This document shows, in pieces, positions 1-64,000 of a stretch of 64,000 nt of DNA; positions within the stretch are counted from its first letter, which is position 1; each line of letters starts with the position of its first letter. The notes below the pieces were generated by a model, which did not search any database, was not told the DNA's origin, and was given only the letters and a program-made list of their open reading frames with translations. This DNA is from Lepidodermella squamata (taxonomy: Eukaryota; Animalia; Gastrotricha): NCBI GenBank assembly GCA_047495785.1, contig JBLDXI010000036.1, forward strand, positions 1,054,001 through 1,118,000. The letters are read 5' to 3'. A program made the translations under genes and the position numbers.

Positions 1-698
1 ATCTCGATCTATCAGCTATGGGCGAATTTGGTTTACGAGCCTAAAACACAGCTTAGCAGGAAATTCGACAAGAAAATTATTTCTGGTGTGAATCTCATTC
101 AATTTCTTGATCTTTCGATGCTTTTGCTATCGCTAATGGGGTTTGCTGGTTTGATTGCCTACTTTTTCTTGACAATCAATAAGTGAAAAGACAACTTCTT
201 CATCCGCAAATTTTATTTTACTACACAGGTGGCTGTTTTGTTACTAATTAATGTATTGCTGAAATTGACTTTGCTAATAAATGAAACTCACATCCTTCGG
301 CGTGATTTACTATCGGCAGAAGTTAAAATAATTCATGGAGGAAAAATCTCACAAAAGCTAGCGAGAAATTGAAACTGCACTCGCTTATCAAAATCTACCA
401 TTCTATCGAGGCTCATTTTTCGATGTTTGAAAACTAAGACGGGTGATCGCGGTATCAAGCTATGCTACTCGGAGCCATACATTTTGAGTTTTAACTCTGT
501 TAAAGTTATCAAATCTGATAGGGACGTGTAAATTTAGAGGTTGGCCTGTACTCCGAGAGATCAAAATTCAGAATGAATCTGTATCCTAATGCTGTCGAAT
601 GGGGGTAAACTTATTTCAGATATAAGATTATTATCACCCTGTGCATGAGACGTACTATAGGACGCCGCGGCTTGCAGAGAATCAGAAAAAGCGTGATA

Positions 699-1798
699 CA
701 ATGCTCCCTCGATATAAGCAACCCCGATAAGAGCAATCCCTCGCTACTAGCAACTTTTTTTGGATCCCGTTGATTTTATTTGTTAAAAAATTATTTTTCG
801 ACAAATTAAAATTGTTTACATGATAATTTTTAATTTACATGAAGAATTTGTTTACGTTAGCAACAGAATTGTAACACTGCTCCTGGCGTTTTCGATTTTT
901 CAGTTGGACGGCGGCGCCTCGTGATCTCTTGATCTCCATCTTTACAGATCGATGTTTTTTATCTCAGCACTGGCTTCAATTTTGAGATCGTGCGCGCGCG
1001 TTTGCTCTCTCGTATTTCTTCATTCACAAACACTACTACTAGCCATTGATGAGATTTTTTAAAGAATGATAGTGATTACGCTACGGGTCAGAAAAAATGA
1101 TTTAAAAAGCGATAAAAAGCAAACCGCAGATTATCTACTGTTTGACCGAAGTGTTGAGAACAGATAAAGGTGGCATTCAAGCATGTTGTATTCTATCAAA
1201 GCACATCACGAGGAATTGCCGTGAATCTGTTTTAATTCAATAGAATTCTGAAAAAATAAAGTTAGGATGCAGCTTCGACTCAAGATTCAAGCAAACTTCC
1301 AACAAGATTTCCAAGCCAGGTTCGCCCCGAGTCCTTCAGTTTTGGTCACGGATTTATGAGAAAAGATGCGTTTCAACCTTGGATAGGTTTTAGGCATCAC
1401 AGGCTCCTAGCCGAATTTTACCTAACATTGTTCGCTTATCCGCTAGTGTATCCATGGTTTGTATTCGAACCAAATGGAATTGCTACATTTAATTCTAATG
1501 AAGGCTTTCAAGCTTTGCTAACCTTCCAATTTCCAAATGTGGATCAATTAATCATATCAAATTGGATCATACTTTGCATATCAAATACTATCTACCACAT
1601 CGAAAATCATTACATGAACACCAGATTATCTTGGATATGGCTAACCAGTAAAATCAACGTCGCCCTGGCAACTGAGAAAAAAACCTGGCGACGCATTTAT
1701 GATTCATCGCTAGCTCTTTAACAGCCCTCTATAAGAGCAACCCTCGATAAGAGCAATCGCGTGGATCCCGCCCCCTTGCTTATATCGAGGGAGCACTG
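699..1798. mobile_element. Non-autonomous Tc1/mariner (pogo/Tigger-like) MITE
   Basis: Terminal inverted repeats CA(A/G)TGCTCCCTCGATATAAGCAA at 699 and 1798, flanked by TA (697-698, 1799-1800); subterminal GATAAGAGCAA repeats. Confidence 0.85.
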
Positions 1799-1912
1799 TA
1801 TTTTTAATAAGATCCAAAGTCCAACTTAACCAATGAATCATCTCATTACACTTTTTGCAATCATCTCAAGCCACTTTTTGTGCTTAAGATCAACGAGATC
1901 AACACATCTTTA

Positions 1913-2306
1913 ACAGCATCTCGCCGATCTTTTGCTGTAAATTAATTCTCAGCAGTTTTTAATTATTGACATTTAAAAAATTAAAATTGTATAAATTGAA
2001 AAAAGTTTAATTTCGAAATTACTGGACTAAAAATTAAATCGTATGCAGGGAATAATTATGCACAGCGGGTGGCAACCGAGGGGTCACATGAGACGTACTA
2101 TAGGACGCCGCGGCTTCAAAGCTCTCATTACATGACCCCTCGGTTGCCACCCGCTGTGCATAATTATTCCCTGCATACGATTTAATTTTTAGTCCAGCAA
2201 TTTCGAAACTAAACTTTTTTCAATTTATACAATTTTAATTTTTTAAATGTCAATAATTAAAAACTGCTGAGAAATAATTTACAGCAAAAGATCGGCGAGA
2301 TGCTGT
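1913..2306. repeat. Near-perfect palindrome, two 174-bp arms (1913-2086, 2133-2306) with a 46-bp spacer
   Basis: Arms are reverse complements with only a few mismatches; spacer contains a 30-bp exact copy of 644-673. Confidence 0.9.
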
Positions 2307-2495
2307 GTCAGGGGTGCTTATTGACGTAGACCATTTGATGGGCCCATCGTGCGAAAACAACACCGCCTCAGCCAGGGATCACGTCAGCTGACGACAGCTG
2401 AAATCATTCGCGAACCCGTTTTCACGGCTCGTAGCGCTACTAGCTCATTTTATCACTCATCATTTCAATAGTAACTTGGATTAACATCTCTTAAC

Positions 2496-5407
2496 ATGCA
2501 AACTAAAGTTATTTCTTTGATCGCACTGCTATACTGCTCCGCTGTTGCGTACGCGGGCTTACCTCCCAAATTTACTACAACACAGATGTGTAAGTCGAAT
2601 CGGAATTTCTATCAATTATTTATTTACGAACGTAAATCGATCCGTTATTCCTTTATGAATTATGCATCATTCATAGTTCCTGGCGCCTTTTATCCAGGGC
2701 CGACAAGTAAAGGTGGATTCACTAATGTGCGACATCGAATCCGCGGACGAAAGCCGACGGATATTTACGGATATTCATCGTCGTATGCGCACGGAGCAAT
2801 GAGAGGTGCGGGCGCTGAGATAAAGTTGCGCGCGACTATTTTTTACAATTTTTTTATGAGGCAGCAAAACAAAACCGAGAAAAAACTATCTAATCATGTT
2901 TTCTAGTAGGTACAGAGCTGGAAAGAATGCAACATTTCCTGCGAACCAATTTTCTAATTTCCTAACATTTCCTAGCCAAAAATGACTCATTTTCAATCAA
3001 ACTCATGCAATCAAACTCATGCAATTTCTGCATTTCCCGAACGAAAATTTCCTGAATTTCCTATATTTCTCAAAAATTTTCTGCGGACCAGGCACGCGAC
3101 ATTGCATGTTTTCCAGCTCTGAGTAGGGAAGTCGATATTTTCGACACCGATTACCCTACGTAAGCGTGTTTTCATTAAATTTTTTAAATTTTCAAAATTT
3201 ACTTGTTTTCACTCTGCGCGGCTTGTATGTGCGCGCTCCTAACCGTCTCGCGGAATATCGAGTGCGCGTACAACTTGTTTATTTTAATTTTTCGCGCAAG
3301 AACCCCATGTACTTTTAATTGAGAATTTTTTGAATTTTACTTTTGTATAAAAACTGCCATGATTTTCGAAATTTGGCCTTTGACATCAGCGCGCGCGGCT
3401 AACGTTTTGGTGAACATTTTGACTTTCGCTCACAAGTCCACTTTTATGTCCTATTGCCCACTTGATCGGGACACCTAACTACGATGGGCCCGGCCTGGTT
3501 TACCTTCTGTCGGACGACTCTATTCCACTAAAATCGCGCCTGTGATGCGGCACACCGGGTCCATACGACAAAATCCACCTCAATAGGCCACACTTACCCT
3601 AATATTGGGTTAAATATGTTGCGATTGAGAGGGTTGAATGGTCCAGTGATTGCAATTTGCCATCAGAACTTGTGTGATCTGATGAGCGACCATTCAACTC
3701 TTCATAAAGCAGCATTTTTTTGCTTCGCATTTAATATTGTTGATTTGTAGATAATTTTCCTTTTTAATTATTTCAAACTATCACCACGTGTCCCGGCATT
3801 TTTTTCGGGAGACGCTTGAAAGTTACTCAGCTGTAAAACTACGAAAAAAACGGAAAAGCCAATTAAAAATAATTGAATATGGAAAAATCAACAATATTAA
3901 ATGCGAAGAAAAAAAATGCAAGAAAAAGATCACACAAGTTCTGATGGCAAATTGCAATCACTGGACCATTCAACCCTCTCAATCGCATACTCAAAAACCC
4001 AATATTAGGGTAAGTGTGGCCAATTAACCCCGGTAATTGAGTTTTCCGTGGGGAAATTTGGTCTCAATCGCCTAGCCATACCTGTGCATCGCCTGGGGTC
4101 GCGGTTTTTTGTTCTGACATCTACGACAAAAATGGCCGTAGGAAAAAATGTCATCTTAACATGAAACCTCGTTATTGGTTCCAGCTAATTCAATTGAAAG
4201 AGGTCATTTTTACCTCCCTAAACTCACCTTTATACAACAACATGCTGTGACCTCATTTTGGAAGCACATATTCAGGCCCGCCTAAGTTTCCTTCACGCGC
4301 GCACTCTGATTGGTCGGTCACGCGCTCAATGAATAATAAAGGAAAACTTTCGAATTTACCGGCGGTTTTTATATCAAAATGAAATTCATTAAATTTGGAA
4401 TCGATTGAATATGGTGTTCTCGCTCGAAAATTGTTTCACGTGCATTCAAAGTAATGCGCGCACGCACTAGTACTTGTGAGCGTGCGCGTTAAGGGAAATT
4501 CAGACGACAAATTGTCATCACACGTAAAAAAAAATGTTTTACATTTTTCGAGCGAGAACACCATATTCAATCGATTCCAAATTTAATGAATTTCATTTTG
4601 ATATAAAAACTACCGCGAATTTCCGAAGTTAGCCTTTATATTGCGTGTGTGCACGACTTTAACTTGTGCGCGCGCAATTCCGTCCTAAAGATTCAATAAA
4701 TTTCAATTTCAAATGATTTATTCCATACGAATTTTGGATAAGATTATTTAGTTTTTACTGCTCTGTCCAATGTGCTATCACGATCGTGGAAAAAGTTAAT
4801 TATAAAAATAAATTGGGGTATAATTCGAGATTTTGTTAGCTCGCGTTTTGCGCGCGCTCACACGTGTTGCGCAATCGCGCGCACAAAACTCCAGCCAATC
4901 AGAGTGCGCGCGTGGAGGAAACTTAGGCGGGCCTGAATATGTGCATTTTAGAACATAGCTGGCTACAAATGTTCAGGCTTGTAGAAGGCTTGTCCTCGTA
5001 TCGTCCTCGTAAATTTTCGTAGTTTGGCCTAAGAGTTTTCGAGCCATCGATAAAAACGCGAAAACCTCGATTTTTGGCCAATTAGCCCCAAAGGTTCATT
5101 TTGCCCCAAATGACGGTAATCTTTGACTCGTTCGCTGATTGGTCAATTTATTGTTGCTTTGACTCCGGGATGAAACAATTTAGTAGTGCGATCGCTAATA
5201 AATTATTTTATACACCCAGAATTTCTACTATTTAGCTCCAGCAAATGCATGGACCTATTCGTGGTATGTTCAAGCCGCCAATAAGCCAACCGAGCCGGCA
5301 ACAAGTATGTGTCATTAACATTTTCATCTTGCAGATTTTTTCTGCGTTCCTAGTAATTATTTAAATAGCTATAATATTCATCATCGTGGCACTCGAGCAG
5401 AGAGTGA
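2496..5407 (+). CDS. Small secreted micro-exon protein, family copy A1 (possibly degenerate at the 3' end)
   Basis: Signal peptide MQTKVISLIALLYCSAVAYAG. Exons 2496-2589, 2677-2706 (30 nt), 5236-5304 (69 nt), all phase 1. The last-exon homologue (~5388-5407) lacks the AG acceptor seen in paralogue A2. Confidence 0.6.
2913..3121. mobile_element. hAT-type MITE
   Basis: TIR CAGAGCTGGAAA/TTTCCAGCTCTG; 8-bp TSD AGTAGGTA/AGTAGGGA (7/8). Confidence 0.75.
3586..5118. mobile_element. DNA-transposon-derived dispersed repeat (second copy at ~43097-43863) with an internal hairpin 3586-4021
   Basis: Shared sequence ending GGTTCATTTTGCCCCAAATGACGG-TA in both copies; inverted arms GGCCACACTTACCCTAATATTGGGTT. 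Confidence 0.65.
4264..4944. mobile_element. Mutator-type MITE nested in the previous repeat
   Basis: Long TIRs GCACATATTCAGGCCCGCCTAAGTTTCC; 9-bp TSD ATTTTGGAA/ATTTTAGAA; the empty site is visible in the 43.7-kb copy; a partial TIR also at ~45249-45291. Confidence 0.8.
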
Positions 5408-7609
5408 ACTTGACATCTTCATTGCTACCGAATTTATTTTTTTCCAAAATTATTTCATTCTCGATTATGATATAAGAGCGCGCGCAAAAATTGAAGCCAT
5501 GAACACTTTGCAGTATAGTATATGCAAATGCATGTAAAAAATGCATATTCTTTATAGTCGTTTCGACATTTAGTTGCTAGTTTAAGTATAGCAGATACGT
5601 TAATTTCAATCCGACTTGAACACTCGATCAGCGCAATTATTCGCGTGGTTCACAATAGGATTTCTAAAATTCTGTGTTGACTGCAAGGTCTCATTGCAGT
5701 TGAAGATAAGATGAAGAAGTTGCTAAATGAATAGTTGTCGTTGTATCTGAAATTTTATTTTTATCTCGTAAAATCATACATTTTTTTATTCTTCAATCAG
5801 TTCATATATTCATCACGCTCAGATGCGTCGAAAATATGTTCAATATCTTTAGCGGCGCGCCAAAACAACCACTTTACTATTTATAGATTTTATATGGATA
5901 GTACGATCGAGAGTAGAAAAAAATCAGTGCTCAAATGGCCTATGGTACTTTATCATTACGTTCGGCGACTTCAAGTACGATCGAATGAATCATCTAAGTG
6001 GTTGTTTTGGCGCGCCGCTAACGATATTGTCTTTTGTGACCTCGGTGTTTAGGTTTTTGTAAATGTGACGGCAAACGACGTCATTCACTTCAAGGACTTT
6101 GAAACTCTCTTTCAATAACGAGTTTTTCGTACGGAATATCAGTGTAAAGTAATGTATAAGGGCTGTTATCATCAATGTTATAGATGGCGGCTCTATATAG
6201 AATTCTCGCGCCACGAGTTCATTCCTGGTGCTAGTAGGTAGATTTAGAGCTATAGAAGAGCTATAGAACTAGAAATTAATTAAAAAATTAAATTAATTAA
6301 ATTAATTAAATTAAAGACAGACTTGAATGCCATTAACCCTAATAGATGATGTTTCAAATCTGTAACTTCCAGACCTAATTTTCACGTAATAAAAGCTCCG
6401 AGAAACGGTTTCAGAATTGAAGATTTCGAATTTACAAGCCCTGCTCGTCGAAATAATCAAATCATCGATCAGTCCGAGGCAAAGGTTCTCGGCCAAAAAT
6501 TCTTAAAATTGCCGAAGGTTCATGAATAAAAATGGCAAAATTGCAGTAGTTAGTTTAGTCGATTAAAATTGGATAACTGAAAATACCAGACAAATCGTCA
6601 AATCAGTCGATTGAATTCCTTAAAATAAGTTTATCGACTTAGCACAACAACAAAATGAAGGTCCGATTCAGAGCCGATTAGATCTTATTTGCACGAACCT
6701 TGCCTGCTCTAAGTGGCTAAATCGGCGATGAGTAATTAAATGTGTTGAATAATGACGATGACTTGTCCGAGCCTGAACCCAGGGGCGATCGAAGAGCCTA
6801 GATCGATAGGCATAGTCGCAGTTAAGATGACTCGGGCTGTTTTGATGGCCACCTCGGCCTATAGCTGTGATCGAATCTCCACGATCATTGTTGATAGATC
6901 TTTATTCGCTCATGCCTTTATTTCTAGGTCTACTGATTTCCGACTGGGATAATTTAGCCACCATAGCTACTACCCTCGACACATCTGAGTCTAACAATGG
7001 CCTCGTTAGTATGTGACGTCACCATGCCAACAACTCATCATCATTATCAACCAAAATCATGTCGTTTAAGTTCTAATTCGGTATATTTAACACCCAATTC
7101 CCAAGCTATTTTTATTAACATATAATTTCAGAGGTAACGGTGAAACCTTGTCGCAAGGCATTTTCGTTGTTTCGTTGGAGTTGCTGAGATACAATGGATG
7201 TTATATAGATATAGATGGAAAAATAGAACTTCATCTGATGGTGACGGTAATTTAGATAGAAAACGATCGAGGGAATGATGGAAGTTAAGAATACTAATCA
7301 TTTATAGCCTGCCGTTGTTTATTTTTGCATGTGTTATGTGAGACGGTATGAAAGGCATGTGTTAGCGGGTGTCCCATACCTTTTCCAACTTTGTTAAAGC
7401 TTTATGTTGTTAAAATAAAATGATTTCAGGCGGCGGGAAGAAAGCATTTTCGTTCACTATAAAAGGCAAATGTCACGGGCTCCAACAAAATTCGTTTTGC
7501 TTTTGTCGTCCGGTCACGCAATCCACGCAATTTGGCTTCTCAGACTATACGCTTAGCCGATGGCCTCTATCCACACAGCAATTGGTATAAGTAACTACGT
7601 GCATTGAAG

Positions 7610-7759
7610 CAGGGTGCGAAGTAGGATCCGGGAGCTGAGGTGTTTTCTACTTATTTTCTAGGACCCAACCGAAGAAACCAAAGGGTCCCCCCTGTGGTTT
7701 TTTCAGCCTTCCTCTGGTTGGAGTCGCGACACCCCAGCTTCCCTTTACTTCGCACCCTG
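7610..7759. mobile_element. hAT-type MITE (150 bp)
   Basis: TIR CAGGGTGCGAAGTA; perfect 8-bp TSD CATTGAAG (7602-7609, 7760-7767). Confidence 0.85.
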
Positions 7760-8478
7760 CATTGAAGTAAAACATGTGCATGATCTTTCTTTCGCGGTAT
7801 TAATAGATGCAAATTGCCGTTCCTGGCAGTTCTTGGACTGTTTCCGATGTGGTTGACAAGACCTGTTTCGACCTCTCAACTGTTTACCTGCATCCTAGAT
7901 GCTACCTATGTTGTCATGGTTTTCTTTCAGAAGCAATATTCAGGTAAGATTCTTACATGGTAAGTTGTCGGCTGCCCACAAGGAAGCATCTAGCATAGGC
8001 TACTTTAGCTTCACAGAAGTTCCTACCGCATTAATTTCTTGTGATCCACCTTCATAATTGAAACATTTCTTGCTTACATTCTCCGGTTTCTTACAGTATT
8101 TAATAACACAAAAACAAGTTAAAGAATTAATAAACCGATAAAAATTATAAGCGCATTTTCTCGAAGAGCAGCGCTGCAAAAAATGCACAAAAAACAACAA
8201 AGCACCATTTAACATTTACCACTAAAACTCAGCTTTTACTATAATTCAAATTTACTAATAATTCATCCTACTATGGCTACATCCTACTATAGTTGTTGTT
8301 GCCGCTATATGCCATCGCTATTTACATAGCGTTATGCGTTATGCCGTTGATCACAAGGTATAGCGATGATCGCGCGGAAAAACATCGACAGCTGATATCA
8401 CTTTTTCACGTATTCGCTGTAGTATCACATCATTTCTTCACTTTTCAATTTTATCTTCGAGCATCTAATAATTATTTA

Positions 8479-8852
8479 GGGTAACTATGCCATACCTGTT
8501 ACACGTCCTAACTTGTTACAATCCGTCGTTAAAGCCACGTAGCTCCCCCAAAGTAATAGATATACCATTAATATTTTTACAAATTTTGGCTCAATTTGAG
8601 GGCCACGGATTGAGGGCGCTAGGCTCACTGTAACAAGTTAGGGCATTTGGTACCTGTGCGACCTAACCCACTTTGCGCGCCCGCTGTTACGCAACCATAA
8701 GTGACAGCAATGCGAGCTTTGCGTCATTCGATAGCGCGTCTGTCATAATAGGTGTGGTGCAAATTTTGTGCGAAAAACTTATGAAATGAGGGCGCAGTCG
8801 TAAAAATAGCGCGAAAAAGACGGTTTTTGTAACAAGTTAGGCATAGTTACCC
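8479..8852. mobile_element. MITE inserted just upstream of family copy B1
   Basis: TIR GGGTAACTATGCC flanked by TA; absent from paralogue B2 (~36920). Confidence 0.8.
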
Positions 8853-9561
8853 TACCCGTGGATAAAACAATAGTTTCTTGATCGCAGTGCTATGCTGCCT
8901 GGCTGTTGTGACATGCACGGGAAAAAAAAACCCATGAATTCATCGACCTGCCACATGAATTAAGTGTCGTCCCATGAATTCAATTACACTTTTTAGCAAA
9001 ATTTTCATGCGCATGAATTTTTTATTGAAACATTTAAAATAACTTAATCCATGCTGGTGAATTCAGGGCTCCAACAATTAATTAGTTTTTATATTGTTAA
9101 TTAGGCAAAAAAAGTTGTGCATATGCAAATGAGCTGTGAGGATGAATCAAGTCCCATCCTAGAACCACTACGTTTTTGAAATCGCGTTCAACTTATTATT
9201 TTTTTCTACTATCAATAAAGTGATACCATCTGCGATTGAATATTAAATTTTCTGAGGTTACTGTCGACACGCTTTCTGGTGTAGCTACTAGAACGCGCAC
9301 ATTGGCTCATTAAATTACTAACTTTGCAACTCTATTTCTCTTAGTAGATTGGTTTCGCGTTGACCATATACGCGCTGCGGCTCATTAAATCAGTCCGTTT
9401 TATTCGAAAAATATACAAGTTTAGCTTAGGCCTTCTGCCACATTACAACTTGGTATACTTTAAGAGCGTTTCCTTAACGTTTGGTGGTATTATCAATAAA
9501 GAGTTATCTTTTCGATTAATTCAAAGCCTCATCTGCTGAGGCCCCCCTCTGCTGATAAGGT

Positions 9562-11979
9562 ATGGCCTATTCACGGCCTAATTCTCGAGGCCAGCCTCGA
9601 GGCTTAAATCATAATGTTAACGAAAGACATCTGAATCCGAACGATCACTACGATGACCGTTTCGCCCAAGTCGAAAGACGTCTCGAAAAAGTTGAAAAAA
9701 TGTCAGGTCAAGTATCATCGATCGAAGCTATGCTGACACAACTCATGTCGAAGCTACAACCCCAGGGTTCTACCGATCCACGAGACCGTCAGAACATCGG
9801 TCACCCCAATGTCTCGAACCACACTTTGAACCAACAAGCCCCAAGCCACGACCGTCAGAACAACAGGCAACCCATTGTCTTGAACAACGATTTGAACCAA
9901 CAAGCCCTAAGCAATGACTGGCAACATGACAGTTATGCCGAACACGTTGATAATGACTTTAACGATGGCTGGAGCTCGGACAACCACGGTCATAGTCGCC
10001 CTCAACGCCTAAGCCGAGAACAATATCAAGTTTCGACTAGCAACAAGTATGACGCCCTAGCAGGTCAAACTGATGATGCCACGATTCAGGAATTCCTGGA
10101 AAACCGAATCTTGGCTTCGGAGCATTTAGACCCTCGCAAGGTCCATGAAAAACCGCACCAAGATCGATCGAACCAAGCTTTCAATCGAAATAGTCGTCAA
10201 GCGGCTGGCTATAAGTCAGGTGACACATCTTTCCGCGAAGCTGATAGACCCGACCGTAAGTCGATCAGCAGTGGATCAAACGACTCCCGCGAAGAGATTG
10301 AAGGAAGAAGAGGCGAAAGTGCGCCCTTAGACGTCGGAAGCCCGAAAAACTTGCCGAAACCGGCCGGAGCAAAGAAACGAACGAAAGGCGGACCAGCATC
10401 GCCACCTGACCAGACCGACCCGAACGACAAGAAAAGAGCTAAGGCCAATGACGGGCTCGCAATCGTCCGTTGGACAGCTAAAAACTTTGGCAACTACCTA
10501 TTCGATTGGAGATGCATACACACTGACGAAGAATTCGAAGAAGCATGGGTTTGCGAAACGCAAAGTTACTACAATCAAGCAGGTAGTCCAGAAGACAAAC
10601 TGAAACTACTGTTTGGAGCCCCGAGTAACAGAGCTGCGAGCAATTTTTACCAAACCTTGCCTAAGCAAGGACAAATCGAAATCGTCACAGCTATTAACAG
10701 GCTAACCCCGGCTGAACAAGTGAGGATGCATATTGCGTTCGAGAGAGGAAACGGCGGGACAGCTCCGACTGAAGACCAGTACGTCGAAATCGCCCCAGGA
10801 GAGAAGGCCCGACTCACGAAATTCGTAGAAGACCTTAAGGCGGCAAGAACCGTGAACGAGCATGTCGACCCCGACTCCGACGAAGATGACATGGAAACTA
10901 ACGGCGAAGAAGCCGTATCGGAACAGGAAGAAGAAAGTGAAGATGAAGAAGAAGGAAAACGGAAAGAGCCCAAACCACCACGTCAGCCTATGGGTTGGTT
11001 CATCGATCGAGTACAAGGGTACACGAACAAAAGGGATATACTCGAAGAACTTGAGCGAATTGCACCAGATATCGAGTTGAAGCGAGTCAGCCGCTTGGAA
11101 AGAGGAGGCTTCTTCGTGCTCCCACTTGCCAAAGACCGCGAAAAGTGCGACAAAATATTCGCAGAGGGTAACGTGCCAAGTGATGCCTTCAAAGGCCAGA
11201 AGATTTCGATTCATCGTCCAGGCCTCCAAGGTCGTGTCATCAGCCCCGAAGAAGCGAAAAAGGTTGTTATCAAAAGCGTCGACCGAGAATTATCGATCGA
11301 AGATTTGAATTACTTCTTGGAAAAAGCCGGTTACCACCCGACTGAAATTTTCTGGCTCACACCGGAGGGCAAGCCAACAGGGCTTGTCAAAGCCGTCTTT
11401 GCAACGGAAGAAGAAGCGAAAAAACTGAAAGAAGCCGGAAGGATAAAGATGGCGTCTGTCGTGTACTACACAACCAGCTCCGCTCCCAAGCCGTCGGTAC
11501 CACAGTGCTTCCTCTGCAGAGCCTGGGGCCATGTGCAAGGTGCGTGTCAAGAAATGACCAACATGGGAAAAGATGCCGCAGAAACCGAAAAGGTCAATTC
11601 GCTTCGAGTCTGTGCTAAATGCGGTGAAAAAGGGCACCACCACTCAAGTTGCGTATCCGAAGCACCTAAGTGTATAAACTGCTCTGGTAATCACGCTGCC
11701 ACCTCAAAGCAGTGCGAGACCTACCTTGCAGCCCGCAAAAAACGAGACGAGGATACCAAGAGGGCCGAAGAAAGGTACTTTGGTAAATCATCCAAATCCT
11801 TCAAACCGGCACAGCCGCCAAAACAGAACCCCTGGGAAAACAAGGTGAAAATTGACCACTTGAAGGTCATCATGACTGTGATCGGCCAAGTCCTACCCAT
11901 GCTTCAAGAAAAGAAGTTGAACGAAAAGAAAATTTCTGAACTCGTCAAAAGCGCTCTAGGCCTACATATACGTTCATAG
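9562..11979 (+). CDS. LINE ORF1 gag-like nucleic-acid-binding protein (805 aa)
   Basis: Three zinc knuckles CFLCRAWGHVQGAC, CAKCGEKGHHHSSC, CINCSGNHAATSKQC preceded by an RRM-like segment; N-terminal coiled-coil-like stretch and a 22-aa tandem duplication. Confidence 0.92.
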   Translation: MAYSRPNSRGQPRGLNHNVNERHLNPNDHYDDRFAQVERRLEKVEKMSGQVSSIEAMLTQLMSKLQPQGSTDPRDRQNIGHPNVSNHTLNQQAPSHDRQNNRQPIVLNNDLNQQALSNDWQHDSYAEHVDNDFNDGWSSDNHGHSRPQRLSREQYQVSTSNKYDALAGQTDDATIQEFLENRILASEHLDPRKVHEKPHQDRSNQAFNRNSRQAAGYKSGDTSFREADRPDRKSISSGSNDSREEIEGRRGESAPLDVGSPKNLPKPAGAKKRTKGGPASPPDQTDPNDKKRAKANDGLAIVRWTAKNFGNYLFDWRCIHTDEEFEEAWVCETQSYYNQAGSPEDKLKLLFGAPSNRAASNFYQTLPKQGQIEIVTAINRLTPAEQVRMHIAFERGNGGTAPTEDQYVEIAPGEKARLTKFVEDLKAARTVNEHVDPDSDEDDMETNGEEAVSEQEEESEDEEEGKRKEPKPPRQPMGWFIDRVQGYTNKRDILEELERIAPDIELKRVSRLERGGFFVLPLAKDREKCDKIFAEGNVPSDAFKGQKISIHRPGLQGRVISPEEAKKVVIKSVDRELSIEDLNYFLEKAGYHPTEIFWLTPEGKPTGLVKAVFATEEEAKKLKEAGRIKMASVVYYTTSSAPKPSVPQCFLCRAWGHVQGACQEMTNMGKDAAETEKVNSLRVCAKCGEKGHHHSSCVSEAPKCINCSGNHAATSKQCETYLAARKKRDEDTKRAEERYFGKSSKSFKPAQPPKQNPWENKVKIDHLKVIMTVIGQVLPMLQEKKLNEKKISELVKSALGLHIRS

Positions 11980-14759
11980 TCTGCCATATTAACGTCAACC
12001 ACCTGTCATATGCAAGGATCTGTGAACTCCGCCACCTCGCAGAAACCTTCAATTTAAAACTTATCTGTATTAACGAAACCTTCCTTAAGCCACATAATCA
12101 ATTCTATCTTACCGGTTACACGGTATACCGTCACGATCGAACGTCTGCTGATGGCGGCGGGGTCGCAATACTCGTTAGTAACGACCTAGTCGAACACGCC
12201 GAAAACCTCGGCGGCATTACGATCGACGGCTGCGAAATTCAAATGGCACGAATCAAGTTAGCAGGCGTAGCCTCAATCAAATTAGTCTCTGTATACTGCC
12301 CGCCAACGATACTGCTATCAGATGCGGCAATGGCTCACATAGCACCCGACGAAAACACGATCATCTGCGGCGACTTTAACGCACATGATCGTGCACTAGG
12401 TACAACAGGCAGGCCCGACGCAAGCGGTGCAAAACTAGTCAGCCATTTATTTAACTACAACCTTAAGCTGCTATCGCAAGGCGAGCATACTTACACAACT
12501 AGAAAAGGAAGGAAGGAATGCCTAGATCTGTTTATCGCCGGTGGCAAAGCTGCAAAACGTGCGACCGCAGTCGAAGTCCTACCGGATATCGGTTCGGACC
12601 ACTTACCAGTTGCCCTACACCTGCGTACCGACCTGAAGACACCTAGTAGCTTCCCCGAGCTCAGGCTGGACCTGAACCATATGAAAATCGAGCTGTTCTG
12701 TCAAGTGATCGAGCGCGATTGCAGTAAGCTGGATACGTCCGACCTGCATGTAGTCGCCGACATTGACAGAGCAGTCGAACAGCTCGAAACGATCATCACC
12801 AATGCTACCAACGCAACAACACCGAGATGCAGTGCCAGCAAACTCAAAGGCTGGCGTTTAACTGCTGAAATCTCAGAAGCAATCAAAGAAAGGCGGCGGG
12901 CGAGAAGAGCCTTGGAACGGTTCCGTACGGCAGTTTCGCGGAGCCGTTACAATGCTGCTTCGAAAAAGGTTAGATACCTCATCGCCAAAGAAAGATCGGA
13001 CAGATTCAAGCGTCGTTGCACGGAACTGTCAAAGATGTTGCATGACAAGCCAAGACTCTTCTGGAAGGAATTCAACAATCTTGCCAACAACTCGATCGCT
13101 TCGAACCAGCGGCAGTACCCGCCGATCACTAACGACCAGGGCCTCGAAACCTACACCAATACAGGCAAAGCCAAGATCTTCGCCGACCATCTCGAAAATG
13201 TCTGGAAAACGCCTAGCGACCCCAGTTTCTGCAAGGGAACGGAGGAGCTTGTCGAGAGAACCCTGAAAAACCGCAACAGCGAAATCGGACGTCCCGTCAA
13301 TCCAAGGCGTGATAGGTCCGGCCGCTGGACCGTGAAGCCGGGTGAAGTCATAGCGACAGTAAAGAAGCTTAAAAGCACGGCGCCGGGCGAGGACGGCATT
13401 CTCAATGCGGTTCTGAAAAGAGCACCTGATGCCTTCTGGGAGAAAGCTACTGATATTTTTAACGCCTGCCTACGGTACAGCCATATGCCTGCCAGGTGGA
13501 AGAAGGCCATCGTCGTGCTCATTCCGAAAGAAGGGAAGGACTGGCGAACACCAAAGGGCTACCGCCCGATCAGCCTCCTCAACTGCATCGGGAAAATACT
13601 TGAGCGCCTAGTCGCAAGGCGGGTGCTTGAGGAAATGCGCGAGCGAAAAATCATGCCGCTAACCCAGTCGGCCTTTCAGAACCGTCATTCGGTTGAAGAT
13701 CATCGATACCGCATCGTTCAACTTGCTGTCACCGGCTTGTTAAACCATGAAGAAACGTACGTCTCCTGCCTCGACATCGAGGGTGCCTTCGACCGCATCT
13801 GGCAGCGGGCAGTAATCTATAAACTGCTTAATTTCGGCTTCCCCGACATCGCAACGGCATGGATCGCGGACTTCCTCACTGACCGCGAATTCAGCTGCCG
13901 GGTAGGCAACGACCATAGTAGTGTAAGGCAGATCACCGGCGGTGTTCCGCAAGGTTCACCGCTGAGCCCGATACTTTACGTACTATATACGGCCGACCTA
14001 CCTCGGGAACTACCGAAATCAGTAGCCAACTGCCTTTTCGCCGACGACGTGGCTTTAATATCGAAAAATAAGAAAGGCGAGGTTGCCCGCGACAATCTGA
14101 ACGATGGCATGTCGAAGGTTTCGGCATACTTCAAAAAATGGCGCCTCAAAGCGAACGCCGGGAAGAGCCAAGCGATTCGAATTTCGAATAAGTCAAAACC
14201 GCCCGGGTCAGCCATTAAATTGGATGACACCGAGTTGAAGTGGCACAACGAGGTGAAATACCTGGGCGTGACTATTGACTCGAAGCTGCTATTCAAAAAG
14301 CAAATCGACTTGGCTATCGCGAAGGCGGCACAACGAATCACGGCACTGCACGCTGTGTGCCGAAGAAGTTACGGTCTCAACAAAGAAGCAGCCGTAACAG
14401 TGTATAAAGCGTACATTAGGAGCGTTCTAATCTTTGGCAGCCCGGCCTGGGTCGGTATCGACAACGGGCTCTGGCAAAAGCTCGAGGTCATTCAGAACCA
14501 GGCGCTCCGAATCGCCATGCGCCTTCCGCCTTGGCACAACACCGACGATCTCCGAAAAAGGGCTGGCATCGAGTCAATTCGAGACCATGCCACCAGGCTT
14601 GCAACAAACTGGTTGAACCGATCGTTGCAATACAACAACCTGGACGGACAAGAAAGTGCTATCCTAATGCGCAAACCAGTGGATGAACGAGTGTATCGAC
14701 ACTCGAAACGACCGCCTCTTTCAGCCATGCGGCTAGTACTAGATGGTCGACGTCCGTAA
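11940..14759 (+). CDS. LINE ORF2: AP endonuclease + reverse transcriptase (no RNase H recognised); frame opens at 11940, first ATG only at 12243
   Basis: APE motifs HINVN, CINETFL, YRHDR..GGGVAIL (all upstream of the first ATG), GDFNA, SDHLPV; RT motifs YRPISLL, LDIEGAFD, GVPQGSPLSP, FADD, KYLGV. Confidence 0.93.
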   Translation, partial: TRQKRSRPTYTFIVCHINVNHLSYARICELRHLAETFNLKLICINETFLKPHNQFYLTGYTVYRHDRTSADGGGVAILVSNDLVEHAENLGGITIDGCEIQMARIKLAGVASIKLVSVYCPPTILLSDAAMAHIAPDENTIICGDFNAHDRALGTTGRPDASGAKLVSHLFNYNLKLLSQGEHTYTTRKGRKECLDLFIAGGKAAKRATAVEVLPDIGSDHLPVALHLRTDLKTPSSFPELRLDLNHMKIELFCQVIERDCSKLDTSDLHVVADIDRAVEQLETIITNATNATTPRCSASKLKGWRLTAEISEAIKERRRARRALERFRTAVSRSRYNAASKKVRYLIAKERSDRFKRRCTELSKMLHDKPRLFWKEFNNLANNSIASNQRQYPPITNDQGLETYTNTGKAKIFADHLENVWKTPSDPSFCKGTEELVERTLKNRNSEIGRPVNPRRDRSGRWTVKPGEVIATVKKLKSTAPGEDGILNAVLKRAPDAFWEKATDIFNACLRYSHMPARWKKAIVVLIPKEGKDWRTPKGYRPISLLNCIGKILERLVARRVLEEMRERKIMPLTQSAFQNRHSVEDHRYRIVQLAVTGLLNHEETYVSCLDIEGAFDRIWQRAVIYKLLNFGFPDIATAWIADFLTDREFSCRVGNDHSSVRQITGGVPQGSPLSPILYVLYTADLPRELPKSVANCLFADDVALISKNKKGEVARDNLNDGMSKVSAYFKKWRLKANAGKSQAIRISNKSKPPGSAIKLDDTELKWHNEVKYLGVTIDSKLLFKKQIDLAIAKAAQRITALHAVCRRSYGLNKEAAVTVYKAYIRSVLIFGSPAWVGIDNGLWQKLEVIQNQALRIAMRLPPWHNTDDLRKRAGIESIRDHATRLATNWLNRSLQYNNLDGQESAILMRKPVDERVYRHSKRPPLSAMRLVLDGRRP

Positions 14760-17466
14760 TTAACACTAGTTTACTTTTTATATAAACAACACTAGCTTGT
14801 TCAACCAGCGAACACCCAAGCATGACGGGGTTTCTCACAGGCCCGGCCCTCTGTTTGGGTGGTTTTACTAAGCCACTAGTTTTCTCTGTCCGGTCAGATC
14901 TGCTCAAGCCCGTACCCCAGCACTCCGTTTCGTGATGATGGGGCGGGGGCCTTAGGCAAGCCCACTCGGCGTGGATCTGACAAACTTTTTATTTTTCGGA
15001 CTGGATCCATCCACTTTCGTACCCTTGCACTCCGTTTCGTGATGCTTGGGCGGGGCCTTAAGAAAGCCCACTCGTTTCGTGGCTCTGGATCCGGTTTCGA
15101 GATCGTTGACCAGTCTAGGTTACAATCCCTGGATGCCCGGCCCTGGATGATCTGCTTTCAGAGCATCCAGCGACGACCCTAAAAAGTCCGCTGGCGCCAG
15201 GTCGAATGTGCTAAGGACGACTCGGATGATACGGTCAGGTTTTATTATTTGATTGATATTTTAGCCTATCTGCAATTTACATTTTTACGCTGGATTCGGA
15301 ACCATGTGAGTCATGACTAAGATTTTTGCTTTATTTTTATATCGAATAAGTAGTACTTCAGCTCTTTATTTTTCGGTAAGGAATGTATGAGGGTGCCCAC
15401 TTAGACGGTTAAGGCCTGATTTTCTTTTTTCGCAACACACTTTTAACACGCAACGGACGTCGAAAATTCAAAAATATATGGTTAAGGACAGTAAATTTGG
15501 CAGGGCGAAAGCCTGGATGATGAGTACGCACGTCTGATAACATTATGTTTCAGGCCAGTCTGTGATCCCCCGATTGCAGTGGCGCTGTAGGGGCCTACTT
15601 GTGGCCCGATCGGCGTGGTTTCTGAGCCAAATGCCCCAGTAAGTTAGGGGGGGGGGGGGGGGGGGGAAAGTGATACCATGCACCTAGGACTCCAGGTACT
15701 CGTTAGCCGAGACGGGCACCTGGCATCCTGGAATCCTGGATGCCAATGGAATGCCTTGGATGTGGGTTTCTTTATGGGCATTGGCAAATCAAGATCGGTT
15801 ATAAAAATATATAATTTTTAAGAAAACAAAAAATCTTAATTAATATAAATTAATAAAATAAATCGCAATTTTATTAATTAAAAGTTATTTTAATTGAATT
15901 CATGGGCATCGATTTTAAAAGATAAAAAACCCGTGAATTCAATTGTTTTCAAAAAATCCATGAATTAGGGTACCCCCAGGCCATGAATTCATGGAAGTTA
16001 GAAACTAATAATAAGCCAAAATTGCCACATGAATTCATGGGTTTTTTTTTCCCGTGTACGACATCTCATTTTCCTCCAAGCAAGAACGACAAGTCATATC
16101 ATTTGTAACAATCATTCTTCAGTTGTTATTCCATCGTGTCTGTTGGAGCCTTAGAGTCGAATGGTAAATGTACTTCCCCTGCTTATCACTCATTTATTCC
16201 AACTCAAAATATGGCATCATAGCCGTTGGAGCCGCCACGACTACTGACAAGCAAGCGACCCATCAAACTAACACTAAATGCCTACGTCTCATATGTCGCG
16301 TTGGTAAAGTATATAAGCTTTCCCTGAATGCTCATCTAGCCTTGTAACTATATTTTGCCATTGTAGCGGACTAAGAAGTACTCCTGCAAAATGAGAAGAC
16401 ATTAAGTCGGACGTAGATGAGGTTGATGGAGTGGCAGAACTTCGACGAAATGTAATTCATATTCGTGACATTAATTATGAAATCTATGCTGTTCAATCTA
16501 TGATGAAGAAATTATACTGTAATCCATGTACTTCAAACCTGTACATATAATTTCGGTGGATTTGAATTCGGTTTGCGAGTAGCTCCTGAGAAAAAAAATC
16601 GAAATTAGTCACTTGAAAATGTATTTGAGAGCTTCAATTTCGTGTTTTTACATGCTTTGAGCGGATAATCCCTGCTTTAGCATCGTCAATATCTGTTGCT
16701 ACCAATATCCTTACTACCTAAAATAGCGGGAAACACAATTTTGGCATTTACCATACATTTTACCCTACTTTACCATAATACAGCTGTATTGTAGAAGCGA
16801 TCAATAAATTAACAGAATTTATTTTCGGTGATCTTGAATTCGGGGCTTCCTCAAAAACACCGAATTCAAACCGAATCAAACCGAAAATTAGTGACCACCG
16901 AAAATTAGTAGATATACAGTATTGAAAATCAGGATATAAATGTGATTTAGGAAAACAATTCGCATCGCGTTCGTTCCTAAAAGTTATTTACGAAGATCAC
17001 TTTTTCCCGCCGATAGTAAGCTGTTACTTCTCCGCCCATATATAAAGCAAAAAGGTCCAAAAACCCAACTTTAGTAAGTACAGTAACTACAGTAAGACGC
17101 GTTACTTTGAATAATTAATCAGTAACAAAAAATACCACAAATTGGTTGATTAATCTTGAAATTTCCAGCCGGAAACTGTTGGTCCAGATTTCACCTACAC
17201 TAAACTACAGTATAAAGGCCGCGGCGATTAATTTTCCTGATTTTTGAAAAAGAGGCAAAAAGTGCGGCGATTATTGTGCAGCTAGCGACGACAAATTCTG
17301 GGTGAAACTAGCGCCGGGTGAAACCCAGAATTTGTCGGGGCTGGCGCTGAATTAAGGCGAGGGCAGTTTATTCACGGTAGGCTCGAGGGCTAAGGATCTA
17401 AATGCAAGGATGAGGTGCACAGCTATAGAGTAGAAGTTTCTGGTAATGATGGCCGAACGTCAAATA

Positions 17467-17660
17467 TCAATACCAGTTAATATTTTTGCGCCGAGGCATA
17501 ACTGGGATTAAATCGACCAAGTGACGTATGCGCCATGCGGGAGAATGATCGTTCATGGTCTTATGGCCGAAGCTATCGAAAGATAGTGAAGCTATGTATT
17601 TAATGTTGTCGGCCATAACATCGCCAGCTGCCAGGCAGCGTTGGCCGTGTAGCGTTCTAG
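17467..17660 (-). pseudogene. Possible class-3 lipase gene fragment
   Basis: WRIRHLVDLIPVMP resembles the lipase-3 Rxxh..D.vP.lP motif; no GHSLG nucleophile motif and in-frame stops nearby. Confidence 0.3.
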
Positions 17661-20600
17661 GCGTTCGGTGTTCGGTGAAGATGTCTTCAATTGAGGGTGA
17701 GGGCACATCAGCCAGAAATGAAGTGCCAAAGGACTCAAAAATTCATCGCTGTAAATCGCTGTAAATTGCTGTCAATGTATTCTGCTGTATTTCACTGGAA
17801 ATCTTATGTTGACTTACACCCGTTTACAAACGCAATTTTATTGGTACCTTCCACTCAATTACACTGGGATTTATTCTCACCTTTACAGTGATTTACAGAC
17901 ACTCGTCGAGGCGCTGTAAATTCCTGTAAAAGCCCAGGAAGTGACAACTTCACAAGTTCTGCCATTTTTGCCTTACAGCAGTTTACACAGTCTTTGAAAT
18001 TCGAAGGCTACTGAAGAGCAAAAATGCCGAAAATGTGAAGTCTTCAGTCTCAGGGCTAATACAGGAATTTACAGTGCCTCGACCAGCGTCTGTAAATCGC
18101 TGTATAAGGTATAAAGATCACAAATTACTTCAAAACAATGAATTACAAGCAAAATCGATTTTCACAACAATTTTCACAATAACAAGAATTAATTTTGAAA
18201 AGATCGGAGAAACGATCATTGGCGATCGGCGACTTTAGCACATTTTCAGAGGAGTATCAGTATTATTTGATTATATCGGGCCATATTTTCGACGCTAAAA
18301 AAGCTCAGATCCGCAAGGCAACTCATGTCAAGCAAATGCCGCCAAGACTAATTTTTCAAGAAAAATCAGCCATATATTTCTCGCCGAACAAAAAACACGT
18401 GCATCACAAATTCAAAAAATTATCGGTTATCCGTGAAAATAAGCAAAAATTATGAGGATCTCAACAGTAAAAAAACCGTTTTTGAAAGAAAAGTCAAGTC
18501 GATGCGGAACGAGCAGCAAACAGCAAAACAAGGCCTCTCGTTATCTCGAAGTTTCGGCCAGGCGGCGATTTCCGACACGCATCGATTCACCGAGCATTCA
18601 GTGCGTAGTTTACCCAGCCTAAAATAATCGGGGAAAATAAGCAGATCTTGGAATCAAAATGAAATTTATTGCTATACCTGTCACAAAAAAACCAGCCACA
18701 AGACGATTGATGCGCTGGCGAACCCGAGAAGAAAAGCAACTCATATGAGGAATGAATCCACAAATAGAATTTCAGGAAATGATAATGATTTGTGAAAATT
18801 TATTTTATTGTGAAACTCCATATCTTGCCTCACAATGTGAAGTTAATTTCCAATTTTCCGCGACGAGATGAAATAGACCAAAGGTTTTCGAATTCTCAAT
18901 CTTAGTAGAAATTCTGAGTAGTCCCTGATTTTTCTATCTTTGCCTCGAATTGTCGAAAAATCATAATGAATTCGCCCATAACGATTTTTCAAATTTATCA
19001 ATCATTTTGAAATTGTTCATAAAATTTCAAAATTTCAAAATTTTACTTAAATTCGGCGATCCAGCAAAAATAAATAAATACGTTTCTTAAGAACAACGTG
19101 TACTTGTACATTGTAGCACGAAATTGATTGACGCGAGACGCTAATTTATGAACTTCGGCTTTAGTTAGCTCAACTTGGATCCTAGCTAGCCGCCAGAACC
19201 TCAAATCAAACTATTAATGAATGAAATTGAGAAGTGTTCAAAAAGTTTAAAAAATCCGGGAAAAATCAAGCCAAATTACAACATAGAATTGAAGAATTCA
19301 AAATGGTAGGATTCAAACGTATTTTGCCACGATGTGGTATGTGGGAAAGACGATGCGTATCACCTTGACGTCGTTTTCATCGCTCGACATCGCCGATCCG
19401 ATTTCTTTAAAATGCTTCAAATTAAATGTAATTTCGGCAAATTATAAACTCACGCCAGGTATAGAGTGAAGTTCATGTCGACCAGAATTTCGCTGCAATA
19501 AATTGAATTATTCGCTCTAGCCAAGAAATCTGCATGGGCAATTCAGCTGATAAACAAGTTTTATAGGTCAAAAACGCGTGGTAGCTTTTCTGTGTTGTGC
19601 ATAATTTTTCATATGTGTGTGCGAAATGCGGCGTGCGAGCAGCTGTTGCGTAACTCCGCGGCGTGGTGATTGAAAAAACACGAATCGCTCCTATTTAACA
19701 GAAAAATTTGGCTATCGCTATTCGCAGCTAAAATTCTTGCCGCTGCCCATGTCATTTACTATTCTGTCATTTAAAAATTAAAAAAATGGTAAATATTATC
19801 TGAAAACAGGTCAATTGAAATTTATTCAATTCAATTTCAGATTTCCTATTTGGAAAATGCTCATCTACAACAATTGGCGAATCAAAATTATTGCCAAGAA
19901 TAGTCCCTGAAAATATATTTCTGCCTCTTAAATGTATTCCGATTAGCTTTTAATGATAATGGTAAAACTTCTAAATTTTCGCTGAATAAAAATCGTGAAC
20001 ACTTGATTACTTTTTAATTAAGAAAATTCAAAATTCATGTTAAATAAACTTTACAATTGATCCTTGAATATGACGATATAATTTTAATGGCTAATGGCAT
20101 GACCATCTGAAATTCAGAATTGCGATCAGCGAAAAATTAAGCTTTTTTCTGGAGGTAAAAATTCCTGTAAATTCCAAAAGTGCTACCAACATATAGAATC
20201 TCAATATAATGAAACATAATGAAAAAATATAAGAATTTTATACTTGAAAATCCGAAAAATTGGACTTGGCTATGAATTTTGCGGAATTTCGAAAGAAACT
20301 AGAAATTCCAGAATAAAAATGTCAAAAATTCCCTCCAACTATGTGCCCTAATTATTATACGGAACGTGAAACTGGGTAGAATTTGCTATGCCGGGGGAAC
20401 CCCCGTACTGTCGCCGTTCGTGTCGTGGACATCTTTGTTTGTTTCTTTGTTTGTTTGTATGCACCCATGTGCAATGTGTGTTTGCAATGCTTGACTACAC
20501 GCCTACGTACACGCATACCAAGCACACCGTGACTTGTCAGAATGCAATCGTAATGCAACTTTCAGTCGATGACTACTACCCGTCTAAGAAGTCATTCCAA

Positions 20601-22049
20601 CCACTAGCCACTGGAACCTTAAATTGCCGGATAAACTGTTGTGCACGGACGGAAAATAATTGCTTCTTGCTTCGCGATTTTAGTTCACACAGCGCTCACA
20701 TCATACAAGAACATCATACAAGCTCACGTCATACGAAACAAACCATAAACCTTAGCCCAAGTTCATGCCGTCGTGAATGTTAGAATTTCGAATAGTGTAA
20801 ACAACGAAGTGTGCAGGACAGCTCGTTCAGAACCCATGTGTCTTACCGCAGCTTTTCTTGCCGCTTGCCGAATTTTTACGAAGTCTTACGAAATTTTGCC
20901 GTGAAGGCCTCGTAAAACTGCGGCATAATTTGCATTACATACGTAAGGGGCAGTAGCTCGTTCGAAACCGTGTGCTTCAATCTTCAATGCTCCGGAGTCA
21001 ACGATTTCCACTTTCGTTGCTCTGAGGCAACCATGGTGTCGCCGGAAGATGCATTAGACTCGGTCCTAATCAATGAGGCTTTAACGTTATTTTCCCCGAC
21101 AGTCGTGGCCGAAAGTTGACGCGTAGAGTCGGCTTGTTGCGTTGCTGCTGCCGTATGAGTACGACGGCGTCACTGCCCCGCACGTATATAATGCAAATTT
21201 TGCCGCATTTTTACGAGGCGATCACGGCAAACTTCCGTAAAAGACTTCAAAAAATGTCTCCGTCTCTAATGAACGATCAACAAGTGTCCGAATCGATTGC
21301 AGATTTAGTGTTTTCTTAGTCTTGCAAATCAAGATAGAATTCGACTGCTTCTTCATACAGATCATCGCCTAGTTTCCGGGAGAGAGGCATTGGCAATGCA
21401 GATGATAACCCCCGTGCTCACTCCGCCGTTGCAATGCAAGCCTCCATGTTGATATCCAGACTCTCACATGCCAACTCTTGCTCTTCGATCGCTGTTTTTC
21501 GGCGAAACTCCTCAGCCGCGTCATAACCCAAATAGATAATATTCATGGTGGCGATCTAGTTTCCTCCGAACTGAGTCTAATGATTGGCAATTTTCCCATA
21601 GACAAAAAGCAGGAATAGCTGAATCCTGTTTGTCGAGAAACTCCTTTGGGTCTCTGAAACTATTAAGGAGCAACAATGCAAGCCGCGAATAGTGCTCTAA
21701 GTTTGTCAGCGACTGAATCAAAGGAAAGTCGAGGGCCGAGGCTGGAACTCAATGACATTTTGTGATGTGCTCTAAATTATTGTGATACGCTCAAATCGAC
21801 GAACGAATTCGGTCCAAGAGAGCCCCGTGCGGAGATTAACGAATGTGTATCGTTGACTCCGGAGCATTGAAGCACACGGTTTCTGAACGCGCTGCCCCGC
21901 ACAACTTCATTGCAATCTCAACGAGGGTGTTGCGGCGATTAGTTTGAAGGATCTTGTTTTCCGCAATCGCCTTTACGTCAGTCGGGCTATTTCGGTGAAT
22001 CAGCACTGCCTTTCAGGACATACAAGTCAGTAAAGCGACGTCGGACGTG

Positions 22050-23200
22050 GGTTAATTTCGGATTTCGTCTGCGGCACGGTTCGACTGATTGGCAACAGCA
22101 GCAACAGTAGCGCCGGGAGAACCAATTTGACATCTTTCTCTGAATTCAAACAGTGTATTGTTTACACTGTTACGGGGATAAAATTGTTATTTATGAGTCG
22201 TTAGACGAGTAAACTCAATAAAAGTGCCTTCGAGTTCAACTGCGGCAAACTTTGTATTACGTCCAGGGCAGCTCGTTCAGAAACGATGTGCTTCGATGGT
22301 CTGTTGTCGACGATACATTTTTGTGGTCCGAATTACACTCGATCCCAACAAATCAGGCTTTCCTCGACAGTCGGAGCCGCAATTCGGCGCGTAGAATTCG
22401 GCTTGTTTCCGTGCTACATGGCATAGAGAACGGTTCTCTATGCTACATGGTCCCAGAACTCCGGAGCATGGAAGCTCGCGGTTTCTGAACGAACTGCCCT
22501 GCGCAACATCATTGCCTACAATCCTGAGGGCGCTGAAGGCGACGCCGTTTACCAGGCGTTGCCGATTCCTTAAGCTTAAGCGAGCATCAGGTGTTTCGAT
22601 GTTTTCGGATGGCAGAATGGCAGAATGGCAACAGGTGATAGGATGTGGCTTTAGAACGATTTTTCATTAGTTCGCTCGTTTTGATGGAGTTCGCTCTTAC
22701 TCAGTGATCGGAAGCACCTATTACTTTTTGTGCGGTATGACTATAGGCCTAAACTTGTATGTGTGAAACAAATCCTGAACAACGTCGCCGCTGTTGATTT
22801 GAAATGATGGAAATTTAGGTTTAACTTCCACGCGCGTGGAGGAAATCGTCGACGAAGACACCTTTGCTTGGATCGAGCCAAATCCGGAATTAGGCTTGAT
22901 CCAAGGCCATAGTTACCTCAGAACAACAAAAGTGTAGTGTTGACTCATCAAGTATTATCAATCTCGTTATACGACAGGAAACTAACAGCTAAGGGAGTAA
23001 CGCGTAACTCGAACTTTTTTGTTGAGTTTACTCGTCTTACGACTCATAAATAAAAATTTTATCCACGTGTAAACAATAAACTGTTTAAGGTTTAGGAATT
23101 CAAAGAAAGCTGTCAAATGGGTTCCCCCGGCGCTACTGTAGCAGCTATGCTGCTGCTGTTGCCAATAAACCGACGTTTAATCACCGAAATTAGCTTCGCA
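22050..23200. repeat. Diverged inverted repeat arms (~22050-22225 / ~23010-23200)
   Basis: TTGGCAACAGCAGCA..AGTAGCGCCGGG..GACGAGTAAACTCAA recurs as its reverse complement. Confidence 0.7.
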
Positions 23201-24331
23201 ACTACGCTTGTTATGTCCCAGTTTTGAAGAAATTGACGCTTTTGAGGTCGCCGTAAATTTGAAGACAAAAATACGTGTCTTAAGAGAAAGTATTACGCCA
23301 CACATGGCAAGTTCCGTTGATTTTTGAAATTTCTGATTTTTCCCTATTTTATGTAATTTTGTGTTCCACCTCGATTTGCCTCACTTTCATCGAAAATTGG
23401 ACACGCGAGTTTTAAGAATTTACACGAATTTATTGATCCCTAAATAAATTAAATAAATTACACGAAGGTTGCGTTGTTCACTTCGCCAATTTCAATACCT
23501 CACATCGAAATATTGTGTGATTATTCACGAATAATCGCCTGTAACCGGGTTAAATTTGTTTAATAAATACGATAGATTCCGTTTACAGCAGTTTACAGTG
23601 TGTAATTTCAGGTCACATAGGTCACATCAGTCATTTTCGAAGATTTCTCCGCTTACATAGTCATGAAATTCAGCTTGGTCTAGATCCGTATTGCCGTGTA
23701 AAGCCCTATAGCATTTTTTAGTCCGGGAACTCCGATTATCTAGGTCTGTAAAGCCAAGTAACGTGCCTTATAGCATTTTATTGTCCGAAAAATCCATTCT
23801 TGTGAAGCCGTCCACCCACTTTTAACGCCCTCGGCGAATTTTTTACGCCCATACGTATTTAGATAGAACTCGATGTGCTGATCATTTTGGTGAAAACCGC
23901 ATGACGATACGACACTCCTACGCTTGGGCGTAACGCTGGGCGCAGGCTTCACATTTTGCGCGCGTTGTGTGAAGCTGTCAACCCATCTCGCCACCCATTG
24001 TTATGATCAGCGTGCGCGCGCACGCATTAGCGAGAAAAGGAAGAGTCACTTCATTTGCGTCATAGCGCACTTTCCTTTTTTATTTTTCTCGAGCTTCATC
24101 ATAACGATAACTTCCATACAATTTGAACAAAAGCAACAAAAATTTTCGCTGGAATCAGCAGCAGCAGTAAGAGTCAATAAAATATTGCCATGTTTTCAGA
24201 ATTATCGTCTGGATTTTAACAAATATTGAAATATTGTAATGTAGCTAACGGCTTTAACAATCATCGATAAGATCCTGAGATACATCAAGTAAGTATAAAA
24301 TCAAGTATTTCAGACAATTAATAATTTTGAG

Positions 24332-27287
24332 TTATTGACGTTTAAGCGAAACAATGGGTTCAAAATGGCCGCTAAGGCCGAAGCCGGAGAATTTTAGGAA
24401 AATGGCGCCATTAGAATGGTCGAAAGCAATTGTATTATTTGCACTTGAAGTGTCATAATTTAGGGCAATCACATTCTCGTAAGTATAACGGTGCCAGCCG
24501 CTTCGAGTGGCGCCAGCGATGCTGGAGTGCTCGGCGCCGTAGATGAATATTGGTATTTGAAACAGGGCCGCGGCGGCGTGTACTTCAGGGCCATCGGTTG
24601 GCTGCCCGAGCTTGAAAGGCTTGTGGCTCTTCAGGAATTGGTTTATTGATTTGTGTTTCGTGTGGTCCAGGCATCCTTTGAAGAGTTCAGCATTCTCGGC
24701 CAGGTATGCGCTTATCGCCGCTCGTACCTGGTAATTGAAATTTTATTCATTAGAATTCACACTTTTTTCAAGAACTAGAATCTTAGAATATTTCAAAATT
24801 CTTTCAACTGTTTTTATGAATATTTCACGTTTTTCTCAAGTTTCTGAATTTTTAGTTCAGGTATTTTAATATTATTGAAGCCCTGAAATATTGTAAAATT
24901 CCCTTAATTTATTGTGAAAATTCGAGACATTTTCGAGCTATTTTTCTGCTGCAAAATTTCCCAATAATATCCTAGCCCTAACTCAATTTTTTTTTAAATT
25001 ATTACCTTTGGATGTTGTTCGGCATCGTTGAAAAGCCAGAACGCTTTTGATCGAGGGAAGCAGTTGCCGTCGCCCTTAGTTGGCCAAGTTTGAAAGGGGA
25101 TGCTGCGCTCCCACGAAATTGGAGGGCAGCTTTTAACGTTAGCCAAACGCTTAGGAACCAGCGAATGGTCGAGTCCGCAAAGAGTCGCAGCTCGAAGGCG
25201 GGATTCGTAACTTGGCGGTAAGAACTTCGGGTGAGAGATAGAACGATTTCGTTGATTGTTACTCGGCTTGGATTTTTCATTCGCTAGATTCACTGTGGAG
25301 TTCGCCGAATCTGAAATATCGAAAATGAAATGAAAACTTCAAATAAATCCTACCATCTGAAATTACAGCAGGTTCCGAAGTTGGAAGTTCAGCTGGTTTC
25401 GGTTCCACATTGTTCGACTTTCTTCGTTTCGCCGGGATAGGCAGAATCTTCCGAGGGCTAGGCGATGGAATCGGGGGCAAGGAATCTGTAGAATAATTAA
25501 GGTGGAATAAATCAGTTGACATCACAGGAAATTCATACCTTGGCTGTGATCAGCTTTCGATTCTGAAGCCGAGGACAAATCGATGAACACTTTCCTTTTC
25601 TTGGATCTTCGAGTTACCAAGACCGAATCATCGAAAACATCTGCAGGGCAAGAAACAGTTGAAAAATACGATTTTAATGAAAAATAGGATATTCAAACCT
25701 GTAATCGGGTTGGGAGAGGACCTGGCAATGGGTTCAATTCCGGAGATATCGGCTGATAAATCGACTGATGAATCAGGCTGTTGGAAGGTGACGCGACTTG
25801 TTTTACACTTGGAACCTTTCGATTTAGATTTTCCTAAAAAAAAGTTCATAAAATAAGGAAAATTGAATAAATTAAAATTAGCTATTCCGAATTTTGAAAG
25901 GAATTTCGAGAGGAATTACGAAAGACAAACCTTTCTTTCGATTTTTGTCTTTGATGGCTTTCATCTCCGAAAAGGTCTTGGGCTGTTCAGCCTGGTTTTC
26001 AGGTTTTTCAGCGAGTGTCGCGGCGAAAGCTGGCAAACCTTCCAGGCATTGACGTGCCTTTTGGACAACCGGCCAGCCGAACGTAAGGTGACCACCAGCA
26101 CGGAAAAATGGTCAACAGGTTGTCTCTGAACTTAGTCGCGATTTTAGGGCAGAAGTAAGGGTTCGCTTCAAAATCGCCACGGTCGATTTGACGATTTGCT
26201 GCCGAAAGTTCCTCGCTGAAAACTCGTTCGAATTGAGAGAAAATAGGCTGACAGGCTTGCTTGTAGGTCGGTTGCTTTTGAACCAAGTCGTTTTTTATGT
26301 CAAAAAACATTAAATTCGAGCCAACTTCTCCTGAGACCGGATTGTCAGTAGACTGGCCATCCTGCTGATTGATCTCCGCCTGAACATCGATAGCGGCTTT
26401 CATTGCTGACTCCACCTCGTCTCGAAGTACGACGCCCTGATTCCAAACCGCCATGAGTTCAGCATCGGCAGCGGAAACTTCAGGAGTCAGAAATGTATTC
26501 ACTGTTAACCGAACGGTGAGTCGAAGAAACTTCAGGAAATTCAAGAAATTTTCCGAACTTTGAATTACTCCAAAGCATTTCAGGAAGGCAAATTTCGAAT
26601 CCGAACCATGTTCGCGATCAGTTCGGAACCAATTCGAAATCGCTTTAACAACATGGCCGATGCAGAGCAGTATGAAGGTGAAGATGCAACCCTCGGGTAT
26701 GACGACTTCCCCGGGTCGATCAGCTTCATCAATCGGCCGGGTAAACGTAACAACTCGCGAAATATATGCCTGAAAGCAGCATTGATTGAAGGTCTGACTA
26801 ACCGCTTGAAGTAAGCCGAAGGAAATATCGCAAACCACGCCTTGGCGTGAAGAACAGCGGCCGATTCAGATGAAGATGCTAATTCCTCGTGGCGTTCGCC
26901 TTTCAGTCGACGAGAAACAGGTTTCGATTGTGCAGCATGATTCGCCTCACCGGTTAATTTAACGCTGATCGTGGTACTCGGCGTCGTAGCGTTGGCGAGC
27001 CAAGTCGCGTCGATGGTTCGAGGGCAACCCTTAACGGAACAGTAGCCGTTGGCGGTGACCACGTTGGTAGTTTTGCCGATTTTATGGCCTTGAAACGCGA
27101 AGGGACAGCCAACCCCGATACCAGAGCCAACCATCTCGTAGTAGACTACGTCGTCCCAACCTGAACCCGGGGGATACTTCCTTCGAATGCGATCACTTTC
27201 GCGAGCATCGATTGTCTCAGGAAATTTCTTCGTACTGATTTCGAAGGTGAACTCCTCGACAAGTTGTTCTTGAGAAGACGATGCCAT
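24332..27287 (-). pseudogene. NOF-like MULE transposase with C-terminal OTU cysteine-protease domain; core broken by two frame changes
   Basis: N-terminal CPFAF..CSVKGC..H zinc-binding region; VCDISFGLLQAV and LCIGH (MULE D..CxxH). Frame breaks near 26840 and 26070. Clean spliced exons ~25832-25699, 25640-25539, 25485-25354, 25310-25006 (GDGNCF), 24727-24332 (GHFEPIV). Confidence 0.75.
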
Positions 27288-28514
27288 GGAATCATCTAAA
27301 ATTCATGTCAAAATTTGAAAGACCCGTGAAATTTCATAATAAAAAGATAAAGATTCCTAATGAATTCAGAATTCAGATGACTTTGAAAAAAACAGCCGAA
27401 ACAAGCAAAATTAAATGCGTTATGGAATCTTTTTTAGGTAACAAACTTCCTTCCACCTTAAAAATCGCTTCGATTAATGAACTTCGATTTGCCAGGGCTA
27501 GTCACGTGTCTCATTCATCTATCAATAATGAATAATGACTCTGAACGAAACGTTATCTCTTAGTTAGTAAAGACATTAGTCGATTCTCTTGAAAATTTCT
27601 AAACTTTAAGTTACCTATTTTGCATGAGGGTTAGAGGATCTCGAAAATGAGATGTGAACTCATGGCGAGAACAATGCGAAAAATTAAAAAAAAATCGAGA
27701 TTTACTATCAAATAAGGCACTTGTTAATGGGATTAAAGATCTGGAGAAATTTTGTCCAATCGGGTAAGATACCGAAAATTACAGAACTAATTACCATCGG
27801 GGTTTTCCGGATTTTCTCCGGGAAAAATAAATCTCGGTTAAATCACGGCTAAAAGACGGAATTTCCTCTCAAATTAACAAAATTTGTGAAATTTCCTACA
27901 AAAAGCTGCCAAGTTAAAAAATAGTTGCCCTACTTCCGGGACACTTAGATTTACTTTCCTTCCCGAATAATATCTAACGGAAAATAATCTACTGGAAAAT
28001 GGTAAATGGGATTGACTTGCGTCAAATTATTCTGGGTTTGTCTGATGCTTCGAAAATGCGTCGGTCTGATAGAAATCAAAACTCTAGTCGGCGCTAGCCT
28101 AAAACTAATCACATTTTTCAGATCAAAAAGCTATATATTTTGGTATAATTAGAAACGCTCTCCTACATGTTTGTCATGTCTCGGAACTTAAATGGGCCGC
28201 ATTAAAGCGTGGAATGAAAAAATGGTGTAAAATGTAGGGTATGGTATTAAAAGCCTAAAAATAAGTAAATGTCTAACCTTCGATTGTTTGCCGAGTCGAT
28301 CGCGTATTTCGACCCATGGCCGTGCGTTCAGCTCTTAGTTTAATCAGATCAATAACAAAAGTGATTAATGAACTAAAACAATAGGAAAATTTGTTATCTG
28401 TTAATTCGTTTGTGAGCTGATAGTAACGAAAATCGATGAAGCGTGGAGGACAATAGGGAAAAGCTAGCTGCGGTAATCAACAAAAATGATTAGGGATGGG
28501 ATGGGAACAGAGTC

Positions 28515-28570
28515 ATAGGATCTCGGATCTCAGGTATAGGATATAGGATATAGGACATAGGACATAGGAT
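28515..28570. repeat. 7-bp tandem repeat (ATAGGAY)n
   Basis: TATAGGATATAGGATATAGGACATAGGACATAGGAT. Confidence 0.8.
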
Positions 28571-29702
28571 TAAGAAATTCTACATGCCCGACAATCATTT
28601 CACCCGGTTTTTTCCTATTACGAGTCCATTTACGCTTTGCGTGATTATTTTTGAGGCGGCTTAGAAGCGCCGCCCGCCCAGCTAAGAGATAGGCGCGCGT
28701 GATCACCGTCGCCATCACGCTACAACAAGGTGCACAGGTGCGCCGGCACCGCTTTGATCACAGCGCTGCCGCTTCAACAATCAGCAAGCTCTGGAGCTGT
28801 ATGGATCTTGATTTCTATCATTTTCAAGTTGATTATCATCTGCCACTGCCATAATATCATGAATATTTCGTCAAAATAACCACTCGGAAACGCCTTCCAA
28901 TTCATCACTTTATTCAGTTCAAATAACCGCGGCCTTGAAAAATATAATGACAGTATGGAATAGAATAATAACAAAATGTAATCCTGGTGCCGAAAAAAAT
29001 AGCATTCATACGCGCCATTACACGAATCAAGCGCGTACACAATGACGCGAACAATGGGTGGCGAGATGGGTTGACAGCTTCACACAACGCGCGCAAAATG
29101 TGAAGCCTGCGCCCAGCGTTACGCCCAAGCGTAGGAGTGTCGTATCGTCATGCGGTTTTCACCAAAATGATCAGCACATCGAGTTCTATCTAAATACGTA
29201 TGGGCGTAAAAAATTCGCCGAGGGCGTTAAAAGTGGGTGGACGGCTTCACAAGAATGAAAAAACCGCCTGCCGATGTCTGTAAAGCCGTGTAATTCGTCT
29301 AACTGAGCTTTACAGTCCCTTAGTATCAGCTGTTGGCAGTCTGGCAGTGGCAGCCAAGTAAAGTGCTTATAGCATGTTACAGTCCGGAAACTCAGCTTGT
29401 CTAGGTCTGTAAAACCGGGTAACTTGCCTTTTAGCAGTTTACAGACCATACTTTCAGCTTTTGACAGTCTGTAAAGTTGGACAACATGTTTTATTGCCAA
29501 TTACAGCAGCAAAAAGCAGCATTTCCACGGTTGTAAACCGCTGTATCAAGCCTTATTTCGAATTACATAGGCGAAAAATCAGCTTACAGCCGGATCCTGA
29601 GCTGGAATAAATCGACATCACAGCACTTTACAGCAAAATTCAGGCAAATACACGATTTTATTCCGATTTACAGAGCCTGCATGATCAATTACAGAGCCTG
29701 CA

Positions 29703-29866
29703 TGAATAACTCGGATTTAAGCTTGTTTACATCCATTTTAAGGTGATGGGTGACAAGCAAAAAGTATTTTGTTTTTTTGCCTCTTCATTCACGTAAAAAA
29801 CCCGCTTTTTACCTGTCACCTGTGACCTTGAAACGGATGTAACCAAGCCCAAATCCGAGTTATTCA
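29703..29866. mobile_element. Small MITE
   Basis: Imperfect ~32-bp TIRs TGAATAACTCGGATTT...AAATCCGAGTTATTCA. Confidence 0.65.
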
Positions 29867-30361
29867 ACGACGCTAACGATGTCCTCGTTATGAGCTTGAT
29901 CCCGAAAACAGCTGGGCGTGTTCTCCTGAATGAGTTCATCCTAGCTCTGTCAGCAATTTCGGCGATCATCTCGATCTATCAGCTATGGGCGAATTTGGTC
30001 TATGAGCCTAAAACAAAGCTTAGCAAGAAATTCGAGAAGAAAATCATTGCTGGTGTGCATGTCATTCAATTTCTTGATGTTGTTTTGGTTTTTTTATTCA
30101 CCTACCCGCCATTTGACCTAATTCTCCCCCCATCAACCATCAAGTTGTTTTCGCGGCTATGCGCCGCCGCCGCAATGTCGAGGGTGCTTATTGACGTAGT
30201 GGCTAGACAATTCGATGTGATCATCGCGCGAAAACAACATCGCCTCAGCCAGGGATCGCGACAGCTGATATCATTCGCGAACCCGTTTTCATGGCTCGAA
30301 GCGCTACTAGCTCATTTTATCACTTATCATTTCGATATTAACTTGAAATATCACTCTTAAC

Positions 30362-31016
30362 ATGCAAACTGAAGTTATTTCTTTGATCGCACTGCTATAC
30401 TGCTCCGCTGTTGCGTACGCAGGCAAGGTTACGACAGCTCCATTGCTAACATGTAAGTCGTACCGGAATTGCTATCGATCATTCTTAACTCTTTCATCTT
30501 AGATCCTGATGGTGATGGCCCAATGGGGAAGAACAGTGAGTGTTGTATCAACTTAGCGCAGTCACTTTTTCGGAAGCGGAGGAAATCGCACAATCGGAAA
30601 AATTATTATTCATTCCAAAAATAATGAACGACAAATACGATATCGCGTTTAACTGTTTTTCAATTTTGCGATCTTTTCCGCGTCCGTGGAAAGTGGCTGC
30701 GTTATGAATCTATTAATCAATCCGTTCCGTTCTGAATTATGCATCATTAATAGTTCCTGGCGCCTTATATCCAGGGCAGACAAGTAAGAGATAGACTTTT
30801 TAATATACCAATCATGGTTTACTTAAACTTAAACTATACCACCGCAGCTCGTTCTGCAGTCAAGCTATTAAAGTCAAGTAAGTGTCAGCTCTACAATTTC
30901 TGATATTGACTCATTTCTTCACACCTCCAGCCGCCACCCAGCCAACCGATCCGCCAACTAGTATGTGTCATTAAAATTTGAAATTAATCACATCAGGACA
31001 CTCGAGAAGAGATTGA
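30362..31016 (+). CDS. Small secreted micro-exon protein, family copy A2 (77 aa)
   Basis: Exons 30362-30452, 30503-30535 (33 nt), 30754-30783 (30), 30848-30877 (30), 30931-30960 (30), 30997-31016; all GT-AG, phase 1. Product MQTEVISLIALLYCSAVAYAGKVTTAPLLTYPDGDGPMGKNIPGALYPGQTTRSAVKLLKSTATQPTDPPTRHSRRD. Confidence 0.8.
30554..30704. mobile_element. Hairpin MITE in intron 2 of copy A2
   Basis: Imperfect inverted arms TAGCGCAGTCACTTT...AAAGTGGCTGCGTTA. Confidence 0.6.
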
Positions 31017-32234
31017 ACTTGACATCTTCAGTGCTACCGAATTTGTTTTTCCAAAATGAATTTTCGTATCAGAGCGCGCGCGAAAATTGAAGCCGTATAA
31101 CGCTGTCATTGTTGCAATTGCAAATGATTAATGATTAACAGTGGCGTAACCAGCTGGTTGTTTTGGTTGTTTAAACTTTAAACAACTACCAAAATGAAAA
31201 CTCAAAACCCCTCTTCGGCCTATTTTCTCTAGAAAATGGCTCAAATTGATTATAACGTGGAGAAGATGTTTTGCAAAATTGCAAGAAATCTTCTCGCCAC
31301 GCTCGAAATCTCAATATTGTCAACATTCCTATTGAAAATAGGCTCTCGTCGACCTTGGATTCCCCAGCCACCCCCGCCACCCCCGTCAGTTTGTGGTATG
31401 TATTACCCATTTTCCTGTCGATATATACAAAACTATTCCGTTACAGTTCGCCGCTTCCTCCTTTTTTCATGGCGGTGCTAAGCACTCAGAAACTTGGATG
31501 ATATGATGCCACGGGCTACTAGCTGGAATCACTTCTTTTGATGGTGACGATCAAGTAAACGGTAGATATTAATTCCATAATATATTCAAAGTTCAAGAGA
31601 ATTATTTATCAATAGCTTGCCCGTGTTTGTTTTTGAGCATCTATATGTTTTATGCTTGACGGTATGAAAGGCATATGTGTTAGTGGATGCCACATACCTT
31701 TGCTAATTTTGTAAAAGCTTCTATTTAAATAAAATGATTTCAGGTGGTGGGGAGAAAGCCGCCTTTGTTTACTATTTACTATTACAGGCCAAGTTAACGC
31801 ATCCAATGTCGCAAGGCCGTGCAAAATTCGTTATTGCGGTACGGTCCCCTTCAATTGAAAAAGAGTGCATTGTGGCATTCCGGAAACTAGAAAATTTGGA
31901 TTTTACAGACTGATTGACTAGTCCATCGCGAGTGAAGAGTCGTTAATTATAAGGTATTAGAGTTGGCTGAGATACCTTGCAGATCCGGATTTGAAAGCGG
32001 GCAAAGCTGGTAAGATTCTCCTTAGACGTTATACAGCTAATAATTTGAAGGAAATAACCTTAGAGATCAACCTTAGAGAGATAAAGATCGAATTATTATT
32101 ATTTATCGAATAAATATCGAATTGAAAAACCCAATGTGTAATGTGAAATTCATCACATCCATGACAGCGCCATTCGGTACAACACAAGGGGCTCATAGCT
32201 TCAATTTTTGGACATTTCGGCAAACGGCCTAATT

Positions 32235-33093
32235 CAGTGGTGCGCAAACTCGGTCGCAAGCGGCCGGTCGAGGCATTTTTTGCGGCCGGCTGGCCTTTCG
32301 GCTCAGTAACATTACATGCGGCCGGTCGAAGCTTGTGCAGTCGGTGATTTGGTATTATAGGGGTACAGAAGGCACCTAGCTCCAAAGTTTTGTTGAGCAA
32401 TCGATAGGTCTAGCCACCTTAATTTAATGGGGTAATTTTTGTAATTTTTTATGGTCAAATAATGGCTGAAATTTGGGACTATCAATGGACTGATCGATGA
32501 ACTATCTTGCTAATTTTGGCGGTTTGTTCCTCCTCGAATGAGATGCCACGAGCTTTTCCACTTTTTTTCAACTTGAAAGCGGCTAAGACAAAGTGATAAA
32601 ACGGAGAGATTTCATAAACCTTGGACCTGTTTTCTATCTGGAACATACATTAAAAATTGCGTTTTGAAACCTTTTTAACCTTTGCCTTTTGACATCATCT
32701 TGGACTGAACTTTGACACAAAATTTTTGGAACCATAGATTGGAACGTGGTACTCGATTTTTTTATTTCAGATGAATCTAGAATTTGAGACTGGTACAAAA
32801 ACAGGGGATCAATGATTTAACCTGAGAAGGCTGGGTTGCATTTGTGGCTTTTGGGTAGTCTGGGTTTTGGGTTTTCTGCATCAACCACCGTAGGAAATTG
32901 GAAATAGGTATTAATTTTGAATTTTGTCGTCGAAATCTTGGTTTAGAGAAAAATGTTACAACGAAAATCAGTTGATTTGGCCGTTGACATTCCGGCAGTG
33001 CGGCCGGTTTAAGACGCCGAGAGTGTTGCGGCCGGTTGGGGACATTTCCGGCCGCCAAAATTGCTGGAGGTAAAATAAGTTTGCGCACCACTG
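32235..33093. mobile_element. Non-autonomous hAT element
   Basis: 16-bp TIR CAGTGGTGCGCAAACT; perfect 8-bp TSD GCCTAATT; subterminal GCGGCCGG repeats. Confidence 0.9.
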
Positions 33094-34179
33094 GCCTAAT
33101 TCCGTCACTGCTTAGAACCGAGCATAGAGACTTGATTTTTCTGGATGCAAACGTTTTCTCGTATTTTGTTCGCAATACGTGAAACGGGAAATGCATGAAG
33201 TAGCCGAGGTGTAGGTTTCGGCGATCATGCAGGAAGATCCGAAAAATCACAGTGCACGAGAGTTCAACCAAAATGCGACAGGGCAGAAAATCTGTGTCTC
33301 GGAGCTTTTCAGAATTTTCAATCAAATGTTCTCACCATAGTAGGAAATAGTAAAGATCGGAAGCTTACGATCCTGCTATAGTGTCAAAATTTAAGGGTGC
33401 AAAGGTCACCCTGTGCAAAGCCAGGTTTATGTACGTTTTTTTTGAGCCATGAACGCATAGCTAAATGTATAATTTTGAATCGATTTTTCAGAAAACGCCA
33501 TTTTTCTATTTTTTCCTGGTACACATTTTTATGCTCTATCTAACGAGACCAGGCTCATCTTCCTAGGACCTATACAAGGTCATCTGGATATTCGCAAAGT
33601 AACTTAAAAAAATCCCGAAGATCAAAATTAGTGGATGAAGTCGGGGCGGTAAAAATTGTAAAAATTTGGTTGGAAAATCCCAGAAAAAATGTTTTCATTA
33701 CCAGGATGGGCTAAGCTATCGAAATGTATAACTTTTATTCCCGTCCGATTTTTTTTGAATTATTATTACTATCTATGGTTCTCACTTTACAACAGTTGCA
33801 AAGTTCGGCCTTCCACCTTTCAGCCTGATGAGGCTAAAAGCTGAAAATCTTAGAAAATACGCCTAATGCGTACACTGTTTATTCCGGAAAACTATTATCA
33901 TAATGACAAGTTGAGCGTTAAGCTGAATAAAAATTGCTAGAAATTAATTCCTAATTCACGTATGACCTATTCGAACTCAACTCATCTTCAATAACAGTCA
34001 ATTTTGCCGTCACATCGAGGGTGCGTATTTGCGTAGCGTCTAGACCCCGCATAATAATGATCACTCAATAACATCGATGGCTGATATGATACGAACGCCA
34101 ATTTTCAGGGCTCGCAGCGCTATCATGTCATTTCATCAATTATAATTTCAATATCCACTTTGAATATCTAGCTATTATC

Positions 34180-35645
34180 ATGGAGAGTAAAGTGTTTTCG
34201 TTGGTGATCGCAGTGCTATCCTGCCTCAGTGTTGTGGCATCTAAACCAGCGACACCTCAGTTGCCGCCAAGTAAGCTTTCGCGAAATGCCTAACGACCAC
34301 ATACTTAACCAAAAAATACCTTATCTCAGCATTTGGATCATCAGTGCCATTGAGCCCGCCGGATACTGCGCGTAATTCCCGAGCTTTTCACTTTTTTCTA
34401 AATAGCATTGTTTTATTGTAGCACCCAGCGCCATCGAGCCAGAAAAGTTGCGGCCGAGTAGGTTTTGAAATACATTTCAATAATTAACTATCAATTCATG
34501 CTAATACAGCTGACGGGAAATCCTCAACGCCGAAAGGTAAGCGATACCCGAACGCCGTCAATTGGTTTTTAAAACTCTGTCTATGCAAGGTAAAATGGTT
34601 CAAGCCGATTACATGTGCGAGAATAAGCCGTACGAAGAATTCAATATGACACTCAATGACGATTGCGTGGGCCGATGTGAGGACGCAAAACCCTGTAAAG
34701 CAGTCCAAGTGCTGCGTAACAACTGTAAACTGTACAAAGCCTGCATTGCAACCGACGAATTTCCGACACCTGGGAGCGTTGTTTTCGTCCGCGAAGGCGA
34801 GTTATCTCGGCCATCAACAAGTATGTATAAAATCCTATTACCTGAAAGTTATTCCTAATTAAAATTATGCTATTTTAGCCGTCACAAAATTTAATATGTC
34901 GCAACGTATGTTACACAAATTTTTACATGAATCTTTCCAAACTAAAATTATGCAACCATAGGCTATATGAACGTCGAATACATGTGCAAGGAAAAGCCAG
35001 ATAATATCTTTGAAGTACCTGACCTTGTTAACTGCGCCAATCGATGCCTAAAGCGAAGCTCGTGTAAAGCCATAAGCTACACTGGCCATACATGCTCAAG
35101 GTACGATAACTGCAACGGCACGGATATCCACCTGGCGCTTGAAACTCGTGTATTTGTTCTCGTCGAATACACCTTATTTTTCAAATATGCACCTCCTATT
35201 TCGAAGACGCCAGGCATGTTACAATCCTCAATACTTGAAATTATTTACAGCAGCTTTTTATTTATTTACAGATGCCGATATCGTTCAGGTTGATTACAAG
35301 TGCGAGGAAAATTCTAGCAGCAGCTACCAAAATACTTCACTGGTCGCATGCAAGAGCAAATGCTTACATATGGAATCCTGCAAAGCTATCAGTTATGTCG
35401 AGGACAGGTGTTCTCTCTACAATAGCTGCAACAATTCAAACAGGCTAGCGCAATACCCGGATGTTGTTTACGTTCGCGCGATGTACATAAAGTATAACGC
35501 TGAGAATCTCTCTCAGAAATCAAAAAATCAAATTTATCAATCGGATGAAAATCCCTTTGGCGAGAGTTACCAATTTGATGGTAAATCATGGAGTGATAAC
35601 AACAGAGATTATGATTTGATTTACAAATTGTTTTCGATGATTTGA
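34180..35645 (+). CDS. Secreted protein, family copy C: signal peptide + micro-exons + three PAN/apple-like Cys domains
   Basis: Exons 34180-34270, 34330-34371, 34422-34457, 34510-34536, 34590-34820, 34879-34905, 34962-35213 (GC donor), 35272-35645; all phase 1. Repeated C..CxxxC..CKA..CxLY..C pattern. Confidence 0.8.
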
Positions 35646-36928
35646 TTTGATTATATTGAGCCCTCTTGATTTACTACTGATTTAGAGTATTCATAACCTC
35701 GAAATTCCCCTTGTTACTAAACATGAGCGCTCACATTTGCCACGAAAACACCTGTTTTCCACTGTCTAGAGCTATTCCACAATTTTTAGACTTATTCTAC
35801 CAAAAGCCACCTTAAAATGTGAAAGAATCCTTAGAAATGCACTGTAATACTGAAGTTTATCTTTGCGAAAGATTTGATTTGATTTGATCTAGACTGGTCT
35901 GACCAGTGTTCCGAATACGCGGGGGAAGAGGAGAAAACGATTGCTTAGTCAACCTATGCTCACTCATTATTGCACGTTATTGCGTGTTTTATGCCCAAAA
36001 AGGACCCAAATCTAAAATCCCGAATCGCTTGTTTCGTCTTAACTATGCATTATGCATGGTATCAGGCTGCAAAGTTTGTTATTGTATAATCTGGTGCAAT
36101 CTATTAACAAGCAATACTTATATGCTTACAATTATATTCAAATAAAATGCTTTTTGGTGGTGGAAAGTGTTTGATTTCCATACAGATCAATGAATTAGTT
36201 GAAGAATTTGTTCAGTATTTCATCTAATGACGTAAGAATTAGTGAGTTCTCCTCAACGATTGTTAGACGTTTACGTCGAGCAGATAAATTTTAAGTTTGA
36301 ACAAAGGTAGACCCATGTCATTCAAGCTAAAAAATTGTCAAATAAGGAATGACCAATGGAATAAAGCTCGGGTATAGTGTGCAGTGTATTGTGTATTGAA
36401 AAAATCCTCCAATCCACCCTAATTACGGCTGATGGACTAGCAAACGGTTTATTCACAACGGCCGAAGGTGTGGACGCGGCGCCTCTTCAAGGTCGTGAAA
36501 TCTGCTGAGGGTGCATTGGGCTATGAGAACTAGATAAAAAGATCTCCTATAAATTATGCCGATTTTCTATGATGAGCAAGGAATTTAGTTTCTAAACTGG
36601 AAGCGATGATAATTCGAGCGAAAGCATTTATTTAATAACTACTGGACATTTTTTATGGCAGTAAAACCAGGATAGATTTATTATCATCTTCATAACAACT
36701 CATTGTCTTCATAACAAAAAATGTTGTTGCCGCTATATGCTACCGCTATATCGATGTTGCTTATTTGCATAGTGTTATGCCGTTGATCACAAGGTAGCGA
36801 TGATCACGCGAAAAAACATCGACAGCTGTTATCGTTCGCTCACCCATTCACTGGGCTCGTAGTAGTATCCTGTCTTTTCTTCACTTTTCAATTTCATATT
36901 CCCTTCGAGCATCTACATAACTATAACT

Positions 36929-37344
36929 ATGGATAAAACATTAGTTTTCTTGATCGCAGTCTTATGCTGCCTGGCTGTTGTAGCATGTAAACCTACTACG
37001 ACATCTCATTTGCCACCAAGTAAGCTCATCGGCCATACTAATTCGTAACACTCATTCTTCACCTATTTATTCCACCGTGGCTGTTGGGGGCATAGAGTCG
37101 AATGGTAAGTGTACTTCGCATGCCTATCACTCTTTCCCCACTCAAAATATGCCATCTTAGGTGATGGAGCCGCCGCGCAATCTGGCAATAAGCAAGCGAC
37201 CCATCAAACAAACGCGAAAGGCCTACGTCTCACATGCCGCGTTGGTAGAGTAAGTATATCACCTCAATGCCTATTTAGCATTCCAACTACATTTTTCCAT
37301 TATAGCGGTCTAAAAAGTATTCCTGCAAAATGAGAAAACATTAA
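36929..37344 (+). CDS. Secreted peptide precursor, family copy B2, with cationic two-Cys C-terminus
   Basis: Exons 36929-37019, (37063-37104, acceptor reads AC), 37161-37249, 37306-37344. Ends GLRLTCRVGRRSKKYSCKMRKH; frame supported by synonymous differences versus B1. Confidence 0.7.
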
Positions 37345-38287
37345 GTCGGCCAGAAATTAGATGAGGATGATAGATTGGCAAAACTTCAAGATAACTCGAA
37401 ATGTAATTCATGTTCATGACATCACCCTGAATTACAAAATAACATTTTCCGTCCTACGTTGAGGATATTATTCTACAATTCATTTCTTCAAACAAAAGAG
37501 TTTTTGGTGGTGGAAAGAAAGCGTCATTGCTTTTCATGAATGTGTAGTCGCCGTAATTCAGCTCTTTGTATGCTACTTGATCGTATGCTCAAGAAAATGA
37601 ACATTTATCCTGCTGTTACGTCAATTTTGAGAGGTTTTGGGGCGTGTTTCAGTTGAAAATCTTCACAATTTCCTCGATTCACTCGTTTTTTGGTCTCTAG
37701 TCACTTTTGAAAATACAGCAAACGATTTTTCCCATCTCCAGGATCCAAGATCGCACCCTGATAGGATCCAATCATTGGTCCGTCAAGGTCGACTGAACTC
37801 ACTGCTGAATTTAAAATTTACATTGGACATGGCTTTTGAGGATATTTAGTTTAATTTTGTTCTGAATCAAAGCGTGCTCAAGTCAGGTCAAAGGCACTTC
37901 ATGCAGCGCCGTGCAGTGCTCGGATTAAGCTGAGCCGCATCTCATAGTCACGCGAAATGCGAAATTTCCAACTGATTCGCCAACTCCAGTTTTGCAAGGT
38001 ATAAATAAATTTAGATAAAACGCGGAAAAGTAGTTAGATGTCTATATAGCGATTCCGATTTTTTTCAAGTGAAGGATTGCTAGTGATTATATCATGGGTA
38101 GTTATCGCATATGACTGATTCTTAACTTAACGAATGAAGCGAAACACGAATGATTTATTTGTCCTTTCATCTTTTTCCAATAATGTCCCTTTCTTTCTAT
38201 CATTTTAAACAAAAATTATACTTGCCGCTACACGCTACCACCGATCAAGGGTTTTTATTTACTTGGAGTCTAGATGTCACATTGATC

Positions 38288-38306
38288 GACAGCTGATATC
38301 ATTCGC
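38288..38306 (+). promoter_or_regulatory. Conserved upstream motif GACAGCTGATATCATTCGC (E-box + GATA-like) of the secreted-protein family
   Basis: Variants at 2393, 8387, 30260, 34076, 36821, 38288; 102-113 bp upstream of the ATG in the five copies without an intervening insertion. Confidence 0.55.
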
Positions 38307-38400
38307 TCACCCGTACTCTGGTCCCGTAGCATTAGCAGTGCCATTTCATTATTTTATTTTTTATTCTTCACTTTGAGTATCAAACTTCTAAACTGCTATC

Positions 38401-38676
38401 ATGCGGACTAAAGTTATTCCTCTGGTCGCAGTGTTATTCTGCCTCGCTGTTGTGGCAAGTTGTTTCGATTACGACGATGGACCCGATTCCGCGGCACCGC
38501 CGAGTAAGTGATACCGCAATGACTATCAATTGATTTTATTTCTTGAATTTTACACCATCATAGATGCTGCTTCAAACTCAACTAAAAATCCACTCAAGCC
38601 GGACACCCTTGAAAAACTTATTCACAAAGTCGTACCAAATATCACGAGTATAATGAAAAAGTTCCGAATTTTCTAG
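38401..38676 (+). CDS. Secreted peptide precursor, family copy D (acidic pro-segment, basic amphipathic C-terminus)
   Basis: Exons 38401-38503 and 38564-38676; MRTKVIPLVAVLFCLAVVASCFDYDDGPDSAAPP-NAASNSTKNPLKPDTLEKLIHKVVPNITSIMKKFRIF. Confidence 0.7.
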
Positions 38677-38733
38677 CGGTAGTAGGAGCATTTCGGTAGC
38701 AGGTCGGTCTTCGTACTCTGTGTTGAAGTTTAA

Positions 38734-41700
38734 CCCTCTAAGTCCGACTATGGGTTTTCGTCAATTGCAACTTCTCGGCGTAGGTGTGGATTGCTTATTA
38801 ATTTTCGGCATAAAATTTTTATACCACGGTTGAGCCCCTTACCTGAGCTTGCAGCACCCAGGCGGGCGCGTCCGCAACGTGCGATTACGCAACACAGTAA
38901 TTAGGTAAATGTCCCTCGACTCTTAAACTCGTCGAAACACATGTGCCATTATGTGTGCACACATGATGAGGGGCAATTTTTTGTCGCTCTGATTGCCATT
39001 CGAACACACGAACGTGTTTTGGAAACCAATTAACATGCGAAAACACATACGATCTTTTAATCACTGTTTTCGAGGCCCTAAATTGAGTTGCGCAGCTGTG
39101 CTTATAAAAATGTTGTCAGCAACATCTGGTGCTTACGCACTCTAGTGGCAGCCATTTTTCACTTGACAAAAAGTTATCAAGTGATTTTGGCGTACCAATT
39201 CCGATAAATTTGATTGCCGCCGATTCGATATCGATTTTCATCGGCTAAAAGCGCGTAGTTAGGGTGCGCGCCGGTAATGCTAGCCGGTTTGTCAAGGTGC
39301 CACTGATTTATCAACTAATCCTGGCCGAAAAATCGAGGTTTTGTCAACTTGCATCAAAATTTTCAGAGTTTTGTTACAAGTCGAAACACAAGTATGATGT
39401 AACAGGACTTTTCAAGGTGTTTGTTGCAAAACAATGGGTTCGCATGGCATTGCGAAACATGAGAAGACAGCCATATAAAAGACCTGCAATAATCTATTTT
39501 ATGGTTCCCCAAAATTGTTAACTTCGTTATCAAATGTCACTTGAAGACGACAGTAGCAGTGAAGAGGACCTGGTGGAGATCGGCGAAACCTCGTCGGAAT
39601 TGTCGTCTAACGATGAAGAGCTTGGCGTCACGCTCGACTCCGTCGTGCCGAAGACGAAATGGCGGAAAATGAACGAGGAGAGACCGTCTCACCAAGTTGA
39701 AAAATGCGCGTTGGTCAGCGGTCCATCGGAACTTTTCATCAAGAACCTCGTCGCAATGGAGCAAGGTAATTAATATTTATCAAATTTGTTGTACCGCTCA
39801 CAATTTTTTTGTAGCCATGGAAAAAAACCGCAAAAAACTTGGCGGGAAATCGCGCTCTGATAGCAATGCCGGCCCGGACGGGGGCGAAGAGAATGGTACC
39901 GAGGAGCAAGTTGTTGAAGAACCGAGCGAGGCAGGAAACGTCGTCGAAGAAGTCCAAGAAGCGCATGAGGAGGCCGAAGAAGAATTCCAAGATCTTGACG
40001 AAGAAGCCGATGATGAAGCGGAAGAAGACGAACAGCAATCATCAGTTTATTCTGACGGCGACTCAAGCGAATCAGAGAGCCGATACAAGTTGGTCAAGAG
40101 AAGAAGTCATCGGAAAGTGCTTCCTTTCTTCCTCCTCATGTTCCCGATCGTCAGCTTGCTGGTCGCTGAAACGAATAGGTACGCGGCACAGAACTACGAT
40201 CCATCGAAGCCGCAATTCATCAACGTCACCGAGGAGGAGTTCTTCGGGTTTCTGGCGTGCGTCATTGGGATGGGTCTTGTCAACTTGCCGGCGCTTCATC
40301 AGTACTGGCAATCTTCGGATGCTTTGTTCTTTCAGCCGACGATTGCGAACATCATGAGTCGAGATCGGTTCAGAGAAATTCTGACTCACCTACACGCTGC
40401 CGACAACTCCAAAGCCTTGCCTCGAACAGACCCGAAATTCGACAAGATTTTCAAGGTCCGAGAAATGCTACAACAGCTGCAGGACAGCTGGCAAGCTAAT
40501 TTCACGATAGGACCCGATGTAAATTGTTGTCTTTTTGTCTTTTTGCTCATCTTTATTGTCCTATTCTTGACAGATTGCTGTGGACGAGCAAATGATCGCC
40601 TTCAAAGGGCGCACCAGCCTCAAACAATTTATGCCAATGAAACCCGTCAAGCGAGGTCTAAAGATTTTCGCCCTGGCGCTATCACCTATCGGTTATATCT
40701 TTCGAGCACTGCTGTACAGCGGGAAAGGAGATGAAAGTACGTGATTTTTTTGTTTTGTTCTCTTGTCTACCCTCAATTTTCAAATAGCTGGCTCGGACGT
40801 TGCTGCTCAAGCAGGTCTCGCTGAGCGGATCGTTTTCAAGCTCTCAACTTCAATCTGGGGCTGCTGGCGCATTATCTTTATGGACAATTGGTTTTCTTCA
40901 GTTTCGCTCTACAACCGCCTTTTTGCTGAGAAAACTTACGCAGCCGGCACCGTTATCGCCAATCGAACAGGTCTGGATCCGGCCGTTCCGATCAAACCCG
41001 CGTCAAAGCTACCGCGTGGAAGTTCGCAGTTCAAAGTTCAAGCTGACTTGCTTTATCAGTCGTGGCAAGACTCGAAAGTCGTCAACTTTCTCTCAACTCG
41101 ACATTGCGGCACTGGTAACGACACGGTAAAGCGCAAGCAGAAAAACGGCAAGGTCGCTGAGTACTCTTGTCCCCCCGTTGTCGCTGACTATCAGAAGAAC
41201 ATGCGCGGCGTAGATGTCGCCGATCGCCTCCGCGAGTCGTACGATTGCACTTTGCCCGGGCGCAAGTGGCACCGCCTCGTGATTTTCTATGGCATCGAAA
41301 CAGCAATCAACAACGCCCTGTTGGCTTTCAAGTCCACGGAAGATGATCCCGACTATCCTAGCTTGCTATTCCGTCGTCGGCTATTCGACGAGTTGATACA
41401 AGCCTCTACCTCCGGCAATGTTACGCGCAAGGTCGGCAGAAAACGCAAGCTTTCTGAACAGCTCGACCCGCTGGTCCCGAGCGACAAATGGCGAGAAGGC
41501 GGCCATTTTCCTGCTCACAATGGCTTCTATGAGTCGGTCGACGCTCGCGGTTACAAACGCGCAAAGCCGCGCGTGTGCGTCTACTGCAAGGTGGCGCCTG
41601 GCTGCACACCGCACATGGCGTCCTGGCACTGCGCTCAATGCGACGTCGGTCTTTGCTGTGAAAATTTCGGGAAATATGGTCCTCATGCCGGGATCTGACA

Positions 41701-42045
41701 AAATTACCGGTCCAAAATGACTGAACTTTTCATCCAAAACCTAAAAAATTTGCGTGCGATTCGCATACATGTGTTTTCGAAAATTGCCAAATAAATAAAA
41801 AATTACGTGCTAAACCACATAGGTGTGTTCCCACAAATAAACATTTTTTACATCGTTTCGCTTGTGTTTCGACATGTAAAAACGACGTTTTTGGTCAAAA
41901 TGAAAAAAATTGGTGAAAATATTTTAAGACTTGTGTTAACACAAGCACTTTTAAAAGTTACAATAGTAACACACATTTTTGTCATTTTTTTGCAACTTTC
42001 CAAAACACCAAGCGACTTACACATACACCAGCCGGACTTAGAGGG
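38734..42045 (+). mobile_element. piggyBac transposon, apparently intact (3312 bp)
   Basis: TTAA TSDs (38730-38733, 42046-42049); TIR CCCTCTAAGTCCG; inserted in the 3' UTR of copy D. Confidence 0.95.
39534..41698 (+). CDS. piggyBac transposase (669 aa, three introns)
   Basis: Exons 39534-39765, 39815-40518, 40574-40736, 40788-41698 splice in frame; DDD motifs VDEQM, MDNWF, GVDVAD; C-terminal Cys-rich domain. Confidence 0.92.
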
Positions 42046-43096
42046 TTAATGTAATCTCTGTGCTAATCTATACTATATGCTTCAATTATTCAAATAAATG
42101 TGTTCTTTGGCGGTGGCAAGAAATCGAACGAGCAAGCAGTAAGCAATAGAATAAGACACTCTCTAAAACTAAGTCCTTAAAAGGTCGATAAAGTTCCTTC
42201 GGAAGGTGACTCGACAGATTACTTGCACGCTTCCAAAACAGGACCTTCGGATGAAATGGGTAGGAGCCCCTAAAATAACCACATGGGTGACGGGGGCGCT
42301 TTGATCATAAAGTCTGGGCCGAAAATTACCCCCCCCCCCTCCGCGCACTGCCATCCTATTTTCACGCTTTTTTGAGGGCTAAAGATTGAAGATGCAATAT
42401 ATCCCGAGCTGCTATTGGAACTCATTTCGGAAGAAATATCATTTTCAAAATTGCCACAGCTCAGTATTGGGACAATTTAAATCAAAGGGATTGTTAGGAT
42501 CTCAAAGGTAATGCTGATTATACATCTTACTCTCAGGCGTGCTGCTCTTTTCCTGTCTCACAACAGGCAGCAATTACATGTTGCTACCTCCCAGTATTTG
42601 TTTTCCTTGTATTTGTTGATACCTATCTGACCAAGTCGCTCCGGTTCCTTAGGGGTTGCCATCCGTCATCATCATCAACGTTGCTGGTTGTCAAAGCAAC
42701 GGAAGTTGTAGAAGCCTTTCTTGTCGTCGAAACCGCAGCAGCCGCAGCAGTTTTCCTTTTTTCCAAATTGCAGCTTCAGCCTTTAAATCATTTACTGCAT
42801 TTACTTAGGACTCCTGCGCATTTCAAGGTTTGTTTTGGCTGGACAGGTTTAATGACCTCGGAGATTTGGAAGAAGATGTTTTCCATGCAAATGTTACTTC
42901 TCATGTTCAGAAACAGAAGGAATTCCGAGAATTTGGAATAGTCTAAATCAACAGTAAATAAAGGGGGCTGGATCAAAATCAAATCAAACCACCGTAAGAA
43001 ATTTTAAATCAGATCATCAGTAAATCAAATCATAAAAAAATGGCCTAAATCAAATCGAATCAAATCAAAGTCTCTGAAGTCATCCCGAACACTGCT

Positions 43097-43863
43097 TCAC
43101 CCGAAGTAGTATTTTTTTGCGCCGCATTAAATTTTTTAATTTTTTTGTTAATTTTCCATTTTAATAATTTTTAATTAGTTTCTCCGTTTTTTCTGATAGT
43201 TTTACTGCTGAGCAACTTTTAAACGTCTCCCGAACAAAAAATGCCCGGGATACGTGGTGTTAGTGGAATAATTAAAATGGAAAATTAACAAAAAAATTAA
43301 AAAATTAAATGCGGCGCAAAAAAATGCTACTTCATGAGGATTCGAACCGTCGCTCATCAGATCACTCAAGTTCTGATGATGCATCGCAACCACTCGACCA
43401 TTCAACCCTCACAATCGCTAAATATTAAAAACCCATTATAAGGATAAGGGTGGCCAATTAGCCCCCATCATTGAGTTTTCTATGGGGTAATTTGGCCACA
43501 ATCACCTAGCCATACCTATGCATCGCCTGGGGTCGCGGTTATTTTTGCTGTCATCTACGACGAAAATGGTCGAAGGAAAAGATTACATCTGAACATCAAA
43601 CCTCATGATTGGCTCCAGGTAATTCAATTTAGAGGGGTCATTTTTACCTCCCTAAACTCACCTCTGTGCAACAACATGCTTTGACCTCATTTCGGGACAT
43701 ACCTGGCTGGAAATTTGCAGCCCTGTAGGAGGGTTGTTGATAATCGTCCCCGTAAATTTTTGTAAAGTTTTACCATGTAGTTTTTGAGCTATAGATAAAA
43801 ATGTGAAAACCTCAATTTTTGGCCAATTAGCCCCAAAGGTTCATTTTGCCCCAAATGACGGTA
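43097..43863. mobile_element. Second copy of the 3586-5118 repeat family
   Basis: Colinear similarity with 3.7-4.26 kb and 4.95-5.12 kb, same terminus. Confidence 0.65.
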
Positions 43864-44074
43864 GTTACTCTGGTTTTAATTTAACATTCAACGAAGTAGG
43901 ACCGCGGATCTGGTGGGGATCACAATAATCTACATGAGGGTCTTTGAATGAGCTCACCGTACGGACCGATGGAACTGGTAGGGACGATCAATAACATCCC
44001 TAGCGGTATTTCGCTCTCCGACATACGCGAAATACATACGCTCATTTCGAGAATAAATGATCACCAGATTACCA

Positions 44075-44960
44075 GAATGTCATTCTTCCAGATCAAGGAA
44101 GAATTGAAGAATTAGTATTATTTACTGAAATTTTCACCTGGAAAACGAGGACAAACTTATGCTCTGGTAATAATTCGTTTTTAGGCGCGCCTTTCATTGC
44201 GATAAGAACACCGACATATGCTAGAATATTTAGTTGATGCTTGGCATCTATGAATTGCTTGTATCCAGATGCACTCCACACTCATGCTGGTCATTTTGAC
44301 ACGACGACGCACCTCGTCCCAATTTTGTATTACGATTTAAGATACCACTTCATTTTCGCACAGCGAAATGTTCATCTAAACCGCACAAGCAGGTGTGAGG
44401 TGTGGTACAAGCCAGCTCTCCAAACCGAGCTGGGGGTCTACAACAGACTGATTTTCAGAGTCCGGTTTAGGCATGAAAGAAATTTATTTGATGGGGAATT
44501 TGAAGTTTTTTATTTTTACAATATTTCGTCCTTTTATTCGACTTGTTTAATCTGCGTTTAATCTCGGGACAAGGTCTCGACTATAGAAATATATCAACAA
44601 CGCTATAAGGCTAGTTAGTCGTTTTCATCATCCTATTCACAAACCTCTCGCAAAAGCAAGACGCAAACTGAGAATTTTTCATTTGTCGCTGAAGGAAATA
44701 GTACCAGCAATGTCAATTTTCAGATCAAGAAAAAATGGAAAAAAAATTAATATCTTCAACTACGATAACCAGGAAAACGAGGACAAACGTATGTTCCTGT
44801 AATATATAATTTGTAGGCGCGCCTAACCTTGCGATAACAACAGTGACATATGCTAGGTTATTTAGACGTGGTACATGGCACTTGCTTGTATGTTCATCCT
44901 CCTTACTTGTGGCCATCTTGACTCGGCTGCACCTCGTCCCGACATCCCATATTTCTGCTA
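44075..44960. repeat. Diverged direct duplication (~44075-44330 and ~44708-44960)
   Basis: Shared CCAG..AATGTCA..CAGATCAAG, GGAAAACGAGGACAAAC, TAGGCGCGCCT, GACATATGCTAG, GCACCTCGTCCC. Confidence 0.7.
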
Positions 44961-45445
44961 CGAATCACAGATATTAACAGTTTATTAGGCTTCTAAATGA
45001 TTGCCACTCGGCGCCAAATTTAAGGTCCCACTTCATCATTGTGCAGCAAAAGCGGAAAAAACACCGGACTACTTGGGCTGGCTCGATCAGTGGAGTTTAG
45101 ACTTAACATCTTAATATTATGGTCTTAATCGAACTCCCTGAACCGGTTGTCTAAACTGGAGGTATTTTGGGTTCAGGCATGGAGAGGTCTGTATATATAA
45201 TAGCCGCCGGGAAATTTGAAATTTAGCCTTCGTCGAGCACGTAGCGGGCCAATCAGAGTGTGCGTGTGGAGGAAACCTAGGCGGGCCTGAAAATGAGCCA
45301 AGTTAAGTCAGAGAGCGAAGTAGAGATGGTAGGGATAGTAGGTCCCTACCAATTCAATCGGTCCGCAAGGTAAACTCAGTCAAAGACCAAAGGGGCGACC
45401 CTTATGTCGGTTTTCCTTATCCAAACGTGTTCGGCCGTCTTACTA

Positions 45446-45531
45446 CCCTAACCCTAACCCTATCTCCAGCCTAACCCTAGGCTAACCCTAACCCTAACCT
45501 TAACCCTAACCCTAACCCTAACCCTAACCCT
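45446..45531. repeat. Interstitial telomeric-type repeat (CCCTAA)n
   Basis: ~14 partly degenerate CCCTAA units, bracketed by a 25-bp direct repeat at 45397 and 45601. Confidence 0.85.
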
Positions 45532-46031
45532 TTAAATAACGAATAAAAGGGTTAGGTATTGAATTAAATGAAATTTGGTACCGGCGTGAGATTTTCCCGG
45601 GACCCTTATGTCGTTTTTCCTTATCAGTTCGGCTATCAGTTTCTGAAGCTATTTTTTTCTAGTAATGTTTTAGTGCGACACGTGTAAAAACGGACATCGC
45701 CTTTTTCAAGCGAACAATTGATGTGCTGGCGCCTCGGGTTCAATTATCCACAAACGCCACATTTTCAAAGCTCGGGTTTATTCATTTAATTTTCGTTCAT
45801 TCTTTCCGAGATTTAAAAACCGATTCGCAATGTTCGAGCTCATTTGCTAAGTGCCACAGGCGTTTAATCATGGCACAATTTTGCGCTTATCGCCGTGTTT
45901 CAGCCCTACTTTCTCATCATGTTCATGATAAGACTTTGTTGATCGCAATTCCTGATGACTTCTTATCATAATTTTGACATATGCCGCATGGTGTTATTTC
46001 ATTTTTACAAAACATTTTAATAGATAAAAAC

Positions 46032-49000
46032 ATGGAATCTGAATTTTTCTTCTTTTTAATTCTGGTGATTCTCCAAGGTCTGTCGATCGTCTCATCTGAA
46101 GACGGGTCTATCCCAGAAATCTTAGATAGCATTGACTACATTGAGGTTGACTCGAATTTCAACTTTGACGATGCAGATCTCCTGCCAGAGTTGGCAACAA
46201 GCAAAATCGGAACTGTTGTATACAACGTTTGTTTGAATTTTGTTCTTGAAACAGGTTTAACCTTGCTCAACTTCAGGAATCAATCTACTTTGCTCCTATT
46301 TTTGTATCTGAAACAAATTCATCCTATATGAAACGCATGCCCCTGCCAAACTATGCTGTGTTCAAAATCGCTTCGATTGAAGTTGACAACAAGACTGAGG
46401 CGATCGCAGACATGAAATATCGCTTCTACTCATCGATTGGCGTGTGGCAGGAACTGATTCAGACAAAGCAAGGGATCAAAATATCCTCAGTTTTTGGCTG
46501 CACTTTCGACTCCAAACATTCTTACTTCCATTATATGACCATTATAGCCGAAGGGAAGTTTTTTGGTTCCACGGTTCGATTTCATCAAAATGAAAGCTAC
46601 GCCAAACTTCTCAGTGATGGTAACTTTAGAGTTACCATCAATAAAACCTTCGAGACAGTGGCTAATCGGAGATTCAGGTGAGCTATTTTTAGTTCTAATC
46701 CTGCTTATTTGTTGACCCCTCAGAATTTCAAAAACTATTAAGGATATAGTGATCCTGTGAATTTTCGAATTACTGAAAAACGAGACTCCATACTCTATGC
46801 CAGGCGTAGTCAATCGTGGCGATTTTCGCCAAATTTCGAGTTTTTCAACATCCGCTAAAATTTCAACCAAATTTCACGGAAATTTGAGGAAAAATACATT
46901 GAATGAAGGGGGATTGTTTGATATTAAATTAGTCATCCGTAATACATAGCATAAAGGAATTTTTGCGTGTCGAATGACCTTGTGACTAGGCCTGCCCTAC
47001 GTGTTCGCTCAATGAGCGGAATTGTAATTTTGTCGTCGTTGATTTTTCAAGGTGGCCTGCAAAAAAGATTTAATGCTATACATACTTGGTATAAAACTTT
47101 ATCTTCCATTCCAGAAAAGTCGAATTCTTCGATTCGCAGAGCTTCAGTTCCGCGACCATATGTGTAAACAGCAGTTTTGCTCTTGACGACAAACTCTCAT
47201 TCGATTTGCCAATCACTTCCGAGATATCTGAATCGGCAGTATCTTTCCTGACTGTTGATCAGTTGCCAGTAGAAGCTCAAGGCGAAATGGAGTTTCTGAT
47301 GACCTATCCGTTAATATCAGCTAGAGCTTTGTTCAAAATTCAAATCGGCGGATGGCAGTCGTATCACATTGGTGGTAGTGTCAATGTGAAAGGGAAAGGT
47401 TAGTGTATTAAACATTTCAATAATCCTGAGGTCGTTTTCAGAAGAGCCTTCTACTTTCATCAGGACCTCAGCAAGCTGTAATAAATAGAGCGCTTCAATC
47501 CGCATACTATCAAGTTTTCAGCCAAATCGTCGCAATCTCGAGATCCAAATTAACATCCTCGCAGGAAGTAAAATATTTGTACGGAGCTTCCGCGTGTGGC
47601 CTCGGCCGCGGATCATCCCGGCGCCAGTTCGGGGGCCATCGAATTGTGGAGCATGACATTTTTCTCTTCCAACCTGTAGCTTGGCTCCATCATGAACTCG
47701 CGAACCAGATGATGATGCTCTTCTCACCAGCCGCAACCGGGTCTATAATGACCTCCTTCGAAACTGCGCAAGGGGAAGAAGAAGTCTTCGATACGGCCCC
47801 GACCTGGTGTCAACACTGCTCAGAGCAAGGCATCTACAGCGACGGCCTCTTCAGTTTTGCCACCCGGATTCTTTACTTCATCACTGGGTCGAAACCTCGT
47901 TCTGATATCTTGCTCGAAAAGAACCGCAATATTAATGAAAAATTCATCAGCGAATTATCGAAAGATAGCAACAGCTTCATATCGATTAATGGTGTTACTG
48001 GGCCGGATGAACTTCACATGAATCAGTCGAATAACTTGGTTACCAATATCCTTGGCCAACTCGCAGTTCACTTCACGCAGTACCTGTGTTGCCTAAATCG
48101 AGAGCCAATCGATGACGAGTTGTTGGACTGTGCTAAGCGGATAAAGTTTCCGTTTGATAATGTTACAAAGATCAACTATCAGTTTGATGGTTTCACTTTG
48201 AATGATGCGATCTCCCAGGCTGATGCTCTCCTGGCTCACTTTCCAGTTGGATACAACTTCTCTGGAAGGTTCCTCGAGCAAGCCCCGCCTGAGATGTTGA
48301 GAAAGGATATTGATGTAATGATAATCATTTTCATGGTGTTAAAACTGCCTCTCTATTTTTGAGATCTCAGATCTCAGCGCTAATGATCGCTGATGTGATT
48401 TTAATAATTACACTGCAATTTTTTACTAAATCAAGTTCGATTCCACATGATGATGGGAAAATCGATGAGAGACTTACACAAGGTTCCATCCCGACATTAT
48501 AGGCTTTGGCGCTACCTTTCAACCAGGGTGCGACAACCCAGCTTTGGGACTTCAACCAGGGAAAGTCCGCAAAAACCTTTGGGGGGATCCTTTGGTCTCT
48601 CCGGCTGGGTGCTAGAAAACACCTCATCTCCCGGATCCTGCTCCGCACCCTGTCCCCAACACACGTTTGTTTAAGATGCAGAACTTCGTTGTAATCTTAA
48701 TATTATTGATTCACCACCATGATGGTAAGGCGATGAAGGATAATCTTAATATTGTTCATATCAGACTCAAACGATACATTCCACTAATACTCATGACTAA
48801 AACCGCTTTTTCACAATATCAGCAGGCTTTTTACTGTTCAGAGGCAACATCAATTTCACTAATCAGTTAATTTCATGATATCGGCAGTCCAGAAAGCCAA
48901 ACACGGTTTCGAAGTAGAATCCCCGAACTAGGAGGTATTATCGGGCCCACATTTTACGACCAATTTTATGAGACATCTGTTATCTTTTCCGTAATTTCCA

Positions 49001-51835
49001 CCTTGGCCTGTCGAACTGAGTGTAATACCTACACCTCATTATGCTCATTATGCAAATGTCTTACTTTCTGCTTCGCTTAATTCCTAATTATCTGTTAATG
49101 TTATAATCAAATGACATCTTGGTTTTTAGAACTACAATCGTCGCTTCGGGAGAACTTCCGTTGGTGGCGTTGGAATCGTAGAAATTCCTGCGACCTCACT
49201 ATCAATCAAAGCCATTCTTGAAATGCAGCTGGCCACGGTGTCTTCATTCGCAACTGGGAGGAAGGATTTCGAGAATTTACTGCAAAACTACCAATCTGGC
49301 CCGTTTATCATCTGGAGAAACGTGACCGATGCGAAAAATGCAGCAATTGGACACACCTATACCGCGGCTGCATTCCTGGGTGTTCTCATGTTCGGATTTG
49401 GCGGGCTCCGAATAAGGACTAATCGGGTCGATATTCAACAGCCATCGTTACCGGAAGGCATTGACAACCTCACACTGTCACAAATCGCATTTCTAGGCTA
49501 CGAAGTCAACTATCACGTTAATGCATCGCATATTACCTTGTTTTCGCTTACTGATAGCTTCAGGAAAACAACACGGCTATTCAGTCGAATGAAAAACGGG
49601 TATATCCCACTGACATCGGCTGTGGTTTCGCTGGAAATCCCACCAGTGCCCGAGACATCTGATACGACTGCGGCGATTTACTCTTTCATAGCGGATAGCA
49701 GCTCGAAGTGCGTTTTGGATGACCGAAACTACAACAGCCACAACCCGTACTATTCTGTGGACGAAGCCGAGGACAATTCCAAAAATTCAGGTATCTCTAG
49801 CCAATTCAGTGTAGGAAGGATCCTCGAAGTGGGGTACCTTTGAGCTAGCTTCAAGTATTTACGGTCCCGAGTTTATCGGACCAAAGCAGTGCGCTAGTGG
49901 TATAGCTAGTGGTCCCCCACACTACGTCAATGCCAAGGTGGAAAACACCAACAAGACCCTTTGGCCATATCGGGGCACGAAAACACTGCATAGTTCGGAT
50001 CCTACATCGAGCACTGAATGGTCCCCCTTTGGGTTTTCAGGTTTTTTGTCTTCGCCATTCGAGCTGGGTAGTGCACGAAGTAGGATCCTCGAACTAGGAA
50101 GTGTTTTGGGGCCCCGATATTATGGCCAAAGGGTCTCTCCGTGGTTTCCACCTTGGCCTCGTGGCCCCCATTCCTCCCGTACTTCGCGCACTGGAGCTGG
50201 GGGTACTGTTCCCACTTACCCCCGTACTTCGAACACTTCGCCAATTATTAAAGTGTATTTGTGAATTTAAGATTCTGGAGACGATCAACTGCTCCTGATC
50301 ATTTTGACATCCGCATTCGGCGCCATCGTCGTCATAGTCTTAGGGCTTGGGTTCCTCTATCGAAAACGGTTTCGAAAAAAGGCGGCTAGTATTGTAGCGA
50401 ACAGCGATTCCAGCTACATCGTACCATTCGCAGACTTCACAAAGCTACTCGAAGGCATGGAAGGCGCACAAGATCTCATCATCCTGATCGAGCGAATCAA
50501 CGTTTGCAACGACTGGCTCGAAATAACCGGCATATTGGGAACTGGCCACTACGGCGCCGTGCAACGAGCCGTTCTCCGCATGCCTGGGCAGAGCGAGCAG
50601 GACGTAGCTGTTAAAAGCCTCCGGCCTGACGTCAAGTCCGATTTTGTTGGCCTTATCAAAGAAGCCCATGTTATGAAAGACTTCGACCACGAAAACGTTC
50701 TGCCGCTCATCGGAATCGCGATCCTCCACGACCAGCCGCACCTGATCGTGCCTCTCATGCAAAATGGGACTCTAAAGGAATATCTGAAGCCGAAGAAGTT
50801 GGCGGATGTTAGTTACAGCGAAAGGATGCGGTTCATCACCCAAATTTGCGATGGTATGGTGTACCTTCATTCAAGGAATTGCCTTCATCGAGATCTGGCA
50901 TGTCGCAATGTGTTGCTGTCTAGCGATTTAACGTGTAAGATTTGCGATTTCGGCCTGTCGCGAGTGTTGGAGCAGGAGGATGACTACTATCGAACGTCGA
51001 CGGAGAATGAGTACGCTGTTCCGGTCAGGTGGCACCCGCCCGAGTCGGTGATGCGGAAAATCTTTGTTCTCAAGAGCGATGTTTGGTCCTTTGGCGTTGT
51101 CGCCTGGGAAATTTTCACAAGTAAGGAAACAAAGTTCGCTAAATCTTCTAAAATAGTTCACCTGTTCGAAAGTTTTAATTCCCGAGAGACAAGTATATTT
51201 CAGTTCATTGATTAAGCAAAAGAATCCTTCCATGAGAACAAAAAGAAGAAGATAAATTGTTCAACCCGGAAAAATACCGGAAAAGTCACTTTCGGGTTTT
51301 CCAGTTTTCTTTAGCTCTGTAAATGATGGAAACAGTGTAGGATCTTCGAACGAGGGAATATTTTCCACCCGGAACTTGTTGACCAAAGGTTCCCTTCGGA
51401 GGTTTATTCGGGTTTCCCAGCCTGGAACTTTCGAACCTTTTGACCAAAGGTTCCCCTCAGTGGTTTATTCGGGTTTCCCAGGACCTTTCGAACATAGGCG
51501 GATATGAAACCCCTTTACTATGGAAATTCATGATGTTGAAGGTTCAGTTAAAAGATGTTATTTCTTCTTACAGACTGCGAACGCGAACCTTACGACCAGC
51601 TTCAAGCCATGGAGGTTATTTTCAACGTTTGCCACGGTTTTCGATTGCCAAAGCCACCGGCGTGCCCAGATAAAATGTAAGTGTACAGAACATATCGAAC
51701 AATATTCTCTAATAATTTTCATTTTCTAGCTACGATTATATAATGGCGAAATGCTGGCAGCAAAATCATGAAGATAGGCCGTGCTTCAAGCAGATTCAGG
51801 AAATGTTACAAGACCAAGCATTCACCCATTGTTAA
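46032..51835 (+). CDS. Receptor tyrosine kinase with GH65/PGGHG-like ectodomain (~1167 aa)
   Basis: Exons 46032-46226, 46277-46677, (46750-46803 uncertain), 47115-47398, 47464-48314, 49130-49790, 50272-51120, 51574-51676, 51730-51835 join in frame. Signal peptide; GH65 motifs GVTGPDE, SQADALLAHFP, FLGVLMFGFGGLR; TM LLLIILTSAFGAIVVIVLGLGFLY; kinase GTGHYG, VAVK, HRDLACRN, DFG, YY, SDVWSFG. Confidence 0.85.
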
Positions 51836-51951
51836 TTATTTCAGCTTTGCTTTGGTACCATTTGAATTTTTATACCTAATTCAATAAATAAATCTTTATT
51901 CGAAAAAAGTATTTATTCCAATAAAAATCGAAATTATTTATCGAAGAAATA

Positions 51952-53274
51952 TCAATCCATGATAACGCGATCGGTTATCGATTCCAATATCGGTTTCGTT
52001 GGCAGAGTGAAATTCAGCTCAATCAGCGATTTTGTATCCAGCTGGTTGTAGGTTTCAATCAAATTTCCATCCCAATCGTGATCTTGCTTCTTCTCAAGGT
52101 GTCTGAAATCAGTCCATTCAGGATTCGGCCAGCTGACTAGGTTCCATTTCTTCGCTAAAAGGCTGAAAATTGTTTGATCATGACGATTTTCTTTAAAATT
52201 CGGCAATTCGTCCCTCAACTGGCTGGGCTCATCGGTTAAAATTCGCGGGTCTTGAGAATAGGTCAACCATTCGCTAACGAAGCGTATCGAGTCGAAAGAT
52301 CGGCGAAGCATGACGTAGGCGCCGTAGATTTGCATGGTTTCGTTAATTCGAGGCATTAAATGTTCGACATTCAACAGGAGATAGGCGTCGGATTTCGACC
52401 ATGGAAATTCGGGAAATCTTTGGTAAAATACAACAATATCTTGCTCCAGTTGAGCCTAAAACGAAATTCATAAAATAAAAATAGAATGGAAAAAAATCGG
52501 GAAAAAATTTTAAATTTAAATTTTTGAAATTTTTGAATTTTTGTAATTAAATTTCAAAATGTATTCAGATTTAAGATTTTAAATATTTTTTTAACTATTT
52601 TTTAAGGTGGGAAGTTAGAGGAAAAAACCCGAGGAAAAAATCTGGGTATCAAATTTCAATTTTAATTCAATTTTCGAATTAAAATTTCGATATTATGAAT
52701 TTGTTCGAGATCGAATGCTTACCTGTAAGCAAACAAACTCTTCCAAATTATTGATAACAAATTTATCCGAATCTATGTAAAGCATGACATCGGATTCGTC
52801 CAGCTCCAATAGAAATTTGAGAATCAAATAGGGTTTCCACAACCAAAGCCCACCGCCGCGTTCGATCGAGATGATATCCCGATTTTGGGCTTCAAAATGA
52901 TCGTCCAGTATCGGCTTAGCGACTACAACGCAAATATCGATTCCTGAAATTTTAACAGCCATTTCACAGTGCTTCTTAGCTTCTTCAAGGTACCAGCCAT
53001 GCGTAGCGCCTGTTACAACGATTCTATGTCCTTTAACTAGGCTACAACGCTCATTTTCGGGTAAAGTCATGTTTGGTAGCTTCAGGGGCCGATAGATGAA
53101 GATTGAGCCTGGGGCACTTTTCTCCGCAATTTCGTCGATCCATTTGAGAGAATTTTTCGGGAAAAGCTGGTTTTGAAGGTCATTAATCCAGCTAGTAGCG
53201 AGGAGATAGGTCAGGAGGAGTAGACCAACCAGTTTCGGAAACAAAAATTTCGATTGGCGAATCATCAGGCTCAT
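51952..53274 (-). CDS. Putative GT-A-fold glycosyltransferase, type II membrane protein (351 aa)
   Basis: Exons 53274-52723 and 52455-51952; N-terminal TM; motifs RGGGLWLWKP, LYIDSD (DxD), WSKSDA, NRHDQTIFSLL. Confidence 0.7.
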
Positions 53275-53697
53275 CGGTTTTCAATAAAAAATCTAAATAC
53301 AGTGAATCAAAATGAGACTAATGAAAAAATAGGATTATCAAAAAAATCAGGGTTAAAAGTTGAAATTCTTTTGAAAAATTTGGAAATTTGGAAAATTAGA
53401 AATTTTTTAGAGAAAAAGAAAAAAATGATATTTTAAAATATACAATTTTTTTTAAATATTTAAAATAAATAAAAAAATTATATCTCAAAATTGCCTATTC
53501 CGATAATTTATTTTCAATCATTTCTTAAGTAGTAAACAAGTAAACTAGCTTGAATTTAAATTTTCTAGATTTTTAAATTTTTCAAAAATTATTGAATTTT
53601 TTCTCGCGGCTTCGATTTGTCACCCTGAGTTTTCAAAACTACAGAAAATTTCAAACAATAATTTATATTCGAATTATTAATATTTTATTCGAGTTCA

Positions 53698-54705
53698 TCA
53701 GAATTTCTCAGGCCTGTAACCGTCATTTTGCGAATCATTCGATCCAATGAAAGCCATCCAATCGCTGCGCCAGGATTGACTCGAATATTGAACAACAAAA
53801 GACCCAGGGAAAAGCTGTTTGCAAGCCGCTTCATCGAAAACCGGCGACAACCCAGAACAAACTGGTTTCACCTTAGCATCTTTCCACGAAAAAGGATGGA
53901 GAACATTTTTCGGAAAAATTCGCAAATCGTAAATAAATTCCGAACAATTGTACAGCGACCCGGCCGGCTCGATACCCGTCATTTCCCGCCTCACGGCAAT
54001 GTAGCTCAAAATCGAGTTGAAAAACGCGACGGGGCCGGTGATAAAAACCGGCCTAACGTCACGCCTCGCATATTTCTCGGCCGCAAATTGAAACTGGGTC
54101 AACGCGATAGAAAACAGCAAATGGCCGGGCTGCGCCGCCATAACACTCGCTGGGACGAAATTTTTGTCCAAATCCTCCTCAAATTTTTCCATCATATAGC
54201 CGAGTAGGACAGGGTGAGCTTCATCGGCCACCAGGGTGTCTAATGGCTGTAACGGCTCCGTGTCCAAATCCGCATACATCCCGCCGTAGCGGTGCATATA
54301 CAAAATTCGGCTAACGTCAGACTTCATAACGCCAACAGGCAGCGAGTCGTAGAAATTGAGGAGGTAAGGGTAGAATTTAGCGACCAGGTCACGGTTCATT
54401 GCGTCCGTCCATAACTGGTGCGACCAGGCTGGGTGAAGGTCGAGCCACGTTTTTCGGTATCTCGCGTAATTTTCCGGTAAATTATCCGAATTTTTCCAGG
54501 TTTGATGAAGAATTTTTGGAATTTTCCCGCCGAGCGAGGCGGCGATTAATTTCGCATCGATCGAATCGAAATCGATTTGTTCCGAATTTCCAGGATCAAA
54601 TGCTGATAATAAATAGCAAATAATTATTGTGGAGCTGATTAAAATTATTGATATTAGAAAATTGAAGCATTTTCTCAGCTGAAAATCACTTGCATTAAGC
54701 AACAT
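53698..54705 (-). CDS. GT32 glycosyltransferase (MIPC synthase SUR1/CSH1-like), intronless
   Basis: N-terminal TM; IPKILHQTWK, LWTD, SDVSRILYMHRYGGMYADLD (DxD), TGP. Confidence 0.88.
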   Translation of the reverse strand: MLLNASDFQLRKCFNFLISIILISSTIIICYLLSAFDPGNSEQIDFDSIDAKLIAASLGGKIPKILHQTWKNSDNLPENYARYRKTWLDLHPAWSHQLWTDAMNRDLVAKFYPYLLNFYDSLPVGVMKSDVSRILYMHRYGGMYADLDTEPLQPLDTLVADEAHPVLLGYMMEKFEEDLDKNFVPASVMAAQPGHLLFSIALTQFQFAAEKYARRDVRPVFITGPVAFFNSILSYIAVRREMTGIEPAGSLYNCSEFIYDLRIFPKNVLHPFSWKDAKVKPVCSGLSPVFDEAACKQLFPGSFVVQYSSQSWRSDWMAFIGSNDSQNDGYRPEKF

Positions 54706-54819
54706 TTTTTCGAATAAAAATAAAAACAATAAATGTTGTGTAGCAATTCAAGCGTGGCACGCGATTTAATTTTCGACGTGAATTCATTCATTTTTATTTT
54801 TGTTTTTCACCACGAAAAA

Positions 54820-56512
54820 ATGTTGATTCGTTCGATTCCGAGTGTTAGGTTGAAGCGATTCTTCACGTTGATTTGCTGGACGGCTGGTTTTGTGGCGATT
54901 TCGACCGTGACCTTGATTCATTCAAGCGTGAAATTTTCGATTTTTAAACCAATAGTTTCAAGTTCATGCCAGGTAATTTTTGAAAAATTAATTTATTTTA
55001 AGTATTAAAAATTTTTGAGATAGAAAAATGGGAATTTTCTGGATTTCGAGATGGGTAGGAGGCGGGAACATATTCGCAGAATTTGTCGGAAAATTGCGGA
55101 AAATGGCAACAATTTCAAGGGAGATCAGGTTGATTGGTCAGCTTTCGAGCAGCGAAGATGGAAAAATATGACGCGACCAAGGTGGTGGTATGACCTGGTT
55201 GTTAATGAGAAATATCAGTTCATTTATTGCGCGTAAGTTTCGAGTTTCCATGATAATTTTCCATTTTCTTCCAGATTAACTTCCAGATTAGTCCCAAAAT
55301 TTTCCATATTCCAGAATTCAGTAAATTATTACTAAAATTATAATAAAAATTGAGTCATTAATAGTGATATTTTTCGATTTTTAATGATTATTGGTTATCG
55401 ATTATCGATTATCGATTCTGATTTTTTTTAATAAAATGTGATTTTGAAGGCTTCATGAAAATTTCAAGATTAACGGAAAATATTTAAAAAAATTCCATAA
55501 ATTGATTTACCGATTTAATTTTTTTGGTCAATTTTTTCGAAATTTCAATCGCTCAACAGGACGCCCAAAGTCGCGAGTACGAATATTCGCCATTATATTT
55601 TACGGCTTTCGAACGCTTCAATCGATGAACAAATGCTGGGCGAAGAAGAAACGGCTGATACCTACAACCGCGATGACCAGCTGGAAATCTACCAGAAATT
55701 GAATAATACCAGGCGGCATTTTGCTCTGCGAAAATTTCACACATTCAGCAATGTTTCAGTGGCCAAATCCATATTGAGTGATTTCCGCAAATTCGTCTTC
55801 ATTCGAGACCCGGTCGATCGCCTGATTTCAGCTTGGCACGATAAGTTATCGAAACCGGCTGATAAAACTGACCTGGTTCATCAAAGAAATTTCAAAGTAA
55901 GCGAAAAATTGTGAAAAATTCAAAATTTTTGAAATTTTAAATTTTAAAAATGAATTTGAAAAAAAAATTAATTTCCAAATTTTTCAAAAAATTTCAAAAT
56001 TTCAAAAATTTGAATTTGAATTTTGAAATTCTAAATTTTAATAATAGATTAATATATTGTTTGAATTTCGATTATTTCAGGCCGTTGGTAGCGATATAAT
56101 TCGAAAATGTCGACCCGGCGCGACCCAGGATGAAATCAGTCAATCGCAACCAGCCACCCTGGAAGAATTTTTGTGTTACCTCGCTCAGTCTGATGACTCA
56201 TCAAAATTCAACCGTCATTGGAGGCCTCAGAACCAGCTATGCTACCCGTGTTCAATCGACTACGACTACATTGGCGTAATGAGCAGCGATGACCTGGAAA
56301 ATTTCGGCTGTGAAATGGAGCATATCGCGAGGCAATTAACCGGCCGAAGCGACGTGCCAAGTCTCGCTAAATCGCCTCGGCTTTACGGCGCGAGACAAAA
56401 CTATCTATCGATATTGGACGAGAAATCGAAGAAATTGCTTGGAGAAGTGATAGAAAAACATTATAAAATCGATTATGAACTATTCAAATTCGCTTTCAAA
56501 GCTCCAATTTAG
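54820..56512 (+). CDS. Carbohydrate sulfotransferase (Sulfotransfer_2, CHST11-14/HNK1-ST family)
   Basis: Exons 54820-54972, 55024-55232, 55560-55896, 56081-56512; PKVAST (5'-PSB), RDPVDRLISAW (3'-PB), HWRPQ..CYPCSIDYDYIG. Confidence 0.9.
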
Positions 56513-56574
56513 CCAATTAAAATGCCAAATTGTTTCAAAATATTTTTAGATTTTTTTGAAATGATAGTTTTACA

Positions 56575-58281
56575 ATGGTGGTGAGGCGAGATCGATGGAC
56601 GTGTATTGGACTGCCGCTCGGCTGGTTCTTGCTGAATTTTCTCGCCTATTTGGCTTTGATTAGCTACAAATCAACGACCCAAGTTTCGAAAATCGACGAT
56701 GGCCGGCCGATTATCACTGCCTTGTTCGGCAAAATTATGCCTAGAAAGAAAAAGGTTGAAAATTTCGCAAATTTCAGACAAAAAATAGGTATAAATTCCC
56801 TTCGAAAATTTTCGAATATTCAAACAATTCCAAAAATGAAAGCAATTTTTTTTGCCAAGAACAAAGATTTAATTTTCAAATGTAAATTGAATTTGAAAAA
56901 CTGAAATTCTGAAATTCTGAAGTTTCAATTTTTCAATTTCTATCCGAATTTTTCGGCATTTAAATTTTTTTTAACTTTATAAAGGATTTTAAAATTTCAA
57001 AAAATCTATTAAAAATTCTCTAGTTCTCAACTTGACCTAATTTTTTATTATAACAGGCTTCAGATTTGAAAATTGAATTCGAAATTAATGAGCGGAAGCA
57101 TCGAATCACTGAAGCGTGTCGAAATATGCGAGAAACGCGTTCAATCCCTGCCTCAAATTTCGAACTCGACTGGGACTCATTCGCTGAATTTCGCCGCAAT
57201 AAATCAGTCAAAATTCGCCCGGCTTGGTGGCAGTTTTTACTCGTCAATGAAAAGCACCAATTTGTCTACTGCATGACGCCTAAAGTTGCTAATACCAACA
57301 TTCGGCACTACATTATGAAGCTATCGAATAATTCGATTTTAGGCGGCGTTTCACTCGAAAAATACGACCGGCTTCAACAGTTGGAAATTTATCGGCAATA
57401 TTTGATGTATAATGAAGACGTGAGGCCGTTATCGTATTTCGAAATCGATCGAGCTCAAAAAATTATGGCCAAATTCAAGAAAATTGCGTTCTATCGGGAC
57501 CCGATTGATCGGCTAATTTCGGCATGGCGAGAAAAATTGTCCACGATCAATTCGGATGGTGTAAATACAAAAGTCTTCAAGGTAAACAAATAAATTGAAT
57601 TAAATTTTGTAGTGTGCCAATAATTTCTTCAGAAATTATGTTCAAATTATATTCGAATTGGTGAACTTTTTTTTTTATGAAATTTCAGATTTCCAATTTT
57701 TGAAATTTAATTTTTTTTTAATTTTCAACAGATCAAAATGCACAACTTTAAATTTCTTTTTTGACATCATCTTTGAAATTTTTAATCAAAATTTTCAAAT
57801 TTCAAATTTCAAAATTTCAAAAACTCTGAAGTAAAGATTCATTAATTTATTTCATTCGGTAATTTATTTATAGAAAATTGGCCGCCAAATAATGAGAAAA
57901 TGCCGTTCCAATGCGACCTTGGCGGAAATCGATCGCGGCCTTCCAGTCACCCTGGATGAATTTCTGTGCTTCTTTGCCTCAATGCCGCCATCCATGACCC
58001 TTAACCAGCACTGGCGATCACAGTTTGACATTTGCAAATATTGCGCTATCGACTACGATTATATCGGCTATTTGCTGGCGAAAAATGGTGAAAAATTCAG
58101 CTTGGAAGTTGAGTTCATTTTCCGACAGCTGACTGGCTTGAAAAAGGTTCCGAAATTCCCGCGACCTAATCAAGGGAAATCGAATATGGCATTGAGCCAG
58201 AAATCGCAAGATACTCTGAGATTCATAGCTTGGAAAAAATATTCTATTGACTATTTGCTATTCGATGTCGGAACTGTTTAA
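56575..58281 (+). CDS. Carbohydrate sulfotransferase, tandem paralogue
   Basis: Exons 56575-56754, 57057-57581, 57874-58281; PKVANT, RDPIDRLISAW, HWRSQ..CKYCAIDYDYIG. Confidence 0.9.
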
Positions 58282-58339
58282 TAAAGAAGCCCTAAATTTT
58301 GCGATGATTCGTTTTACTTGTTAGGAAGTCCAGATATTT

Positions 58340-61300
58340 TTACCAGGTTGACGGACAGAAAGAAGCACATGCAGCTCGAAAAATAAATTTGAAAGATGAA
58401 ACTGAGCAACCCGCAGGCAGGGTCTGTTGGTATCCATAGCCATCTGCATAGGATAAAACCTCGGCACAATAGGCTTTGTGCATTCATACTATCCGATGTT
58501 AGCTTTACTATTGCAATGCACTAATTTATTTTCTTAAAGTTCGGAATTTGTCAATAAATAGCATTTGGATTTAGAATAGTAATTAGGCTTAAGGTTAGCA
58601 GTTGGCATAATTCAATAGCAGTCAGTAACGGCTTCGAGTCGATGGTTACCATTTTAGTTCATGCCAGGAAATTGGAAAGCAGCGCAATTGATCTCGACAA
58701 TTCGCAGCTGGCCCGAAGTGAGAACTTGATTGAAGATGTTGATGCAAGACAAACCCGTGCCAAGCTGATCTTGCGCATCTGCCCAGGATCTGACATAGGA
58801 CGAAAAATTGGTTATTTACGCAGTTATAGGTATAATAAACAGTTACCGCCCAATGATGAATTGACCACTTTTCGTGATGGGCCGCTGACCACTGCCTATC
58901 AAGAAACTCTGGCCGTCGGCATAAAAACTCAACTTGTCGCCGTCCGCATCGAACGTGATTGCTAAAAGCAGCCAATACTGCCTCGTCGGGCAGGTTATTG
59001 AAGTTGAATTTTGGCCGTATGGCCGAATGTTAAAAGAGTATCCTGTGGCAGTGACTTTAAGTCCCTGCGCCGTACCGTCAGGGGCGAATTCAAGTATCGG
59101 CTTGTTCGACTGAATAAAACTCGGGGCAAAAAAGGAGATGGTGAAACTGCCACTGGCGAGCTTCACTTTGTCAGAAGTTACAACTATAGGATCGGCAGAG
59201 TTGTAAAGAAATGCTGTATTCGCTACAAAAAAAGGCCCGGCAGCTGGCGTCAGAGCCGTGTTAGGAGGTGTGGCATCGGCTCTAGGATCGACAAGATCGT
59301 TGAAATCGGACACCAGGGGCCAAATAGCTGTGTTTGAGGGCAGAAAGGTGGCTAATGATTCGCGAAGCCAAGTTTTGCCGGCGTGAATTTGCGCACACTT
59401 CTTCCTCACCATCCACAATTGTTCGTAGGATAGAGCTCGATCGAAAATTGAGACACACGTTAGCTGTCCCGGAAGACTCGCGTTGTTGGCGAGGTTTCTG
59501 ATAATTTTTATGTGATTGCTCGTAATAACTGACGATGTAGTGTACCCACCATATCCTCGGCCGCAAACAAGTGTCAGCTGTTTGGAAATGTTATCATATG
59601 AGACGGCGAAGAAGACCCAAGGCTGATATTCATCAGTTCGTCCATAGCAGAAGCCCATCCTGGCTGGCCCATTTAAGCCTGTCAAAATATTACTGGCTGA
59701 ATGAAAACTACTAATATTATGCAGATTCAAATGGCTAGGATTGTTAAATAACTAGGATTCGGGCTTTTTTATTCATCCGACCTAAATCTCATAGTCCAAG
59801 TACTGACGCTAACCGTTGCAGAAAAGTAGTTTATTGAGAAACCACGAGACTCAATTGGGGAAACCTATAAACGATAGAAAACAAGGACTAAAACAAATTT
59901 AGCCATAGTTTGAAAACATTTTCAGCTATCGTAGAACTATCCACGACTTCCAGGGAGCTCAATATCATTACAACTCACCCTCCCACGCCCCACCTCCATC
60001 CAACCCGGCCCTAGACCGGGCACGAAAACTAAATATTAGCCCACTGTTTCGCCAATCGTCAATTGTGAGTTTTCGGAGCTTGTTTTAGTGGAAAGCTTTC
60101 AAAATTTACTCGCACCCCAGAACTTCCAGTTATCAGGATAATAATGTAGATCAATTTCGCTCTCACTTCATCCAGCGCCAAATTACGCACCGCTACGGAA
60201 CAGAAATTGATAATTGATATAGTTTAATAATTTGAGCGAGTCTGAGACGTCTTTCACAATATTAAAATTGAGAAACCCCGCAGAAAAAATTGATTAACAT
60301 TTCACGCAATGCTCGCAAGGGGTTTACCCAAACTGGTATAGCCACGGCACTTATTAGTTGACAGATGAATGGATTTCTGAGTTTTTCAACGACGCTAACG
60401 ATACGATCAGAAAAAAATAAAAAAAATTTACCCGCATATGTCTGTATCACGTTCGATTTAGTATTAAAATCCATCCGAAATAGCAGTTGACTGTCGTATA
60501 ACTCGAGAATTCTAACGTCAGCAGCAGAGAAATTCGCAAACCCAGCATAGAATGCGATTGTGAATGAATCATTTAGAACGAGCCGGCTACTTGCCACTTC
60601 AAAATAGCCGGCTGAATCTCCGACAGAAAGTGCCGCGTTAGGATAGTCGAATGGCCCGGCTACAAACGAGAGCGACGAGCCACCAACTATCGCTGATTCA
60701 ATATTGTTGCCACTGATATCGCGGATGCCATATTCTTGTGTCAGGGGGTAGAAAGCCAAGTCGCGGGGTAACCCGAAAGGAGTCACTATTCGAGGAAAGA
60801 GTTTCATTCACCGGAAAGACTGATAATCAATCAAACTCACGCTGATTGCACTCTTCAATCGTGGCGTACGTCGTGCTATTTGCTTGCGTCTAAATTGCAA
60901 TAACATTAACTCAGATTAACAGCAAACAATAATTGTTACCATATTCTGCGGACAATTATCTGCCACGGGAACGCACACGGCAGCCATCAGCTTCTGATTC
61001 GTGCAGAGTTTGTACTAAAACAAATAAAGTTATGTTTATCTTCTTAAATTATGTAAAGATGAAAAATTGGGGAAATTGAGAAACTTCTATGATAACTGCT
61101 TTCGCCAGAAACGTTTTTAAAACTTGAATATTGGTTCGTTTGGCGAAAGTGATTTTCAAGTTTTCAAAGCAAATACCCGAATTTCTGTCGCCGCCATCTT
61201 GCAAGCGTCGTGATTTTCTTTGAATGACGTTGAGTTGCGATAGACTGCACCCTAACATCAATAAATGGCATCAAAGTCCGAAACCAGGTCAACAGTCAAT

Positions 61301-63360
61301 TGACACGCATACCCGGGTACCACTGGGAAAAACACCATAGCACTGCTTGCCATTGCTTGTGACACATTGGACGGCTCTCTATTAAAAAAAGAAACATTCA
61401 AACGCAATCATCAATCAATAAATACCTTGTATGATGGAAAAATAAATTATTTAAAATGGAAGCCTCGAAAATTCCAAAAGGGGGCAACTATTCGCAACTA
61501 GGCTAGCATTCTGTACAACACGGAAACAAATGGATGAAGAAGGCTTGCCAACAGCAATAACTCGATGTTTTCGCCAAACGAATGCTGGAACAGCACTGTC
61601 CAGCCTGGCATCTGAGGCAACATGTTAAACCCGCGAAAGCAGACTGCCACCAAATGACCGCGAACTTCAAACTTGAAAAAAATAACTGCCTTAATGCATC
61701 TTGTGTGTCTATATGACTTGTTGTGATTCGCTGCCTTGAACCGAAGCTTCGCCTTGAGATCAAAAGGGTAACTGAACCTCGAATGAAATTAATGCCTCCT
61801 CTCTCGTTACAGACCCTGTGACTGCTGTGACGCTGAGTCGTGAGCATTGAGCCTGCAGATCCACATGAGCTAAACCCCGAGCCTTCTGCCCCTTCCGTAA
61901 GTATTTTGCGATTAATAAGCCTATATTTTCTCATTTTCCAGGCACTAAGCATTGAATTCGAGCATTGCTAAGCCTTGATCTGCCTTGATCTGCACCGAAT
62001 CGAGGACGTCACTAACTCACCGGCAATTTTCTTCTGGTATATGATCCAGTAAAGAAAAAATACGGGACCCCTCTACTTCCGGCCCCCGGTACTTCGCACT
62101 TCGAACTGTACTCGCTAGCGTTTCGGTATAACCCTCCTTTTGACAGTAATTCCATCTCGCCGTTGTTCTCTACTTGTGGTAAATAATTTATCAAGCATAC
62201 AAAATCTCGCGGTAGAATGACTTTCTCTGCGGTAAGTTCAGCTCATATCATGAAGGAAGGAGTTAGAACTGCGCGCAGCGACAAAGGGTTATCTGATTGT
62301 GTGTGCGCGCGCAGCCGCGGGCGTACTTACAATACGCGTACGTTTTACGCAACCGCTATAGTGCATGTCTTCCAATGCAAACTGTAAATCAGTTTAAAAT
62401 CGTGTGCGTGAGAGAAAACAAAGTCATTCGTTAAATATTAACTGCCTTAAGTGCTTCTACGGTAAAACTACCGTTAGTTTTACCGCAAAAGCATTATGGT
62501 AACCTTGTTTGCGTGCTGCAGTAAAATAATTACCGTCAAATTAAGAGTTATACCGAAACGCTAACGTAATGTAGTGGTCCCGTTTTGCGTCCTTGGAGAA
62601 AATCGACGAAGATCGACTGAGCTACCCCAGGCCAGGTGTATCATCCGCAAAGGGCATGAATTTTCAATGGAATGGTTGGAATTGGCCCTCCCCCTCCCCC
62701 CAATTCCCTAGGGTATTCGCCTCGCCGCTCGGGAAACATTAAGTCCCCTACAGAGATTTTATTCTCTATGCTATAGCGCACGGCATGGCTTGCGCAATGC
62801 CGGCGAAGCACGATCGAGGACGTTTCCTCATCGCTTCATTATACATACCACCCAACTAAATTCTTAAGTAACTTGATATAAATTTCAAAAACCCAGGTTA
62901 ATTTTCAATTTTGGAATTGGTTTCAACATGTCTTATGAACTGACGACAATAAATCATAAGCAATCAATTTTGAGGAAAATTCAGGGACCCTTGTATTTCA
63001 GGGACTTGAACAATTTCAGATTTACTTGTCCGGTTTGAGAATATTAAATAAAAACAACTTTTGAGCAAAATAAAAAGCCATGAATACATTTTGTAAAAAA
63101 AACTACGAAATCTAACGAATATTGGAATTTAGGAAAGCATTTAAGCTCAGAGCTCAGCTTTTTTATTTAGCATTTAGCATCACTTGAAACGTTACCCCAG
63201 TTAGGCAGTTAGCCCTGTTGGCGAATGTCGCAGACGAAAATTCACGCGTTTCAGACCCAGCCTGACAGCCTGCTGTCTCGAGGCGGCAATCGACAAAGCT
63301 TCCAGTTGACAAATCGAAGCACCTGACATGCTGCTTCTCGCTGTCTGGAACTTGCACTAT
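58340..63360 (-). CDS. Multi-exon protein with tandem LamG/concanavalin-A-like (pentraxin-like) domains; 5' part uncertain and probably extends beyond the window
   Basis: Repeated units (A)xYPL..D..AGPF..A..SFTI.F and L.C..IF...L...Q....C; Cys-rich upstream exons at ~60940-61015 and ~63195-63360. Confidence 0.6.
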
Positions 63361-64000
63361 AACAGTGCAACATAAAATGGTTCATGAAATAATTATGAGT
63401 CAATGAAAAACCTACATGTTGTCCCTGAGATGCAGAGGCTTAAATTAGCGTACGAGCTGCCACCTTCAAGCTGTGAAAAAATAATGTAAATTATGATCAG
63501 CTTGATGACAATCATTTGTTTCAAACCCAGTTCTCAGGACACGTGTAGTTGACTGGAACACATGTTTTCACCGCGCCATTGTCCGTGCAACGCTTGAAAA
63601 ATTGATTCTGAACATTAAACAAGTGAATTATTTGGATATAAATTAGCATTGATGAAATTACCGCGAATTTCGACTTCGCCTTATTGCAAGCGGCCAAGCT
63701 GTCCTTCAGCGTCGTATTCCTGAACCAATCAAGCTAAAAATTGAAATAAAAAATTGAAAAAACATCCAGTGGTAAGAGCTGGAATTCCACCTCGATTTCT
63801 CTGTCAGCGGCTGGTTCGCCAGTTAATTTGCAGTTGCCAAGACCGGGATTGCAACGTGGTGTTAGGGTGCCGTATTTGTAGCACATTTTAGCATTCTGTT
63901 TTTTAGCAATAATTAACAGTGGCGAGACCTAAATTTGAATTTTCTTACCCCTGATCGGCAGGATTCCAAGTCTGGGAACAAGGGACCCCACTGTATTCAA

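Follow-up and report, generated by a model that had tools for sequence, protein, structure and literature searches.

Genes assembled by exon shuffling follow a rule whereby both the modules and the signal-peptide exon are flanked by phase-1 introns. The precursors of conotoxins and of frog-skin antimicrobial peptides keep a conserved signal region and conserved untranslated ends together with mature parts that diverge fast, and tropoelastin-type or proline-rich repeat genes carry one short repeat per exon in a uniform phase, with skipping that keeps the frame. The micro-exon genes (MEGs) of schistosomes begin with a signal-peptide exon, continue in very short exons whose lengths are multiples of three, encode secreted products, form multigene families and are often missed by automatic annotation; their exons measure 6–81 nt, mostly 15 nt, and their introns 100 to almost 5000 bp (PMC10526429). 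Gastrotrichs are reported to be close relatives of flatworms (PMC6468455).

The window analysed here, 64,000 nt of contig C36 of the gastrotrich Lepidodermella squamata, had been predicted from its letters to hold a tandem family of secreted-protein genes that share a conserved leader exon, present at six loci. The family of apparently secreted proteins is supported and is much larger than that: the genome-wide leader search proposed with the prediction was run using a promoter-plus-leader model (R1) and returned 49 matches in the assembly, 34 of them with E ≤ 3e-12. These ~34 strong copies lie mostly on two collinear contigs, C36 and C42, duplicates or haplotypes of one another, which leaves fewer distinct loci, perhaps 20–25, and a family size of perhaps about 20–35 genes. 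We consider it likely that these genes encode secreted proteins and form a lineage-specific family in a constant expression cassette, grown by phase-1 exon shuffling, whose members are presumably co-regulated. Features found in the window are collected in Table 1.

Table 1. Family features in the window (position 1 is its first nucleotide; C36 coordinates refer to the contig)
Feature	Position	Strand	Details and evidence
A1 promoter/5'UTR; signal-peptide exon	2298-2495; 2496-2589 (94 nt)	+	phase 1, GTAAGT donor; R1 C36:1056298-1056588, E 6e-61
A1 micro-exons (two, 30 nt, phase 1-1)	2677-2706, 5275-5304	+	homologous to A2 exons (BLAST blocks, alignments, candidate exon list)
A1 3'-end module, AATAAA + GGCGGCGG	7414..7440	+	pattern match C36:1061414-1061440; alignments
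Degraded copy: promoter remnant; leader remnant	8298-8482; 8846-8917	+	R1 E 7e-12 and 4e-6
A2 promoter/5'UTR; leader exon	30165-30361; 30362-30452 (91 nt)	+	R1 E 1e-72
A2 micro-exons (phase 1-1)	30503-30535 (33 nt), 30754-30783 (30), 30848-30877 (30), 30931-30960 (30)	+	predicted splice sites
A2 3'-end module, AATAAA...GGTGGTGG	31728..31754	+	pattern match C36:1085728-1085754
Gene B promoter; eight exons	33999-34179; to 35645	+	337 codons; internal exons all phase 1-1; frames and splice sites
Gene B exons 1-4	34180-34270 (leader), 34330-34371 (42 nt), 34422-34457 (36), 34510-34536 (27)	+	
Gene B exons 5-8	34590-34820 (PAN 1), 34879-34905 (27 nt), 34962-35147 (PAN 2), 35272-35645 (PAN 3 and stop)	+	
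Gene B 3'-end module	36141..36167	+	pattern match C36:1090141-1090167; alignments
Gene C promoter; leader exon	36736-36928; 36929-37019	+	R1 E 2e-50
Gene C tentative exons	37096-37104 (9 nt), 37161-37249 (89 nt), 37306-37344 (stop)	+	splice choice from signals only
Gene C 3'-end module, variant AACAAA...TTTGGTGGTGGAAAG	37482..37517	+	alignments
Gene D promoter; leader exon; exon 2	38223-38400; 38401-38503 (103 nt, phase 1); 38564-38676 (stop)	+	
Transposon, 3312 bp, in gene D 3'UTR	38734..42045	.	TTAA duplication; 13-bp terminal inverted repeats CCCTCTAAGTCCG
Gene D 3'-end module, shifted by the transposon	42093..42120	+	pattern match C36:1096093-1096120

The leader exon is intact at five of the six loci (2496, 30362, 34180, 36929, and 38401), where it starts with ATG, measures 94, 91, 91, 91, and 103 nt, respectively, and is closed by a phase-1 GTAAG donor. 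The encoded peptides resemble M-x-T-K-V-I-S-L-I-A-V-L-x-C-L-A-V-V-A, judged by eye to be a signal peptide. Of the 17 loci with a GTRAG downstream of the ATG, 16 have the first such site in phase 1. The copy at 8858 is degraded, with GTG for ATG, a frameshift, an in-frame stop and no donor; its leader remnant lies ~360 bp from its own promoter remnant, with a LINE directly downstream, and it is a pseudogene fragment. Alignments confirmed a common upstream motif, as ~200 bp of promoter/5'UTR preceding the leader are conserved, with the blocks TTATTKRC, CGACAGCTGATATCATTCGC and GCTCGTAGCGCTACCAGCTCATTTCATC, which may resemble transcription-factor consensus sequences. Across 27 non-identical copies, conservation in the promoter core is 80% or more, and the introns and spacers are not alignable; conservation is restricted to the ends of the cassette, namely promoter, leader and poly(A) module.

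A common 3' motif is also present but is not the coding end for which it had been taken: AATAAA followed 6–12 nt further on by GGTGGTGG makes it a poly(A)/3'-end module. Its reading as the last coding exon was rejected because AATAAA lies inside the block and stop codons precede it. The module pattern has nine matches genome-wide (three for a control pattern), eight of which adjoin family leaders, and at 13 of 22 loci the module follows the leader at a distance of 275–1277 nt. With just nine matches in 121 Mb, the GGTGGTGG context is not the poly(A) signal used generally in this genome.

Between these ends, the predicted chain of 33/30/30/30 nt exons in A2 was recovered with good splice signals and phase 1-1 throughout, adding 123 nt of micro-exons to the 91-nt leader (terminal exon excluded), which would probably place most of the coding sequence in very short exons. 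The chain of 42/36/27 and 27 nt exons likewise exists with good splice signals and in phase 1-1, but belongs to gene B at 34180 and not to the gene at 36929; the internal exons of gene B measure 42/36/27/231/27/186 nt. A1 is stretched by kilobases of insertions in the region of its two micro-exons and may be decaying. When A1 and A2 are compared as paralogues, the flanking intron is conserved as much as the exon, and the exons cannot be distinguished in this way; neither the candidate exon list nor the paralogue alignment settled the terminal (stop) exon of the two genes. Hand curation of the paralogue L043 gave an open frame of 424 codons whose 11 internal exons are without exception phase 1-1; in this best model, micro-exons account for 366 of its 1275 coding nt (about 29%).

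In A2, B, and L043, every one of the 21 internal exons curated is a multiple of three in phase 1-1, as had been foreseen for the window chains; any subset could therefore be dropped in frame. Chains of three, four, and at least six symmetric exons appeared in 0/1000, 0/1000, and 0/300 dinucleotide shuffles (0/1000 for each window gene), the chain of four in A2 stands against a maximum of two in 1000 shuffles, that of gene B has P < 0.001 by shuffling, and the reverse strands hold no chains of this kind. The micro-exon chains are not due to chance. Between duplicated tandem units, the exon indels measure 3, 6, 9, and 12 nt, whereas the intron differs by 2 nt; GTAAG is present 13 times in sense versus twice in antisense orientation. 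The micro-exons (27–51 nt, introns ~50–60 nt) encode Pro/Thr/Ser-rich linker repeats of the kind seen in structural or mucin-like proteins. A Pro-rich repeat per exon, with all exons in the same phase, is also the design of tropoelastin-type and proline-rich repeat genes, although there is no sequence relationship and the gastrotrich repeats are linkers beside PAN domains.

The claim that the mature parts are unrelated is only partly true, as gene B encodes three PAN/apple domains, like many relatives, and the micro-exons of A1 and A2 also occur in a PAN-bearing paralogue. In gene B and many relatives these domains are connected by Pro/Thr-rich micro-exon linkers, and in the PAN-bearing members, including B and L043, micro-exons are part only of the coding sequence. 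PAN 2 of gene B scores 22.5 bits against Pfam PAN_1 (cut-off 21.4), the relatives L019 and L022 score 23.3 bits against PAN_2 and 21.9 bits against PAN_3 (cut-off 21.1 for both), and 8 of 13 family modules match PAN_1 at E ≤ 0.01. Five cysteine columns are invariant among the 13 modules and a sixth is present in at least 90%. A family profile matches apple/PAN chains in the PDB (best 1hky, E 5e-4), and a predicted module structure (pLDDT 86.8) has PAN/apple modules as its top Foldseek matches without exception (TM 0.6–0.67, probability 1.00, E just 0.02–0.1). By profile and structural model, the cargo modules are of the PAN/apple fold, very divergent and at or near Pfam thresholds. Fold and six conserved cysteines are shared with class 1-1 PAN/apple proteins (plasminogen, HGF, prekallikrein, factor XI, and the microneme proteins of apicomplexans); unlike these, the gastrotrich PAN is very divergent, is accompanied by micro-exon linkers and sits in a family-wide cassette of promoter, leader and 3' end. 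A genome search found no second copy of gene B, its sole match being a repeat, present in at least 40 copies, at the 3' end of the gene, where it sits at the end of the ORF.

Other members carry other cargo. Outside the window, L017 and L020 contain a thioredoxin-like domain that matches Thioredoxin_8 (62.8 and 68.9 bits, cut-off 27; E 4e-17 and 5e-19) and follows the leader at a phase-1 junction; WAPPC or WASPC stands in place of the redox motif WCPPC or WCSPC of the nearest cassette-free paralogues, on contig C16. In the tentative model of gene C the peptide has ~76 aa and a cationic C-terminus with two cysteines. Gene D, which has no micro-exon, encodes a precursor of 72 aa in which an acidic stretch precedes a cationic C-terminus, a structure shared by its paralogues L018 and L028. 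This precursor type and the conserved signal and ends recall conotoxin and frog-skin precursors, unlike which the gastrotrich cargo includes whole unrelated domains (PAN, thioredoxin-like) and the promoter itself is conserved. The insertion in the 3'UTR of gene D contains transposase-like ORFs (39697–41698), is putatively of piggyBac type by our reading of the transposase family, and has an empty site in L018.

We propose that the family was enlarged by tandem duplication combined with phase-1 exon shuffling or cargo replacement. The constant ends are the ~200 bp promoter/5'UTR, the phase-1 signal-peptide exon and the poly(A) module, with phase 1-1 exons between them; the variable middle consists of micro-exons and larger PAN/apple exons, or instead of a thioredoxin-like domain or a short peptide only. 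Members may be produced jointly by a single type of secretory cell and released as components of matrix, mucus, adhesive or defence, and their symmetric phases would permit exon skipping. A fuller version, which we regard as tentative and rather unlikely, is that the constant cassette repeatedly took up unrelated cargo (PAN, a nucleoredoxin-like domain minus its catalytic cysteine, cationic peptides) along with alternatively skipped, tandem-duplicating micro-exons.

The original prediction likened the family to schistosome MEGs, and the likeness holds for architecture (leader, symmetric micro-exons) but extends to no sequence relationship that we could find. Both have a signal-peptide first exon, runs of short multiple-of-three exons, secreted products (predicted here) and multigene families, and in both automatic annotation tends to miss the genes. 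The gastrotrich family differs in its exons of 27–51 nt and introns of ~50–60 nt, in having a promoter, leader and 3' end common to members with unrelated cargo, in using micro-exons only as linkers in the PAN-bearing members, and in its free-living host. Judged by sequence, the family appears MEG-like by architecture and not by descent. It is doubtful whether it also works as a MEG-like generator of diversity, in which symmetric micro-exons are skipped combinatorially to give many secreted isoforms per gene with variable roles in mucus, adhesion, venom or immunity. The uniform phase of the curated exons, the origin of micro-exons by tandem duplication and the reported closeness of gastrotrichs to flatworms would all fit, as would the lower conservation of the mature exon (83–89%) than of the intron (91–95%) in D-type paralogues, a difference that is not significant, the counts being small. 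Against this, protein searches found no similarity to MEG proteins, exon and intron lengths depart from those of MEGs, the micro-exons of PAN-bearing members are only linkers, and the same phase rule governs ordinary shuffled extracellular modules and elastin-type genes. The leader profile, run against 1.84 billion representative proteins, gave six matches, all spurious multi-stretch hits in long unrelated repeat proteins; a metagenome scan with a degenerate leader pattern gave none. The peptides of single micro-exons are too short to serve as queries by themselves. Word-indexed protein searches with D exon 2, a B PAN 3 stretch and an L019 double-PAN stretch likewise gave no match among proteins of 0.55–1.75 times the query length, a range that leaves the 337-aa B protein outside the B search (up to 330 aa) and inside the L019 search (up to 357 aa).

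It is improbable that most copies in the window are duplicates that have died or are dying, with ends alike through recent duplication or gene conversion and not through function. The pseudogene at 8858, the insertion-broken A1, whose stop exon was not found, and the 3.3-kb transposon in the 3'UTR of gene D would agree with such decay, and transcripts were not found for any member in the collections searched, so that expression may be low, stage-specific or absent. However, promoter, leader and poly(A) module are conserved while the middle has diverged past alignment, which fits selection and argues against youth; the long multi-exon frames of B (337 codons) and L043 are open, exon indels are exclusively multiples of three, and the cysteine framework is kept across the 13 PAN modules. 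Very improbable is a mobile or repeatedly copied unit, running from promoter to poly(A) module with ends conserved for copying and not for expression: units do occur on several contigs and both strands, some as promoter-only fragments, and three equal-score copies with identical leader regions are evenly spaced 5.4 kb apart on C36, but the alignments inspected show neither terminal inverted repeats nor target-site duplications nor sharp homology borders, the 5' block reads as promoter and coding leader, the 3' block has AATAAA, and the genes retain their introns, which excludes retroposition.

Read as an expression cassette with exchangeable cargo, the family is an unusually clean natural case of exons being shuffled while promoter, leader and 3' end stay fixed. 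Such genes are easily missed by gene predictors, and the published gene set therefore probably under-counts them. For this phylum, in which hardly any molecular tools exist, the promoter block is a possible handle to find and label a single type of secretory cell. Research on micro-exon genes has treated them as a means by which parasitic flatworms vary their secreted proteins, and a comparable architecture in a free-living gastrotrich would offer a direct test of whether it is older than parasitism or convergent. If the skipping proves true, the phylum closest to flatworms would have a MEG-like isoform generator in a free-living species, and the micro-exon strategy would be either older than parasitism or evolved twice.

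The window (contig C36, 1,054,001–1,118,000) is eukaryotic, with a GC content of about 40%; it has spliced genes along with a LINE and a piggyBac element. Five of its genes (A1, A2, B, C and D) share what we call a cassette: a common promoter, a signal-peptide leader exon and a 3′-end module. At each of these loci sequence and translation give an ATG-initiated exon of 91–103 nt, predicted to encode a signal peptide in which a few polar residues precede about 14 hydrophobic ones and then small residues (such as V-V-A or A-Y-A). The original prediction counted six loci with such an exon ending in phase 1. All five intact leaders indeed stop at a GTAAG donor in phase 1 (one base of the next codon), but the sixth, at 8858, has a GTG start, a frameshift and no donor, with a LINE downstream and a promoter remnant 360 bp upstream of the leader remnant; judged by its sequence, it is a dead copy.

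Genome-wide searches covered the 121.2-Mb assembly of 151 contigs. R1, which models promoter and leader from sequence only, gave 49 matches (34 at E ≤ 3e-12), mainly on contigs C36 and C42 and otherwise on C54, C30 and C29. Of the 17 loci with a GTRAG downstream of the ATG, 16 have the first one in phase 1. Family loci on C36 and C42 are collinear, with offsets of 316–389 kb, and some pairs are near-identical, which suggests that the contigs are duplicated blocks or uncollapsed haplotypes and would bring the distinct family loci nearer to 20–25. Despite the collinearity a second copy of gene B is absent, and the two contigs would represent haplotypes that have diverged or else a segmental duplication whose gene content differs. 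Three loci on C36 (L011–L013, at 993236, 998630 and 1004024) have equal model scores, identical leader regions and a spacing of exactly 5394 bp, and look like a very recent tandem triplication; two of the three copies are then followed by open frames that, read by eye, are reverse-transcriptase-like.

An upstream motif common to the leaders had been predicted and was recovered as a conserved block in the ~200 bp 5′ of each ATG. Its best-kept parts across 27 non-identical copies are TTATTKRC, CGACAGCTGATATCATTCGC (with an E-box, CAGCTG, and the palindrome TGATATCA) and GCTCGTAGCGCTACCAGCTCATTTCATC, immediately 5′ of the 5′UTR; these look like candidate forkhead, bHLH and GATA sites. Two further loci, L030 (C36:1328514) and L031 (C36:11962), carry the family promoter block with a longer 5′UTR and a different short first exon (MMKLALIFLIV...), suggesting that promoter sharing extends past the leader family.

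The shared 3′ end, TATTCAAATAAAATG-TTTTTGGTGGTGGAAAG, is likewise common to all five intact genes, but it is noncoding. Its candidacy as a last coding exon is ruled out by the AATAAA that it includes and by its location downstream of the stop codons, which identify it as a poly(A)/3′-end module. The pattern AATAAA-N6–12-GGYGGYGGNRAG has nine matches in 121 Mb, against three for a control pattern, and eight of the nine lie closely downstream of family leaders; with a looser pattern, 13 of 22 loci have it 275–1277 nt past the leader. By this rarity and placement the module is family-specific. The transposon in gene D lies 54 nt past the stop codon, and its empty site is seen in L018, a paralogue outside the window.

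Predicted genes and associated features; positions without a contig name refer to the window.
Feature	Position	Description
Gene A1	leader 2496	Two micro-exons in common with A2; stretched across 5 kb by insertions
Degraded copy	leader 8858	Promoter remnant 8298–8482
Gene A2	leader 30362	Predicted exons 91, 33, 30, 30, 30 nt, up to last exon
Gene B	34180–35645	Predicted exons 91, 42, 36, 27, 231, 27, 186, 374 nt
Gene C	leader 36929	Tentative exons 91, 9, 89, 39 nt; 76 aa
Gene D	leader 38401	Two exons, 72 aa
piggyBac-type transposon	38734–42045	3312 bp, complete-looking; TTAA target duplication; 13-bp inverted ends CCCTCTAAGTCCG
Transposase-like ORFs	39697–41698	Within the transposon
Gene D 3′ module	42093–42120	Parted from stop codon by the 3312-bp transposon
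Interstitial ACCCTA run	45445–45531	About 15 copies (telomere-type TTAGGG, opposite strand)
L043, third A-type gene, outside window	C36:647,500–653,500	13 exons; internal exons 36, 27, 42, 39, 39, 36, 51, 33, 696, 36, 27 nt

The internal exons of gene B are all phase 1-1, and its introns are mostly 50–59 nt long. A chain of 42, 36, 27 and 27 nt exons had been assigned to gene C; the sizes exist, but they belong to gene B. Positions 35611–35697, comprising the last ~35 nt of the gene B frame and sequence beyond, belong to a short repeat present at least 40 times in the genome; the C-terminus of gene B may have been rewritten by insertion. The best evidence for the predicted micro-exon architecture is L043, in which every internal exon is phase 1-1 within a single open frame of 424 codons. 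A single exon-plus-intron unit, duplicated in tandem, accounts for five of its micro-exons and for the A1/A2 exon; the copies differ by indels of 3, 6, 9 and 12 nt within the exon and by a 2-nt indel where the intron is aligned. The introns of L043 have lengths that are not multiples of three, and its sense strand carries 13 GTAAG, against two on the antisense. The peptides from the micro-exons, 9–17 aa long, are Pro/Thr/Ser-rich repeats (e.g. IPGCPVLQPATAPE). The last exon of L043 (L043:3535–3663) closes with a hydrophobic stretch (…SAATIIATAAAHPLG), a possible GPI-anchor signal.

Chains of candidate micro-exons were compared with shuffled sequence. An exon counted if it had a pyrimidine-tract acceptor and a donor type seen in family genes, kept the frame open and had a length divisible by three; introns had to measure 45 nt or more. 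The observed chain was 3 for gene B from leader to PAN 1 and 4 for A2, each against a shuffle maximum of 2 (0/1000 reaching the observed value; reverse strand 0), and 6 for L043 from leader to PAN exon, against a maximum of 3 (0/300; reverse strand 1). Chains beyond all shuffles uphold the claim of phase 1-1 micro-exons in multiples of three and indicate that the predicted micro-exons are real sequence features shaped by coding constraint.

The mature parts, originally held to be unrelated, are so only in part: other cargo is thioredoxin-like or consists of short peptides, but 13 modules of the extracellular PAN/apple type recur in six family genes. Gene B, the only window gene with this subtype, carries three in its large exons; module 2 scores 22.5 bits against Pfam PAN_1 (cut-off 21.4) and module 3 falls just short. 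Eight of the 13 modules match PAN_1 at E ≤ 0.01, and their six conserved cysteine columns comprise five that are invariant and one at ≥90%. A 13-module profile matches the solved apple/PAN proteins Eimeria MIC5, Toxoplasma MIC4, kallikrein, factor XI and HGF, and the AlphaFold model of gene B module 1 (pLDDT 86.8) has PAN modules as its top structural matches (TM 0.6–0.67). In a genome search with one module, the subtype was confined to family loci.

At L017 (C36:787688) and L020 (C42:406339) a Thioredoxin_8 domain (E 4e-17 and 5e-19) follows the family promoter and leader, with the junction in phase 1. The closest paralogues (L046 and L047; identity 66% and below) lie on C16, a contig without an R1 match. 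The active-site motif reads WAPPC/WASPC in the cassette copies and WCPPC/WCSPC in the cassette-free paralogues; by this motif, the cassette-bearing, predicted exported copies have lost the first active-site cysteine. The three D-type paralogues show 91–95% identity in the 61-nt intron and 83–89% in the mature exon; this hints at rapid change of the mature part, at counts too small for significance.

Homology searches were run exon by exon, with joined translations used to check reading frames. Word-indexed, length-filtered searches, which do not prove absence, found no relatives outside the Lepidodermella squamata genome, and no transcripts of family members were found in the collections searched. 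The proposed parallel with schistosome micro-exon genes is an apt analogy for predicted architecture: signal exon, symmetric micro-exons and tandem arrangement are alike. It breaks down for homology and, in most family members, for the fraction of coding sequence in micro-exons; exon skipping, on which the parallel chiefly turns, would keep the reading frame.

Conservation is limited to three parts that look functional, namely promoter with 5′UTR, signal exon and poly(A) module, with the sequence between them diverged or replaced. Conserved ends around a diverged middle argue for selection on a shared expression and export cassette, inside which cargo would be assembled from phase 1-1 exons. 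The family would presumably represent the co-regulated secretome of one cell type, its products being matrix, mucus or adhesive proteins that combine PAN domains with flexible linkers, and would additionally include a few small peptides.

Follow-up and report, generated by a model that had tools for sequence, protein, structure and literature searches.

A candidate receptor tyrosine kinase with a predicted GH65-type glycosidase fold as its extracellular part

Analysis of the window, that is the whole stretch of 64,000 nucleotides, indicated that positions 46032 to 51835 carry one gene coding for a 1149-residue type I receptor tyrosine kinase (RTK), the entire extracellular part of which would be a full-length, dead GH65 binding module of the PGGHG type; we put the probability of this reading at about three in four. 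RTKs diversify mainly through ectodomain swaps and the list of folds used is short. What appears new here is the ectodomain of an otherwise known kind of receptor. If the reading is true, a whole GH65 enzyme body becomes a new entry among RTK ectodomain folds. No earlier GH65 pseudo-enzyme would then have a proposed role outside catalysis, and signalling would have recruited a glycosidase fold independently for the third time, the other two cases being Klotho (GH1) and the plant receptor kinases with GH18.

Gene model and the proposed junction of exons 5 and 6

The spliced frame of 3450 nt comprises eight coding exons with zero internal stops, all introns are of the GT..AG type (Table 1), and an AATAAA lies about 50 nt 3' of exon 8. 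The exon 1/2 join agrees colinearly with the GH65 profile. If translation started at an in-frame ATG at 45981, the N-terminus would be 17 residues longer. The earlier note had described nine exons splicing in frame; the intact frame was recovered while the count was corrected to eight coding exons, a ninth having been searched for and not found in a frame that is complete without it. Its layout of signal peptide, ectodomain, membrane helix, RKRFRKK and full tyrosine kinase was recovered on the spliced sequence. Only two hydrophobic segments were detected, the signal peptide (aa 2-22) and the transmembrane (TM) segment (802-827), the latter a single membrane helix of 24 residues followed directly by RKRFRKK as a positive-inside flank, and the extracellular part of about 775 residues carries 12 N-glycosylation sequons versus 1 in the intracellular part. 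A neighbouring GT32-like gene showed 39% identity to its best match and about 28% to fungal proteins.

Table 1. Coding exons of the candidate receptor gene and the intron between ectodomain and TM-kinase exons (window positions)
Feature	Position	Strand	Content
Exon 1	46032..46226	+	ATG at 46032; predicted signal peptide aa 1-22; first GH65 N-domain strand (..LATSKIGTVVYN)
Exon 2	46277..46677	+	N-terminal beta-sandwich domain of GH65
Exon 3	47115..47398	+	End of N-domain and helical linker
Exon 4	47464..48314	+	GHRIVEHD (W to V, D to E), GVTGPDELH (acid Glu retained), ISQAD (K to S)
Exon 5	49130..49790	+	Last barrel helices (PFIIWRN, base Glu to Asn; FGFGGLRI), C-terminal beta domain, acidic stalk
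Intron 5	49791..50271	+	Phase 1; high-copy foldback repeat inside
Exon 6	50272..51120	+	7-aa stalk, TM helix (about aa 802-827), RKRFRKK, juxtamembrane region, kinase subdomains I-IX
Exon 7	51574..51676	+	First part of kinase subdomains X-XI
Exon 8	51730..51835	+	Kinase end (CW..RP) and stop codon

The acidic stalk of exon 5 ends in ..NYNSHNPYYSVDEAEDNSKNS, the donor being reached without a stop codon, and exon 6 begins seven codons upstream of the TM helix. Re-reading of the phase 1 intron between them (CAG/gtatct ... tttaag/ATT) gave coordinates, phase and splice sequences identical to those proposed earlier. Six in-frame, stop-free donor/acceptor pairs were found, of which 49791/50272 is the only plausible pairing, the pyrimidine tract of its acceptor, tttaag, being weak. 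The donor at 49809 and the acceptors at 50281 and 50338 were rejected as primary splice sites, the drawbacks of the alternative pairs being a weaker donor, the loss of three residues or a cut inside the TM helix. The foldback repeat inside the intron has its arms at 49932-50015 and 50070-50157, and the contig depth of this repeat is 1335 versus about 47, some 28 times normal.

On these sequence features exon 5 is probably spliced to exon 6 (49790/50272), which would place both halves in one mRNA. The junction is supported by sequence logic and by the homologous membrane tail of P0001, a 796-residue protein encoded on a eukaryotic metagenome scaffold (ENA ERZ23486764) and the nearest relative of the ectodomain; we infer it from such comparisons since the only public run found with the locus consists of DNA contigs, in which the introns are covered as well.

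The same DNA-only run leaves room for two adjacent genes having been misjoined, a secreted GH65-like pseudo-enzyme ending at 49841-49843 and a separate kinase gene, and this is also what the stand-alone GH65-like P0001 and the stop met 17 codons past the donor on read-through would suggest. We consider it unlikely. An in-frame TAA at 50268-50270 stands just 5' of exon 6 and no ATG precedes the TM helix, so that a stand-alone kinase would start past the helix and leave both TM and RKRFRKK untranslated. No signal peptide, start exon, hydrophobic ORF or other exon candidate was detected in 49791-50271, and the TM-kinase exon, as the earlier note had claimed, lacks a signal peptide of its own. The read-through tail is not hydrophobic, while P0001 has a membrane tail at the equivalent position. 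Alignment with a copy of the gene of about 92% identity revealed only substitutions in the exons; its indels are confined to 49830 and 49843 (+1, -4), just past the donor, where they break the read-through frame. A search of intron 5 for AATAAA found none; a single ATTAAA lies at 50247, 24 nt 5' of the acceptor site. Next to the spliced, single-gene product that we favour, an intron-retaining isoform ending at 49841-49843 may provide a soluble ectodomain.

The kinase domain

Exon 6 matched Pfam PK_Tyr_Ser-Thr at 1e-63, scoring 215 bits with PK_Tyr versus 131 bits with Pkinase, and the motifs GTGHYG, VAVK, HRDLACRN, DFG, the YY activation loop and PVRWHPPE are all intact. The best PDB matches were tyrosine kinases without exception, with Eph, JAK, TAM, Met and choanoflagellate RTKC8 all at about 129-159 bits and a single higher row, at 213 bits, in which a chain named EGFR is matched in two stretches. 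Pfam, motifs and PDB matches concur with the complete tyrosine kinase that had been claimed from reading the sequence. No named metazoan RTK family, such as Eph, EGFR, InsR or FGFR, emerged as clearly the closest. The named matches of the kinase domain were from annelid and flatworm, and an Atlas feature match led to a rotifer cluster.

The closest kinase in a set of 5.8 billion proteins was P0115 (locus L002; 42% identity), which is also a single-pass receptor tyrosine kinase but has a CUB ectodomain and a TM segment encoded in the ectodomain exon. Comparison of the two sequences suggests that one kinase module has been joined to more than one type of ectodomain, CUB in P0115 and GH65 here.

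Between exon 6 and the 92% identical copy there are 18 synonymous and 3 non-synonymous differences, a pattern that at the sequence level shows purifying selection on the kinase. The existence of that copy would also fit a multi-copy family in which the architecture is correct and this member is unexpressed or decaying, as a young pseudogene; this is quite improbable in view of the strongly synonymous kinase differences and of a frame unbroken across all eight exons with canonical splice sites throughout. Being intact, the receptor gene copy offers a clean template for cloning.

The ectodomain and its catalytic site

A profile built from 39 canonical GH65 proteins gave a single domain match to the ectodomain, from positions 34-688 of 726 to aa 40-738 (223 bits), and the alignment is colinear through exons 1-5, crossing four splice junctions. 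Pfam Glyco_hydro_65m matched exon 4 at 1.2e-5 and 25 bits, slightly below the cut-off of 27 bits, so deeper tests of the GH65 assignment were needed, and these it passed. A PDB sequence search with the ectodomain retrieved human PGGHG (E 2.5e-28, about 23% identity). Fold modelling covered exon 4 of the window protein and the colinear relative P0001. The AF2 model of exon 4 (pLDDT 81) had human PGGHG (E 2e-10) and FjGH65A (TMq 0.71) as its top Foldseek matches and reached a TM of 0.76 to PGGHG-like clusters in an Atlas fold search, while the P0001 model aligned with human PGGHG at TM 0.70/0.80 across about 765 columns. [quoted passage not shown]

By sequence and predicted fold the ectodomain is therefore a whole GH65/PGGHG-type protein, from N-domain through C-domain. 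The earlier note had read it as colinear with PGGHG/ATHL1, with which profile alignment, PDB sequence search and fold all agree; the motifs that it quoted are all present, each at its matching GH65 profile position, and the HMMER and fold comparison that it proposed returned a GH65 structural match and a strong PK_Tyr match.

The pocket residues were compared by alignment with the 39 GH65 relatives. The general acid of GH65 is E472 in FjGH65A (human E430, GPDE motif) and the base E616 (human E574), and the -1 subsite, formed in FjGH65A by W343, D344, K538 and Q539, is reported to be fully conserved in the active enzymes of GH65 (PMC8626586). The pocket and catalytic positions, W/D/K/Q/acid E/base E in 35-38 of the 39 relatives, read V/E/S/Q/E/N in the window protein. 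The acid Glu is kept (GVTGPDELH; 35/39 relatives), while the base, Glu in 36/39, is Asn in both the window protein and P0001 (WRN for WTE). The -1 subsite residues W/D/K/Q, conserved in 37-38 of the relatives, are V/E/S/Q in the window protein and P/D/S/E in P0001, so the pocket positions differ even between these two. Two consecutive Ser bind phosphate in GH65 phosphorylases (PMC8626586); the aligned position is Pro-Ala (..IPATSLS..), as in hydrolases. PDB titles list the human PGGHG mutants E430Q and E574Q.

As the base Glu has become Asn and, of the four residues that contact glucose in the -1 subsite, two are replaced, the ectodomain looks enzymatically dead, as far as its sequence tells. 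The loss of the base and of half of the canonical glucose-binding residues points to a pseudo-enzyme that would serve for binding, and it weakens the earlier suggestion of a sensor for Glc-Gal-hydroxylysine or trehalose. That the ectodomain has remained catalytic, as a glycosidase or transglycosidase in the membrane that relies on a different base, with the kinase reporting or regulating its catalysis, is very improbable: the acid Glu and the -1 subsite Gln are kept and the Asp is conservatively replaced by Glu, but the FjGH65A mutation E616Q, equivalent to the loss of the base, leaves <0.1% activity (PMC8626586), Val and Ser stand in for the Trp and Lys of the -1 subsite, the phosphate position is hydrolase-like, and P0001 lacks the acid too.

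P0001 shares 36% identity with the window protein over exon 4 and 27-29% over the whole ectodomain, and is colinear with it over aa 68-785 (E 2e-77). Both genes have an intron at the same position, after ..IGT.IYN, which is the exon 1/2 join of the window gene, both proteins have lost the base Glu, and in both the membrane attachment comes right after the shared NYNSHN.Y. A conserved loop, SGR[FW]LEQA.P.ML, extra in comparison with PGGHG, is common only to these two proteins. P0001 differs in ending in a C-terminal hydrophobic tail (GPI-signal-like) without kinase, in having lost the acid as well (TDK for PDE), and in its ORF being unbroken over the stretch matching window exons 2-5; no kinase occurs within 10 kb of its locus.

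When 1.84 billion representatives were searched by phmmer with exon 4, 113 matches were obtained, two of them longer than 1000 aa and neither with a kinase, and a profile search of the 5.8-billion set returned only P0001 and one distant GH65. Two metagenome locus scans for the fusion found nothing. The protein sets and metagenome loci searched yielded no orthologue that carries the fusion, and GH65 joined to a kinase is absent from the protein libraries and papers searched, in line with the earlier remark that no such RTK is known.

Proposed mechanism and comparison with known systems

The GH65 body would bind a putative ligand, by which the oligomeric state or geometry of the receptor would be altered; the kinases of the altered receptor could then trans-phosphorylate the YY of the activation loop and so give rise to a signal. 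As to origin, the likely ancestor is an extracellular GH65-like protein tethered to the membrane, as in P0001, to which the TM-kinase exon was added through the phase 1 intron. The barrel, although dead, retains the acid Glu and one glucose-contacting Gln. We offer only tentatively the further idea that it binds an alpha-glucoside-bearing or sugar-mimicking ligand, which would make the protein a glycan-sensing RTK, a one-chain counterpart of Klotho-FGFR and a new lineage-expanded RTK class.

Among solved structures the best match in both sequence and fold is PGGHG/ATHL1 (PDB 9sd4-9sd8), the animal GH65 protein-glucosylgalactosylhydroxylysine glucosidase, with which the window protein shares the four-part layout and the acid Glu. 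The equivalents of E574, W300 and the Lys of KQAD are, however, Asn, Val and Ser, and a signal peptide, the 12 sequons, the TM helix and the kinase are added. In Klotho and beta-Klotho with FGFR, a dead cell-surface glycosidase fold takes on ligand binding for a receptor system of the tyrosine-kinase type; Klotho is a GH1 (TIM barrel) protein on a separate chain that acts as co-receptor, while the fold predicted here is GH65 and fused to the kinase in one chain. The Venus kinase receptors are RTKs with a Venus-flytrap (VFT) ectodomain, a single large module taken from a family of proteins that bind small molecules. The candidate receptor resembles them in that its ectodomain is also one large module, and Pfam detected no VFT domain in it. 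The plant receptor-like kinases with a GH18 ectodomain, such as tobacco CHRK1, of which 91 plant sequences were counted (PMC5485988), likewise combine a glycosidase-family ectodomain, a single TM segment and a cytoplasmic kinase, but they belong to plants, carry GH18 and not GH65, and are Ser/Thr receptor-like kinases and not tyrosine kinases; the two architectures are independent in origin.

Exon structure and the exon 5/6 junction

Analysis of the candidate receptor gene indicated that eight coding exons suffice, instead of the nine proposed in the earlier note. All introns begin with GT and end with AG, and the spliced frame of 3450 nt encodes 1149 aa without an internal stop. An alternative in-frame ATG at 45981 could place 17 further residues ahead of the signal peptide, and an AATAAA is found ~50 nt 3' of the stop codon. 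Short introns of 50-65 nt occur beside longer, repeat-bearing ones, and no second copy of the gene was found within the 64-kb window.

Features identified in the window
Feature	Position	Strand	Remarks
LINE	9562-14759	+	ORF1 805 aa (zinc knuckles), ORF2 838 aa
piggyBac-type transposase (PF13843)	39697-41698	+	two ORFs; ~4 kb upstream of the receptor gene
Coding exon 1	46032-46226	+	GT/AG introns, intact frame
Coding exon 2	46277-46677	+	GT/AG introns, intact frame
Coding exon 3	47115-47398	+	GT/AG introns, intact frame
Coding exon 4	47464-48314	+	GT/AG introns, intact frame
Intronic repeat	48561-48757		very high copy; contig depth 854 vs ~47; weaker copy at 7610-7725 (-)
Coding exon 5	49130-49790	+	GT/AG introns, intact frame
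Foldback repeat	49932-50157		arms 84-88 nt, 82% identity; contig depth 1335 vs ~47; MITE-like look
Coding exon 6	50272-51120	+	GT/AG introns, intact frame
Repeat in intron 6	51372-51481		49-nt unit repeated at 61-nt spacing, 90% identity
Coding exon 7	51574-51676	+	GT/AG introns, intact frame
Coding exon 8	51730-51835	+	GT/AG introns, intact frame
Convergent gene	51952-53274	-	two ORFs (140 and 193 aa), the latter with signal-anchor-like N-terminus; no Pfam match
GT32/OCH1-like glycosyltransferase (PF04488)	53701-54729	-	single exon
Carbohydrate sulfotransferase (PF03567)	55633-56509	+	one intron
Carbohydrate sulfotransferase (PF03567)	57066-58281	+	one intron
ConA/LamG-like ORF (PF13385)	58846-59730	-	
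ORF	60265-60807		looks related to the ConA/LamG-like ORF; no Pfam match

The GH65 ectodomain and the TM-kinase part are probably fused through splicing of 49790 to 50272, a reading to which we give a probability of about 0.8 from the genomic sequence. The phase 1 intron 49791-50271 (CAG/gtatct..tttaag/ATT) was found exactly at the coordinates proposed earlier; exon 5 reaches its donor without a stop and its phase matches exon 6. Six nearby GT/AG pairs are in frame and stop-free, and 49791 to 50272 appears to be the only plausible one, while the other five involve a weak donor, the loss of three residues or a cut into the TM. The sole public run containing the gene is DNA, and its contigs span introns and exons alike at ~47x.

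Read-through past the donor gives a 17-residue tail followed by a stop, and a soluble ectodomain isoform could possibly arise in this way by intron retention. A standalone kinase would start past the helix, leaving a textbook TM and stop-transfer segment untranslated. The frame of exon 6 is closed upstream by TAA at 50268-50270 and no ATG precedes the TM helix; neither a signal-peptide-like or hydrophobic ORF nor an AATAAA was found in intron 49791-50271, in agreement with the earlier claim that this exon has no signal peptide of its own. This intron contains a single ATTAAA at 50247, 24 nt ahead of the acceptor, and about half of it is filled by the foldback repeat, present at ~28x normal genome depth.

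Support for the splice also comes from a second copy in the same DNA run (X1, compared over 46000-51900), ~92% identical over exons 4-8 at a depth of 34-46; either a paralogous gene or a diverged haplotype may account for it. Indels in this copy are limited to +1 at 49830 and -4 at 49843, directly past the donor, whose GT is kept; this is the pattern that non-coding sequence past 49791 would show. Differences in exon 6 were 18 synonymous against 3 non-synonymous (21 against 10 over all sites listed). The near copy was read from short contigs, which stop short of linking its GH65 and kinase parts.

Hydropathy analysis of the predicted product revealed only two hydrophobic segments, the signal peptide (aa 2-22) and aa 802-827 (LLLIILTSAFGAIVVIVLGLGFLY), the latter flanked by DSGDDQ on the outer side and RKRFRKK on the inner side. 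Twelve N-x-S/T sequons occur in the 775 extracellular residues versus one in the 314 cytoplasmic residues. This layout is the signature expected of a type I membrane protein.

The GH65 ectodomain and its nearest relative

The Pfam match of exon 4 to Glyco_hydro_65m was weak (25 bits, below the 27-bit cut-off). With exon 4 as phmmer query, 113 proteins were retrieved from a set of 1.84 billion representatives, with Glyco_hydro_65m in all 18 that were scanned with Pfam. A profile built from 39 of these matched the spliced protein as one domain (profile 34-688 of 726, residues 40-738, 223 bits). This match starts in the IGNG-like first strand and extends into the C-terminal beta domain, and exons 1-5 are validated since the alignment crosses four splice junctions undisrupted. 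A profile of exons 4 and 5 together with P0001, the nearest ectodomain relative (796 aa, eukaryotic metagenome), retrieved human PGGHG (PDB 9sd4-9sd8) at E 2.5e-28, followed by the reference enzyme FjGH65A, maltose phosphorylase and kojibiose phosphorylase.

The fold comparison proposed in the earlier note was run on exon 4 and on P0001, and human PGGHG was matched by each. For the AlphaFold model of exon 4 alone (pLDDT 81), Foldseek ranked human PGGHG first (E 2e-10, TMq 0.67; FjGH65A TMq 0.71), and ESM Atlas gave PGGHG-like clusters (TM 0.76). P0001 aligned with ectodomain residues 68-785 (E 2e-77), and its model (pLDDT 77, pTM 0.85) was superposed on human PGGHG over ~765 columns (TM 0.70/0.80). 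The 39-protein profile, the PDB sequence match and both folds thus back the proposal of a whole GH65 ectodomain.

P0001 is a true relative, since its locus has an intron after ..IGT.IYN as the window gene does. Its database entry is incomplete at the N-terminus: at L001:9863-12391, on its metagenome contig, an upstream exon ends in ..LPELSSGIIGTTIYN, and the intron that follows matches the window gene's intron 1 in position. No kinase was found within 10 kb of this locus, and the contig carries many ankyrin-repeat genes. The C-terminus of P0001 is a hydrophobic tail of GPI-signal-like look directly after the shared NYNSHN.Y; membrane tethering at this position thus appears to be a family trait. 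In the window gene the exon 6 splice alone would provide the tether, because the 17-residue read-through tail is not hydrophobic.

In FjGH65A the general acid is E472 and the general base of GH65 hydrolases is E616 (E616Q, <0.1% activity), and the -1 subsite residues W343, D344, K538 and Q539 are reported as completely conserved (PMC8626586). The E430Q and E574Q mutants named in the human PGGHG PDB entries fall in the same columns as the acid and base.

Active-site residues of 39 GH65 relatives, the window protein and P0001
Site	Relatives	Window protein	P0001
Trp (-1 subsite)	W 37/39	V	P
Asp (-1 subsite)	D 38/39	E	D
Lys (-1 subsite)	K 37/39	S	S
Gln (-1 subsite)	Q 37/39	Q	E
General acid	E 35/39	E	K
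General base	E 36/39	N	N

Because the general base and -1 subsite residues are replaced and the phosphorylase Ser-Ser position is Pro-Ala, the domain is predicted to lack both hydrolase and phosphorylase activity of the known mechanism. Pocket residues differ between the window protein and P0001 while the blocks GLGRG, SGR[FW]LEQA.P.ML (an insertion missing in canonical GH65), FGFGGLRI, QPSLP and NYNSHN are common to both, a pattern that speaks against canonical glucose binding as a conserved function. Of the proposed glycosidase-derived sugar sensor the GH65 fold stands; the base Glu changed to Asn, the altered -1 subsite and a pocket not shared with P0001 weaken the specific reading as a sensor for collagen Glc-Gal-hydroxylysine or trehalose.

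The kinase domain and neighbouring genes

Pfam PK_Tyr_Ser-Thr matched exon 6 at 1e-63, with the domain tail running on into exons 7 and 8, and GTGHYG, VAVK, HRDLACRN, DFG, an activation-loop YY, PVRWHPPE, DVWS and CW..RP were all present. The best PDB matches were tyrosine kinases throughout; in one higher row, of 213 bits, an EGFR-named chain was matched in two stretches. Since Eph receptors, JAK1, TYRO3/Mer, Met and choanoflagellate RTKC8 score alike (~129-159 bits each), the kinase is placed by similarity outside every named receptor family. Named kinase matches came from an annelid and a flatworm; separately, an ESM Atlas feature match pointed to a rotifer cluster. Taken with the mix of short and repeat-bearing introns, the carbohydrate sulfotransferases and the CUB and Kunitz domains on a relative's contig, these hints may indicate a small animal from a little-sampled group. 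The closest of 5.8 billion proteins, P0115 (42% identity), is preceded on its metagenome contig (L002:165-1864) by an exon coding a CUB domain and a TM helix, with a Kunitz gene downstream, which suggests that the kinase module is paired with differing ectodomains in related organisms.

The convergent gene and the receptor gene have facing 3' ends ~120 nt apart. The best database match of the GT32/OCH1-like gene is 39% identical and its named relatives are Aspergillus proteins (~28%); this low identity might reflect horizontal transfer or merely poor sampling. The glycosyltransferase and the two sulfotransferases may form a glycan-modifying neighbourhood beside the receptor gene, or their placement may be coincidence.

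Possible mechanism and comparison with known receptors

Ligand binding to the GH65 body, perhaps in its remodelled pocket or through an adjoining family-specific loop, would shift the dimer geometry of the receptor, so that the kinases could trans-phosphorylate the YY loop and signal.

A GH65 (Glyco_hydro_65) plus tyrosine kinase architecture was not found in the literature searched. A published holozoan tyrosine kinome survey makes no mention of glycosidase ectodomains, nor does a GH65 review mention kinase or transmembrane forms. None of the matches in the protein libraries, including the 1.84-billion and 5.8-billion sets and ESM Atlas, carried a kinase on a GH65 protein, and the earlier statement that no such receptor is known holds for these libraries and papers.

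The design principle of a glycosidase fold in receptor signalling has precedents in Klotho/FGFR and plant GH18 kinases. Klotho and beta-Klotho likewise bring a pseudo-glycosidase into receptor signalling, but they are GH1 co-receptors of FGFR, whereas the window gene's domain is GH65. Plants have receptor kinases such as CHRK1 (PMC5485988) which likewise carry a glycosidase-family ectodomain, theirs being GH18 and that of the window gene GH65.

Follow-up and report, generated by a model that had tools for sequence, protein, structure and literature searches.

What becomes of a glycoside hydrolase fold when it is placed outside the cell on a receptor tyrosine kinase (RTK), and can it still act as an enzyme there? 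This question is raised by a gene in a 64,000-nucleotide stretch of the genome of the gastrotrich Lepidodermella squamata (the window), in which a GH65 domain precedes a predicted transmembrane helix and a tyrosine kinase. An earlier note on this DNA had proposed that the GH65 domain is a pseudo-enzyme, with the general acid retained and the catalytic base lost, and that it forms a binding-only pocket coupled to an active kinase.

Results

The RTK gene occupies positions 46032-51835 of the + strand, on which all features described below lie, and comprises eight exons (1149 codons) separated by GT-AG introns. Exon 1 (46032..46226) provides the start codon, a signal-peptide-like hydrophobic N-terminus and the beginning of the N-terminal domain; its frame is open to a GT donor at 46227 in phase 0 and is conserved in paralogs. 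An alternative start is possible at an in-frame ATG upstream, at 45981. Exon 2 (46277..46677) encodes part of the N-terminal beta-sandwich of the GH65-like ectodomain, has an AG acceptor at 46275-46276 and a donor at 46678 in phase 2, and is matched by tblastn in 10 paralogs. The remainder of the N-terminal domain is found in exon 3 (47115..47398), whose acceptor is the only one that is phase-compatible after exon 2 and fits the point where paralog similarity begins. An open frame at 46761-46946 was rejected as an exon, having no acceptor in the required phase and showing similarity only in the closest paralog.

Exon 4 (47464..48314) contains a linker and the first two-thirds of the (alpha/alpha)6 barrel, including the equivalent of PGGHG D301, the acid and SQAD, and exon 5 (49130..49790) contains the last third of the barrel with the base loop, the C-terminal beta-sandwich and a conserved juxtamembrane motif, NYNSHNPYY. 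The two are separated by an intron of 815 bp (48315..49129; GT at 48315, AG ending at 49129, both phase 0), the counterpart of which measures only ~45 bp in the tandem (C30) paralogs. This intron falls within the span 47630-49400 that the earlier note had given for the domain. Exon 6 (50272..51120) encodes the predicted transmembrane helix (50289-50360), a basic stop-transfer sequence and the greater part of the tyrosine kinase domain, followed by the kinase C-lobe in exon 7 (51574..51676; PF07714 profile positions 200-233) and, in exon 8 (51730..51835; PF07714 positions 235-258), the end of the kinase domain with its CW...RP motif, a short tail and the stop. No RNA run was found for the gene; the single run that contains the stretch also contains introns and is not recorded as RNA. 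Searches, folds, trees and dN/dS estimates were made exon by exon, or on a naturally single-exon paralog.

Hydrophobic stretches can be read from the sequence near 46032-46100 and at 50289-50360, the latter followed by RKRFRKK, and on this basis the product is predicted to be a type I RTK of ~1149 residues with a putative signal peptide and one transmembrane helix. The kinase scores 215 bits against PF07714 and has PDB matches to the EGFR, Eph, JAK and RTKC8 kinases. The earlier note's statement that it keeps its catalytic motifs and an activation-loop YY is borne out by the motifs of a catalytically competent RTK, every one of which, those of subdomains IX and XI included, was found between 50538 and 51095 or in exons 7-8. 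Among them are GTGHYG, VAVK, the alpha-C Glu, HRDLACRN, DFG, DDYYR, WHPPE (in place of the usual W..APE) and SDVWSFG.

The whole ectodomain has the GH65 fold, in which an (alpha/alpha)6 barrel is flanked by one beta-sandwich on its N-terminal side and another on its C-terminal side. Among the animal PGGHG-like glucosidases it belongs to an offshoot that is divergent and lineage-restricted. When the frame 47430-48359 was searched against the PDB with phmmer, human PGGHG was matched (9sd4-9sd8; E 2.5e-15 for 9sd5), with FWDQD opposite IVEHD, SPDEYH opposite GPDELH and KQAD opposite SQAD. According to the PDB titles, 9sd5 is the E574Q mutant of PGGHG and 9sd6 the E430Q/E574Q mutant; with the PDB chain index equal to the UniProt numbering plus 1, the aligned positions correspond to D301, E430 and E574. 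Exon 4 of the RTK gene scores 24.4 bits against PF03632 (E 1.7e-5), under the gathering threshold of 27, which the kinase-less paralogs clear at 53 and 47.8 bits. The region 49130-49840 alone gave no relevant phmmer match in the PDB, and its alignment to PGGHG was recovered only by a family profile and by hhalign. In the family profile of the exon that follows exon 4, VWTE of PGGHG faces IWRN, and in the hhalign profile-profile comparison with the C-terminal parts of 12 canonical PGGHG-like proteins (99.1% probability, E 6.9e-19) an Asn faces the invariant Glu. The four motifs singled out in the earlier note (IVEHD, GPDELH, SQAD and WRN) are thus all in the sequence where it had placed them, on the + strand, and the PGGHG counterparts that it had given reappear in the phmmer, family-profile and hhalign alignments.

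The fold was also modelled on the single-exon paralog (L013:3451-5088), which shares 36-37% identity with the two barrel exons of the RTK gene. The AlphaFold model reached a pTM of 0.85, with the base-position loop and the K330-Y337 loop at pLDDT <50, and its top Foldseek match was human PGGHG (E 3e-20); the top matches comprised PGGHG, FjGH65A and GH65 phosphorylases, and GH95 was also among the fold matches. A look-up in the ESM Atlas returned generic GH65 clusters only. No canonical PGGHG was found in the same genome by a PF03632 search, which returned only the divergent family and, on C59, a third GH65-like gene that has diverged even further.

The divergent family has 14 members, of which 11 are receptor genes (nine in tandem) and two are kinase-less genes of the same genome, the last being metagenomic (P0001). 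An exhaustive HMMER search of 1.84 billion representative proteins yielded one relative of the family, which is kinase-less. Tree support is 100/100 for the family, 99/98 for the RTK clade and 93/91 for the kinase-less clade, which contains a sequence from another organism. The GH65 domain is under purifying selection, with dN/dS of 0.14-0.35 in the barrel exons and 0.03-0.14 in the kinase.

In human PGGHG, D301, E430 and E574 are each essential by mutagenesis (PMC11012932, PMC10077716), and GH65 hydrolases conserve the base Glu without exception (PMC8626586). In the RTK, GPDELH (48000-48017) retains the general-acid Glu (PGGHG E430, CsKP E483) at 48009-48011, as do 13 of 13 copies in the L. 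squamata genome; P0001 has Lys here and has also lost the Asp at +3 from the base position, while keeping the remaining family signature. The base is lost: within WRNVTD (49313-49330; WRN at 49313-49321), an Asn (49319-49321) replaces the base Glu (PGGHG E574, FjGH65A E616), and WRN, including this Asn, is invariant in all 14 members. The Asn is directly preceded by Arg, is followed by Asp at +3 in 13/14 members, and sits in an N-x-S/T sequon throughout the family, with Thr and Ser interchanging. The hydrogen-bonding partner of the base, a Tyr (CsKP/FjKH Y337), is likewise replaced, by Phe (47628-47630), in each of the 13 members having that position, so that neither the base Glu nor its bonded Tyr, both features of GH65 hydrolases, is present.

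The glucose subsite has been altered as well. IVEHD (47643-47657) replaces FWDQD, the Phe-Trp platform becoming Ile-Val; here the earlier note was right about the replacement, but D301 is conservatively exchanged for Glu (47649-47651) and not lost. In SQAD (48213-48224), which replaces KQAD, the -1 subsite Lys (CsKP K596) has become Ser, as in all 14 members, and the Gln (Q597) is kept. The roles of CsKP F342, W343, D344, K596, Q597 and Y337 are tabulated in PMC11442529; the first five, which belong to the -1 subsite, correspond to Ile, Val, Glu, Ser and Gln, only the Gln being kept, and of the six glucose-binding residues that are universal at this subsite, three are lost. The former FWD triad positions differ among paralogs. 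What the offshoot has kept is the acid Glu, the Gln of KQ, the Glu of the +1 'WE' pair and a carboxylate at D301.

Around the former base site stands a new invariant Arg/Arg/His set. Besides the Arg that precedes the Asn, it includes the Arg of GLGRG (47607-47609; 14/14), at the position of CsKP K330, the phosphate-site Lys/Arg of GH65 phosphorylases, and a His (49352-49354) at the position of FjKH F625 and CsKP H675, the phosphorylase phosphate-site His. In the family-profile alignment to PGGHG this His falls in another register. The phosphorylase phosphate site as a whole (K/R330, S631, S632, H675, Y337) reads Arg, Pro, Ala, His and Phe, with two of five residues kept. Invariance across the family is enriched at the former pocket positions (6/15 vs 72/497, p 0.013), which include R, E, S, Q, N and H.

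Discussion

With the base Glu, its Tyr partner, the Phe-Trp platform and the Lys all replaced, the ectodomain is most likely no alpha-glucosidase. Mutation of the base alone abolishes the activity of PGGHG and FjGH65A (PMC8626586, PMC11012932), FjGH65A E616Q retaining <0.1% (PMC8626586), and the conclusion that the GH65 ectodomain is hydrolase-dead is well supported. The earlier note's pseudo-enzyme reading is therefore supported, and strengthened by replacements beyond that of the base, which is Asn in 14/14 members; its pairing with an intact kinase stands. The binding-only, lectin-like pocket that the note had put forward from the letters alone fares less well, as the glucose-binding residues are largely replaced; with three of the six universal -1 subsite residues gone, binding of canonical alpha-glucosides is unlikely. 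Some function of the pocket may have been retained, as indirectly suggested by the dN/dS below 1, by the enrichment of invariance at its former positions and by the Arg/Arg/His set around the former base site.

The reading that we favour, with a probability of roughly 70%, is that the hydrolytic machinery of the GH65 domain has been dismantled and that the domain has been kept by selection as a non-hydrolytic, probably ligand-binding module controlling the kinase. The residue replacements, the fold, the family, the selection on it and the intact kinase motifs are observations, whereas loss of activity, ligand binding and signalling are steps that we infer. Since the base position is Asn throughout the 14 members, base loss predates kinase fusion. 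A single loss event probably took place in an ancestor that was anchored in the membrane and had no kinase; its ectodomain would then have been fused to a module of transmembrane helix and kinase, with amplification to 11 genes following the fusion. A remodelled pocket or surface probably now binds an extracellular ligand and controls the intact kinase.

One could go further and suggest, at rather long odds, that the dead PGGHG-derived pocket is the site that reads an anionic or glycosylated matrix cue, and that the 11 genes are discoidin-receptor-like matrix-sensing RTKs. The invariant basic residues next to the acid Glu, namely the Arg at the K330 position, the Arg by the former base and the His at the H675 position, could read such a cue, and candidate ligands would be sulfated or phosphorylated glycans, or perhaps glycosylated collagen, the substrate class of the ancestral enzyme. 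The 11-gene family would then have evolved independently, from a pseudo-enzyme in cis.

It is also possible, but unlikely, that the former active site has ceased to be a ligand pocket, with its Asn N-glycosylated or the site otherwise closed, and that the GH65 domain serves as a rigid scaffold or dimerisation module with ligands elsewhere or none. The sequon that 14/14 members maintain at the base position, with Thr and Ser interchanging, and the loss of half of the six universal sugar-contact residues would fit such a role. GH65 enzymes are typically oligomeric, a habit that would suit kinase activation through dimerisation. However, a buried Asn may escape glycosylation, and the family-invariant R, E, S, Q, N and H in the pocket exceed the needs of a closed, unused cavity.

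Less credible is an ectodomain that remains a glycosidase, possibly of new specificity, by means of a substitute base, either the Asp-activated Asn of WRNxTD or the Glu at the D301 position. A carboxylate shifted into the base site, for example the +3 Asp of WRNVTD, might also serve, the loop there having pLDDT <50 in the model of the paralog. The acid Glu, invariant in the 13 copies of the genome, could mean that the chemistry persists, and purifying selection on the domain and the +3 Asp found in 13/14 members point the same way; GH95 fucosidases, which have a related (alpha/alpha)6 barrel, use an Asp-activated Asn as base (PMC11943901), and Klotho, without one catalytic Glu, has a disputed residual activity (PMC11696049). 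Nevertheless, an E-to-Q exchange at the base position is enough to kill FjGH65A and PGGHG (PMC8626586, PMC11012932), and here the Tyr partner, the Phe-Trp platform and the -1 subsite Lys have been lost together; paralogs also differ from one another at the former FWD triad. P0001, without the acid and the +3 Asp yet with the rest of the family signature, is a further argument: because it has lost the acid Glu too, the family arguably does not need catalysis. That the RTK gene is a decaying or unexpressed duplicate, its substitutions due to neutral drift, is hardly tenable, for although no RNA run was found and some paralogs have in-frame stops, each of its eight exons is open, the splice sites are canonical and the total length is a multiple of three. 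Compared with its closest paralog, the gene has a dN/dS of 0.35 and 0.17 in the two barrel exons and 0.03 in the kinase (dS ~0.27), and identical substitutions have become fixed throughout a family of 40% identity.

The literature searched gave no case of a complete GH65 fold and an animal-type tyrosine kinase joined in cis. Known precedents for pseudo-enzymes reused as receptors are Klotho, which works with FGF receptors, the chitinase-like lectins and the chitinase-related kinases of plants. Here, one genome traces a series from an enzyme-like ancestor through a membrane-anchored dead enzyme and a kinase fusion to tandem expansion. The GH65 RTK family illustrates the origin of new RTKs through domain shuffling, and offers a testable case of a catalytic pocket converted to a sensing surface. 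Should the ligand prove to be related to collagen or matrix glycans, the family would represent an independent invention of RTK matrix sensing.

Comparison with known systems

The best match in both sequence and fold is to PGGHG/ATHL1 (protein-glucosylgalactosylhydroxylysine glucosidase, GH65; PDB 9sd4-9sd8) and the invertebrate PGGHG-like proteins, in which the domain order is alike. PGGHG and the RTK both have the GPDE acid Glu, the KQAD Gln, the Glu of the PWES pair and, in the base loop, the PF..W framework. The RTK differs in having Asn for the base Glu, Phe for Tyr, IV for FW, Ser for Lys and GH.YTAAAF for NF.TG.GGF, in being membrane-bound and fused to a tyrosine kinase, and in its Pfam score of 24.4, under the gathering threshold of 27.

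GH65 phosphorylases (such as CsKP 3WIQ, LbMP 1H54, BsGGP 4KTR) are likewise without a carboxylate base, and the RTK family shares with them the Arg at the K330 position and the His at the H675 position. In contrast to the phosphorylases, the family has Pro-Ala/Gly for the phosphate-binding serines, Phe for the Tyr and a replaced -1 subsite. Identity as a GH65 phosphorylase was rejected on the Ser-Ser, Tyr and -1 subsite positions, and the predicted extracellular location of the domain makes phosphorolysis implausible.

Alpha- and beta-Klotho (GH1-like) resemble the GH65 RTK in missing one catalytic Glu and, as proposed for the RTK ectodomain, in controlling receptor kinases, those of the FGF receptors, at the cell surface (PMC11696049, PMC10229096). 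The two are, however, non-homologous, Klotho being a TIM barrel of GH1 and the RTK ectodomain an (alpha/alpha)6 barrel of GH65; moreover, Klotho is a separate co-receptor acting in trans, whereas the GH65 RTK unites dead enzyme and kinase on one polypeptide. [quoted passage not shown]

Gene structure and the putative receptor kinase

The window holds eukaryotic DNA whose introns are short. In it, Pfam recognised a weak GH65 central domain in frame 47430-48359 (+) (PF03632, 24.4 bits, E 1.7e-5, cut-off 27 bits) and a strong tyrosine kinase in frame 50271-51212 (+) (PF07714, 215 bits), with two more small kinase exons. Splice sites with compatible phases gave an eight-exon model on the forward strand (46032-46226, 46277-46677, 47115-47398, 47464-48314, 49130-49790, 50272-51120, 51574-51676 and 51730-51835), in which every intron is GT-AG, the exons together comprise 3450 nt, or 1149 codons plus a stop, and exons 1-5 encode the ectodomain; the open frame 46761-46946 was rejected as an exon. 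Searches, folds, tree and rate estimates were run per exon, or on a paralog in which one exon spans the equivalent region. GTGHYG, VAVK, the alpha-C Glu, HRDLACRN, DFG, DDYYR, WHPPE, SDVWSFG and the C-terminal CW...RP can all be read in the kinase, in agreement with the earlier note, which had described its motifs and activation-loop YY as intact, and the nearest solved kinases are EGFR, JAK, Eph and the choanoflagellate RTKC8.

The two barrel exons are separated by an intron of 815 bp (48315-49129), versus about 45 bp in tandem paralogs on contig C30, which suggests an insertion into the studied copy; the closest paralog, on contig C42, likewise has a long gap there. Two adjacent 49-nt direct repeats (51372-51481; 90% identical, spacing 61) lie in the intron that separates kinase exons 6 and 7, and other introns of the gene hold peptide units, in translation, that resemble them. 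A glycosyltransferase with a DXD motif (PF04488, E 3.6e-16) is the product of the neighbouring gene on the opposite strand (53701-54729, -), and the open frames 51955-52374 and 52696-53274 (-) had no Pfam match.

Replacement of the catalytic residues

When compared with PDB sequences by phmmer, frame 47430-48359 matched the newly solved human protein-glucosylgalactosylhydroxylysine glucosidase (PGGHG; 9sd4-9sd8) at E 2.5e-15, pairing FWDQD with IVEHD, SPDEYH with GPDELH and KQAD with SQAD. The exon that follows this frame, searched alone in the same way, found nothing; a profile built from 13 family copies of the base-loop exon matches PGGHG, with VWTE opposite IWRN. Against a profile of 12 canonical PGGHG-like proteins, profile-profile alignment (99.1% probability, E 6.9e-19) pairs the family's Asn with a Glu shared by all 12. 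These alignments confirm the four readings that the earlier note had made, namely a retained acid in GPDELH and the replacement of FWDQD, KQAD and the base-containing WTE by IVEHD, SQAD and WRN. PDB chain positions exceed UniProt numbers by one, so that the alignment pairs exactly D301, E430 and E574 with Glu (47649-47651, +), an unchanged Glu (48009-48011, +) and Asn (49319-49321, +) in the studied gene. The titles of 9sd5 and 9sd6 name E574Q and E430Q/E574Q mutants, and WTQ is read in both sequences.

Substitution of D301, E430 or E574 abolished human PGGHG activity, according to two papers that cite Hamazaki and Hamazaki 2016 (PMC11012932, PMC10077716). In FjGH65A, the first GH65 hydrolase structure, the acid is Glu472 and the base Glu616; E616Q leaves <0.1% activity, and conservation of the base Glu across GH65 hydrolases is complete (PMC8626586). 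According to a GH65 review, the universal -1 subsite residues are F342, W343, D344, K596 and Q597 (numbering of the phosphorylase CsKP), Y337 is a Tyr hydrogen-bonded to the base, and K/R330, S631, S632 and H675 form the phosphate site of GH65 phosphorylases (PMC11442529). Mapped by alignment, the studied gene has Ile, Val and Glu for F342, W343 and D344, Ser for K596, Gln at Q597, Phe for Y337, Arg at K330, Pro-Ala for S631-S632 and His at H675, with Glu as the acid and Asn at the base. Loss of the base is thus accompanied by loss of the Tyr that partners it, of the hydrophobic platform and of one of the KQ residues that clamp the sugar, which is more than the earlier note had seen and supports its call of a pseudo-enzyme. 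Because these elements were lost together, canonical alpha-glucoside hydrolysis by this ectodomain is very unlikely; they also make it less likely that the pocket holds glucose as the ancestral one did.

The fold predicted for a paralog is that of a GH65 protein. For the single-exon copy L013:3451-5088, AlphaFold2 with an alignment of family exons and canonical proteins gave a barrel of helices with a beta-sandwich after it (pTM 0.85, mean pLDDT 77.9), for which Foldseek ranked human PGGHG first (E 3e-20, TM 0.67), then FjGH65A and GH65 phosphorylases, with GH95 and GH94 lower down. The K330-Y337 loop and the base loop of this model have pLDDT <50.

A divergent family and its evolution

In a six-frame search of the 121-Mb L. 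squamata assembly, the barrel exon was recovered 13 times: in the studied gene (contig C36), a close paralog on C42 (dS 0.27 to the studied gene), nine tandem copies on C30, each followed by a kinase exon, and two kinase-less copies on C15 (L013:3292-5088 and L014, at 4761k and 4776k). One C15 copy holds the barrel and C-terminal domain whole in a single 599-codon frame with a short hydrophobic stretch at its end. When 1.84 billion representative proteins were searched exhaustively with HMMER, a single protein fell below E 1e-30, P0001 (L027:10001-12391; 796 aa), and no receptor-kinase version outside the L. squamata genome was seen among them. P0001 comes from a eukaryotic metagenome contig with ankyrin-repeat, ELO and SSF genes as neighbours, shares 44% identity with the C15 copy and, in addition, has lost the acid (TDKLH). 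In both L013 and P0001 a short hydrophobic tail follows NYNSHNPYY, and its residues look like a GPI-anchor, membrane-anchor or tail-anchor signal. The remaining matches whose sequences were read, 16 among the top 22, are of the canonical type and carry FWD, PDE or a near form of it, some version of KQAD, and W[TSY]E. By comparison, WRN and Ser for Lys occur in 14/14 family members, and Phe for Tyr in all 13 that have the position.

No canonical PGGHG was detected in the L. squamata genome by PF03632; apart from the family, the profile's sole match was a third GH65-like gene that is more divergent (contig C59; L024:394-2969, equivalent to C59:170021-172596; 39.6 bits). That gene reads GPYDQS at the family's GPDE; its acid Glu thus appears, from the residues, to be lost too, and it might represent another, independent pseudo-GH65. 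In this genome at least 68 sequences match the kinase exon below E 1e-20 (428 first-look candidates), many tandem-clustered, which suggests that tyrosine kinases are very numerous for a genome of 121 Mb.

In a maximum-likelihood tree of the exon-4-equivalent region, with canonical proteins as the other side and one copy with an internal stop omitted, support was 100/100 for the family, 99/98 for the receptor clade and 93/91 for the clade that unites P0001 with the kinase-less copies. Parsimony places a single loss of the base in an ancestor that was membrane-anchored and had no kinase, before kinase fusion and tandem expansion.

Maintenance of a probably non-catalytic module

Nei-Gojobori dN/dS is 0.14-0.35 in the first barrel exon, 0.14-0.17 in the second and 0.03-0.14 in the kinase; between the studied gene and its closest paralog (dS about 0.27) the values are 0.35, 0.17 and 0.03. 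The GH65 domain is not decaying, and a silent or decaying gene is a most improbable account. Among the paralogs, six-frame matches contain in-frame stops in the barrel exon (C30_1297, C30_1316 and C42) and the kinase exon (C30_1190 and C30_1312; C30:1190k-1337k, C42:782k-787k); some possibly coincide with exon boundaries, and others could be signs of pseudogenes in the tandem array.

We favour, at a probability of roughly 0.7, an active receptor tyrosine kinase whose GH65 ectodomain is hydrolase-dead and is maintained by selection as a non-catalytic module. Of 15 positions that correspond to active-site or phosphate-site residues, 6 are strictly invariant in 14/14 members; the overall figure is 72 of 497 columns (Fisher p = 0.013). 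The acid Glu and Gln are also invariant across the L. squamata copies, the former FWD triad positions vary among paralogs, and the former catalytic loops carry new family-specific invariants (SACGLGRG, WRN-x-[ST]-D and GH-x-x-TA), whose Arg, second Arg and His sit at hydrolase-base or phosphorylase-phosphate positions. The lectin-like pocket proposed in the earlier note is plausible. Perhaps the remodelled, partly basic pocket beside the retained Glu binds an extracellular ligand, or perhaps the rigid GH65 body serves as a dimerisation scaffold.

The base-replacing Asn lies within an N-x-S/T sequon in 14/14 members, and a pocket closed or plugged by a glycan, leaving the domain as a scaffold only, is the better surviving alternative, though we consider it improbable beside the invariant pocket positions. 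Slightly less probable still is residual or new catalysis through a substitute base; a conserved Asp (49328-49330, +) stands three residues past the Asn, and GH95 offers the precedent of an Asp-activated Asn (PMC11943901).

Comparison with known systems

The studied ectodomain is homologous to PGGHG, but it lacks the defining features of both an active GH65 hydrolase and a GH65 phosphorylase. No description of a GH65 ectodomain on a receptor kinase was found in the literature searched. In function it resembles Klotho, a GH1 fold without one catalytic Glu that serves FGF receptor kinases in trans (PMC11696049), and likewise the plant chitinase-related receptor-like kinases, whose GH18 ectodomain is in cis (PMC5485988). 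The pseudo-glycosidase as a receptor module is a known kind, to which this gene adds a variant.
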